Below are positions 1 through 64,000 of a stretch of DNA of 64,000 nucleotides, one piece after another (positions within the stretch are counted from its first letter, which is position 1; every line of letters starts with the position of its first letter). The notes beneath the pieces are model-generated. The model saw only the letters and a program-made list of their open reading frames with translations. It was not told the DNA's origin and did not search any database. The stretch is taken from contig JANJGN010000035.1 of NCBI GenBank assembly GCA_026770705.1, positions 7,626,001 to 7,690,000 of the forward strand, written 5' to 3'. Origin of the DNA: Isurus oxyrinchus. Its lineage: Eukaryota. A program made the position numbers and the translations under genes.

Positions 1-440
1 CAATATTCAGTGACATTCGCATGCTGCAAATATCTACGTCATTTTGTCTGGCAAATAACGCTAGGATTTTATTGTGTTGCTCCTTCAAATTTGAAAAAAA
101 TAATGTCAGTAATATTGAGATAGAAAATAATAAGCAATGAGAACAACATTATTGCACGGTCTTAGTAATCTGATTGTTCCTCTAAAAGACGTGTTTACAC
201 ATTATAACATATTCGCACGGAAATAAAAAAAACTGAAGAAGCGTTTTTTTTTTTCTTATATATTTCCTGGGATGTTTTCATGGTTAGCAAATTGCCCACC
301 TATAATTAAACTTTGCTAGGTTGGTGGTGCGGTGCTTTCTTAAAACTTGTTCTGATTAAGTAAGTAACATAGGCAGAAGACCTGATGAGGTTAATCATCA
401 GTTGGGCTGAAGTGATGGAGAACTAAGTAGGCTCCTCATT

Positions 441-628
441 NNNNNNNNNNNNNNNNNNNNNNNNNNNNNNNNNNNNNNNNNNNNNNNNNNNNNNNNNNNN
501 NNNNNNNNNNNNNNNNNNNNNNNNNNNNNNNNNNNNNNNNNNNNNNNNNNNNNNNNNNNNNNNNNNNNNNNNNNNNNNNNNNNNNNNNNNNNNNNNNNNN
601 NNNNNNNNNNNNNNNNNNNNNNNNNNNN
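441..628. other. Assembly gap (N run)
   Basis: Run of N, followed by AG/GATA simple repeats. Confidence 1.
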
Positions 629-1699
629 ATAGAGAGAGAGAGATAACAGTACAAAAAGAAGTTGGATAGATAGATAGATGTAAATAAGTTGCGAGAGAGA
701 CATATACCTTTTCCTAGTGTAACAAAAAATAAAGATACATGTCTGAGATGCTTCCTTTTCATCAATCTAATATCTCGATTGAGAATGCTTCAGTGGAGAG
801 GTACTTTAATGAACTGTCAATACTGCTGTTGCTGATGATTCCTGTTAAACATATTAAAAGTCCCATTCAATCGTTTCTTTCAAAAGATATATGGTAGACA
901 ATGATCAAAAACGGATAAATCACTCTTGCTGCAATACGTTGTCTTAACAGTTGCGAAACCTCAGCGAATGCAACGGCCATTTCGTATGCAATTCATTGTG
1001 ATCTACTCAGTTGATGAACTTCAAACGATAGCTCACATGCCCTAAACATAGGTTAGCTATTTGTCCATTTAGAGTTGATTTCAGACCCAATATAGCCGAA
1101 GCAACGAGCACGTAATTTCCCTTCCTAAGGCAGTTACAATCGTAGGCAGTTACAATCGTGGCACGCACTTCAAACAGAATGCATTTCACTCTCAAGGGCT
1201 CAAAGTCCGTTGGGAAAACTTAGCATCTAGTCCATTTCCATTTCCAAAAAAGCTAATCCATCATGCAAAATCTCACTTCCAGAAAAAACAATATTGATAA
1301 TTTGGCTGTTTTTTTTTTGCCTCTCAGGTCATCTTTAGTGGTATGAACGAGCTGCAAACAAGGATCTGCCAGGAATTTTAAATTGAAATTTTCCTTACTG
1401 TATCCAGTAGAGCTAAATGGCCAGTGGATGGACAAGGTGCGGATTGTTCTGAACTGGATGAATACACACTGGAGGTTTTTCTTGGTCTGTTATGCTGTGG
1501 AAAGAATACTATCAAATTAATCATGATAGAGTTGGAGGTGGCGATAGGATTGTAAATACCAGTCGATTCATTGGCAACAGAGCCGAAATTGCTTCCTCTT
1601 GTAACACAAAAAATGCTTCAATAGGGTCTGATGCTCTGATTTAAAATAACCTTAACCATAGGATCGCGAGTTGAAGTGGTTATGAGGCTGATGACCCTG

Positions 1700-2500
1700 A
1701 TTTTAAAAGTTTCAAAAACCAGCAAGATCTTGCTACCTTTTTTAAAAAAAATTGCCAGTACCATGAGCAACGTGGAAGGTCAAAGTGCAATGAAATGCAC
1801 AAAGGCCCATTAGATATCTAAGGCACAGCCCTTGTCCATGGAGACTATATGTCTGCAAGGGTTAACTTGACACTGGCTCATGTGTTCAAGCACACGAGAT
1901 TGCAATCCAGGAAAAATAAAATGCACCCGACGTCAAAACCCACGAGAAAAAGTTAGAGACCTGTGACATGACTTGAATGCAAGCTCTTTGAAGCTGTAAT
2001 ATTACTCGGTCAAACTCAACAGAGTATGTCTATCATTCTACCACCTCTCAGTCATCAGGAGAAATGACTCTTTACAGGTATTTTGCTTGGCCCTCATATA
2101 CACTGTGCAGTATCTTAACATCGGAACTCCTCTATCTGTGTCTATAAGACTCATCCATCGTGGAACCTTTCACTTTTGTGGGTACTGATAAACTTGCAGC
2201 AGTTTAAGCCTGCTATTCTTACAAGATTAACACCGTTAGGTTATTGATTTGGACTCAGGACTCTCATGAAACCATAACTCTTATTTCATTGTGCTATGCA
2301 CTGCACACATTGCTTTCCCTGATCCCTCTATTATTGTGTGAGTGCAAAAAGGGTGGGTAATTTGATACCCTTCCCCAAACTTTATGTTTGCGTAAAGTAA
2401 AGCAACCCACTTTGTTTACATTATCTCGAGTTTGCTGTGTTATTCTGACTAGGGATTGCATTACCGCAAACTGATGTATTACAGAAAGTATGCAGTACTT
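1700..2500 (+). mobile_element. Possible decayed solo LTR
   Basis: Non-coding, with composition and 3' part reminiscent of fish/shark LTRs. No clear TG..CA termini or TSD found. Confidence 0.25.
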
Positions 2501-2590
2501 GCAAGCATGGGAATAAATAAATAAATTTATTCATGGGCGTTTATTGAGAGGGGGATGGGGGGGGGGCGTGGGTGTTGTTGGGGTTGGTGG

Positions 2591-3591
2591 GGTGGTGGTG
2601 CTGTTCCGGCGGAGGGTGCAGAAGGCTGCCTAAATGAATTACTCTCCTGTCCTTAATAGAAATGGTGGCCTTGTCCCGTTTGATCTAATTTGAAATCATC
2701 CGGCATCCAAGTTAAGCTAGCAGCCAATTTAAAATGACAGGCAGAATTAATCTCAGGACAAATAAAGACACAGCAAATTATTAATTTAGAGGTAAGGAAA
2801 TGGTAACACCTGATGGAATAAATGCGTATTCAGTAAGAGGATTTTAGTGGGTCATTTTTGCACCAACTTTCCACCGATTAATTGTAAGCTCTAGCTCAGA
2901 CGCTGCAATTGAAATTACCGAGCAAAGTCTAAAGAAACTGGCGATTTTTGGCGGTTGTAGACGTCGGCAGATGACGTTACCAGTAGAGAAGATAATGCAA
3001 TTCAGCCATGACTCAAAATCTCGTCGCCTAGCTAATAACGAACTAAAAAATCTTAAATTGGAGCTTCAACAAGGAAACAATTATTGGGAGGCTTATACCA
3101 GTTACCAAAATTTGAAAATGGAGCTAACAGTTCAAAGTGAGAGAGAGAGAAAGAGAACAGACATTTCGGCGCTTAGAGCATACATCCTGTTCTTTCCAGC
3201 AGCACTCTCTTTGGCGCCCAAGTATATGAAGAAGCTTCTCAAGTTTCAAGCGACTAATGGAGAGCCATTTTTGCCACCTTTCAAATAACAGCAGATCTCC
3301 TAAAGTGGCCCTAAGATATCTGGATATTTTTCATTTGGGGAAGCTGTCACGGGAGAACCCGAGACGTCTACTTTTGCTATCCCAAATTTTTGCGCTGCCT
3401 GAGCCTGCATTCCTAAGTGCATACAAGTTCGTCCTGGAGGCCACCAGCAAATAGAGACTGCTTCTTAAGATGCAAACCAAAATCTACAAAAAGCTTTAAC
3501 TAGTGACAAAGATCACATTTCAACGATCGAAAAGAGCGCAAAATATCCCACGCACATTAGAATATTTGCTTGTGCTATCAATCTTGGATGA
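2591..3591 (+). pseudogene. Endogenous bornavirus-like nucleoprotein (N) remnant with several stops and frameshifts
   Basis: Stitched translation gives motifs in the same order and near-identical spacing as BoDV-1 N (recalled): GGAVPAEGAE ~ GGSDPHPGIGHE; LIVSSSSDAAIEITEQSLKK ~ VVIGSSSKIKAGAEQIKK; TDISALRAYILFFPAALSLAP ~ [31 protein letters not shown]...EPAFLSAYK ~ KLAPRSFPNL...ENPTMAGYR (27 aa from K to Y in both). Candidate stop TGA at 3589-3591. Confidence 0.65.
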
Positions 3592-3909
3592 ATCGAACAT
3601 TACCTAACATCAAACAGGCGACTCTGCCTAAAGGATCGGTGAGAATCATCATTGCTAGGGGCGCAGGAGTCAGAGCAGATATTTGCAATTTTGAAGATAG
3701 GGCATTGTATTCACACAGGAACCTTCGAATCTAAAACCATGAGTGCTGACAAAAGAAGCAGGGCTATCTAGATAGGAAATGTCCCCAGCTCTGAAAAGAA
3801 AAGAGAGAAGGAAATGTGAGAAGTCCCTCCAGCAATGCCCCTCGCCCCCTAAAAACCAAAGGAAAAATTCCATGAGGCTTGTGTTTTCCCACTGCAGACC
3901 CGACTGCTG

Positions 3910-4347
3910 ATGATGGCGAAGCAAGACAGTTTGGTGCATAAGGTTTCAAAAGTGATACCCCCGAAATATTCCCTGGTGTGCAGTGCAGCAGAGCTACTTG
4001 TGACAGAAGATTATCCATTAGAGTGCAAGGCCTTTTCTATATCGAATGCGGATGGACTCCAAGAGAGATTAAGATATTCTGTCCTTTTAGGAGAAGTGGC
4101 CCCATTCCTCATCCAAACTGTTAGCGATTCCGTGGCACTCCCTGGGAACGCAGAGACAAGACAGTTAGCGATGTTTGAAGGAAAACTAAATTTAAAAATC
4201 GAGGCCACACTGAAGGCCAAAACTCCGGTGGGTGTAGTTGGTCGTGTGCATCAGTGTGGGCCTCGCTATGAGGCCGCCATAGAGATCGACCTTGTTTCAG
4301 TCCCCGTTGCTGTAGGAACTGTCCCTCAGCTAAAAGAAGGACGATAA
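3910..4347 (+). CDS. Uninterrupted 145-aa ORF, bornavirus matrix (M)-like
   Basis: Length matches BoDV-1 M (142 aa). N-terminus SLVHKVSKVIPPKY ~ SYVELKDKVIVPGW; RQLAMFEGKL ~ NSLSVYKDPI; C-terminus VAVGTVPQLK ~ IGVGPLGPDIR. Lies downstream of the N-like remnant on the same strand. Confidence 0.55.
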   Translation: MMAKQDSLVHKVSKVIPPKYSLVCSAAELLVTEDYPLECKAFSISNADGLQERLRYSVLLGEVAPFLIQTVSDSVALPGNAETRQLAMFEGKLNLKIEATLKAKTPVGVVGRVHQCGPRYEAAIEIDLVSVPVAVGTVPQLKEGR

Positions 4348-4681
4348 TACTTCCTTTGTGTAGGATTGATCCGGCAGCCAGCCGTTAGCCAATGAAAGAA
4401 GAAAAGCCAAGGCGAAGTGGAAGAAATGAGCACTCGGGCACAAATTTGGAGAAGGGCAAGTGTCCAAAAATAATAGAATAGCACCCATAGTTTGGATAAT
4501 ATCGGCGCCAGTTTCCAATACAGCAAATGGCGGAGAGAACTAAATGGAAAAGAAGGCATTCTTTTTGCTAGACCAAAAGTGTGGGGAATCAGAGAAGTAA
4601 AATTATCATGATGCCACTAGAAGGTCGTGTAATGCTGGATTTCCAATAGGTACTGACTAAGGGCAGTAGAACAATACAAAA

Positions 4682-4990
4682 TCAAAGAAATAGGCAAACC
4701 ATGGGTTCAACATAAATTCGAATTAGGATCGGAAAAGTAAGTACTGAAGGAAGTAACTTCACACTTCCCTGCATGTTCTGCCACCTTCCACCTTTTTGCC
4801 TAGTTACTGAATCTGACGATGACTTCCCACAGTCTCTGTGCGCAACTAGCCTTAGCTTCCCAAATAACTTCACATAATTAACACACATTAATACATTGCT
4901 CTCTGTCTCTTCATCTAAGTCATTAATGTATAGGATGAAATGTGAGAATGAAATCCAGCTGTAAGCCTCCAAAAGTCCCCACAGGAAGCA
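4682..4990 (-). mobile_element. CR1-clade LINE RT fragment
   Basis: FILYINDLDEE...YVKLFG matches the CR1 RT FxIYINDLD...FADDTKLGG region. Confidence 0.8.
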
Positions 4991-5299
4991 AAGGGAAAAC
5001 CAATAATTTGAATTTATGAGGAGCAGATGTTTTGCCCGTTGTCTGATTCAGTCTATGGGTTGTTATTCCTCAATGGAGGTTACTTTGGTAATTTGTTAAT
5101 ACATGTAATATTTGTGATTTGAAGCCACGGCTACAACTAATTAAATCTGTCTGAAATATCAAAATGTTTCATCTGGTTCAATGTATATTTTCTAAATATG
5201 TTCCAACTCCTGAATTTCGATTTGCATCTCAAACACTACATTTAGAATGATATGATATGACAATTATTTAAAGATTTCTACTACATTTTTTTAATAACT

Positions 5300-6400
5300 C
5301 GGCTAAACTAATTCCATTAGTAATAGCAATTCTAAAACCCAAGTGTACCTCGTCTCCATTCAATCCCCTATTTTTGCTCAAATATAACAACCGAACCATG
5401 ATGCATTTTCTTACCTTTTAAACCTTGTGTTTAAGGATCACTTAGTAATTATTGGTAGCATATCTCCAATAAATATATTTAGGCCAAATGGCCTAGAGTT
5501 CACTCTTGTTCACTCCTGCATTTATTCCAAAGTTTTGTACCATGTCCCAACTGCCAATCCAATACCGCCATTCCGCAATCTAAGTAATTAGAGAAAATTA
5601 TATCCAGCACATCCACTGCCTCTGCTGTGATCTTCATTATAACTCTAGCTTCTGAGCCATCAAGACACTCGATGTTTTTTTTTCCGAATTTCATTATTTT
5701 AATTTTCGCAAATAACTTTTTCTCTGCGACAATACCTCCTACCTCTGCACCTAAGTGGCCAACAGTTTCTTTAGCTAATCACTTCCTACTTATTTGCTTC
5801 TAAAAGTTGTTTCAATCTGTTATTATATTTCCTGATGGTTTACTGTCATATTGTATTATTGTTCCGTGAATATCAAAATTTGGGTATCGCCATGATGACT
5901 TGTAAATGACTTCCAATCTTCAGAACTCTACCAGTTTTGATAAATTATAAGCACATTATTTTAATATGATAATATTCTTAAGAACCTGAGCGAAACATTA
6001 ATAGTTTATCTTGCTGAGCTTATGCTTGTCTTGTAATGTATTTTTATTGAAACGTTGAATTATTTTTTTTATTTGTCTCCACTGTTCATTACCTATGAAC
6101 CATTTAATTACTTAAACTTCAACGGTTCCTCCTTCATACTTATGTCATTGGCTTTGATCATATTAAAGATTTTTTTGTGTGTGTTTGTGCTTGGAGAGTA
6201 TCATTTACAAATTTAACTTACATTTAATAGCGTTTCAATTATGATTTTCCCATTGGCCTTTCCTTCCCTCATTCCTAATTAACCCTGTTTTTTTAGAGCA
6301 TCCTACATAAATGACAATTTTATCTTTGAAGTATTATATCACGTATTGTTCCTTGAAATAACAAGAAAATAAGCTGTTAACTCAGCCTTTAGATTTCTCT
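5300..6400 (-). mobile_element. Decayed CR1-clade LINE ORF2 fragment
   Basis: DVLDIIFSNYLDCGMAVLDWQLGHGTKLWNK resembles the CR1 LxxIFxxSLxxGxVPxDWxxAxVxPLFKK motif. Confidence 0.7.
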
Positions 6401-6414
6401 TGTCAATTGGCCAG

Positions 6415-8550
6415 GCAGTGGCAAGGAGGCGCTGTCACTCGATTTGTAATCCAGATACCTGGAGAAATGGTCTGCGGACACAGGTTCGAATGGTGAAATT
6501 TAAATTCAATAGCAATTTATAAATAAACGTGCAATGATGAAAGGTCCATGAAACCAACCAATATCAATTGTGGCAAATTCCTATCTGGTTCACTGTCCAT
6601 TCTGGAAGGAATTCCGCAGCCCTTGCTTGGTCTGGTCTGCATGTGACTCTGGTCACAGAATATAGTGGTTGACACCGAACTGCCTAATGAAATGGCTTAG
6701 CGAACTACTGAGCTCTAGAAATAGGCAAAAAATGTATCGATGAGCAACACAACCTCGACCTATGGACACGAAATGACAATAGCAAATCCAGCCGGGTCGA
6801 CTATGCAAATCCATCCAAAGCAACATCTGGGGCTGAGTTTCCAAATTCTGAATGCAGCCTCTCAGTCTATTCAAACAACAGTCTTACATGCTCATACATA
6901 TGGAAAACAATCTTACAGAAAATGTCCCTCACACCACAGTCATCATAACTGCGTATGACATGCCACATGGGCATGAAAAAAAACAGCAGTGTTGGCAATA
7001 CTGGGGCATACGGGCGGGAAGTATTTGCCCTGTCTGTTCTCTGCACCAACTCCGTACCGCAGGTAGTCACCTGGTATCAGGGATAGCATGGGCGAGGAGA
7101 AATCATTCTGCTTTGCCAGATAGAACAGTCCCCCTGAAGATGATGCCCCACTGCACATTGAGGGTGCCCGCCCTCGTGTTCTGTGTCGTGAGCACCATGC
7201 TCCATAGTCTAGGTTTCTAAGAGATCTAGCAACTGCCGCTACCATTTGGCCATTAGAGCTACTATCAGCAGCAGCAGAATTGAACTCAAAAAAATCTGTT
7301 AACTCATTGTGTGCTGTATCCCCTACTTTACCATTGTCATCCAGGCAGAAAATCAACCCTGATTCATTGAAGATTTCAGGAGGGCATACCAGGGACAAGA
7401 CCAGGTATAATTTGAAAAATGAGATATTAGCCAAGTAAAGCTGCTGCAGAGAGCTCCTTGCATGCCAAACAGCAGAAAAAAATGTTAGATAGAGCTGACC
7501 AATCCCAAAGCCAACGTATCAGGTATAATCATAGCAGTCATGCGACATGCAGTCTTGAATGTTGTTGGACAGTATAATAAGCAGTGGAGAATTATGAGAA
7601 TCCACAAATGTCTTGATCCTCAATGAGGGGAGAGCCCGTCACAAATCTGCAAAAGGCTAGTCTTCAGGATGAAGCACCAAGTGAGCGGTTGCTATGGCTA
7701 TCCTCGAAGTCCCCACCATCACTACTACCAGTCTTAAAAAAATTCGATTTATTCAATATGATATCAAGAAACGGCGGAAAGGACTGGATACTGGAAAGGC
7801 TATGGCCCAGAAAACATTCCGTTAATAGTACTGAAGACGTGTACCCCAAAAGTTGCTGTGCACCTCGCCAATTTGTTCCCGTGTTGTTAGAATGCTGACA
7901 TTTAAATGGCAATGTTGAAAATTGACCTGGTATCGCTTTTGCATAAGGAACAGGACAAATCCGACCCGGCTGATTAATGCCCCACCCGTCTAACCTGTAG
8001 CATCAGAAAATGCTGGAAAGGGTCATTAATAGCGCCATCAAACGTCACGTGCTCAGTGGCTCTCATTTGGGTTCCAGTAGAGCCAGTCAGCTCCTCATGT
8101 CATTACACTCTTGCATCAAATACGGAGAAAAAAGAGCTTTGCACCGAAAATGAGGTGAGACTAATTGCCCTTGACATCAACGCAAAATTTGAATGTGTCA
8201 TCCTCGCAAATTTGGAATTATGCCAAGATGTATGAAAAAAGTTTCTGGCTGTTGGTGGTCAAAGATCTAATTTCTAGCACAGCACTTCAGGTTTTCACGA
8301 TGGCAGTATTATAGTCCCAATAATCTTCATCTGCTTCAAAAATGACCTTCCATTTATTATAAGGTGAGAAGTGGAGGTGTTCGCTCTTGATTCCTCAAAC
8401 ACTTAAACTTCCATGTAGAAATGCAGCAAGACCTTTTCATATCACCTTTGGGCTAACAAGTGGCAAGTAGAATTGACGTGAACAAGTGCCAAGCAATGGT
8501 CATCTCCAATAAGGGATTGTGTCATAATTCCCTCTTGACTTACAATGGAA
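6415..8550 (+). mobile_element. Decayed CR1/L2-group LINE with tRNA-like 5' head
   Basis: Head has a B-box-like GGTTCGAAT, followed by endonuclease- and RT-like segments (e.g. ATCTTCATCTGCTTCAAAAATGACCTTCC). Same family as 25545-28560. Confidence 0.8.
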
Positions 8551-9079
8551 TTTCAAGCGCAGGATTTAATATCCGAATTTAGAATATTGATGTTCGCAAA
8601 ACAAAGGCTTATTGTATTTCCCAGGAATAGTGATGAAAATGTGCATATAAACAATCAGAGCTCGATCGTCTATGAAAACGTTCACCGTTAGCCAGAACAT
8701 GAATGCCATGAGGATAACAAAAACAACTTTTATTTTCTGCTTGAAAAGCAACAGCATTTTATTGGGGAGATGGCGAAGAAATCCACAGGAGAAGGATTGT
8801 TGGACTTTCAGCATCAAATGAATCAGAGTTATTTGATAATAGTCTGGTTTTCGTAGTTGAGGGAATAAACAGCATAAAACTGCAACTTTGTACTTAAAGC
8901 CCGCTGTTGGAAACGGCACAGATTTCTAAGATACTGAGGGAAATATCGAGAACTGTGCTGTCCATACTCAAAATGACACTGGGGAAATATTGAACTTTTT
9001 CTTGCGCTACGGAAATAACTTCTTACCGGAAAGAAGGCAGGCTTGATCGGAATTAGCACTGTTAATTAAATCGAGAACG

Positions 9080-9725
9080 GCTGCATAATACTGAGGTGGA
9101 GAGGAACCAAGTTCTTCTAGTGGATGAGTCACAAAAAGTTAATCTGCAGGTAGAGGAAGTCAATAAGAAGGCGATTGGAATACCACCCTTTTTTACGAGC
9201 ACATTTGAACATATAAGTAAGGATGATATGGTTCAGTTATGCAAGCCACTGTTAAGCCTTCAACTCAAATATTATGTGCAGTTCTACTCTCCTATTTTTG
9301 AGGATGTAAATACACTTGAGGTGGTTCAAATTAGGTTCACTAGACTGAAAACTGAGATGAGTGGGTTGTCTTACGAGGAACGTTTGGGAAGAATAGCATT
9401 GTTTCCACTGGTGTTTAGAAGAGTGAGGCCTGATTTGATCAAAGCATACAATATCATGAAGCGACTGGACAACTTCCACGTCGAAAAGGATGTTTCCTCT
9501 TTTGTGTGAGTCCAGAACGAGGAGACAGTGTTTCAAAATTAGGTGTTGCGTTTTAGGGCAGAGATGAGGAGATTACTTTTTGTTAGGCCTGATGATAATT
9601 GTTTATTGGCGTTAGATGGGAATGTGGAAATCCAAACACATGAAAATCATCAAGGCTTTTATTGAAAGTTGGAGGATGTTCGAGGGGCCAAGTGCACGAT
9701 TCCTGCTCCCATTTATTATGTTATA
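9080..9725 (+). mobile_element. CR1 LINE 3' fragment
   Basis: LKYYVQFYSP...LEVVQIRFTRLKTEMSGLSYEERLGRIALFPLVFRRVRPDLIKAYNIMKRLD is the classic CR1 ORF2 C-terminus, followed by a 3' UTR. Confidence 0.9.
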
Positions 9726-10099
9726 TTCATTGCTATGCGCAACAGACTGTAAGAGAAGAAAAATCATTACAGTAAATACAACAAATTAGGCACAAATGAG
9801 CATCAAAAGCAAGTCTAACATTCCATGTTGCATGCATGACGCAAGCAAATGTCTGTGATGGGCTTGAAAATATTTGAATCAGAGGGCGAGGAAGAAGAAA
9901 ATCAAAGATCTGATGTCTGATAGAGGGAGGGAGAGATTAAATGAAAAACCAAGTTAGAGGAGACGACTAAGAAGGTGCTAACGAATTCAATGAAGCAACA
10001 AAGCTTTTTGCCAGCGAGAGTGTGGATGTCAGCAGAATGAAAAACACTGTCATAAAGCAATGCACGTATTTCAAAGATGAACATGACAAATGGAAATAT

Positions 10100-11450
10100 A
10101 ATTTAGCGTGGGATAGTTGTCCTAGTCTGAAAGTATTTATCTCGGTGTTGAATCAAAATCCTCTATAACACTTACCAGGTGGATGAGTTGCTGTTCTTCG
10201 AGGTAGTGTTGAACTTTACTGGAATATAGCTGGCGGCTGAATAGAAAATTGTGAGTGTTTGTCCAAGATAATAATTAGAATGAAATGGCAACACAGCACT
10301 GAGTTACGCTTGGTGACTTATCGCAAGTATTGCACACAGTTTTTAACAAATTGTTGTTTGTTCGCCCAAATACAGAGAATATGGCTCTGCAGAAAATGGT
10401 GCACCACATGCCAAATTGAACACCACAAGTCACTTACTCTTTCGCCTGGAAGCTTTGTTTTTAGAGTGGTTTCTGAGGAACAATGAACTCATTTAACAGT
10501 TCATCACCTGATAATGCTCTTGGGAGGGATCATGTTGTTGGTCGTGATTGGGGAGTGATCAAGGGTGAATTGGAGGGAAAAATCACTTCAGCTTTTTTTT
10601 TCACGGTAGTGGAAGATCTTTGTTGTCGTGGCATCTTGTTGCAAGTTGTACAATTGATGCAGGATAATTGTTTGCATTCTTGGGCAGCTGGCTCGATACA
10701 TACTGATGTGATGGTGTGAGGTGGCGTGATGGCCAAGGTGCAGAGGGACACTGTTGCTTTTCCAGGAGGGAAGGGAGCGGGTGAGTGGGCTCAGAAAAGG
10801 ATCAAATTTTATTGCACATTTGATGCTCCTTTCCCAAAACACTGCGTAGAAATCATGGGTTGAAAACCATGATAAAATAGCATTGTTGTGGTGGCAGCTT
10901 GCATTTTTAGAGAAATAATGCCGAGTTAGAGAAACATGGCAAATATACTCGACTACTTACAAGTGAGAGAGTGCAAGGAAATGCATTTGATGTGCCAGTG
11001 GGCGCCAGTGGACTAATAATGATTTTCAGTAGCCGGCCTATCTCCATAGATGGAGACAGCGAAGTCGAGGGGGAGGGGGCAGTGTTTAAGCTGGAATTGG
11101 TGATCGTAGAAGGATGGAAATTGGAAGCAACTTTTATGACGATTTCCTGTTCTGGGTGCGAACAGAAATACTAACGTATGGAGCCGTCAATTTGGGCGAG
11201 CTAGGGGTTTGGGTGGGGGTATGGTGGTAGGGAGGTTTGCGGATGCGCGTAGCAGTGAGTGTAGGAAATAATCAAAATCCAAAAATCGCACGAAAAACAC
11301 AAGCATTAACAAGATCCTTGCGGGCACCGTGCCAATCATATTATTTGGATTAAGTGAGACATGTTCAATGGGAAATGCTTAAAGAAGACTACAAGTTCAA
11401 ATGGTGCGAGTGAGGTTGGCATAGTGTAACTACTTGGGCTTCTGTTCATC
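10100..11450 (-). mobile_element. Decayed Penelope-like element
   Basis: Reverse complement parallels the RT/GIY-YIG sequence of 50740-52500. Confidence 0.7.
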
Positions 11451-12329
11451 CATTATCTGTGATTTGCATGACAGTGCAAGAGATCAAATATTATTCAGTC
11501 AACAGCGTAAGCTATATTTATTTTGGTGTTACTTTAAATAATTATTGGGCCAGACAATATATCATTTTTAAAATTTCTCCCTTTCTCAAGAGCTTGCTTT
11601 CCACATTGTGATTCTGTAGTGTTAAAGTACATTTTGATATCGGTCGCACCACTTAATTATATTAATGTATGAATCACTAGCAAGAAATCACGTGTCACCA
11701 GCGAATGATGCTTATTAGCAAGCCGAATTATAAACAGTCCTTATATATTCACAAACTAACATGACGTCAAGAGATCAATGCCAAAATAACAACCAAACGT
11801 CTTGTAGGATAACAGGAAACCGCTGTAATAGCGCATTTTCATTTCCGTACTTCATATTTGTTGTAAAATTTGGGCCTCTGAATCACAGTTGCCGAGTGGC
11901 AACAGTCGACACGGAAAGCAGGGAGGTAACTTCTATGTCTGAATGCTCGGAATGCATTGATTGGGACATTCCACAGTAAAGGAGTAGCGGTCTTAGCAGC
12001 GTTTGCTGAACAAAAATAAACTTTTGTCGTGAGCTCGGTTTAATATGGAGAACGGTAGAACGTCAAATCAAAATTTGAACATTGATTGATTTACATTGGC
12101 TTCGTTGGGAGAAGAAATACAAACCAGGGCATTAGTGGGATGAAGGGCTAAACATAAATTAAAAGACATCAGGAGCTCAAGACGATGTTTTCCAACATAA
12201 TAAGCGAAAATGAGGCGATTCTCAATTTTGCCCTCCATAACTTCAAGAAGGCCACATTGCAAAAGGCAAAAACATAATAATAATAATCTTCATGATAATA
12301 ATAAAGAAATATAAAGATAGACAAGTTAA

Positions 12330-13140
12330 CTTTTCACATTCGAAGAGTGCAGGCGGACCTGTATACTTGTAAGGGAGAAAGTCAGGGCTGCAGAGACCAA
12401 AACCAGACTGGGTGAACGTTTCGTGGAACATCTTTGTTCTGTCCACAAGCACGACCCAGACCTCCCTGCGCTTGTCATTCCAACACACTAACCTGTTCTC
12501 ATGCCCACATGTCCGTCGTTGGCCTGCAGCAATGTTTCAATGAAGCTGAATTCAAACTGAAGGAACAGCACCTCATCATCCGACTAGTTGCATTATATTG
12601 TTATGGAATGAATATTCAGTTAAGCAACTATAGATCATGAACTCGCTCCTTCATCTGCACCCCTTTTCCGATCCCCCTTCTTCCAATAATTTATATTAAT
12701 GTTTAATTTGCCACCTATTTCCAATAAATATAAATGTATTTTCCTCCATTATTTTATCTCTACCTTTTAGCCTATTTTGATGCCACCCCACCGCTACTAG
12801 GGCTACCTGTACCATGGTTGTCTTGCGTTCTACCCTTAATGTCCCTGTTAGCACATTTCTTAGATAACATCACCAACTGCAACACCTCTTTGTCCATTTG
12901 TCTATGACATGTTTTGGCAATCTCCACCTTCCATTGGCCCTTTTTCCAGCTCTACCTGCCCCAACCCCACCCCCTTAAAACAAATTATATTTCACCACTT
13001 TTCTATTTTTCCTTCAATCTGGTGAAGAGTCATTTGGACTCGAAAATTTGAATTTATCAGCAGCTGCTGTCAGACCAGTCGAATTTTTCCAGGTATTTTT
13101 GTTTTTGTTCTAAATTTCCAGTATCCGCGGTATTTTGCTA
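12330..13140 (+). mobile_element. Penelope-like element 3' part
   Basis: GIY-YIG C-terminal segment (CFNEAEFKLKEQHLIIRL). The 3' tail has CTGGTGAAGAGTC...GACTCGAAA and TTTTTCCAGG...TTTCCAGTATCCGCGG. Confidence 0.85.
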
Positions 13141-13296
13141 TAAGTCATGTGTCAGTGATATTTTCATAGGCCTGCCTGTCGGTATTTATTGCATTGATGC
13201 ACACAATAACAAATGGTTCAAAAAATGTTCTGATTTTATCGAGTATAATTTACCAAACATAATTAAATTGTTTGTATGAAATTTATTAACAGTGCT

Positions 13297-13384
13297 TCAT
13301 TCTGTATGAATAATCAAAGTATCCGCTATATGTGGTGGCTTAAGGTAGTTCTGCCCTTTTGACGAAAATTGATTGTTCTCCAAA
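13297..13384 (-). pseudogene. NLR terminal LRR exon
   Basis: Acceptor ctttttcag, then (I)LENNQFSSKGQNYLKPPHIADTLIIHTE*. Phase 2 matches the previous exon. AATAAA at 13282-13287 on the minus strand. Confidence 0.8.
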
Positions 13385-16300
13385 CTGAAAAAGATGGGAG
13401 CATACGGAATGCATGTCCACTCTATCATGCATTCTGAATAATGATGCTGCTATATTCCAACAATTACTATAACATTCATTGTTTACTCTGTTTTCGATGA
13501 TAAGACGCAGGCCGCATTAACATGGCCAGTGTTTTTTTTTGCCTATCAAGCATTGTTGTTAAGAAAATGGTGGCGCCTCAGTTTCCTGAACCACTGAATG
13601 TAAGCTGTCGGAAGATCAATAAGTTACTAATGAGAAACTTGTGAAGTATTCATGAGATCAAGAAAGAAAGAGTATCTGTTCCAAAGGAGGCTGCTCCTAA
13701 AAAAAGAGATGAGGACTTGCATGTCATGCTCATATGTCCGCATCATTCTGCTTCTTGTTAAGATGTTTCACGTTTTGATGATGTTCTCAAAGGTGACTTG
13801 CGGAGCTGAAAATGTCCATTCTAGTTATGTGAAACACTGACGCTAATGTGAGCCAGAGGAGCCGGAGGCTACCTTTAAGGAGGCCGATGGGGTGTGAACG
13901 ATTTGTCATATTTAGTTTAAAACAACTTGTGTGTGGTTAAAGCTGACGTCATTAAGTAATTTTGAATTATTTAAACATAATAACTTGAGTTTTTTAGATA
14001 CTGAATGCTTTTCTGAAATCAGGAGTTGAATTACTCAATGCTGACGCCCGAACAACAAGCCACTTTTTGGAGACCCATCCTGACAAATAGCACAGACCAG
14101 AGCAACTGGCCAAACTGATCAGCCAGTCTTGCTCCAGTCGGGCCTTCCAGCTTTCCTCACCTATATCCATCAGCCGGAACCTTACATTTCCTTTATATCC
14201 ATCATAACTTCCCCCTAAATGCGTGAAATGCTTTAATTGATATTTGGGATTTTGCTTATTAGGAAAACTAGCATTTATTGAACACGCATGATAAGGCGGT
14301 ACAGACAAAGCTGCACAAACACCATGCCCATGTGTGGAATGGCCACTCTAATTGTCGTTAGGAAGGGCTTTCCATATTATTGACCTAGTGACAGTGAAGG
14401 AACTGCAAAAACATTCCAAGTCACAATTATGTCAGTCTGGAAGTAGATATGGAAGGCAGTGGTCTTCATAAGCATCTACTGCCCTTGTCCTACTATGTGG
14501 TTTAGCTCACGGGTTTGGATGATACTGGCGAAGAGCATATTCACATAGCAATACATATTATTGCGTAAAATAAACATTCTGATGAAGCTTTTCCGCTTGA
14601 ACTCATAAGGTCATGTTCCCATGAATACAACATCTAATGGGAATCACGATTTAATTGCATGGGAATAGCTTCATGACTGTTTAGCGAAATGACACCTTTT
14701 GGTGGACGTGTTGATATAGAAAAACTCCCAAGCCTAGTTATGTGCCAAGCTTTATTTAAAACCAAATGAGGAGTTCGATATTTACTGGTAAGTGCATTAT
14801 CCAATCCTGTGATGAAAACACAGAATAGGACAATGCAGCAAGTGCTTGTGAACTTCACCGCCTTCAATATAATTGTGACTTGCGTTGCAGTTCCCTCACT
14901 GACACTAGGTCAAATTCATGGAACTCCCTTCCTAAGAACAAACACCGTAGCCCTGTACCACATGGACCACAGTGTTTCAGCAGGTCTCTCAGCACAGCCT
15001 TCTCAAGCACAGTACGGCATGTTCATTAAACGCTGGTTTCCACTGCTAAATGGTCAAGGAATTGATGCTGGTCAAACTTTGTTTATTTCAAATAGGTGGA
15101 ATGCGTTGACATACTCTTTATGTTTGTGAAAGGCAGGACCCAGTGTGCAAACCCATGTCATATCTACCAAGCCTAAGTGAGCCACATTGTGAGTGTGACT
15201 GATAATATTAAATTCCCGGCAGGGCAATTGTTACCACAATCAGTGTTGTCCAATCACTGAAACATGCCTGAATTTCGACACAATGTTACGAATTTTGCAA
15301 TTAGCTCTGAATAGAGTCAGTGGTTTAAATGTTCCAAAAAATCGAATGGTGTGAGCTGCTTGATGCAATGCAACAGTCATTGGGATTTATGGTGCACATA
15401 CCAGGCATTACAGCTGTACTGACATGCCACGTGACTCACATGTGTGATAGATCGAACGTCTTTCTGATTGGACAGTAGCATCCAGTTAGTGGTTAATAGT
15501 ACTGGTATACGAAATGTAGCGTGAAACGTCTATCTTCAACTGCTGATTAGTTTTAAAGGATAATTTAACCTTCCAGGGTAACTTAAAATAAACTGGGCAC
15601 GTTTCAGAAGCAAAAATGCTGACGTTAGGACCGTCCATATGTTTCCACGATTGTTAATTGCTAAATCAAAGTCACCCAGGCATACACAACGGTTACCCAC
15701 AAAACGACTCTATTGTCACTTTCTACAAAACGTGAAGGTTGCAAAGAAGCAAGCTATTCTTAATGATGAATCAAAATTTGTATCTATTGCCACTTCTGCT
15801 TAACCTAACGCTATAATCTTGATTAAAAAGAAGTTACTCAACAGCTGGTTGGATTTTTGTAAGCGTAACGATCCGCATGGTGCTGTCAGCCTATTGTTCC
15901 TTGATGACTATTTTGGATAGCGTAGAGAGAAGGACTTTCTAGGGCCATCTGACGTTTCTCTGATCATTTTGCTTTCGCGTTATTGACACAGCAGGATGTT
16001 TAGTGCCGCATACGCTAGGTCAATTATGGTTCAAGCACATTTCTCCAAATTTCAAAACTCATTTTGTGGAGACCATGTAATGATGGCTTGTTTACTTTTG
16101 TGAAGGCAATCGTTCATCAAGTTGTTTCTACGCACTTTTCTTAAGCTTCAGCGAACACGAAGGAGACAGGAGCTATGATATTTTCTTGTTTTTTAAACAA
16201 TCCTCATTAAAAAAAAAAACACAAACTGTTGCAATGTTTTTCACTTTGTGTTACCTCGGTTTTTGGAAATATAATGAATAGCCTAGCAACAATCTCATCA

Positions 16301-16434
16301 TGCTACCATCCCTGTAAGTTATTTCACCACGGAATTTTGAATTCTCATATCAAAAATCTGAGATGGAAATCGTGCAGAAATATATTCCATGTTCGAAGCA
16401 GCATGAAATTAAGAAGCACATAATCCAAATTCAC

Positions 16435-16625
16435 ATAATTTCTTTCAGATACACGTTCTTACGGCTGAGTTCCTGAAATGCAGGAATAGAGTTGTCAGTC
16501 AGCAAGTTAGCCTCATCGCCCTCCGACTTGCCATACTCAGGTCCAGATGCATCAATGAGCGATTTAACATGAGAGCAGAGGTCAAGTTCTCCAAGCAAGC
16601 ATCTGTGAGATTGTTAGATTGTAAC
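16435..16625 (-). pseudogene. NLR penultimate LRR exon (1-nt frameshift)
   Basis: cacaacag, then LQSNNLTDACLENLTSALMLNRSLMHLDLS/..GDEANLLTDNSIPAFQELSRKNVYLKEI, then gtgaat. Length is 191 nt, one short of a multiple of three. Confidence 0.85.
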
Positions 16626-16901
16626 CTGTTGTGAAGGAAAAACTATTTTGTCATAATAGTAACGGCGAGCACAAATCACATTAGATATTATGAACAAACA
16701 ATATTTTATAATTTGAACATTCGCAGGAAAAGCTTGCTCATGCACAATCCAATTTAGTTAGCATCATAATTATTGCCATACAAGATAAATCAAAACCAGT
16801 ATTTCTTAATAATTATTGCCACCATATGTATTGTTGTAACAATTCACTATCTTCTATTCTGCATATTTGTGCTTCCCGATATTTTAAAGCCAATTACTCA
16901 C

Positions 16902-16988
16902 ACCAATCTCTGTATTGCACAATCCGTTCTCTTCAGAGCAGCAGAGATCTGTTCCATTCCCGAATCTCCAATTCCATTTTCATTCAGC
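16902..16988 (-). pseudogene. NLR LRR exon (87 nt)
   Basis: gattag, then LNENGIGDSGMEQISAALKRTDCAIQRL, then gtgagt. Ribonuclease-inhibitor-type LRR, phase 2-2. Confidence 0.9.
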
Positions 16989-17609
16989 CTAATCATACAA
17001 AAACAGAATGAATAATTGCTATGGAATTATGCATCAGTTTGCAAAAGTTCGCAAATAAGCAATATGTTTAACTGGAGGCACGCCGGTCATTGAGATGTGA
17101 ATAGAATACTTTCCATCCAAATGAAATAGCTAAGCGGGCATGGGGCGGAAGTATTCAGCAATGCTATAATGTGTTTTAATGTATTTTTCAGACGGGCAAA
17201 TTATCCAACATTCAGTTTATCAATCCTTGTTTCAGGCATCTCACCGTACCTTAATACAGAGCCAATGCTGCTTGTGGGTGGGGGGAGTGGTGTAGCTCAA
17301 AGACAAACGTAATTGGGCTGTGGTGTATGGTATTTTATTTAAAGGTTAAAGTGAGCTGGAAATTGGCCTTCCCCGTGGTTTTCTGCTTGGACAGAGATAT
17401 CTGAGTGTTTCTGTGCATAGTTGCTTAAATTTGGCAGAATAATTTGAGAGTGTATTTGCAAAAGCATATTGTGTCTTATGTTTCATAAATGGACGAACTT
17501 TGCCTTCATGGATGAACGTTATGCTGAACATATTTGAAGTGTTAGTTGTGACGCAACTAAAATATTGTGCCAACTTATATATCCATTCTTTAAGACGTTT
17601 ATTTATTAT

Positions 17610-18500
17610 TCTTTAAACTTTCATGGGTGGTGTGCAGCACGGAAAAGGCCAAAATATCTTGCCCATGCAGAATTACCGCTGAATTGAATTCACTGAGCTG
17701 CCTTCATGGCTACTGCAGCAGATTTAGTACAGGCACTCTCACAATACTGTTCGGAAGGATGTTCCAGAATTTTGATCCTGCAATAGTGAGGGAACCAAGA
17801 TATAGTTTCAAGTTCGAATGTCTTGTGGCGAGTTTCGCATTCTGCTGAGGAAGTATACTTTTGCGTCTACTGCCATTAGCCAATTAGTTGGCACAGGTTG
17901 TAGTTGTGGAAGGGGCTATGAAATGAGTCTTGGTGAATTGATGCATTACATTGTATTGATAATAACTGCCAATGTGCATCGATGGTGGAGTGGATGCTTG
18001 TCAAAGTAGGAAAGTGGAGTGCTGACCCAGCGGACTCTTTTGAAGAGGATGATGTCGACGTTATTCATCTTTGCTGTGTTGCCGAATGCATGCAGGAAAT
18101 TCGTGGGTGTTTCAACACGCTGTTGACTTCAGCATCCTAAATGGCCAACCGCCTTTGAGGAGTCCTGAGGTGTGTTACTCACCTGGAAATTCGCATGTAT
18201 TTACTTGGTCTTGTAAGCCTAGTATATACAAACATAGGCCCTTTCTTTTTCTGGTTAATTACAACCCCAGAATGGTGACAGAGGGAGCATTCATCTATGA
18301 CACTTCCATTGCATGTCACTTTTATGAGCGCGTTTGGTAGAGTGCAGAGCATAATTTCCAGATTGGTCACATGTATGGGGATTTGAGAAATATAATGTTG
18401 AATAATCTGCGCATGCTTTCCTTGGAACCTCGCAATTTGAGTGGAGGTCTGATACAGTTGGGACATGGGTTTATTGAGTTGGGTCAAAATATAATATCCT
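17610..18500 (-). mobile_element. Decayed LINE 3' fragment in NLR intron
   Basis: Reverse complement parallels the 3' region of 25545-28560. Confidence 0.65.
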
Positions 18501-19274
18501 CGTTAGCTGGTATTAAATAAGATCAAAGAGGCACATATTGAAATTTTTGACCTAAATATGCAGTGAAAATGCGAGGAGGAAAAGTTTTACAGAACGATTG
18601 GTTAATATGTTAGTGCCTGCGAGATTCACAGCAGTACACACGATCACTGAAATCAACAATTCAGTTCATAAATATTTGAGGAAAATAAACCTAATTGGAA
18701 ATAACACATCACGGAGAAAAGGGGCTGATTGAATTGCTATATTAGCTTCTGCACGTACACATTGGAAGAAATGGCATCCATATGCACTGTACTCAAGTTA
18801 TGACTATGATTTAAGAGGATAAATTCTGAGACTTCGTGTAACAGAAGACAGAATATTGGTAAGAGGAATGGAATAAATGCTCTAAGTGCAGAAATTTTCA
18901 GTTATTTCAAAGCAAAGTGGAGTGTCACGTGCTGACAACTGCACGTTTGGTGGAGTTCCCTCTGATTCTGGAGAGCGAACTGTTCTCCCAGTAGAAACTA
19001 GCATAATCTGATTAGATCAAAATGGAGTACATCACACTGCTAAAATTTGATTCCAATGTATTATATTTGCGCACAGGAAGCAGAAGTGATGTTTCCAACC
19101 ACCATTCCGATATATTTAAAATGCGTGAAGGTGTCTTCTGATGCTATTCAAATGTCTACTGCGGTGCATTTTTCACCTGTTGTTTTAGCCGGAATTGCTA
19201 TAGCAGGAAATATCCCAATATGTAATACAACAGTTCTTGATAAAAACGGTCATTTAACACTTTTGATGAATTAC

Positions 19275-20984
19275 CTGTGTATGCTTACTTTAGGCAGTAT
19301 GAGTTCCAGCTGATAATTGCCCTCCAGTTGTACATTAGAAGTACTGAGGACAAGATCTTCAATCAGCTCAACAACCATTAATGAGCTTGCGAGAACCGCA
19401 CAATCAGATGGTTTTAGGTTAATTTTTGTGAATTTCATTATCTTCAGCGGTGATAATGAGTCCGTCATCAGATTTCTGTTCCCAATTCATGAAAGTAATG
19501 CAATATCTGTAAGATCGTGTTTTGGTTTCGCTTATCCTCCAAGTTATGAACAAGTCGTTTGTAGCTTTCTTTGAGCCAATCCGACAAATACGAGGGTGTT
19601 TCTGGATGCAATTCACACAATTCGCAATCAAGGTTTGCAACTGAATCCCCTGATGAAAGGCCAAAAAAAAATCGTGAAATCATCTCGAATCTATTGTCAG
19701 GGCACGAGGACCATGCCTGAAATATACGCACCAAATCATTTCCTGGTGTAATTCGAATTGTCTTAAATGCTGCGACAAAGTCCTGCATCAGCAAATAGGT
19801 AAATGTGCAGACAACACTGGACTGATCTTTGTCTTGAATTTCCATCATAACTGTTGCCGTAATTCTGGAAAGATGGATGTTGTACTCATTGACTTGATGA
19901 GCCTTAAACACAACAACATTGTTGCGAATTCCCTCGTAGGCCAATTCACCTAGTTTTAGCAACTCCTTGTTTGAATTCACTGCGGCACAACCACTTCTAT
20001 TTAAAACGCCTGTGAAGTAAGCTGAGATGAACCGTGTGCTCTGCGTGAATAGAAATTTCCAATTTCCTTTTGACAAGTATATTTCCAATACTGAACAAAA
20101 GACTGAGAAGTACAAAGGGTTATAACACATGCCACACAATATTTCATTATGCTCAATTTATTTGATTACATCTGTAGCAGGTTGTCCATCGCCAAGATAC
20201 TGCCGAAAATATTGTCTTGTTGTCTCGGGGGTGAAACCCAGCATTTCGCCGAATACATTTATTTGTGCCTTTTCTAAAGATTTTAGTTTCCAAGGACGGC
20301 TTGTTGCAAGCAAAGAGCAACCTTTCAACAACTGACCTTTTATAATGCAGCGCACAATATCAGTTGTTACGTAATAGCACTCAAGATCGATACATTGAGT
20401 TTGGAGATCCTTCTCACTTTGTGTATCGGCAAAATCGATGATTGGCTCAATTTGATTTAAATCGTCAATTATAAACAATATTTTTGCTGGTTCATTCCAC
20501 AGTTGTTCCAATCGGTTATCAAAATTGGGGAAGTAATCAAGGATCAGATCATTTAAACTTGTTCTCCCCACTACTGAATTCAAATGTCGAACTATAAAAG
20601 GAAGAACAAATTGAAATTGTTGCCATATTTTCCTCTCGGACCAGTCATGAATTGTTTTCTGAATCATGGTGCTTTTTCCAATTCGGATGGCCCCAATGAT
20701 CACCATGGTGTAAGACGTTCTTGTGCCAGCCGAACTGTTTTCCATTAAATGGGAGAGCTGAACTACTTTTGGAGCTTTCCCCAAGATAATTGGCTCTAAT
20801 TCTCTACCTAGGACATTGGGTTATTTTCCCACAATTCCCAGCGAACGCAAATGAGAAACAATCCTTACTTCATCGTACATTTCATCCAAACAAAGTCTTC
20901 TGTAGTTTTTGCTGCTTATTATATTATGCACTGTCACCATCATATTCTTCTTGCGAAGGTTTTCTTTGTGCTGTATCTCTATTT
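19275..20984 (-). pseudogene. NACHT exon of an NLRC3/NLRP-like gene; two in-frame stops and one frameshift
   Basis: Acceptor tttactcaag, then EIEIQHKENLRK. Walker A-like GAIRIGKSTMIQKTIHDW; Walker B-like KILFIIDDLNQI; LLKGCSLLATSRP; EMLGF; CYNP; FTYLLMQDFVAA; RFEMISRFFFGL; LKPSDCAVL. TAA at 20821-20823 and 20158-20160; frameshift near 19480; donor AG|gtaatt at 19275. Confidence 0.93.
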
Positions 20985-21589
20985 CTTGAGTAAATATAAG
21001 TAACAACGTAATTATTGTAGGCATGGTAATTCACAAGACAAACATTCGAAGAGCACTTCCGTAGAAAGAGGAAGTACACTTGTAGCGATATATGTTTAAG
21101 GAAAACAAACTGTTGGGAAAAAAAAACGAGATCTGAACATTGGGATGTCACATTATGGCAGAAGATGCAAACGGCAATCATGCCACCTTACACTTTGGGC
21201 GAACAAAATGCAGATTTCAACATTTAGATTTCTCGTCACAATTAATTGAAAAATACTTTTGAGTGTGCATGCCCATAGCACAGCCATATATAATGCTTCT
21301 CACCAAAATAAGAGGCCAGCATGTTATTGCAGTAGTGAAATGCAACGAGATCGAAATATTTTTAGAGCAGCGGGTATTTTACATTCAGAATGGCGCCTGA
21401 GTACAGTGATAAAAATGTGTCAACAGATTCTCTGAAATAATTAATTATATCAGCGGCTATGAAATAAAGGACTATCACGTGCCCGAGCCCTCTAAGTTAT
21501 GGGATGTTTCATTATTTATTACAGCTGGAAAGGCAGTATATGAATTATCACACAGAAGCAAAATTTATGGTTTGCCTGAAGATTTCAAT

Positions 21590-22760
21590 AAGAAGAAAAT
21601 TTGGTAAATATTCCATAATTTATCAGAGCCTGTGGGTAATGAAACTGAGTTAACATTTCGGCACTATGACGGTTCATTGGAAGACTGAAAAGCTTGAAGT
21701 GTCATAGGTTCTGAAGAAGTGAAAAGACGGACTGTAGGATAAATCAAAGTGGAAGAACTGCGCGAGAGTGAAGGACAGGAAAGAGTAACAGGGCAATAAA
21801 GCATTCATGTGCAATGCCAAATAAATGTAAGATAACAAGTTAGCAAATAAAATATGTTGTTAAAGAAGCTTGGATAGCTATATAGCTGCCTCCAGGCACA
21901 AGTTATTATAGAGAGAAAAGAAAGAAAACGGAAATCAGCAAAAGAAAAACAAATCAACAGAAGCAGGATTAGCAGATTGATAATGAGTTGAATTCAAAAG
22001 TGTTATCATTCGCAATAGGCAAGTAGTTTATCCTTTCTCGTCACATTGACCTGGAAATTCAGTCGACTATTTCAGCAAGCCGAGGCTTGGAATCACAAAA
22101 TGGAAGCATGGGATGTCAACAAATTAGTGGCGACTGAAAGCTTAGAGTTAAATTATCGACCACATGGCGTTGTACTGCAATGCGGTCAGGAAGGCTGTAT
22201 ATTGTCTGATTATCTTAGAGAAGTCTGCAACTTCACCAATTAATACGATTTTTAAAATTTGAAAAAAAAAGTGGGAATCACTCTTTCAAGAGGAATGTGC
22301 GTTCTGGACATTTGATGGCAAAAAGGGAAGAGACAAAATGTCAATAGTTGCAATTGTTGTATTTGAAAGTCAAGGCTCTAGGCAGTGACAATGGGACTTG
22401 TTGTGCCTCCATTCAACAAGTTAACAAATAATTATCAGATCGGAGAACTTGATGATGTGTCAACAAAAAAAATGTTAGTTCTGTTCTTCTCTTCAGATGT
22501 TGCTGAACTACTATGTGCTTATCCACGTGTTACTTTGTTGTTACAAGCGTAAATAAGACTTGTTGAAGAGAGATCCGCTTCGATGGTGACAAAGGACATT
22601 CTTTGCGCCAGAAAAAGCAAGGTGCTGATATGGCAGAAGACTTAGAATATTGTGTGGATATAGACTGCAAGGGATTGGACAACAGCAGAAAATACGTTCC
22701 ACGAAAGCAGAAATTAGTTCATTGGGGCAGGAACATGGGATGGGGCTACCTCCATACTAA
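21590..22760 (-). mobile_element. Decayed Penelope-like element
   Basis: Reverse-oriented tail (GAAACTGAGTTAACATTTCGG) and GIY-YIG/RT-like remnants, similar to 10100-11450. Confidence 0.55.
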
Positions 22761-25454
22761 TTCCTAAGGAACTGATACTGAGTTAAAAATGGAGTTTTCT
22801 GCAATCAGCAAGTGTGAGGTTGCAGGCCACTTAGGGAAGATCACCAAACAAATTATGTTACTGGAAATCCTGAAAACAATAGTTTGATGATCGATTGGTG
22901 TTGTTATGATCATTGTTGGGAAGTGGAGGCATGAGCAAGCAATAGAAAGTTGATGTTCCATATCTGCTAGGTTTTCCAGCCAGCAACCAAATTGCCTTGA
23001 TATGCATGTTTTTTGCTAAACTTAACCTTAGACCTGGGCTGACAGAGTCCCCAAAATTCTGGCAGCGTTTGGGAGAATGGAGGGATGGGAACAAATACAT
23101 TTACAGTTCAATGTCATGGCAAATCAATGAAAACGGATCCAGGGAACATGAGAATACAGACCTACAGTCTAGGGGAAATCCTTGGCATAATAAGCAAATT
23201 CATTACCGAAAGCGATGAAAAAAGTAGTCAACATTATGCCAATTTTTATTTCGTAGATCAGTTAATTTTTTAAGCAAATTAAGGAATTGAATTAGTAAAG
23301 GAAATGCTAATGTGTGTCAGAGCTGGTAGAAAAGGCTTATAGCAATTTCACAAAAGTGGGAAGAGAATGGAAACTGGGAATATGATAGGGGGAGTAACAA
23401 GGAAGAAGGGACCCCAGGCAGTTAGTACCACTTAGTTATTTAAGGTTCCTATGGCTCACCCCTGAAAGGCAGATGGACACATTTTTCTTCAAGGCTTGTA
23501 TGAAGCGTGGAATGAAGTGAAGGTTTGAACTGGGGAAGATTTGAGATGTTGTGAGGTGCTGCAACATAAGAGGTAGCCAGGTAATGTCCTTGTAATGTTG
23601 TATGACTTTTGGCGCAGTTCTAACATTTGTACCCCACTGTTGTATTTCTTAATTGTATCCTTATTATTAGCGACTACTTTTGTCATTAGTGTACCTTCGT
23701 TACCAAAATGTCTGAAAGTTTTAAGGTTCCCAGGACTATTCAAGGAAGCCAAATATGGAAATTATTTACTGTCAATGCGTGATCAGCTTGCAGCTATGTC
23801 ACAGTAACAATCATTGCACCGTGTCCTCGATGATGATGAAGTGACTATTTTAATTACATTATGTCTGATAACACATACATTAGTATATAAAATTCGAATT
23901 GTGGAAAACAATGCAACATGTTATTTGTCTCGATGCGGCCTATGTCATTGTATAAGTTAACGTGGTTCCTGATAATCACATAAGTTGCATCCAGTGTTAC
24001 CATTTTTTTTTTCTGAGATGTTATCCTGTTGTAGATTTATCACTGTTTCAGTCGTTGAGAACACCTTTTACAGATGATCTAAAATAAAATGCCATTTCAA
24101 CAAGATAATATTATTAATTACCTTATCTTTTGCAGCCTACCACAACATGAAAGCACACATTCCCGCTCTCCATGCCTCGACCACCACTCCACCCCTTCGT
24201 CCGCAACACCACCACCACATCTCCATTCAATTATAAATCTACGGCGCCTTCTTAAATTATGCTTTTTTTCCCTTCCATTTCAGACTTGTCCGAGTCGATT
24301 TAAGATCCAGGCCACAAAAGCAGCAGAAAGTGTATGCTTTCCCATTACTTCTAGCAGTATTGCATAAAGATGAAACTTTGCTGCCCAGATCACTCCGGTA
24401 GCCAGGTTTCCATCTTTTCTCATTTTTGAAATGTAATTAACAGAACTGACGTAGTATAAGGATTCTAATAGTTCCCCAAATATTGAATGTCATCGCTGTG
24501 GTGTGTTCACAATTGTGTCCCCTTTTTCTTGAACATGACTCAGGATCATCCATACAATATTCAAATGGCCTAAATGCCGCCTTGAGTTATCATTGGCGTC
24601 AAATGGAAAATGCTGCACTTGGGTCTACAACCGTAGCTGAAGAGGAACTATTGATTTGTTTGCAAAGCCAGCGGTTATGTTCTATTCTTGCTTTCCACTT
24701 TGAAAAGCCAATAGCTCCATCGTGAAACTTCATTGATCAACTTTGTAGTTGTCCTCATTTATTTTCCCCCAAGTGCATTTTACCTTTCCATTAGAAAAGT
24801 TTCTGGTGGAACACTAACTGATCACTCCTTAATCCTTGATTTCCTGTTGTCCCGGTCTGAAATTCTCCCATTGCAGTACCTTTTCTTTAGACTGCTGTGT
24901 GACTGCACTATAAAAAACAAACTAAAAGGAAATTCCTTCCGCCCTTGAATGTATGAGAGTATTCTTGCACTCCAGCTAAGCAAATATGAGAAGAGAAGTT
25001 TAGAGACAGAGACATTACATGGCCAAAACGCAATTCAGAAATTAACCATTTTCACAAGCTCCAGCATAGGAGCTTCCATAAACCTAATTTTAATTGTAAT
25101 TTAAACTTGGTATCATGTAATTGTGGAATCGAACCACACACGTTATCTTTGTTGGCTCTTTGGCACTGATTTAAATTCTGTAATAGGAATATGCTTAACC
25201 AACAGAAACATATAAAACAAAATCTGGCAACTTTCCAGTGCACACTTCCAAATGACTGTTCTATCAGGTTTGGGCAAACTTACTCGTCCTGCAGAAGAAA
25301 ACTGAACATATTTTTTTGCCAAAAACGGTCCCTCAGTGCACGGCGTTTAAATGTTGACAGTAACGTTACATCACTGTTCTAAGGTTAACAAAACTGTTGC
25401 AGTAGAAAAAATCTTCTTGCTTCGTGTATCAGTATGCTTATCATTTTCAGAGGC

Positions 25455-25540
25455 TGTCTATCTATCTATGTATATATCTATCTATCTATCTTTCTATCTA
25501 TCTATATATGTATATATCTATCTATCCATCTATTTATTTG
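25455..25540. repeat. (TATC)n microsatellite
   Basis: Imperfect TATC/TATA repeats. Confidence 0.95.
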
Positions 25541-25544
25541 TAAT

Positions 25545-28500
25545 TGTTCTGGGATGGTTAATTGATGGGGTCAGGCTAATGTTAAAAGTACTTGGACTTG
25601 ATTCCTGTCACGGCAAGTTGTTTAACTCCAATTCAATGAAAATCTGGATTTGAAATGCGAAAGGTGATTATAAAACCTTGTTTGATTATTGTAAAAACAT
25701 ACCTGATGGGCTAATGTCCTATAGCGCATGGAACCTGCCGTTCTTAGCTGGTTTGGAATGCACGTGACTCAAAACCCACAGGGCAATGCGCTTGGCTTTA
25801 AAATACACTCTGAAATGGCGAAGAAAGTCACTCAGTAGTATTGAAAAGCTGCAAAATCCCAAAATAGGAATGAAATATGAATGGCCACCATGCATTGATC
25901 TAGCCACAGAAATTAATAATGTCAAAATCAGCACACTCTTCACTGCAAGGTATTCCTTAGTAACATCTACAGGCTAGTGACAAATTTGGCAGAGCTGTCT
26001 CAAAGGCTAGTCAAGCAAAGGGCCTGGCTTTGTCATCATCACTGAATCATGCCTTTCAGATAATGCCCCAGGCACCACCGTCACGATCCATGGGTATGTT
26101 CTGTCCCAGATGTATGACAGGCCCAGCAGATTTAGTGGCACAGTAGGTTCCAACAGTTAGGAAGCAGCCCTGGGCGTCCTTAACATCGTCTCTGAGCCCG
26201 CTAAAGTCTCATCGAATCAGGTCAAACATTGGCAAGTGAATATCTTGCTAATTACTGCGCACCATCCTCTATTATCAGATGAATCAGTGTGCCTTCATTT
26301 GCAACACCACTTGGAGGAAGTACAAAGTGTGAAAAAGTTACAGAATGTATTATGGGCCAAGGATTTTAATGTCCATCACCAGAAGTGACTCAGTAGAACC
26401 AATGACGAAGGTGCTGGGCGAGTCCTAATGGACAAACATTCTAGTCTGGGTCTGCTGTAGGTGGTTCGATAACTAACAAGAAGGAAAAGCCTACTTGACC
26501 ATCTTTACCTGCAGAATCGCACTCCAACACAATCTGTAACCTCGTTGACCGCCATTTTCCCATTCTATCATTGCAATTAAGCCAGGGAATCAACTTTGTT
26601 TCAATGAATAGTGCAGGACCGTGTTTTGGGCAGCACCTGGCACAACGAAAAATGAGGTGACAACGCAGTGAAGCTATAACACTTATCTGGCAAGCAATAT
26701 TATGAGCAAGTGATAGATAGAGATACGTGATCCCAGTGCCATCGAATCAGATTTAACTCTGCAGCTGTGCCACAGCCAGTCGTGGATATTGCTGGACATG
26801 TTTACAAGTCACAGGATAAGAAGCTCACAGACATGGCCATCCTCAAGGAGGGGGTAATTGAGAATATCAGTGCAAAGTATAAGGTAAACACATTTGCCAC
26901 AATCTTCAGCTAGGTTGGATAAATAATCCATTTCGGCTTCCTTCGGATTTCTGCAGCATTCCACATGTCACCCTTCAGCCAATTCAATTCACTCCACGTG
27001 ATACAAAAAAAAAATGCCGAAGGCACAGGACAATGCAACGGCTATGGGCCTTGAGAATAGTCTGCCACTTGCCCTGAAGGCCTGTGCTCCAGAACGTGCC
27101 ATCTTCCTGGCGTAGATGCCCCAGCAGAACTACAAATTTGGAATCTAAAAGGCTGTGTGCAAATTTGACTAGGTATGTTCTGTACACAAAAAGCAAAACA
27201 ATACCAAACCGGTCAATCACCGCACCAACGGACTACTTTGGCAATGATTAATTAAACAAGGAGGCATCAAAAGCGCTAGCAGGTGGCACTTTTATAGTAA
27301 GAAACAGCTCAGAAATGACCAGTTGGGGCTCCAGCAGGAAAGCTCCGCTCCTGACGTCATTCAGGCTTTGTTCATGTTTCAAATAAGGAAAGCTGAACAC
27401 TGGAGGCAAACTGAATGGGACTGCTGAACATCAAGACCGCCTTTGTCCGAGTGTTGCATCAATGAGCCCTATAAAAACTAAAATCAATGGGAGACAGGGG
27501 GGAAAGTAAAAAACTCCACCTGTGGGAGTCACACCTAGCACTAGGAACATGGCTGTGGTGTGGGAAGTCAATCACCCCAGCTCCAGGCTATTACTGCAGG
27601 CGTACCACAGGATGATTTCTTCGGCCAAATACCTTCAGCAGTTTCATCCATCATAACATCAGAGGTGGGAGCATTCGCTCATCATTGCACAATTTTCAGC
27701 ACTATTCGTGACTCCTCATTAACTGAAGCAATAGATGTCCAATGCAGAAAGTCCTGGACGATATTCAATCTCAGGCTAACACGAGGCAAGAAACGTTGAC
27801 GCCACACAAATGCCAGGCCTTCGACGATCTCTAACCAGAGACGATTGAACCATCCCTCCTTGACATCTGTGGAATTACCAATGCTGAGTCCCCGGCTTTC
27901 AATATCCTGGGTGTTATCATTGACATGTAAAAGAACTGGTCCAGTCATGCTTACAATGTAACGCGAATAGCAGGTCTCGAGCCAGGAATGCTGCAACGAG
28001 AAATTCACCTCTTGACTCGCCTATCCTGTAGACGATGTACAAGGCAAAAGTTAGGAATGTGATGGTACACTCCGCATCTGCCTGTGTGATTTCAAAATCC
28101 ACCACACAAAAGAGCTTTGACATGATCCTAGAGTATGTAGCCATTTGGTTGGCAACACATGCAAAGTCATTTTGTCCATCCACCACATACGCACAGTCAC
28201 AGCAATCTGTATCATCTACATGATGCACTGTCAGATTCAACAATGTTCATTACGAAAAAAATTCCAAACCAATGACAGGTACAAACATTAATGACAAGGG
28301 CAGCAGACGGATTTGAAGAGCATCACACAGATTTTCCCCTCCAAGTCAATCCCCATACTGACTTGTCAATATTTCGCCATTACTACAATGTGGCTAGGTC
28401 AAAATCCTGGAACTCCATCCCTAAAAGCACGGTCGTGTGCGTATATGACATGGACAGCAACGGTTGAAGAAGAAAGCTCGCCACATTTTAAATGTCATTT

Positions 28501-28560
28501 GTGGTGGAAAATAAACATTGACCCACCAGCGAGGCCCACGTTCCATGAACCAATAAAAAA
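25545..28560 (+). mobile_element. Near full-length decayed CR1/L2-group LINE (about 3 kb)
   Basis: SINE-like 5' head, then APE-like region (GATTTTAATGTCCATCACCAGAAGTG = DFNVHHQK), RT region (AITAGVPQ), and 3' end CCCACGTTCCATGAACCAATAAAAAA. Confidence 0.85.
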
Positions 28561-28840
28561 TCTATTGGTCTATCTAACCATCCATCAATCTATCTATCCA
28601 TCTACCTATATATTTATCTATCTCTATATCTATGTATCCATCTATCCATTTAACTATTCACCTTGATAGCTCTCAATCTCTATATGCCTATCTATCTAAC
28701 ACCTAACTGTATGCTCTATGTACATATGTATCTAAGATTGTATGCATTAATGTATCTATCTATTGACCGATCAATCTAATGGTCTATTTGCCTTCTATCT
28801 GTCTATATGCCTAACTGTTTCCCTGTCTCTCCATTTATCT
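28561..28840. repeat. (TATC)n microsatellite
   Basis: Imperfect TATC repeats. Confidence 0.9.
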
Positions 28841-29024
28841 CAGAGATAAAAACAAAGAAAACTGCAGATGCTGGAAATCCAAAACAAAAACAGAATTACC
28901 TGGAAAAACTCAGCATTCGAAGGGACCCCTTCGAAGGGTCATGAGGACTCGAAACGTCAACTCTTTTCTTCTCCGCCGATGCCTCCGGACCTGCTGAGTT
29001 TTTCCAGGTAATTCTGTTTTTGTT
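28841..29024. mobile_element. Short Penelope-derived insertion with inverted arms and TSD
   Basis: Arms AACAAAAACAGAATTACCTGGAAAAACTCAGCA and its exact reverse complement. Flanking direct repeat TCTCCATTTATCT at 28828-28840 and 29024-29036. Confidence 0.9.
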
Positions 29025-29059
29025 CTCCATTTATCTGTCTGTCTTTCTTACTATCTGGC

Positions 29060-31130
29060 TACCTGTCTGTATATGGTTACCTATTCTGTATCATTGCTGT
29101 GGCCAGCCGCTGTAGCCATAGCATTTCTGTGCCTCGTCTGGTTAATCATCTGTTCAATATTTGCCCCGAACTTATCGACAGTTCAAGATTCTGTGATAGC
29201 AATATCCTCAAATGTCGAGAGTCAATGGTTAAATACTCTGTCGTAGATTGTCGTGACATTGCACTTGCCTGGCTTCAATGTAATTTGCCACTATTCAGCT
29301 CAATCCTAATATGGTGCAGCCTTGCTCACTGGGACATGTATCTGTGGAATCGTAACTGCTGCAAAATATTTTGCAATCATCAGCGAGCATCCCCACATCT
29401 CACATTATGATGGAGGGGAAGGTTCTTGATTAAGCTTTGAAGCTGATTCGACAAAGAAAATTAATTGAAAAACACCTGCAGTGATGTTTTGTAACAGAGA
29501 AAATTGATCTCCAACAACAATGAGCTTTGTGCCAAGTACAAACCCAAACAGGGGAGCATTTTCACTTTATTTCATTTGAGTCAAGTTTTGCGAAGTCTCT
29601 GTAATGCCATAATCCGTCAAATCCTTCTTTGATATCAAAGGACGTCACCCTTACCTCACCTCTGCATTTCAATTATTGTGACCTCATTTGAACCAGGGAT
29701 GCCATGAGGCCAGGAGCTATGCGGGCCTGGCTGAACAAGAATGGAGCATTAATTTGCATGTTACTTCTTGGTAGCATTGTCAAGACCTCCACCTCAATTT
29801 ACTAATGGCCGAGAGGTGATTGATGGACCCTTGGCCCTGTTATGTATGGCTTGCTTTTTTAGTTTTTGTACAGGAACTGACTTTGCAATTCTTCACAGTG
29901 ATCTGTCGATGCCAGTGTTATAGCTGTTCTAGAACATTTTGTCCAGGGTCACAGCAATTTTTGTGCAAACTTCTCCAGCACTGTTTGCAGGAATATTGCC
30001 ATGGCCAGTATCCTTTGCAGTATCCAATGCATTCAGCAGGTTCTTGATATCATGTGGAGTGAATCGAAGGAGACTAGTTGTGAGCCTGGGGACCTGTGGC
30101 AGTGGCCGAGATGTATCATCCACTATGCATTTCTGGCTGAAGATTTTGGCAAGTGCTTCAGTCGTTTAATTACACTGATGGGTTGGGCTCCCTCTTCATT
30201 AAATATGGTGAAATGTGTTTGGACTCCTCCTCCAGTACTTTTTTTTTTCTCTAAATAGTCGAACGCAATTCACAATGGGGCCTGGCAGGACTGCAGATCT
30301 TAGATCTAATCCGTCGATTGTGTAATTGTTTGCACTTTTTTGTTCCTCAGCACTTGTTGCAGACCCAGCCAAGTAGCTATGACCCGTTGGAGAAGGTTAG
30401 CTCCCGATATGGTCGCTCTGCCGAGCCACTGTTGGTGATGGAATTAGAAGTCCCTCAACCAGTGTGCATTCAAAGCCCTTGCCACCCACAACGTTTACTC
30501 CAAGTTGTATTTTAACATGTTAGAGTACAGGTTCACCAGCTTAATCGATTCAGAGCGTGGGCGTGGGGACATTGGCCTTACCTGGCTATCAGCAGGAGTT
30601 TCCTCAACCATGTTTGTTCTGCTGTAACTGGACTGCACGGCGTCATGATTGAAGGTTGGGAACTCTTTGTCCGCCAGCTCTTCTTGGCCTGCACTGCTGC
30701 TCGGAAAAATAATGTGGCTTTTAATATCAGCGAAGAACCATAAGTATGACTTCGTCAGGCTATTGCTTGATTAGCCAATGGCCAGTTCTCCCAATTTTGG
30801 CACAACCCTCACGTGAACTTTGCCGTTTTGCTATGTTTTGCCGTTGGCTTCTCCACTGACTTGGCCGATGATTTTCCCGGTTTCATTGCTTACAGATGCA
30901 ATTCTGTGGAATCTCATTTCACATGTCGGGCAGATAAGTTAATGGCGGGCCGAGGAACGGAAGCAGCTTTCACCGAAATTCGATTCATCGTCATCATTAC
31001 TTTCTCATTGCAGATATTTATTGAGATCAAAATTTCGCTGACTGCCGTTCTGACATTCGAAATCACGTCGGTTGTGTAGTGCCCTGAGTTTTTGGATAAC
31101 CAGTAAAAAGACAATGCCACTACGCCACCA
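29060..31130 (-). mobile_element. Decayed LINE, same family as 25545-28560, opposite orientation
   Basis: RFTPHDIKNLLNALDTAKDTGHGNIPA is a typical pre-RT motif. Reversed tRNA-like head near 30900-31130. Confidence 0.85.
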
Positions 31131-31302
31131 CCTCCCCGTACCCCTTCCCCCCCAGTTTCGCGCCTTGACACAGTCAATGATGAGCCTGTTTTGGAAAAAA
31201 GAGCAAATATAATGGAAAACAATGTTTTAAAGAAACAAGTAAACTTCCGTTGTGATTAGAATGGTCTGCATGGGTTTTTGCAACTAAACTACATGCAACC
31301 TT

Positions 31303-31444
31303 AGATAAAAACAAAGAAAACTGCGGATGCTGGAAATCCAAAACAAAAACAGAATTACCTGGAAAAACTCAGCAGGTCTGGCAGCATCGGCGGAGAAGAA
31401 AAGAGTTGACGTTTCGAGTCCTCATGACCCTTCGACAGAACTTG
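31303..31444 (-). mobile_element. Young Penelope 3' tail with hammerhead-like motif
   Basis: Near-identical to the reverse complement of 52360-52500. Minus strand reads AGTT CTGTCGA AGGGTC ATGAG GACTC GAAAC GTC AACT. Confidence 0.9.
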
Positions 31445-31927
31445 AAGAATGGTACCGGCACGTGGGCTGTGAGACATGCTTCCATTTTGCCTTGTAGTTA
31501 ATACAAACAGTGATTTTAGTTAATTTGGTGGTGTCCGCTAAATAATTTCTTTTCTTTGAAAAAATTTGATTTGCTTCTAGCTGGAACATTCATGTTATGC
31601 CTTAATAACCATCGGCCGCTGGGGACTTCATCTCTCAAAATGTTGCAATTTTCTACGGGTAGTAAAATATCCAAAAGTGGCGCACATGAATTTAAAGGCT
31701 ATCAGTATAATGCGAGATCAATTTGAAAATAAAGATGTGCACGGATTGCAACAATGCATCCAAGCCTGAAAAATAGAAAATTGTATTGATTTTGAATTGA
31801 GATAAAAAGTCATGTTCATAGAATTCAGATTGATAGAGGGTCATATCTAGTGTGTAAGGCAATTTGCAGTTTATTGTGTACTTGACAACTGGCTATAGGG
31901 TTTCTGAATTATATCAAACAACTCTAA

Positions 31928-32203
31928 AGAGATAAAAACAAAAAAAAAACAAAAAAAATGCTGGAAATCCAGAACAAAAACAGAAATAGCAGGAAAAACT
32001 GAGCAGTTCAGGCAGCATCGATGGAGAAGAACCAAGTTGACGTTTCGAGTCCTCATGATCCTTCAACAGAACTAAGTAAAAATAGGAGAGGTGTAAAATA
32101 TAAGCTGGATTATGGTGAGGGGGTGGGGGGGTGGCGAGAGAAAAATGGGTTTTGGGGGTGTCGGGGGCGGTGTTGGTGGTGGTGTTGGTGGTTGTAGGGT
32201 CAC
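31928..32203 (-). mobile_element. Penelope 3' tail
   Basis: Matches the reverse complement of 52265-52500. Confidence 0.9.
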
Positions 32204-32508
32204 GAGCTGAACCTTATGTTCACCAGTAAGGTCGATGATGCAACCTTCACATTGAACTGCGTGAACATATAATCAGATCAGAGAAGTATGCACATATCAC
32301 CAATTACAACTTCTATTCAGTTCTATTGAATCATCGGAACTGAATATTAGACTCCAAGTTTTTGAAGCGGGCTTAAATCTGCATTTAATGTTAGTGTTGT
32401 CAATTATCCTTTACAACGAACATTTAATTAAAATGCATTGAAGAGATTTGCAATATATGTTACAAAAAATTGGTTACATTGTTAAATTTATTTTTCAATG
32501 CCACCTAC

Positions 32509-32695
32509 CATCTACTTCTACTAGCCCGTAAAGTAATATGTGCGATTTATTTTTCAGCTTTCGTTTTGAGTTCTGCAATTCAAGGAATATTCTCCAGAGT
32601 GCTCGTTGTCCCTGAGCCCCGTTTTCACGCAGGATATTAAAAATGAATTGAGAAGCCAGGTTCATTTTTCCACCTTCGGCCAGGCTTCTGATTTT
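32509..32695 (-). pseudogene. CARD-like (death-fold) domain, second-half exon, copy A
   Basis: gttttttag, then KIRSLAEGGKMNLASQFIFNILRENGAQGQRALWRIFLELQNSKRKLKK*. Resembles the chondrichthyan NLR N-terminal motif KVxELxxxG..SxxLLxLVMEKGxxARRVMWExF. Donor position uncertain. Confidence 0.75.
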
Positions 32696-35006
32696 CTAAA
32701 AAACGAATGTATTTCATCAGCAATTATAATAACATTGCACCGATTTGCATGGAAAAGATTCGCTCTTTCTCCCTCTCTTTCACTCTGTGTCTATCCCTCC
32801 TTCTCTCCCTCTTTCACTCTCTTTCTACCTCTAGTTCTCCTTCTTCTTCGTAATTTAGGGAAGAGATAACGGAAAACCATCAAGCAGAGAAAGAGAGAAA
32901 AGCCTTATTCAAAAGGTTATTTTAAAGAATCCTCTTCATGGACGAAAGAAAATGGAGAGCAATTTGAGTCATGATCTCACAATTTAGGAGCTAGTCAACT
33001 AAAGGTTCAACAGCCAATACTGGGAGGTTTCTTTTGACACGAGATAATAGGTCAACAGCAAGCCACTTCCTGCTTTAAGACCAGCATGATGGAACACAAA
33101 CGACTGAGTTTCGGAAATTAAAGTTGGACACACTGAAGTTCATAAAGATGATGTCAAAGTTCTATTAGCTGCCAACAAGAAGTGAAATAACATCGAAACT
33201 ATTGCTTGTCTTACAAAGGGTCCCACCTGATTAATTCGAACCAAAATGTTCTTGTAATTAATTTCATGTTTCGATATATTAGCAAAAACCTACCATTAAA
33301 TCAGCCATACTCACTATAACTGGTAACCTTTCAATTCTAAACATCCTTGTCTTACAAAATTTTTCTTCTTATTTAGACATGTTTAGAAAAGTGACATTTC
33401 TCTCTAATTATGTGATATTTCATTCCATCACCCCTGCAATTTTCAATGTTTTTGCTTCAAGGCCCGGTAAAGTAATGAATTATTTTATGGAATTATGTTA
33501 AAAACTGGCCTTTAATACTCTATACATATATTATTAAGATTTGATTTCCAAAGATTGCTCCCAATCTAAAAGGCAGCATTCAGGAGTCGGATTGATTACC
33601 CTTCAGCTCCCTGAATGATGCCACATTCATAAGCACTAAAGGCTCTAGAAACCATGGACGATAAATCAGCCAGATTGATTGGCACCAAGTTCAACATAGG
33701 AAAGCCTTCCCACCATTACAGTGGGTGTTCGCAATATGTGGACTGTCGCAGTTTCAGAAGGTAGCACAGCACGGCCTCTTGAATGACAATTAGAGGTGGG
33801 GATTAAATACTGACCTGTTCCGCAGAGATTACATCCCATGAACAAATAATTAATAGGAAAATGTACATTATGTATATTTCACATAATGGATATTCTCTCC
33901 ATTTTCCACTACCCTATGCTCCTTGATTATTCAGAGTTTTTTTGGCCCTGTTTTTTAAATCCCTCATGACAAGTTATTACCTGATGTTCAGGTAGAGTTT
34001 GCAGAAATTAAAATGAAAGAATGACCATTTGTGTAAGGCAGATTTCTTCAGATAGATAGTACCCTGATATGTCAGGAAGATGTACTCTGCCATGACGAGG
34101 AGACCGTGGGAATATATGTTCCTTTTTTATTTATCTAATGTTCTAATGGGTGGCTCATTTTCTACATTGCTCTACTGTAAATGCTTGCATAGACAGATTG
34201 AGAAGCCAAACCATACACTGTTGAGCAGCTGCAACCAGAGGTAATATGACAATGACGTAAGATGAAAACGAGAGCAAATAAGGAATTAAAGCATGCAATT
34301 TCAGTGAAATGCACTCCTGGGGCGGCACTTGGTTTAGAAAATTCACATCTCTCAACATTATTCCCCTGTGGGTCCTATTCACTCAAGATTGAGTTGTTTC
34401 TGCATGCAATATAACATATATCTTTTGTTAGTTTTCATTGTTTGAATATGGGAAGAATAAATGTTGTGTTTTACGGGATTTATCAATTCCCCCAAGAAAA
34501 AAAAGGCAATATATCTCTAAACTTTGATTCGATTATTTTTAGTTATGCTAAAGTTCTGTTTGCTTCGCAGATCTTGATAATTGCAAAAGTTTGTGTCGCT
34601 TCATCTGAATAAATGCTGCGGTTCAACACGCTGCATTCACTGGGGATCAGTCAAAAATGTGTTGTTTTGTAGAAACTCCTCAATGAATCAACTATAGGGA
34701 ATTGGTTTCCATATGCTGTCATGACGGATTTACTTGTAAACTATCATACATTCTTACATCATTAATTGACACGTTAACTTAAATTTAAAAACGAGTTTAC
34801 TTACCTGATTAAAATATATGTCGGATGACGGCCAGAAATGTTCTTTACATTCACAACAATTATAAATTTATTGTCATTCTACAAGTTAAAACTTTGCTGC
34901 TGAAAATGCTTATAATATGGTTCTTTTAAAAGGAAGGAACATAATCTAAACATTCAGTCGCATTATTCATATAACACTATAGGATTGCAAGATATATGTA
35001 ACACAC

Positions 35007-35175
35007 CTTATACTCTATTTCAGTCAACGGGGAAGAATCGGAAAGCATCTGAAAACATCGTTCAGAAATTCTTCAAAACAATTTTCAATATCCTGTCGGT
35101 AGTACTAAATATTAGCATGTAGCTTTATATCAGTGCAGCTCGCCAACTTGAGAAGCATTTTGATATGTGCGTTTT
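35007..35175 (-). pseudogene. CARD-like domain, first-half exon, copy A
   Basis: ccttgacag, then NAHIKMLLKLASCTDIKLHANI*YYRQDIENCFEEFLNDVFRCF/DSSPLTEIEYK, then gtgtgt. Phase 0 donor fits the 32695 acceptor. One stop and one frameshift. Confidence 0.7.
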
Positions 35176-35869
35176 CTGTCAAGGTATAAACGAGAATGCA
35201 TTTTTTTTTCTGGGTCAGGAAAGAAACAGCGATTACATGGCAGCATCTGCTTTGGCGGGATTGTTTTCAGCCTGCCTGGCTGTCGCAAAGTTCGTAGCAC
35301 AGCACACTGGAGAGATTATGCATAACATTTTTTGCCTGAGGCACAATTCGGAATCGAGGTCCAGGTCATTCATTATTTTAAATGTGCTTACCAAACTATG
35401 GCAGAGCGGTATGAATGAACATACAAATATATTTCTGGCCTTTCAGTTTCAAAAGTGTGACTGATGCCCGAAGCAGGCTAATAGTATCGATCTACAACAA
35501 AGAAAATTTGACGTGAAGGCACGGCATAAAAGAGGACGTGTAAACAGGAGGCTGTCATGACGATTGAGGCATTCGTACCAATGCATGAAGAGCATGTGGA
35601 TTACAACGGGAAATAACGAGGGCAAATTTGGATTCAAACTCTCGAAATGTTAGTTTGTATGCAGCAGTGTCCAATGTTAGGTCGAAATTCGGCATCATCT
35701 TGGATGTGTATGCCCAGTAAGACAATCTATCACTCTTTGGCCTGTTTGTCAGACATCCTCTTTACCATTCTGCTGCATGGCTCTATGACCTGGAAGTGGA
35801 TAATTCATTAATTGAACGCTTATTATTCACACCTCTCATAGTCATAGTCTCAATGGTCCATCTGTGCTC

Positions 35870-36430
35870 CTTCTGGTCCCGTATTAACTGTGCTGTGTCC
35901 TTTACAGGTGATAGGTTGTCTACCATAAACCATTACAAGCCCACCAACTCCCATGGTTAACTTTTCTGCCTGCTACTGCAAAGCTTAAAATAAGCACTCA
36001 ATGCCATTCTACCATTTTCTCCTTCTCCATCGGAAGTGTTCTGATGGACTTGCCTTCCACGAAACAGCTTCTGAGGCATATTTGATTTTCCTCAGCCAAG
36101 GGATTCCCCCTATCTGTAAACTGTGGTTGTTCCTGCCCTCAACCGTTTGCAACCCACTGCGCCTTCTTTTGCACCCACCCATTGTCCAACATTGTCCAAT
36201 AACAACGGCACCTTTTCTTCAAAACCCACTCAATCCACACCCACTGAATCCGCATTCATTAGATATTTGTGTCATATTGCAGCCACATTTTTCGTGAAGC
36301 CAACACCAAGGGAATTTAATCTCCACGTCGACTATGTGCATTCAACAGAACCCGTCCCTCTACTGTGGCCTCTTCCCATGCAATCGCAGGATTGAAATAG
36401 CTGCCCTTTAACGCAAAACCCCTCCTCAAC
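35870..36430 (+). mobile_element. Decayed Penelope-like fragment
   Basis: PFYHFLLLHRKCSDGLAFHETASE parallels PFFQVHRLHRICSDDATFKKSSSD at 51165. Confidence 0.75.
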
Positions 36431-37129
36431 TTCCATGGCATTTGTGCTTTGAAGTGCCTCAGCCAGGCTGTTGTCAAAGCCATTATATGCCCCGTGATTC
36501 TTCCTGGTGGTTTTGAACATGACAGGGAACTGGTTAATTATTGCAGGTGCGGGGGGAGGGGGGTGGCCTGTGGGATAGGACATTGAGGGGGTTCGTGGCT
36601 TTACATGGTTATGACAACGAGGTTAATTGGCCATAATTGTCCTGCTGCAATGAGACAATAATTTTCCAGAATCGAAGCTGAGAACCTTTTGTCCCCCAAT
36701 TCTGCTGGGTCGTCCCTGCTGCTGGGAACAATGATGGAGGGATATTATCTGTAGGGTATAATTAAGTGAGCAAGATTATGTGAAGCAGGGGCTTGGTTAG
36801 CCTATGGCCAACTCTCCCAATTTTGTCACAAGTCGCAGGTGGAAGTAGCCCTGTCGATATGGCTGATGTTGCCCGGTTTTTTTGCAGCAAAGTTCGGTTG
36901 CCATTCACGTTTCCTTCCTTTTGAACGCAACAGAGTGGTATCACTTTTCCCTTGAAGGCCAGGTGAGGACAGAACGCCCCGCCAAAGTTTTCCACGAAAA
37001 TCAATTCCTGGTCATCATAAGACTCTTTCTCATTGAAGACATTTAATTATTCAAAATATCATGGACTGCCGCATAGAAAGTTGAAACAAGTTGCACCATG
37101 CAAAATACGTAGCTTCTGCAATTACAGAC

Positions 37130-37990
37130 CATTGACCATGCAGCTACTCTACCGCCCCACCCAAATAAATCCAAGCTATGGCTAACAAGAGGCAAGAAAC
37201 GTTGATGCCACACAAGTGCCAGGTATTCACAAACTATAGCAAGGGATCATCTAACAATTTCCCCTTGACATTCAATGCCTTGCCATCGGTAACATTCGTG
37301 GAGGGGGGGAGGGTGGTGGTGGATGCGGTAGGGGTGGGGGGTGACCATTCACCTGAAAACGTACTGTACTAGTCATATGCACAATGTGGCTAAAAAAGCA
37401 GGGAATCCTTGCTGGAGTCATTCACCTTCTCATTCGTCAAAACTGTCCACCATCCACAAGGCAAAATTCAGGAACGTGATGAAACACTCCGAGTTTACTT
37501 GGGTCAACTCAGCCCCCTCAGCACTCAAGAAGCTTGTCATCAGCTTGGACAAAGGAGCTAGCTAGACTGGCAATACTTAACATGCAATACAGACATTGAC
37601 TCCCTTCACCTCTGCCGCACGGTAGCAGCAGTGTGTATCATCTACAATCTGCACTGCAGGAATCAACAAGGCTCTTTAGGAAGCAATTTCCAAACACACG
37701 ACCACTACACAGGGGAAAGAGAAGGCCCGCAGGAGCATTTAAAGTCCAGCATTCGGAATTTCCCCTTTATCCAATCATTAAACCAACTTGGGAATAAATT
37801 GCGTTGCCCTCACTCTTGTTGGGTGAACATTCTGGGATTTACTTCCTAAACGCACGGTTGAGTGCCTACATGATGTGCAGAGCAATGGCTGAAGAAGAAA
37901 GCTCACCACGACCATATTATTGCCCATTTGTGATGGACAATGTACCCTGTCCCAGCAATGGAAACCCACATTCCATGAATCATTAAAACA
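37130..37990 (+). mobile_element. LINE 3' fragment (paralog of 27700-28560)
   Basis: LSTIHKAKFRNVMKHSEFTWVNSAPSALKKL; 3' end CCCACATTCCATGAATCATTAAAA, followed by a TATC tract. Confidence 0.85.
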
Positions 37991-38129
37991 TCTATTTATC
38001 TCTCTATCTGCGGCATATCTATCTATCTATACAACTATCTATCTATATATACATCTGCCTGTCTGTCTATCTACCTGATTATCTACCTGTCCATATGCCG
38101 GTCCATATGTTTCTGTGCCAGTCTGGTAC

Positions 38130-40135
38130 CTGTCGCTCTGGCTAACAGTCCGTCCAGCTATCTCTTCCGTATTATAGACGTGGCCTGCTCTTCTAGCCAT
38201 TGTGTTTATATGGCTCGCCTACTTCAGTGTCTGAATAATCGTTGCCCAGAACGCATTGACAATTACAGATTCTACGATAGTAATGTCCAAGAATGTCAAG
38301 GGTCAATGGTTAAATTATCGCTGGTACATAATCATTGTCTGGCACTCGTGTGGCCTCAATGTAAATGTCCACTTGTCAGGTCAAATCTGATACGTTACAG
38401 GTTTTGCTCATTGGTACATGTACTGCTTTAGTATATGAGCTGTCACAGCTGCAGCAAAATATTGTGCAATCATCAGTGAGCGTCCCCACATCAGATCTTA
38501 TGTTGGAAGGAAGGTTCTTTATGAAGAATGGAAGTTGATGTGGCAGAGAAAAATAAACTAAGGAACTCCTGCAGTGAAGCCAACTAACTGAGAAAATTTG
38601 CCTCCAACAGCAACAACCCTTGTGTCAGTTATGACCCCGAATAGGGGATACCTTCTCATGATTTCAATTGACTCGAGTTTTGATCGGGCCTCATAATCCC
38701 ACAATATGTCAATTGCTTCCTTGGCAGTCATTCTCACCTCGCCTCTGCATTGGTATTATCGCATTCATCTTTGAACCAAGGATGAGATCACACCAGGAGG
38801 TTAGACCCCCTGGCTGAACCCTAACTCAGCGTCAGTGATTTTAGCTAAGTTGTTATTGTAAAACATTATGGATGTCCCGTATTTCATATTACCATTTACA
38901 GCACTGATGTGCAGATGGCAGTGTTGTAGCTGCTCTGGAACAGCTTGGCGAGTGTCAATGCAATTTCTTGTGCAAATGTTTTTATTGCCGGAATACTCTA
39001 ATGATCCACATCCTTTACAATATCCATTGTCTTCAGCAGTTTTTTGATATCACCTGGAGTGAATCGAAATAGCAGGAGACTGGCTGTGATGCTGGGGACT
39101 TCCGGAATGGGCGGAATGCATCATCCACTTGGCATTTCTGGCTGAAGACTGTTGCAAATGCTTCACCAATTTATTTCACACATATGTGCTGGGTTCCTAC
39201 TTCATTGAGGTTTGGGATATTTGTCTAGCCTCCTTATAGATTTATTTTTTTCAACAGTCTCCCAGCATTCACAAGTGGATATGACAGTGCTGCATTTCGT
39301 AGATCTGATCTGTCTGTAACGCCTTTGTTTGCCCTTCTTGGTTTCCTCAGCACTTGCTGCAGTTTCAGTCAAACAGAAATGACAGTTTTGACTCAGCCAG
39401 CTGGTTCTGTAGTCGTGCTACGGAGGCACTCTTAGTAAGGCGATTTGAAATCACTTGCTCAGAGTGTATTCCATTTTCTTGCCACCCTCAGTACTTCCTC
39501 CATTTTAATTTTGACATGGTATGTTATAGATTCAACAGCTTCATGAGGTCCACATCGGAGGAAAAGCCATGGGGATGTTAGTGTTACCTGGCTATCCGTT
39601 GGAGATTCCTTGACCATGTTTGACCTGCTGAAATCGGACTGCCTGGCGACCTGATTAGATGTTGGAACTCTTTTTGCGCCACCTCTGCTTCGCTTACACT
39701 CCTACTCGGACAAATTATGGGAAATTTTCTGCCAGATATTATTCGTAAGTATGACTATGTCAGGCCAGTGACCAGTTCTTCCAAAGTTGCCACAAGCCGT
39801 AAACAAACTTCACTGTGTAGTGGGGTGGGGGGGGGGGGGGGGTGGGTTACTTCATCATTGGTGTTTACGCTGCCGAGATTTGGTTGGTTCCGGTTTCATT
39901 CCTTATAGATGCAACTGTGTGGAGTCACATTTCACATGTAGGGCAGATGATGTAAGGAAGGACGACGAACTGCTGGTGTTTTCCCCGAAAATTCATTCAT
40001 GGTCATGATTTGATTAGTTTTCTTTCCAGATATTTATAAATGGTAAAATCACCAATTGCCGTGTTGAAATTCAAATAGAGGTTTCCTGTGCATTACCAGA
40101 GTTTTTAAATTAATCGTCCAGTGGCGATACTACGA
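38130..40135 (-). mobile_element. Decayed LINE (paralog of 29060-31130)
   Basis: Colinear similarity with 29060-31130, including the reversed head at 39900-40135. Confidence 0.85.
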
Positions 40136-41330
40136 AAAGTTTTGCACCTTGACACCTTCAAGGAAGAGTTTGTTTTGGGAAAAGATAACTAGCGAATGAA
40201 AATATAAAAATCGTTTTGTTGAAACAAATAAACTACTTTTGTGATAGCAGGGTGGTCTCCGTTAATCTTCACAAATAAACTACATGTAATAATTAGTATT
40301 ATAATCAAAATCAAGGGGAAAAATAGAAAGCTTTTGGAGCTCATTGGAACAAGAAGCTGTAGTGGAGAACTTTGCTGGTCCAAATCGCACAAGGAAATCT
40401 AAGGTTGACTGGCAGTATTTTGAAGATGCATGGCCGGGAAAATTTATCCTGCTGGAGAGCAGTGAGTAATTTTGGAATGATTCTTAAATTGCAGCATAAC
40501 GGTCAGAAGAATGGTAAGACACAGGGGCTGCGAGACCTGTCACCATTTTGCCTTGTAGTTAACATGAACAGAAACTTCATTTAGCTTGGCATTGGTGCTA
40601 AGTAATGCTTGATCTTTGTAGTTTTTGATTTGCTTTTTGCAGAAGTCATATTACGTGTAATTCGGCCTTTCAAAGTAATAATCAGCCGCTGTCAAATCCA
40701 ACTCTCTAAAATCGGCGGTTTATTCAAGCATCATACTATCCAAAAGAAACGCACGTGAATTAAAAGCCTATCAGTAGCCTGGCAGGTGAATATGAACAGC
40801 AAGAAGTGCATCCAATTCCTGGCAGGTAGATGTCTCTGTTGACTGTTTAGTGAGATATTGCCTCATGTTTGTGGAGTTCAGATTGTTTAAGGATAATATC
40901 CAGTATCATGGAAATTTACGGTTAATCATTTTCTTGACAACAGTGTTGAGAGTTAAAACTTAACAACTCACTCTCCATAGGAGTATAACAGTCCGATCTG
41001 AAACTCACAATTGTCAGAAAAAATAATGATGAAACCTCCGTTTTGAATTGCATTAGCACATGCCCAGGGCAACCAAGAAGGCAGACCGCACCAATTACAA
41101 CTTCTAATCTGTTCTATTGAATCATCGTAGGTGAATATTGGAACCATCACAAAGGGGGTTGTGTCTGTGGCAACTCAATTTTTGAAGCCGTCTTAAAATA
41201 GAAACTAAAGTTACGCTGGTATGTTACATGTTACATTGACCATTTAATGACAGTACACTGAAAGGTTCTAAAATCCATTCAACAATACATGTCTGACGAT
41301 TGCTAAGTGTATTTTTGGATATGACCTCAC

Positions 41331-41492
41331 GTCTGCCTTTACTGATTGTTCATTTTTATGTTTCTGGTTTGTTTTGGAGTTCTGCAGTTCAAGAGTTTTT
41401 CGTTCTCCCCGAGTCCTATTTTCAAAGAAGGTTTTAAGAATGATTCGGCAAGCCTCCTTCCTTTCGTCAGGATCAGCTATGTTTCTGACTTT
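41331..41492 (-). pseudogene. CARD-like second-half exon, copy B
   Basis: ctactgtcag, then KVRNIADPDERKEACRIILKTFFENRTRGERKTLELQNSK. Shares LELQNSK and flanking intron similarity with 32509-32695, with a small internal deletion. Confidence 0.7.
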
Positions 41493-42600
41493 CTGACAGT
41501 AGAAGATATTATTTTCGCAATTAGAAAAACAGTGCACAGTGTCAAACAAAATCATTTGTTGTCTTTTTCTCTCTCTGTCACTGCTTGTCTGCCCCACACT
41601 CAACTCTCTCTCTCTAGATATCTCTCTGATTAATTTAGGGTGGAAGTAACAGTAAACCCTCAATCAGAGAGGGAGAAGCCTTACTCAAGGAGTTATGTTA
41701 TAAGGAGCCGCTAAATGGAAGTAAGAGTCATGGAAAACCATTTTAGGCTTAGTCTTATAATTTAGGGGCCAGGCAGCTGAATAGCCAAACCTAGGAGACA
41801 TATTATGACATGACCTTATATGTCAACAGCCAGCAGCATTTGCTGTTAAGGCCAGTAGCGTTATGGAAAGCAAACGACTGTGATTCGGAAACTAAAATTG
41901 TACAGGCCAGAATTCATAAAATTGAGGGTGAAATCAAAGGTCGATTGCAGCACAAAACAAATAAATATAGAAGCCCTTGTTCCTGTTGCAACTCGCCCCA
42001 TCTTAATTGATAATGACCACAATAAACGTGCAATTATTATCATGTTTCTCCGTTATTCATCGAAATATTAAAAGCAACTTACCATGCAACCATCCATAAT
42101 TCTCAAAATACATTTTCCTTTCACAATCTGCTTTATTTCAACATGATTACGACACGCATCGCTTCATTCAAATTATTTAATCTTTCATTCATTCAGCCCT
42201 GTAATTTTGAATGATTTGCTTCAACGTAAAATGCCCTATGCAGTTGTGAATTTAAATAGAATTAGCCTACTGAAGCACGCTTAATATTTAGTACATATAA
42301 CATTTCCGATACATGTTCAGAACATTAAAATCTGTTGCAGATTTTTTTTCGCTTGTAATACATTCTTCCTGTCTGAACATTCTCTACTCTTTTCAAGATG
42401 TAAATGTTGATGCTATTGATCGTAACGCTCTCAATCAAGCAATTAGTTTCATTTTATTGTATGTTATTCTTCTCATTCAAATTAGTTATTTGTGACGCGT
42501 ATGTTTGCATTACCGGATATCTTTCCAGAATTCATGTAAATCCTAATGCAAGCACACTCTCCGCCATAACCTTACATCATACATAGCAATTATTTCTTAC

Positions 42601-42847
42601 CAAAANNNNNNNNNNNNNNNNNNNNNNNNNNNNNNNNNNNNNNNNNNNNNNNNNNNNNNNNNNNNNNNNNNNNNNNNNNNNNNNNNNNNNNNNNNNNNNN
42701 NNNNNNNNNNNNNNNNNNNNNNNNNNNNNNNNNNNNNNNNNNNNNNNNNNNNNNCCTCAAGCCAATCCTTCAGATAAAAACTTGCTGAATTATTCATTTT
42801 TTTGCAGGTTATTGTTGTCCTTATGGTCCCTGAGTATGAGTCAATTG
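42601..42847 (-). pseudogene. Probable CARD-like first-half exon, copy B, interrupted by gap
   Basis: tgaatgcag (phase 1), then IDSYSG...SASFYLKDWLE into Ns, similar to the xxFYRDRLE motif. Donor TTG|gtaaga immediately after the gap. Confidence 0.4.
42606..42754. other. Assembly gap (N run)
   Basis: Run of N. Confidence 1.
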
Positions 42848-43899
42848 CTGCATTCACAGAACAATATTTATGTCTGCTTGCAGGCATTTAGCAAAGACGA
42901 TACACTGCAGCATTATGTTGATTTGAATTTACACAATGCAAGCCATTTGCCAGAGGATCTTAAGGGTTATCCAACTGTGAACTCCAGAATGTTTGGAATG
43001 TTAAATTTTAGAACCGTATTTCCATTAGTTTTCAAAAGCAGTTGATGAAACTCTTTCCTTTTGGACTTGAGCATAGATTGGCATCTAATTGACAGAAATT
43101 TTACCTATTGCTTATCTATCCAGCTCTCATTCTCGTTTTGTGTTATTGCAATTCAAATAGCTTCAGAGAGCGACATGAGACGCAGTCCTGAATCTCAAAC
43201 TTTTAATTGGGATTTTAGCGAAATTAGTGCTAAATTTACGTAGTTAATAGTCATTTAATGAATGCTAACACACTAATAGACGACTGTAAAAGTATGTTAG
43301 TCCAGCAGGTAGGCAAAACAGCTAGGAGAGGACACTGAAATCATACAGCTGGATTAAAATGTATTGCGAATGCAGGAGGACTGAAGTCAAAATAGAAACT
43401 GCCAAAAAACTTACGGTCTGTCCACCACTATGAGGAGTGGAACAGAGTTATAAGTTGCAATGAGTTGGATCAGTAATGAGTAAGGAATGTCATTGTTTTG
43501 TGAGTGGTTGGAAAAATGCGTGTGTGGCAGCTGGAGAAAGAAAACATGTCAGGGAGTGGCTGCAGGGCTTGGGAGTTTCAATGACAAAGATGTAAAGGAA
43601 AATAGCGGGAAGAGCGTGACAATGGTTATTAAAAGACTCTAACAATTAGCCCAGATTACATGTTAATAGCAGAATGGACATCTGTGCTGCCCAAAATCAG
43701 AATGGTAGAATGCAATAAGAGCATGTGCTGCAGCATACGAGGTATCATTAAAAAGTCAGTTTGTTTAAAAACCAATCTTGGAATCCAGAGTGAAGGTCAA
43801 TACATGAGGAATGTATGCAGTATGTGTCGATGGTTTGCATCTGGGTTAGGATGTGTGAGCCGGGTCTGATTATTCGAGGGGGCACATTGGGATCAGGAT

Positions 43900-44330
43900 C
43901 GAGGGATTTGGATTTTCAGTCGGAAGTGAGGGAATTCGGAGGGTGGCCGGGGTGAGGGTTTACCTGGAGCATAGTCACGGTCTCAAGAACGCAGTTAGAT
44001 TGTCCGGATGGACGCCAGGGGTCTGTAATATAGTTGGAGTTCGAAGTAATGTTCTTCCTTCTAAGAAATAGGAATTCTCGATGTCTCCGACCTTTGAATG
44101 ATCCCAGGTGAAGGGAAAATGTCGATCGGATTTTAAATTCCCCAGGCAATTCCCGTGCAGTTCTTGTTTCTGGTATTCCAGCAGATTGACGCGGGATATT
44201 GGGGGATGGTGAGAGGTGGCGGGAGGCAGGGTTCCAACTGTGTCTCCTCTGGGGGATACCAGTGTGGTACAGAAGCGGTGTCCAGTCACCCAGAGAAGTC
44301 TTGTGTCACTTACGTTAAATGATCCGCAAT
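43900..44330 (-). mobile_element. Possible LTR-retroelement pol fragment
   Basis: GC-richer block. Minus translations WDHSKVGDIE...QLYYRPLASIRTI...MLQ loosely resemble the start of a Gypsy/retroviral RT. Confidence 0.25.
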
Positions 44331-45139
44331 TCTGACAAATGTTGTTACACCCTATTTGAATAAGGGTGTCCGAGTTGCTGCTGCCGACCAGCCGGACAAA
44401 TATCTATGGATGTTTAGAAAATTATGGCAAGCTCTATCAATCTTATGGCATCCATATTCTTATTTGAATGGGATTGAAGCTGCCATTATCGGGCGAGGTA
44501 AGCAGTCCAGGCTTCGGCCTGAGTTCAAGAAATTTAGGCGATTTTGAACATCACCAGCTTTCTCATTGTTCTCAAGCATTGTTAGAAAATATTCATTCAG
44601 CACCAAAGCACTTGCCATCGGCTCTGAGTGTTACACACCTATATTATCACTAATCAATCAGACGCAGACCAATACTACCATTTTACGACATGCATGCTGA
44701 TTGATGATGATTGGTTCACTTTTTTGCTAACTGCCATTCCTATGTTCCTCTTTGTATTTTGTTTCAACTTATTACATTTGATCTGGGCCTCGCTTGGTGA
44801 ATCCTTCTTACAGCATAAAACGTTCTCTTCCTTTGTATCCTCATATTCTCTGTCCCAAACATCATTCAAGAATCCCTGAAAATATTAGAGGTACTTTGTC
44901 CACTTGGCCCAGGTGGGCTTTCCCCACTATTTGGGCTCGAAAATTCACCTACATAGATGGAACAAGAACAACCTTGAAAATGGTGCTGCTGTCCCTCCTC
45001 AGAATTATTTAGCTTCTGAATAAATGCTCCACTGTGTTTGAAATATTGTGTTTCTATTTCTCTTATTACTTGGAGGCGTGCTCAATTAATGCATTAGCGT
45101 GATGATTCTCAATTAACTTCGAAACTCTAAGTATACCGG

Positions 45140-47900
45140 AAAGCAGAGGTGCATTTTTAATATCACTGGATTTTATTTCCAGTCACCGATGCCAATTGGC
45201 TGGGGATTAGGTTTTAAAATAAGACAAGGGCAGCTTGTAAAATATAAATTCCAATACATCTGCAATAAAATGATCTCAGTAACCCTGACCCTCGATCCAT
45301 TTTAATTAGAGCTCATCTTCTTCATTAATGCATTTTAAGGAAGGTTACAAGCCGTCCTCACGTGATCCAGTGGACATATGACTTCAGGCACAGAGAAAAG
45401 TTGTTGATTCTTAACTGCTCTTTCAAACACGGTAGCAAACCAAACAGTTTCATCAAACTGCTGCCGAAACACAAACGCACTGAAAAGGGGTGGATCACGT
45501 GACTTCGCCCCAGGGTCCGGAAGCGGCGATAGCAAGACCAACGACCTATAACTAATTCGCCCCCATTAGTAACATCTGGGGGCTTGTGCCAAAGTTGTAG
45601 GAGTGATCACTGCACAGTTATTCTGTAGAAGAAAGTCTGCCCTTAAATTGGAGGATAACGTTCATGTGTGGTGCGGCAGTGCAATGAGGGATGGATTTAG
45701 AAAAATATTATGCAGCTTCTAATAGAGATCGATGAGATGCACTGAACCATCAGCTGCAGGAGAATTGCAGTCAACTGCCTCCACATGTCCTGACAGATCC
45801 CCAAATCTACCATTACCACCGGAGTTCTGGATCAGCGCAGTCTCACCAAATTTGGAAGGACGTCTTTTCTGGTGTAGCACCAGACATGCTTATTTTTGCG
45901 GTATAATACTGATGAAGCAACAACTCGGAACATCAGCGCGCCGAGTATTGGAGGCAGCATTAGATAGACAGAGCTAAATGATCACACAAGCAACGGATCA
46001 GATCTAAATTGTCTAGTTCATCCAGATAGAGTAGTGCCTGGTGGTGAACAATTGAACCAGTAACAGGAGGAAGATTCTCCATTATTATTCTCAACGGCAA
46101 TGATGGGGGGTGGGGGGGCGTGCGGGGGTGGTGGGTGGTGGGTGGGGGCAAACACATCTGTGCAAATAACAGAGTTGAAGCATTTGAAAGCAAATAATCA
46201 GAGGGTTGAGCTGATGATCCATCGTGGCAGCATCCTTTGTTAGGCAACATGACAGCCGTTAGACATCAGCCAATTCGATTCACTCAAGTATAACAAATAA
46301 GTGGTTGGAATTGTTGCATACTGCCTAAGGCTAAGGGGCTTAAGAAAATTTGGCTGAAAACATGCGCTCATGGATTAGCCATGGCAAAAGGCAAATTTTC
46401 CAAGTGCAGCAAAAGAAAAACTGACATCTACCGAGCAACATTTCAAACTTTGAAGGTAGATCCTGTTAACAAAAAAAAACAGGTTAAATCAAAAGCGGTC
46501 AAATACCGTTACATTTGCCTGCTCTTGTTCATCAGCAAGGTGATGAGAGGTATTGTGCAACACGCTATGAAACAGTACTTAATCAGCAAAAACCTGCTGA
46601 TTGATAATCATGTTACGACCTTCAGACCACTCAGCTGCCCACCGCATTACACATCAGGCCCAAACATGAATATAACAGCTCAAAGAAAAAGATGTTGGAG
46701 AGTCACGAAAATTGACATCGAGGGCACTTTTGACTGTAAGTGACATCAAAGAGCCCTGGAAGAAACCAAAGTCAATTTGAATCAGAGGCAAATGCTTTAT
46801 TTATTTTTTTTTGGTGATAAATCATGCACAATGCAAGGTGATTATTATTTCTGAATATCAAAAATTTCGGACAAGTAACATGGTTAGAGGATTTCTTCAG
46901 AATAGTATCTGAAGACCTAACGCCCTAAAATGTTTAATCAATGATCTTCCCTCTATCATAAGCTTACTTGGCGGTGCAGAGTGTTGGGGAGAAGGGCAGC
47001 GAGGGTGGAGTCGTTTCAGAAGATGATTGTGCGAATATTAAGAACCATTCCCAAGTCCTCAGACGCAGAGGCAGTACATGACAACAAGGAGTAAAGCTGA
47101 ATATTATTTTTAGGTTTGTCCTGAGTCCCAAGAAAATTTTATGCCACGCAATTGCAAGGCAAGGATCTTTTCCAACTTTTCAGAATCTATCCAATTTATC
47201 TTGAAGCTGAGTGGCATTATCATTGCTGAATCCCTCTCTCTCAGCTTCCAAGGGGTCACCATTGGTCAGTATTTCACCTGCATAATGCCATGATTACTGC
47301 GTCTATAACAGCAGGAAAGAATCTATTAGCTTTGCAGCGAATAAGTCAACTATTGACACCTCAAAAGCCAGCCACCAACTACAAGACTGACGTCGAAATT
47401 GTGATGGAACACTCTCCAGGTGTCTGAATTAGTGCATTTCGATCAACACTCAAGAAGCACGACAACATCAAGGACAATGCAGCCGGCTTGATTAGCAGCC
47501 TAAACACCACATCGAACTTCAGGCTCTCCAAAGCCGGTGCATATTTGCAGCCCTGCCTCAACCCAACAGGACTCCTTCGACATCACGTTTGAAAACCCAA
47601 ACTTTTGCAAGCCAGAAGGAAAAGTTAGAAGATCCATGAGAACACCGCCAGATGTGTTTCCTTTTCTATTTGCTTTCCCCGCCAAGCCAGACACATTTCT
47701 CACTTAGAGCTATGTTTGTGCTCCTTCATTATCTTTGTGAAAACATATGGTTCGCCTTTCCTATGCGTGTTCCGATGTCACACAGTCTGCAGCAGTTCAG
47801 CACGTTGCTAAGCACCATTGTCTCAAAGTGAATGACAGATGGACACTAATATGTGGTCTGGCGGCAATGCTCAGATCCCATTATGGAGTCAATAATTAGC
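45140..47900 (+). mobile_element. Decayed CR1/L2-group LINE, near full length
   Basis: AACATCTGGGGGCTTGTGCCAAAGTTG at the endonuclease start; YRYICLLLFISKVMRGIV at the RT start; TTAATCAATGATCTTCCC; 3' end GCTCAGATCCCATTATGG. Confidence 0.8.
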
Positions 47901-50119
47901 GAAAAGGAAATGCCTTTTTCTTCCACGTTTCTTCATCGCTCTTAAGGCGCCTTCCTCTCCCTTTTATATCCTTAATAGTTTTCTTAATTTGTACTGTCTT
48001 ACTTTTCTCTCTCATGCGCATGAATTCCATGCTGAGTGTTTCATTTATGGTGCCGTTACAGCATTTAGCTACTCCGTTTACCCGTTCAGTTCAATCTTTT
48101 GTCGTAACAATGTTATTTTTATTCTTAATCAACACGTAAAGTGCCTGGGGGCAAAACTATATTTTCATGTTTGGGATGTGAGCTTCTTGCTGACCATTAC
48201 TCCATTTCGTTTGACCTGACAGTCTGTCCCATCCCATGTGCTGATAGATCAAACATTGCCCTTGCAGCCTGCCTGTTATGGTTCCAGAAGTTTCTTCTAG
48301 CTTTGAGTTTCACTTGCACAATGCAGTGCCTTATCAACTTGACAATATTTCCCAAAATCTTGAAAAGATGTCATCACTTCGTACTATTCCCTATTTTTGA
48401 AATATAATTCCGACTTATCCTGCACAATGTACATTACTAATAGCTTAAACAATATTCTGAATTGTGTTTGCCCACCTTAATTCAGGAGCATAAGTGCCTA
48501 AACAAAACATTCAGCTCCTCTAACATAGTCTAATGCTGAAATAACTCCTCGCAGATAAGCTGCTTAAATCCAAACAACCACAGCAGTGATACCACACTTC
48601 TACCAAAAAAGGATTTAAGCACTGGAAAGAAATCTGGTGAGAATGCTTGGCTGCGTCCATAACCTACCGTCCATTACAATGAATGCCAAACTTATATGGA
48701 GGCCCTAGGCGTTAACGTGCTGGTCAGAGGAACCGTTGTGCAGACAGCATGAAGTTTTACCAAGTTAATCTGATATCAGATTACATGCCTTGTGGACTCT
48801 AGAACATGACTGCTTAAGCTGTTTTAACTAAATAAATATGGTGCGCCCCCTTCGAAAGCAACCAAGTGAAATAGGCAGATGGAAAGCAAAGGTTTGGGAA
48901 ATCCACAGCCAGCAACCCGCCCAAAACTCAATCGTTTGCAGAATTCATACATATTTGTACCAGGGATTTCCAGAATCAAATGGGCCTTAACAATTATGCC
49001 ACATGTTAAGAATCCTATCAACTAACCCATATCATGAAGATGGTAATTTCCCCTCGAAATATGAACAATAAACTGTTCTTGTGTCTGGGGTCTGGAGCTG
49101 AATGGATTCAGGAAGGGGATGAATCAGATTTTGCCGTGCTTCAGTAAACATCCCCACCAACCCTCATCCAGATGCTCTTCAATTACACTAGTCATTATCA
49201 TTTATATTAATATGACCGTTATCATCACCATCATTGTCGTTATTTTATGTGCTGATCTTCACAACCAAATATAATTGACATCACAACATTGACTTGGTCA
49301 GGTTAATGGAAAACAGATCACTTTTTTGATTTGATGATTATTCAGGTCTTCGCTATTTGTCCCCATGTGCATAACCTCAGGCTCTCTGGCTCTGAAATCC
49401 ACATTTTCCCCATCCTTTTAATCGATCAATTTGATCTGCCATGTCCCCTTGTAAATGGCTTAATATGGAATCAATCTTTAAGAAAGCTTACGTACTTCAC
49501 TCTCTATTGTCTCCCTGCGTTATTAAAAGACAGTTTCTGGCATACCGCAGGAGCCGACAGAAAACCAAGAGCCACGTATTTCTTTGAAACATTGTGAGTA
49601 CACCAAAACAGATTGCTCCTTCGAAAGAAACTTAACATCCAACCGAAAGTGTTGTTGCCAGAACAAAAGCATAGTTGTGCACTAAGCAGAACATCATGGA
49701 GTTTAAGCAAACTTTGTTCATTTGCACAAAACACCTGCTCATGACTTTTAGGATTTCACATGTTTTGCTAACTAGTCGCTTATTAAGCTTTGAAACCTTC
49801 AAAGATGCATGCGCATTATATAGATTGTCTCTATGTCTTTCCTTTATAAAACATGTTCCCAAACAATGTCAGTTGGGCACACCGTTTTCTATCATCCTCC
49901 AATCTGAAAGAAAATTTACCTTGTTTTCTGGCATTACCTCCTCTGTCTTAAATAAATTTGTTAAAGGTCTCCCTACACATTGAGACTTAATTGAGTTAAT
50001 CAAATCTTCACGTGGTGTTTTGTGTAATTAGTTATGCAAATCTACATAGTGCACCAAATTAATTGTCGACTGAATCTTGCCAGTTCTGTGGTCAGCAAGG
50101 TCAGTTTGAAAAGCCGAAC

Positions 50120-53100
50120 AAGAGGATAAATAATACCTTCACCCGCCGACAGCGGGTTCTGCGCCCAGATGTCAAAGGCATTGTGACTTCCGGGTCAGCT
50201 GTCAGTGCAGGCTCCGTAATACAGTAATTGCAGTGAATTAGCGTCAGCGCGGATACTGTTCTGTCTTCCCGCCAAATAAGTGTTGGGGCCCTATCTCTGA
50301 GGCTGGGGCAATGGCATGGATCACGATAAAGGCCAACATTTTAAGTGTTCCCCTTTTAATGGACAGTGGCAGGTGATTCATCAGATGAGCAGTCCAGTGT
50401 ATTTCCCGTTTAACCACGCAAGATTGTTTAAACTTTAACTAATCACTGCCGTCTATGTCAAATGTGAAAGGTGACAAAAGTTCCAAAGTTCAGCAAGTTT
50501 CCAATTTTTGGCACTGGGGAGATGTGCATTTATTTTACGTAACCATACACATTTTTATGCCACCAATGCGAGCTAGGAGGTGTTCAAAAAGGGACTAATG
50601 TGAAAACAGATTCAGTAAGGCCGTGCTTAGTGAAATCCTGCATGCAGTACCTGAGAGCGGTCGACAGCTCATGCTGACCACTAACAAGATGAGGGAGCGC
50701 AGGCATAATCGTGCTGCGTGGAGGCAGATGACTAACAAGTTAAAATTGGTTCTCATACTGGACAATTTCTCCTTTAACTCCTCTCACTTCCGCCAAATAA
50801 AAGGCGCGGCTATGGGTACCCGCATGCGCCCCAGCTATGCCTGTCAAATTATGGGATGGGTGGAACATTCCCTGTTCCAATACTACTCCGGCCCACTCCC
50901 AGAGCTCATTCTCCGGTATATCGATGATTAATTTGGTGCTGCTTCATGCTTTCGTTGGGCTTGGAAACATTTTTTAATTTTGCTTCCAATCTCCACCCCT
51001 CTATCATTTTCACATGGTCCATCACTGACACTCCCTTTCCTTCCTTGACCTCACTGTGCCAATTTCTGGTGATAGACTGTCCACCAATATCCATTAGAAG
51101 CCTACCGACTCTCAGAGCTACCTTCACTACAGCTCCTCACACTGCACTTCCTGTAAGGACTCCATTTCCATTTTTTCAAGTACATCGCCTCCATCGCATC
51201 TGTTCTGATGATGCTACCTTCAAAAAGAGTTCCTCTGACATGTACTCCTTCTTCGTTAACCAAGGATTTGCACCCACAGTCGTTGACAGGTCACTCAACT
51301 GAGTCCTGCCACTCTCCCCTGCTTCCACCCTCACGCCTTCTCCTCCCTCCCAGAAACATGATAAGGTCCCCATTATCCTCAATTATCCGCCCTAAATCCT
51401 CTGCATTCAAAGGATCATCCTCCTCAATTTCTGCCAACTCCAGCATGGTGCCACCACCAAGCACATCTTCCTTTCACCCCCATTGGAAGCATTCCATAGG
51501 GATCATTCCATCCAGGACACAGTGGTCCACTCCTCCATCACCCGGTACTCCTCAACGCCAACCTGTGGCACCTCCCCATGCCGACGCAAAAGATGCAACA
51601 CCTGACCCTTCACTTAATCTCTCCTCACCATGCAAGTGCCCAAACACTCAATTCAAGTGAAGCAGCATTTCAATTGCATTTCCCACAAATGATTCTACAG
51701 CATTTGTTGCTCCCAATGCGGTCTCCTCTACATTGTAAGACCAAACCTAAACTGCGCGATCGCTTTGCAGAACACCCGTGCTCTGTCCACAAGAAAGACC
51801 CAAACCTCCCAGTTGCTTGACATTTTTAGACTGCACGCTGCTCCCTTGGCCACATTTCTATCCTTGGCTTGCTGCATTGGTCCAGTGAAGCCCAACGGTA
51901 ACTGAAGGAACAGCACCTCATCTTCCGACTAGGTACGTTACAGCCCTCCAGACTGAATATTGAATTCAAGAACTATAGATCTTAATCTCCCTCCTCCATC
52001 CCCACCCGCTTTTCGTTTCTGCCCCCTTCCTTTTGTTTTTCCCCATCATTTATAAAGACATTTCTCTCCCAATCATTTCCATTATTTTTAAATCTTGTAT
52101 TCCCTGCCATTCTTTCCACCCCACCCCAACTTGAGCTGTACCTCGAACGGTCAGCCATCCTCTCTTAATTAGCACATTTGTTTAGGTAATTTCACGAGCT
52201 TCAAAACCTCTTTGTTCCTTTGTCTGAAACATCTTTTGATTATCGGTTTCTATCACTGCTTGTTTGTCCCTACAACCACACCACCCCCTCCCACTCCTCT
52301 CCACCCACCACCCCCAACTAAAACCGGCTTACATTTCACCACTGTCCTAATATTCACTCAGTTCTGTTGAAGGATCATGAGGACTTGAAACGTCAACTTA
52401 TTTCTTCTCTGCCGATTGTGCCAGACCTGCTGAGTTTTTCCAGGTAATTCTGTTTTTGTTTTGGATTTCCAGCATCCGCAGTTTTTTTGTTTTTATCTAA
52501 GGTAAAAGGGGTTATTGTGGCGAAGAATAAATTGCCCCAGTGCCTCATTAAGGCCTTATGCAGGCATTCGCAGATAGCTAGACCGCTGCCTCTATACCCC
52601 TGAGGAGAAGTCAGTTTGTTGGTGCCTCAGCTGGCAGTTTCAGGATTGATCAAGATTCTTGGGACTTGGGGCTGTTCTGTCCCCATGCTGAGAAAACACA
52701 GCATCTTGTGCCGCCCAAACCACACACCTACCAACCCCCGATCCTTCTTTCAACTCACCCTTGCTTCCAGTTATTCCCAATCCTTGTTTCCTCCTCATTC
52801 AAGGCTCTGTCTCAAATGACACATAACTCTCCATCTGTCTCAGACATTTTTCACCGCTCAGACCTGGGTAATGGATGGGAACTTAAGCCAACAAAGGAGC
52901 CCTATGAATCAGAGGAGAGTTCTCCTCAAGAAAAATATCCAAACGGATCGTCTGTCCACTCAGATGAGCAGTGCCTTCATTCAATAGTTTTTAAATGCAA
53001 AGTGAGACCCTCGTCTCAGCTGCTGTTTTTATGCTGTGCAAACAAGACTGCCCTTAGAATGGGGGTTCCCCAGATATCCTCAATATCGCCGGATGGCGTA

Positions 53101-53332
53101 TTATTGCATTTTGGTCCTATTGTTCCATTTAATTAGGTACTTAATTAGGTTAAATGCCATTTATGTTGGCATTTAAATAACGCGTCCGAGTTCTGGACTT
53201 ATTGACCTGCCCGCCTGCCGTATTATCAGAAAAAGGCCGAATTACTGTTCAACGGAGCCAGAAGTCAACACGACCCATGGAACACTCCATAAATGGGAAG
53301 AACTTTCGATCTTGGAGCTTAAAATATAGTCC
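50120..53332. mobile_element. Possible non-autonomous DNA transposon (MITE-like), split by a Penelope insertion
   Basis: Imperfect subterminal inverted similarity: GGCTCCGTAATACAGTAATT near 50211 versus reverse complement GGCTCCGTTGAACAGTAATT near 53240-53259. Confidence 0.4.
50740..52500 (+). mobile_element. 5'-truncated Penelope-like retroelement (RT + GIY-YIG)
   Basis: LVLILDNFSFNSSHFRQIKGAAMGTRMRPSYAC...LRYIDD (RT); CCSQCGLLYI...LRDRFAEH (GIY-YIG); 3' tail with hammerhead-like core at 52360-52398. Confidence 0.95.
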
Positions 53333-53590
53333 CTGATGTGATTTTGGCAAGTCTGTAATGTTTCTCCTTAAATATCTGGAAACTCCCGATTTTTTATGAA
53401 CATTTCTCCTCTTATTATTGTTCTGGGACCCTTACCCTTTTTTATGTCAAGCTGACTGTCCGGGTTTACTTGGAATCCATTCGGGCAAATTATCACTAAT
53501 ATCTCGCTAAGAACATGCATCCTGCCTCTGACTGCAAACTTCCAGTTTACGTGCCAAAAAGGATCGTTTTCATATCGTGTTTATACTTAC

Positions 53591-53958
53591 AGCCATCCCA
53601 TAGCTCCATTTGTTCCTGCCAGTATTGCTTTGCACTTTCAACCTGTTTATTTTATTTGATTTCATTTTATTTTAATTTCCGTTGTTTTATTTTGAAAAAT
53701 TCACCTGAATTCGTATTTCCGGTCCTTTCAGGTAGTTGTTCGGAATCCCAATTCCGAGTATACTTCCGTTTTGCATATTGTTACACTGCAACGGCAATCA
53801 ATGTTACCAAAACAATTGCACCGTTGATAGTTCCTTCAAGCAGCGGTAGACATTCCTCCTTCATTTTTGTACTATCTTCAACCACTGTAAGCTTAACAAA
53901 AAAAGTCTCTGATCTGCTAATGTTCAATAATTCAATTGATAGTTAAAGTATTCTGTAC
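53591..53958 (-). pseudogene. Transmembrane + juxtamembrane exon of a type I membrane protein (disrupted)
   Basis: tcatttag, then ...ELLNISRSETFFVKLTVVEDSTKMKEECLPLLEGTINGAIVLVTLIAVAV*QYAKRKYTRNWDSEQLPERTGNTNSG...QVESAKQYWQEQMELWDG, then gtaagt. Hydrophobic run followed by KRK. Phase-1 donors at 53705 and 53591. Confidence 0.55.
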
Positions 53959-55971
53959 CTAAATGAATTATTTCAAACTCCAACTTGATATCTTAAAAAC
54001 ATGTTTTCTTTTTGGAAAGCATTTGAACTTGAACTTTGATGTCCGCTTTTGCACTTAGTAATTTTACTTGTCAGTTAATAATAAACTTTTGTATTTATTC
54101 ACTAACTTATATAACTCATTGATGACTTGTGGACTACATGTTTATCGATTAGAAAAGTGGAACAGTACTTATATTTATTAGCATTGATCATGCTTTAATG
54201 CTTAAATAATTAAGCATGCTACACAGAACTGGTTTGCCGTTAGCAACTTAAGATATTTGTTTTGTTTAGTTAAAGCCTTTGAGCCCCATCAAGGTGTTTT
54301 GACGTCACGGCATTAAATTACATACATTTCTAAAAATAATTATTAAAATCAAAATACAAATGTTGAGTGCTCGATTTAATTTTTGTCCTGTGATTTTTGT
54401 GAACAAGGAACTGTTTCAAGTGGGTGCACCCAGGGTTCAATAATTGGTCTCTTGAAATCCCCGTACATATCATTGAATTGAAATTAATGCATGGTTAATC
54501 TGGATGGAGTATATTAGAAGTTAACATGGTATGCATATTAAGACACTCAGAGTGTGCAAGAAAGCTGCCGATCACAGAATATTATCACTGTTCTGTTCAG
54601 GGGAGAAATAAACTGCCAAATTAATTTATTCCAAACAGTTTGGTTCTAACTCATTTGGCGAAAATACACAAGGCAATGAAAATTACAACAACTGAGAAGA
54701 TACCAAGAAGGAAAACTAATCAGCAAACCTTGGAATATATGCCCACAGCTCAATTATTTAACACAGACATCTGGATTAGATGATCACCATAACTTACAGA
54801 AACACAGTTTTATTTTTCGAAGGTTAGAACTAAGATCTAGTTGGCGTGTCATAAGTGAGTAAATTAATATTTCGCTTCAAGTGATGTGCTACATACAATT
54901 CCTGTTATTACATTGTAGTATACAGAAAATATTTTGATATATGCTACAAAAACTAGAGAACTTTAGCTATGAAGGAAATATTAGATAGGGTGGTAATGTT
55001 TTTTTTTCCCTCTTGGAAGTCTGTGTGAATAGTTAGTTCAGAGAAGATATTGTAGACTGGCTTAGATGCACTGGAGAGGAAATAAACTATTGTCCTTAGC
55101 ATTGAAGCCAGCAGCTCCGGGCCCAGGGTGCAGGGGAGGGGGGCGGTGGGGTTACACTGGACTCAACAATGTAGATGATGTAAGGGTTAATATTAAAAGG
55201 TTCTCGAAATATGTGCCGTTACCCAATCATCATTAGGTTTCTGGAAGTCGTATTTCGTGCGTTATTTGGTAATGAGTACCAGAAACTAAATCAATGTTGT
55301 TGACATAACCTTCTCACAATTACCGACTGCTTCTAATGACCATAGCAGCGTAAGAAATATGTATTGAAAATAGAAATGCTGTCGACATTTGCTTGCATCT
55401 CATGTTATGCACACGTGCTGTGCAATCAGATCAGCACTTCTGTATTCTTTGCTCTTGGACTGCCTGAGCTACAAGAAAGAGACGCAAAAGTTAGAAATTT
55501 TTATGAATAGTCTATTTGTAAAAGTCATGCAACTTATCATACCATTGAAGCATTTGTTAAAATAATAATAAACATCAGAGTAAATGTTATTACACTTGTA
55601 AATGCACCGTGTACGAATCTTATAAGCTTTGCAGATTAGGTAATGATGTGGAATCGAAACAAGCTTGCAATTCTGTCGCAGTGTGTTTGGGGAATTAATT
55701 CATTCAATTAACATGAACATATTACTCGATTGGGATAAAGATTTGGAAAAACGTGATACTTAAGTCTACAAAATAAAGTTACAATTCAATATTATCCTTT
55801 TTGTGGTTGGTGGCGGGCAGAATGGCGGCGGAGGGCAATTATAACAACAAAAGTCTCGAAACATGTTCTGAAGAAAGGTTATTTAGAAAAATATGTGCAC
55901 ACAAATACGGAGCAATAAAAATTAAAACACATGAATCAATGGTTTGAGTTATATCAGAAATACAGTAACTC

Positions 55972-56246
55972 CTGTGTGTGTAAGCTGCCGTTTAAATAAT
56001 TAGATGCGTTTAACTGAAGAGAACCACTATCTATTTCTTTCACGAGGTTAAACGAAACTATTACGAGGTTATTTGTAACTCGTGTAACAGGCGTGAACTT
56101 GACTGCTGTATTTTCCTGAGTGGTCCTATAGCCATCATTTTCTCCACTGAGGTCTGTAAGAACTACAATTAATAATCCCAGCAAAATCCATCCAAGCAAG
56201 CAGGCATATCTTTGTCGACAAGGCATGGATGCAGCAACAGCAATCA
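55972..56246 (-). pseudogene. Signal-peptide / ectodomain exon
   Basis: Strong acceptor gttttctcttttgcag. ATG at 56226 gives MPCRQRYACLLGWILLGLLIVVLTDLSG. Later NLVKEIDSGSLQLNASNYLNGS resembles the Ig I-set DSGxYxxxAxN motif, with NxS sequons. Donor unclear. Confidence 0.5.
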
Positions 56247-57769
56247 CTGCAAAAGAGAAAACAACATTTCAGATGTTGTTATTGGAATGCAGATTGTAAG
56301 TTGGCCGTTTTGATTTCCCATATTCAACTTATTATTTTTGGTACATATTTTAATATTTGGCAAAATTTACATTGCATTTCTTTCCAAGCAGACCACCGCT
56401 TTTGCCTCTCACAAATTTCCTTTAATAAATGAGTCAAACAATTCATCTACATATCGATCAGAGAAGGTTACGATCTGTGCCGGGACTTGATGTGCAGTGC
56501 AAATTATTCAATCAGTCGAGGACGAGGGATAAAAAAGCATAATTTGACCAATAACAGGCACTTACGAAAATGTGGAATGGCAGCAAAGTGGAAACGATTT
56601 TTTGTTCTGACCTGAAGTCACCAATTAGTGTAGCATACCTTTGAGGTTTAGAGATTGCATAGCACTGCCTAATATCAGATTAATATGATTGCTGGAAAAG
56701 TAAGTTAGGATTGGAGTTAATACTCGGCAATTCATAAATTCTACAGGTTAACTATTCATGCCCATGCATTTAAAGCAGAACTTTTACATGAACAATCACC
56801 TTCCAATAAACAGTTATAGTGATTTAGGTCCAATTAGAAACTAATGCAATTTTTATTTTCAAAAGTAAATTATGATCATTCCATTCAACCATAGATTAAT
56901 TGATTTCGAATGGGAGCTTCATCAGACCATCAGGCGAATTTCACTACCAAGTGAAATGATGACTGTACTGGTAAATGATGATGAATCTATCCATGAACCT
57001 TCCAGAAAACATTTTATGGGAATGTTGGTTGGCATGAAGGGAGGAAATGATGCTGTCTTGAATTTCAGAGAGAGACAATATCACAAACTAGACTGGGCAT
57101 AAAAATCTGGCAGTTGAGCATTCAGCGTTCAGCCACTCCAAACAGGACAGTGAGATAAAAAAAATGATTAAGTTGAACATTTAGGAAAATCAGATTTACA
57201 AAATTCGATTAAAAATGCACACATCTGTCTTAGTGAAGAGAACAGAACCAGCCCTTGCTGTCTTGGTGCAGAAAACAGAACCAGGCCTTGCAACATTCGA
57301 TTAGCTGCATAAATGTCCAAAACGTAATCGCAAAGGAAATTATAAGTATAAATGATTGTTGATGTACAATAACGTTCAATTGAGTTATGGTAGCGATCTG
57401 TAGGGTGTGCCCACCATCTCTGTGATGGGAATTAATCTCAGGCACAACTCCTTTGGATTAAATCAGACAACAGGGCTGTTCTTCAGGAAAAAGTGGAATA
57501 AACACGAAAACGAAAATAAATAATCATGTGAAGATCATACAGTTATCATTCTTAATATCTTTTCGGGCAAATTAATTGCCCTAATTTCCACATTACATCA
57601 CTAGCTGCGATTCACCTTAACTTGGAAACTGCGAACCACTTTGCCACACAATGGCTCACAATATAAATTTAACTTTATTCATATTTATATGCGAAAGTAG
57701 AGTAATGCCTAGGCAATATTGGTCATAATATAATACCACAACGAAAGTAATTCCGAATTATCTAAACAT

Positions 57770-59087
57770 GAAAATGGAAGGAAATGGAGACAGATTATAT
57801 AAGATTTATTTGTATCTCTGCGCGTTAGGAATGAGGTTTAGCTTTAAATTTTAAGTTAGACTTGTATTTCTGTATTTGGTTTTTAAGGAAAGGTCAAGAT
57901 GAGTTTTTTAAATCAAATTATAAGGTCCCTGTATTTCCACATCAGATTTTAAAGATTATGAGAGATGTCAGAGCAAAGCAGAATCAGAATAGAAAACTGC
58001 TGCTGTTGCCGAGCAACAAGGGTACTGAGAAGTAGGCCCCACTCATAGACATGCTCACAGGAAAATGAAGAAGAAAACCTTTTGAGTTCAATTGGTTTGA
58101 AGACAGCTGGCAGGACATAACAGATATTGGGTTGTTGTCTACAGGTAAAGCATATTTTTCTCAAAACAAACAAAAGGTCCCGTGGCCAAAGGAGTAAGGC
58201 ACACACTGGAGATAGCTCCAACGTTAACATCCAGTCAAATGAAGTACAGGGACATTGAAATGGTCAAAGTAAGCCAAGTTAAGAGTGAAGAGCAGAGAAA
58301 AACTCAACTTTTAAGGAGGCAAAAGGTGCACAAAGCAGAGCGAAAACATTGTGAAGGCATGTGAGAAGTCAGAAGCAACAAAGAGACAACTGAGAAGGTA
58401 ACTCTTCGGTATGGGATGTGAAGCAGTGGTGTATTCCTGACGGCTCACGCACGAGGATAGATCGTGTGGAAGAGGGATTGAATGCATGTTGTGACCTGAG
58501 GAAAAGACCATCGGAAGGAGAGTACAAACCAATCGAGGACACACTTGCGGAATGCGTTGGAGAGAAAGGGTCCATTTGGGAGAAGATTCTAAAGTTAGAT
58601 CTTGGGCTGTGGAAATTGTCAACCCAGATGTGAAATGCGGAGTTCAGTGAGGGCGGTTGGCGGGCAGTGTGATGAGCATCAGCTGGAAGTTCAGGAAACA
58701 TCTATATCATTTGATTGGTGTGGAATCTATAACTTGGTTTCAAATGCTGGTGTGCCAGTCCTCAGGACACCTATTGGCTCATAAGGACTATGTACTTACT
58801 GTGAACATTAGGGTATAGAATTGCCTTTGTTACTTCAGTAATCCTTAACAATCGCTAAATATTCATTGCATTATAGATGTAGCAGGGAAACTATTGTAAT
58901 ATTCTTCTTTATTTTTCCTTGACATAAATGTTTTAGCTTTTTGTTAAGTTGATTCATCTATGCTGGTGACTTCGTTCAGTCGCATTGTACACATATCTGA
59001 ACAAACAGATGAAGTTAAGATCTGTCAACTCTTGTTCCACCCTGGGATAAGGTTTGTCTGATCGTAACATCAGGTTGGGTTCTAACA
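57770..59087 (+). mobile_element. Probable solo LTR
   Basis: About 1.3 kb of non-coding sequence ending ...TAACATCAGGTTGGGTTCTAACA, like Gypsy-type LTR 3' ends. The 5' boundary is uncertain. Confidence 0.5.
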
Positions 59088-59521
59088 ACAATAATTTCAG
59101 CAAACAAAAACACAGTTTCTGAAATGTTGAATGTTTTTGAGAGACAAGATGGAGAACAATATTTGCAAAAGATGTAGAATGGAAATTGGAATCATTTTTT
59201 TACAGTTCAAGAGAGCGTAAGAAAAAAAAAACATTAAACCTATAGACAATTAAGCAGGAAGGAAAATCATTATTATAGCCATGGAGCAGAAAATATGAGT
59301 TAGGAAAGCACTCTGTTATAAGTTACAGCATCGGAGATGAATTGTCAGGAAAACCGACCGGTTTAAAAAAGGCATCAAAAAGCAATAAGAATGCAGACAG
59401 GAACGAGTAAACATATGAGTAAAGATTAGAAAACAAAATCGTAAAGTTTTCCACAGGCCCAAGGAAAGGAAAGTCTGGGCGAAAAATGGGCACTAAAACT
59501 GGGGAAATATTATCAGAGTAC

Positions 59522-60005
59522 CACAGAATGACAGAATCCCTGAAGGCAGAAGAGGCCCTTGAGCCCATCGAGACTGCACCGACCTGTGACAAACACCTGA
59601 CCTAACTACCTAATCCCATTTACCAGCACTTGGCCAATAGCCTTGAATGCAATGACGTGCTGAATGTTCATCCAGGCACTTTTTAAAGGATGTGAGGCAA
59701 CACGCCTCCACTAACCTCCCAGGCACCACCTTCTGGGTAAAAAGCTTTTTCCTCACATCCCCCCAACATTTCCTGCCTCCCACCTTGAACATATGTCCCC
59801 GCGTGATTGAACTTTTAACTAAGAGGAACAGCTGTTCCCATTACACCCCGTCCATGCCCTGCTTAATCTTGTACAACTTGAACACTTCACCCCTTAATCT
59901 TCTGTGCACCAAATAACCCAAGTCTATCCGACATCTCTTCATAAATAAAATGTTTCATCTGAGGCAACATGCTTTTGAAGCTGCTCTGCACCCCCTTCAC
60001 TGTAA
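59522..60005 (-). mobile_element. Younger CR1 3' end inserted in older CR1
   Basis: FKVGGRKCWGDVRKKLFTQKVV...LTSFKKCLDEH...IQGYWPSAGKWD is the CR1 C-terminus. Tail TCTGTCATTCTGTG on the minus strand. Confidence 0.9.
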
Positions 60006-60799
60006 TCTATTGTTGTTGAGGACTGCTTAATAGAGCCTGTTGGGTGATGTGAAACTCAGGTCTAAATGGAAGCAAGGAAAGCTGGCAAACAGAAGTAGAA
60101 AACTACCAAATCAAATTCAAAGGCAATTGAATGAAAGGCGAAGAGCAACTAAGCTTAGAATATTACTGAATAAAGAGACACCACGTTATTTACCGACTTG
60201 AATTTAGCAAGGCACTTTGCAAGATTATCAGTATAAGGGTGGGGATGGGGGAATGGGTACATTGGAAGCAGCAATTTGGTCTATTTGCGAATTAAGTGCT
60301 GATAGGTTGGCAACTGGACTGTGAGTGCTGGAGACATTGCAGAGGAAATTGCAGCAGTGATGTTGACTGACCGTTTACTGCCAAGCAATCATTGAAATCT
60401 AAACCAGACAGCTTGAAACTTATTGGTAAAGTTATTGTCCTGATTGAACAATCAGGACAAAGATTCCTGAGTTAAATTTCAAACAATGCCTGGCAGTTAA
60501 TTGCCTTTCAACAGCTGCTGGAGCTATTAGACATGCCAACCAATCAGCACTGATTTCGCATGGAGTATTTTTTTTTTGCCCCGACCACTTTGCATATTGG
60601 AATGGAATTTATTTCGTGATGAGTGCATTACAAAATCCTCGCCATGTTTCGTTTCTTCCAGCAATAATCAAGCACCGTGTTAATAAGTGTCTATAAGCTT
60701 AGAATGCAAAATAGAAAAAAAAATGCAAATTAACAGACACTCTACCTGAATGCACACAGAATTCGCAGCAAAGCCAGAAATAAATGCAATTAGAACTTA

Positions 60800-63600
60800 T
60801 CTAGTTGCCATTAGATAAAATTGGAAAATATATGCAAATGAAAACTTTAGGACAAACGAACTTAAAGAGGACAGACGATGGGTTGGGGGAACATGTGGTA
60901 AGTTGTTTATCACTGATAATAAATTAAGGCATCAGTACGTTAGCAATGGAGTAATTCAGATCGGAAGAGGAAAATATGCACTATTTGGGTGGATCAACGT
61001 AACAGAAAGGGGCAGCACTTTTTATATGTTATCAAACAGTAAAGGCATTAATAATAATCTTAATAAACCAAGTAGCATGTAAAATATAGTTAACCTGAAT
61101 GACTTCATCCCGCGTATAAGCTGTGTAAGGCTCCAAAGCACTAATGGTGTTGACTATGAGTTTTTGGGGTATGAGTGGCGGTATTTCTGAGGAAACATAT
61201 TGACAAAAAAGACTCGAGAACAGGCTTTTTTAGCTGATGCATTATTCCGAAAAATATGGCAGCTTAAAATATTGTTGTAAAATAACATTTTAGGGATGAG
61301 AGACCATAATAACATAAAATATTACATTATATTTCAAAGACAGTAGTTCATTCTGAAGCCAATGGATTAAATTAACAACGGAAATTATGAAATGATCAGG
61401 AGAAAACTGAATGAGCTGAATTGGGAAAATTTGAAAGCTATGACGGTACTAAGGAGCGGGCTAGACTTTATAGTATTACGTTGTTGTACGCAGAAACTAT
61501 ACTTTCATTGAAGCCATTAAACCCAAAAAGAAACGTCAGTCAACGGTGGCAAAATAGTAAGTTAATGTTTTTAAAAGACCAATGCAAAAGTGGGACGGAA
61601 CTCCTGAAATGGTTGTACTCCTGAAGATTGGGAGGATTGTAGCATAGTGCAAAGGTGTGGTAGATACTGAGAAAGAAAGGGAGAGTATACTATATATATG
61701 TGAACTGTCAAAAAACAAACATAAAAGTGAACTGCACAAGTTTCTGGGTGCATGCAAAAGGGATAACTTTGGCTGTGTCAAATGCTGGTCAGGTTATTTA
61801 ACATTGGATACAGAAAAAAACGTAGGGAAACTAAATTATTATTTTTGTCAAACTACATTGAACAAAAACACAATATAACCACGGGAATTGGAGCTCGACG
61901 GTATATAAATGATATCGAAATGCAAAATGCAGCTGAATCTGGAAATCTGAAATGAAAACAAGAAATGTCCCAAAGAAAACAGCCGAAGCGGTCTGGCAAC
62001 ATCTCTAGAGAGGGAAAAAATGTTAAGAAATTGAGACCACATGAATATTCTTCAGAGCTCTGAACAAGATTCAGGCGAAATTGAAACGCTAAGGACTGAT
62101 GCCTGAGATGCTGATGTTTTCAAGCATTTTCTTTTTTTTATTTTAGCAATTAGGAGAGGGTTGTGTTGGGGAATTTATTAGGATTGAAATTTGTTGAATA
62201 CCTGAGTCGCGATGCTATACATCCCAACATTTTGAAAGATGTAGCTTTGGGGATAATGGATGCAGGTTGACCTGCTTCCTAAACCATTACATGTGATACG
62301 ATTTGTGCAGATTAGAAGGTAGTAAATATTACCACATTATTGAAAAAATGCAGGGAGAACATGGGGAACTGCAGACCTGATTCCCTTACGTCAGCAAACG
62401 TGAAAATGCTGGAATGTATTCCATGGGATGTGATAGAAACGTCCATAAAAATTATCTGAATTTTTCAAAGTCAATATGGATTTGCGAATTGGAAATCATG
62501 TTTGATTAACCTGAATTGTTCTTCTTGAGATTTTACTAACAGAATTGATAAAGGGTTTTCACTAAAGGTTAGTGTGCAAGTACACCAAGAAATTGGAGAA
62601 GCTAACAGAATGTTACCATGTATTCCAAGCGGTAGTGAATGCAAAGTAGGGAGGAAATGCTTCAGGGGTACAGGTTATGAATGACACAACATTTATTGTA
62701 CAGCGTACATTTTATTCAACTTTTTTCAGGAAGGATGTGCATGCATTGTAAGCAGTTCAGTGAACGTTTAAAAAGTAGTATTTGTAAGCTTGGGCTTTCT
62801 TATGATGAATGGTTAAACAGAATAAGCTTTTAGCCATTGGACTTTAGATGATTAAGAGGAGACTAAATTGAAGCATGTAAGATCCTGAGTGGTCTGGACA
62901 GTTTGGCTGTGGCGATAATGTTCCCTATTGTGGGAACATGCAGAACTAGTGGTCATTGTTTAAAAATAACTGTTCACCAATTTAAACCAGATAAGACTTT
63001 CCTTCATTCAGAAATTCGTGAAACTTCGGAACCCTTCCTAAAAGATGGTTGGAGCCAACTATTTCTATATTTTAAGGCAGAGCTGAATACATGCCCGTCA
63101 ATCAAGGGGGAGATAAGCAACAGGTTGGATGTAAATTTCAGGTTACTATCTCATCAGCAATGGTCTGATTAAATGGTGGAGCAGGTTCTAGGGATTGAAT
63201 GGCCTTTGTTGTTCCTAGTTTGCTTGTTCTTATGTTATTGGGTGAATTTAAATTCTTGGTTTTGGAGAAAGCATTTCATAGAGTTGCCCACAGGAGGTCG
63301 ATTAGCAAAACCATAACACATAGGTTAGGAGTTCATATATTGCAATGGATTGAGGAGTGTTTAACAGGCAGAAGACAGAAAGTAAGAATGATCACACCAC
63401 TATCGTTTTGGCAGGCTCAAGTTCGCAGGTGACACAAACCTAGGTGGGAAATGATGCTGTGAGGACGATGCAATGTGTTCTCGACAATTTGGACAAATTA
63501 GTGAGCGAGCAACAAATGATAGGTAGAATATAATGCGGTAAAATATGTGATTTTCCACGTTGGTAAGAGGAACGCAAGCGCAGAGCATTTCATAAAAGTT
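60800..63600 (+). mobile_element. Decayed CR1 LINE fragments
   Basis: GNCRPDSLTS; QSQYGF..KSCLINL; EKAFHRVAHRRSISKTITHRLGVHILQWIEECLTGRRQKV. Confidence 0.85.
61918..62146. mobile_element. Old Penelope-derived short insertion with inverted arms
   Basis: Degenerate tail in reverse orientation, then in forward orientation; same layout as 28841-29024. Confidence 0.6.
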
Positions 63601-64000
63601 TGTACCTTCATATTTTAGAGCATTTACTAGATCGAAACACTTTGTTTTTTTTTAAAATTATGTTCAAAATGCTCCACTTGCAAATCCTCAAATACCACAA
63701 TATTCCATTGCCGCTTTGCATACATAATTCAGATAGTTTCGACATTCAGACCCAAACCTTTGATATTCATAACTTGTTTAGTCTTTGAACAAATTATATC
63801 CTTTCAGATTTTTTCTCTTATTCAGTTCAGAGCGAGACTCATTTACTTGTTTTCGATCAATGATGAAAGCTTCATCATTCTGGAATGTTATTTTTTTTCT
63901 TTCTGACGCATATATCTTGCACGAAATTAACTGAACACGTCAATCCATTGTTTCGGAATATTGGAACTAATATAATTGAAACCATCCACTTGATCACAAT

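Follow-up and report, generated by a model that had tools for sequence, protein, structure and literature searches.

Vertebrate NLRs are normally cytosolic and carry neither a signal peptide nor a transmembrane (TM) helix. A 64,000-nt stretch of the Isurus oxyrinchus genome (hereafter the window; contig JANJGN010000035.1, positions 7,626,001 to 7,690,000) raises the question of whether both features can nevertheless belong to the same gene as a complete NLR, as proposed in an earlier note that read the locus as the relic of a single 43-kb gene. Exon boundaries and splice dinucleotides in the window were checked directly, all on the minus strand, and agree with the proposed succession of signal-peptide (SP), TM, CARD-like, NACHT, LRR, and terminal exons (Table 1).

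Table 1. Features of the window, numbered from its first nucleotide
Feature	Position	Strand	Remarks
Signal-peptide-like exon	56103..56246	minus	144 nt, phase 1-1; ATG at 56226; basic N-region and 17-residue hydrophobic core
TM exon	53705..53884	minus	180 nt, phase 1-1; KRKY after the helix; GT donor at 53704
Claimed exon at 42847	42755..42920	minus	Not significant; possibly an eroded CARD first half
Orphan CARD-like second-half exon	41331..41492	minus	Degenerate; 162 nt versus 163 in paralog A
CARD-like first-half exon	35007..35175	minus	TAG at 35107; frame-breaking length of 169 nt
Second CARD-like second-half exon	32509..32695	minus	Open, phase 0-1
FISNA-like/NACHT/WH/HD2/first-LRR exon	19275..20984	minus	Broken (stops, frameshift)
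LRR exon	16902..16988	minus	87 nt, open
LRR exon	16435..16625	minus	191 nt versus 192 in paralog A, a frameshift
Terminal exon with stop codon	13297..13384	minus	
Two AATAAA signals	13287-13282 and 13190-13185	minus	Only the signal at 13190 also occurs in paralog A
13.9-kb segment	23049..36919		Not at this place in paralog A; diverged internal duplicate with the second CARD set

A profile built from the TM segments of seven other proteins returned the window TM exon as its sole positive-scoring match (E = 0.0011, 84 kb in six frames) and matched the TM exon of a related copy elsewhere in the genome, paralog A, at E = 5e-11. The N-terminus of a Scyliorhinus torazame protein used as a query likewise gave these two TM exons as its top matches (E = 0.001 in the window and 1.2e-6 in paralog A). 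The proposed KRK motif and the donor adjoining position 53705 (common to all three copies in the genome) hold, whereas an alternative donor at 53591 lies past an in-frame stop. The first exon is signal-peptide-like, as had been suggested, with a weaker match than the TM exon: a Mustelus N-terminus found its top match there at E = 0.012 in paralog A and 0.78 in the window. The first hydrophobic segment may remain uncleaved, since this exon has a further acceptor upstream, in frame, and the N-terminus is longer in several models. At position 55468, between the SP and TM exons, all three copies offer a good acceptor for a small candidate exon, but this candidate runs into a stop after 12 codons and lacks a clear donor. 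An Ig-like domain postulated for the same interval was not recovered. An Ig query over this interval found nothing, stop-free stretches on its coding strand reach at most 76 aa in the window and 57 aa in paralog A, and none of 12 shark and ray homologs with a TM segment contains a Pfam Ig family. One 32-aa Ig match in paralog A (E = 3e-4) lies on the opposite strand beyond the TM exon.

Downstream, three of the proposed CARD-like exons were matched by a CARD profile (at 41495, 35176, and 32698, with E = 8e-4, 8e-5, and 1.5e-12, respectively). A fourth, claimed at 42847, gave no CARD-profile match, and its DNA alignment scores against three CARD first-half exons (36, 42, and 31.5) are about those of shuffled sequence (means of 35, 35, and 34); it is at best an eroded remnant of a CARD first half. 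The 3′ end of this region runs into N. The two CARD-like domains of the original reading amount to one and a half, namely an orphan second half followed by one first half and one second half, and this complete pair sits inside the 13.9-kb segment that has no counterpart there in paralog A. The NACHT exon, LRR exons, and terminal exon with AATAAA were all confirmed, and the LRR exons match a Mustelus protein.

Disabling lesions had been reported in both the SP/TM part and the NLR part of the locus, and they are real. The donor of the SP exon is TC (GC in paralogs A and B), the TM exon has an in-frame TAA at 53783, and the NACHT exon bears stops at 20823 and 20160, a frameshift near 19481, and a glycine-to-arginine change in Walker A; in total, the window copy carries at least four stops, three frameshifts, and two altered donors. 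NACHT substitutions on its branch (21 synonymous, 80 nonsynonymous; pN/pS 1.03) are neutral. The window copy is a pseudogene that is decaying neutrally and makes no such membrane-NLR protein. Substitutions on the paralog A branch (36 synonymous, 75 nonsynonymous; pN/pS 0.56, p = 0.004) indicate purifying selection, with the difference between the two branches reaching only p = 0.064, and 1.1% of 5000 neutral simulations left the paralog A NACHT frame free of stops.

The genome contains 106 NACHT matches, 45 of them on this contig. The SP and TM exons each have two further copies, both located upstream and on the same strand of the two closest NACHT matches, and these paralogous units are collinear with the window, such that the SP/TM-NLR linkage is kept in both. 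Paralog A (C35:8855949-8817527), 1.17 Mb from the window, has all eight exons open when read exon by exon, with AG acceptors, six GT donors, and one GC donor, on which its SP exon depends. Its exon phases match (in order, 1-1, 1-1, 1-0, 0-1, 1-2, 2-2, 2-2, and 2-stop). Its NACHT domain, to which the broken window copy is 73% identical, retains Walker A, a DD-type Walker B, and TSRP and scores 95.6 bits (Pfam cut-off 26.7), with NOD2_WH above its cut-off and HD2 below (E = 5e-6); its CARD exons are degenerate, the first half scoring only 3.1 bits with the CARD profile. In paralog B, the SP, TM, and NACHT parts are all broken. A second, more distant TM-CARD-NACHT locus occurs at C35:6794775-6799885. 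Upstream of three other loci of the shark-and-ray clade the seven-protein profile found no TM exon, and one of these bears a different TM type that was matched by another query. All three copies have in common the whole unit of 60-80 kb, introns included, and the identity of window to paralog A is 78.5% in the SP exon, 70.6% in the TM exon, and 75.9% in the neighbouring intron. Because exons are no better conserved than introns among the three copies, no selection on the SP/TM exons is demonstrable in this genome, and exon finding by conservation failed for the same reason.

Relatives in other species carry the argument further. In a tree of 137 NACHT regions (FastTree local supports, midpoint root, non-independent tips; built without same-gene isoforms, a single fragmentary genomic locus, and proteins that cover fewer than 370 of the 430 residues of the query), the window groups with paralogs A and B (support 0.987), and the sister of this group (0.99) consists of the RefSeq models XP_078087540.1, XP_072354258.1, and XP_072354253.1 from S. 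torazame and Mustelus asterias. Each of the three joins TM, CARD-like, NACHT, and LRR regions in one protein, and two have an SP-like start. Within the shark-and-ray clade (43 tips, support 1.0), 19 of 35 proteins contain a predicted TM-like segment (a hydrophobic 19-mer of mean hydropathy 1.8-2.9 with basic flanks), versus 3 of 80 outside; 18 of the 19 are named, and they come from 10 shark and ray species. The other 16 have no TM segment, and 11 of these have N-termini shorter than 100 aa. When the 58-aa TM exon was the sole query of a protein search, none of 12 candidates scored. The earlier note had allowed that homologs of the SP and TM exons might form a separate gene with its own 3′ end; in the annotated elasmobranch models they continue into CARD-NACHT-LRR, and with paralog A open, the expectation of intact paralogs and orthologs is borne out. 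Together with the linkage in both paralogous units, these single-protein sister models support the reading of one 43-kb gene, dead here. We consider it likely that the window holds a dead copy from a shark-and-ray NLR subfamily whose intact members are single-pass membrane proteins.

The AlphaFold model of XP_072354258.1 comprises a lone helix of low confidence (residues 83-107), a six-helix bundle (134-243), and then the NLR body. This body matches NLRP3 (8ej4; Foldseek E = 8e-28; VIA Z 31.4, rmsd 11.5, 624 aligned), and the model matches NOD2 (5irn; Z 28.0, rmsd 16.6, 582 aligned); its C-terminal fold, with about five LRR strands modelled, resembles the NLRP1 LRR (Z 21.7, rmsd 3.0, 185 aligned), and LRR_6 exceeds its Pfam cut-off in homolog P0042. 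The predicted NACHT-WH-HD2-LRR fold resembles that of human NLRP3, NOD2, and NLRC4, proteins that lack both signal peptide and TM helix and make peripheral membrane contact. Assignment of the CARD-like region is more variable, with Pfam CARD (cut-off 23.9) scoring 40.4 bits in P0007 and 23.7 in P0010 and giving no match in P0004 or P0042, and with phmmer reaching the caspase-1 CARD only at E = 0.47. Structure searches with a poor model of a CARD-repeat protein (pTM 0.28) gave no significant CARD, Foldseek returning none at E ≤ 0.001 and VIA a best Z of 6.1 from single helices, and the N-terminal 250 aa of P0042 had no usable match in the ESM Atlas. A pyrin domain (PYD) is absent from all 15 proteins scanned against Pfam.

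As predicted from sequence, intact members would begin with a signal peptide and an outer part that is short or of low complexity, followed by a single TM helix with basic stop-transfer residues and a whole CARD-NACHT-LRR on the cytosolic side. Basic residues next to a TM helix set its orientation (the positive-inside rule), and those directly after this helix would fix the protein in the ER membrane with the NLR inside. At 8-15 residues beyond the helix there is a tyrosine motif, of the YxxL type in the closest relatives of the window and GYE in several rays, and one or the other type occurs in 9 of the 19 TM-bearing proteins, a count that includes some incomplete tails. Motifs of this type act in endosomal or lysosomal sorting or in recycling from the surface, and might do so here. 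NLRP3 and NOD1/2 reach membranes through lipid binding or palmitoylation, steps that the TM anchor would replace. Anchored in this way, the LRR/NACHT region might detect microbial products exposed to the cytosol, or damage to the membrane, at the anchoring site, whereupon the NLR would oligomerise on the membrane and its CARD-like domain would recruit a partner with a CARD (caspase-1, ASC, or RIPK2, for example). TM-less forms would arise from the same loci through alternative splicing and alternative starts.

A different use of the same topology would be a true outside-in receptor, in which the NLR tails cluster once the ectodomain has bound a ligand, extracellular or lumenal, combining a TLR-like layout with an inflammasome or nodosome output. 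Ectodomains do vary greatly among paralogs, from about 40-60 aa in the closest relatives of the window to 200-470 aa in ray proteins; four CARD-like repeats precede the TM segment in one S. torazame model, Ig domains occur in a bichir model, and sea cucumber AjNLRC4 is described as an Ig-outside, NACHT-inside protein (PMC13133943). However, only about 30 residues would lie outside the membrane in paralog A, no Pfam family was found in any shark or ray ectodomain scanned, the ectodomain of the XP_072354258.1 model has pLDDT below 50, and S. torazame isoforms whose initiating Met lies within the TM exon have almost no ectodomain. We regard outside-in signaling as an unlikely explanation of these proteins.

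From automated RefSeq models and isoform patterns, we infer that the SP, TM, and NLR exons lie on one mRNA. At a Hypanus locus, two of seven isoforms skip the 58-residue TM exon and two of seven are one residue short at the junction into the CARD region; the exon is also skipped in one of seven isoforms at a Mobula locus, and at one S. torazame locus one isoform in five skips it or starts downstream of it. Skipping of the TM exon and single-residue differences at the TM-CARD junction in stingray isoforms imply spliced transcripts. No RNA record was listed for the NACHT exon of paralog A, and contigs from four same-species RNA runs covered repeats on the SP/TM stretch of paralog A and on the second TM-NLR locus and yielded no exon joints, which speaks neither for nor against the join. 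The possibility raised at the outset that NLR transcripts start downstream of the TM exon applies to some annotated isoforms only, and soluble forms probably coexist with the membrane form. That the TM-less NLR is the dominant or functional product, with the anchored form minor or regulatory (a decoy, or secreted if only the TM exon is skipped), would accommodate these isoforms, but most isoforms at the Hypanus and Mobula loci keep the TM exon and the TM segment is retained across sharks and rays, making this very improbable. Also very improbable is that two neighbouring genes, one for a small membrane protein and one for a cytosolic NLR, were co-duplicated segmentally and fused only by gene predictors. 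Sharing of the entire unit means that linkage within this genome is no proof by itself, each of the three copies has in-frame ATGs shortly upstream of the NACHT exon and near its start, and an older S. torazame model lacks the TM exon. Yet the same join recurs in models from 10 species that map to one clade, the isoform differences fall right at the TM-CARD junction, and in paralog A the TM exon has phase 1-1 and no terminal exon was seen between it and the CARD exons.

TM-bearing NLRs have been published for sea anemones and a sea cucumber (PMC3879445, PMC5094078, PMC13133943); in the main texts of the openly accessible literature searched, we found no TM-bearing shark or ray NLRs and no such vertebrate family. 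Anthozoan TM-NLRs likewise have N-terminal TM segments and form one clade within a larger expansion, but they have 3-5 TM domains that resemble a domain of gap-junction type, whereas the shark and ray proteins are predicted to be single-pass with a CARD-like domain; TM-NLRs are described as anthozoan-specific and all other metazoan NLRs as cytosolic (Yuen et al., PMC3879445; van der Burg et al., PMC5094078). The sea cucumber AjNLRC4 and AjNLR-new also unite TM and NACHT in one membrane protein, with the AjNLRC4 NACHT inside, but these are invertebrate Ig-TM-NACHT proteins and those of sharks and rays lack Ig (PMC13133943). NLRX1 is a vertebrate NLR that likewise has an N-terminal targeting sequence, but it is mitochondrially targeted, single-copy, and without a CARD rather than of secretory-pathway type I layout; two potential TM segments are predicted in trout NLRX1 (PMC9680067). 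The NACHT-LRR body is shared with the shark “NLRP-related” expansion (Tan et al., 2021; PMC8455134) and with elasmobranch RefSeq models named NLRP3/6/12-like, the names carried by the homologs found here, and the window family probably belongs to the same expansion as that of Tan et al. Their paper calls NLRs intracellular, and one of its two uses of “transmembrane” concerns 7-TM receptors (PMC8455134). The shark and ray family differs from the NLRP type in having no PYD and, in its place, an SP-TM front end and a CARD-like domain.

On balance, if by no wide measure, we favour the view that sharks and rays possess unreported, clade-wide integral-membrane NLRs, the first vertebrate secretory-pathway TM-NLR family, in which a cassette TM exon switches between bound and free forms and those members whose ectodomains are long or contain CARD repeats in some cases signal outside-in to an inflammasome-type platform. 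The separation of membrane receptors (TLRs, lectins) from cytosolic NLRs is a basic divide of vertebrate innate immunity, and a TM-anchored NLR clade common to sharks and rays would break it in jawed vertebrates; papers on TM-NLRs present them as novelties of anthozoans or of invertebrates. Such proteins stand unremarked in public annotations under NLRP-like names, and the dead window copy is of value in leading to paralog A and the family. Membrane tethering as an activator is a live question for NLRP3, and in this family nature provides a test of the idea that tethering by itself can prime or activate an NLR. Cartilaginous fishes are described as lacking true NLRPs (PMC8455134), and a TM-NLR family bears on how these animals trigger caspase-1.

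The window (C35:7626001-7690000, in a genome of 4.98 Gb) is set within an NLR cluster, its contig C35 holding 45 of the 106 NACHT matches of the genome. The exon order proposed in the earlier note, running on the minus strand from a signal-peptide-like (SP) exon through transmembrane (TM), CARD-like, NACHT and LRR exons to a terminal exon, was confirmed in the window, and AG acceptors are present at all nine exon boundaries checked.

Exons of the NLR unit in the window, in order of transcription
Feature	Window position	Strand
SP-like exon	56246-56103	minus
TM exon	53884-53705	minus
CARD-like half exons (three)	41492, 35175, 32695	minus
NACHT exon	20984-19275	minus
LRR exons (two), then last exon		minus

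This copy is dead. Lesions had been described in both the SP/TM and the NLR parts, and lesions are indeed seen in each: a TAA at 53783 within the TM helix; in the first CARD half, a TAG and a length that breaks the frame; in NACHT, two stops and one frameshift; in the second of the LRR exons, one further frameshift; and, in addition, two donors that are altered. The NACHT branch of the window copy has accumulated 21 synonymous as against 80 non-synonymous changes (pN/pS 1.03), and drift therefore extends over about the entire branch.

Several components of the original reading require revision. An Ig-like domain had been placed between the SP and TM exons, where the longest stop-free stretches in the three same-genome copies are too short to hold one (76, 57 and 77 amino acids); an Ig query found no match in this interval, and no Ig family occurs in the shark and ray homologs scanned. 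A profile built on 62 CARD-like domains does not detect the exon at 42847, formerly regarded as CARD-like, and the alignment of this candidate CARD first half to genuine first-half exons is no better than that of shuffled sequence. Of the two donors suggested for the TM exon, 53705 is common to all copies and 53591 is discarded. The second CARD set derives from a 13.9-kb internal duplicate that is absent at that place in paralog A. An acceptor-like site at 55468, between the SP and TM exons, is kept in all three copies without a usable frame. The reverse-transcriptase-like and GIY-YIG-like frames on the plus strand at 50600-52500 are decayed and resemble a Penelope-type retroelement; paralogs A and B also carry copies of them.

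Both the SP exon and the TM exon occur twice more in the genome, ahead of the two closest NACHT matches (73% and 57%), in the units designated paralogs A and B. The three units are collinear at ~65-82% over tens of kilobases, and linkage of SP/TM to NACHT could therefore, taken alone, reflect plain segmental duplication; exons are no more conserved than introns among the copies. Paralog B is broken. An intact paralog had been thought possible, and paralog A is open exon by exon (SP, TM, two CARD halves, NACHT, two LRR exons and the last exon), with phases that chain correctly and one GC donor. Its NACHT branch has a pN/pS of 0.56 (p=0.004 versus neutral, p=0.064 versus the window); in neutral simulations, this NACHT would stay stop-free in 1.1% of cases. 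Because its CARD halves are degenerate, paralog A may encode an anchor-NACHT-LRR protein with a weak CARD. Each of the three copies has an in-frame ATG ahead of the NACHT acceptor (window 21006-20985), at a distance equivalent to about 20 codons or less, and read-through of the ensuing pyrimidine tract is hydrophobic and open in each; this ATG could be an internal start or a chance occurrence.

Elsewhere on C35, a more distant locus at 6.79 Mb has an open TM exon directly before CARD and NACHT exons. GC-AG introns are likely at the SP exon of paralogs A and B (L012) and at the TM exon of the 6.79-Mb locus (L057:4988 region). Broken NACHT copies occur at C35:7599787-7600353 (plus strand, 26 kb beyond the window and opposite in strand) and at C35:8684406-8684984 (minus strand, within the paralog B unit). 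Many C35 NACHT matches carry stops, a pattern consistent with birth-and-death turnover.

Relatives were taken from RefSeq models returned by searches with the paralog A NACHT exon and with the best match. Both XP_078087540.1 (Mustelus) and XP_072354258.1 (S. torazame) comprise an SP-like segment, a short ectodomain, a TM segment, KxKY/KRKY and YxxL motifs, and CARD-like, NACHT and LRR regions. Their N-termini map to the window and paralog A exons as top matches (TM exon, E=1.2e-6 in paralog A and 0.001 in the window; SP exon, E=0.012 and 0.78, respectively). A tree built on 137 NACHT regions places the three copies of this genome as sister to these proteins (0.99), all falling inside a 43-tip shark and ray clade (support 1.0). 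A TM-like segment, defined as a hydrophobic 19-mer with a basic flank located before NACHT, occurs in 19 of 35 clade proteins versus 3 of 80 outside, or 19 of 24 versus 3 of 58 where the N-terminus spans at least 100 amino acids, counts that are descriptive and not a test because the tree tips are related. One of the 19 has an N-terminal segment only, and the three outside carriers represent an N-terminal stretch, a bichir Ig-TM model, and what we read as a CARD helix. The named carriers belong to 10 species, four sharks (Mustelus, Scyliorhinus, Stegostoma, Heterodontus) and six rays (Pristis, two Mobula, Hypanus, Hemitrygon, Narcine). Three to four tandem TM segments precede NACHT in proteins of Narcine (P0078), Hemitrygon (P0003) and Heterodontus (P0060). 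The bichir model (Polypterus senegalus XP_039601942.1, P0170), which falls outside the shark/ray clade, combines V-set and butyrophilin-type C2-set Ig domains, a TM segment, a CARD-like region and NACHT, and represents either a fusion made by gene prediction or an Ig-TM-NLR of independent origin.

Isoform patterns give good indirect evidence that the models reflect real transcripts. At one Hypanus locus, two of seven isoforms skip a TM exon of 58 residues, which equals the local TM exon in size, and two of seven are one residue shorter where the CARD region begins; at one Mobula locus, the TM exon is skipped in one of seven isoforms, and at one S. torazame locus, isoforms start at SP, inside the TM exon, or at CARD. 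Such variants in this annotation pipeline normally come from aligned RNA. Five listed RNA runs contained no exon words and no exon joints, which says nothing either way. From the annotated models and isoform patterns, we conclude that SP, TM, CARD-like, NACHT and LRR exons very probably constitute one gene.

NLRs that bear a TM segment are described in anthozoans (PMC3879445, PMC5094078) and in sea cucumber (PMC13133943), where the architectures differ from that of sharks and rays. No report of shark or ray TM-bearing NLRs was found in the literature searched, which includes passages of a whale shark paper (PMC8455134) and a teleost review (PMC9680067). RefSeq models already contain this architecture implicitly, without a name for it.

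In the structure model of XP_072354258.1 (mean pLDDT 76.5), confidence is low over the N-terminus, where a single helix spans 83-107, and high over a six-helix bundle at 134-243; the NLR body matches those of NLRP3 and NOD2. The putative CARD identity is based on Pfam, which matches CARD in two of the 15 proteins scanned and exceeds its cut-off in one of them; structure searches gave no significant CARD match. We predict that these proteins are likely to act as anchored cytosolic sensors, an anchor being favored over a ligand-binding receptor because the ectodomains of the closest relatives are tiny or absent. The protein would be inserted co-translationally with its NLR part in the cytosol, an orientation expected whether or not the first hydrophobic segment is cleaved. 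Its sorting would depend on a juxtamembrane tyrosine motif, which 9 of the 19 TM-bearing proteins carry, and sensing would occur at the cytosolic face of the surface or an endolysosomal membrane. NACHT would then oligomerize and CARD recruit caspase-1, ASC or RIPK2; ASC is reported to occur in a bamboo shark and to be missing from chimaera (10.64898/2026.07.03.736391). At another NLR (C35:6733039-6799885, plus strand; loci L051-L057) and in XP_072354261.1 (P0007), CARD-like repeats precede the TM exon and one follows it, a layout that, if type I, would put several CARD-like domains in a lumenal or extracellular position.
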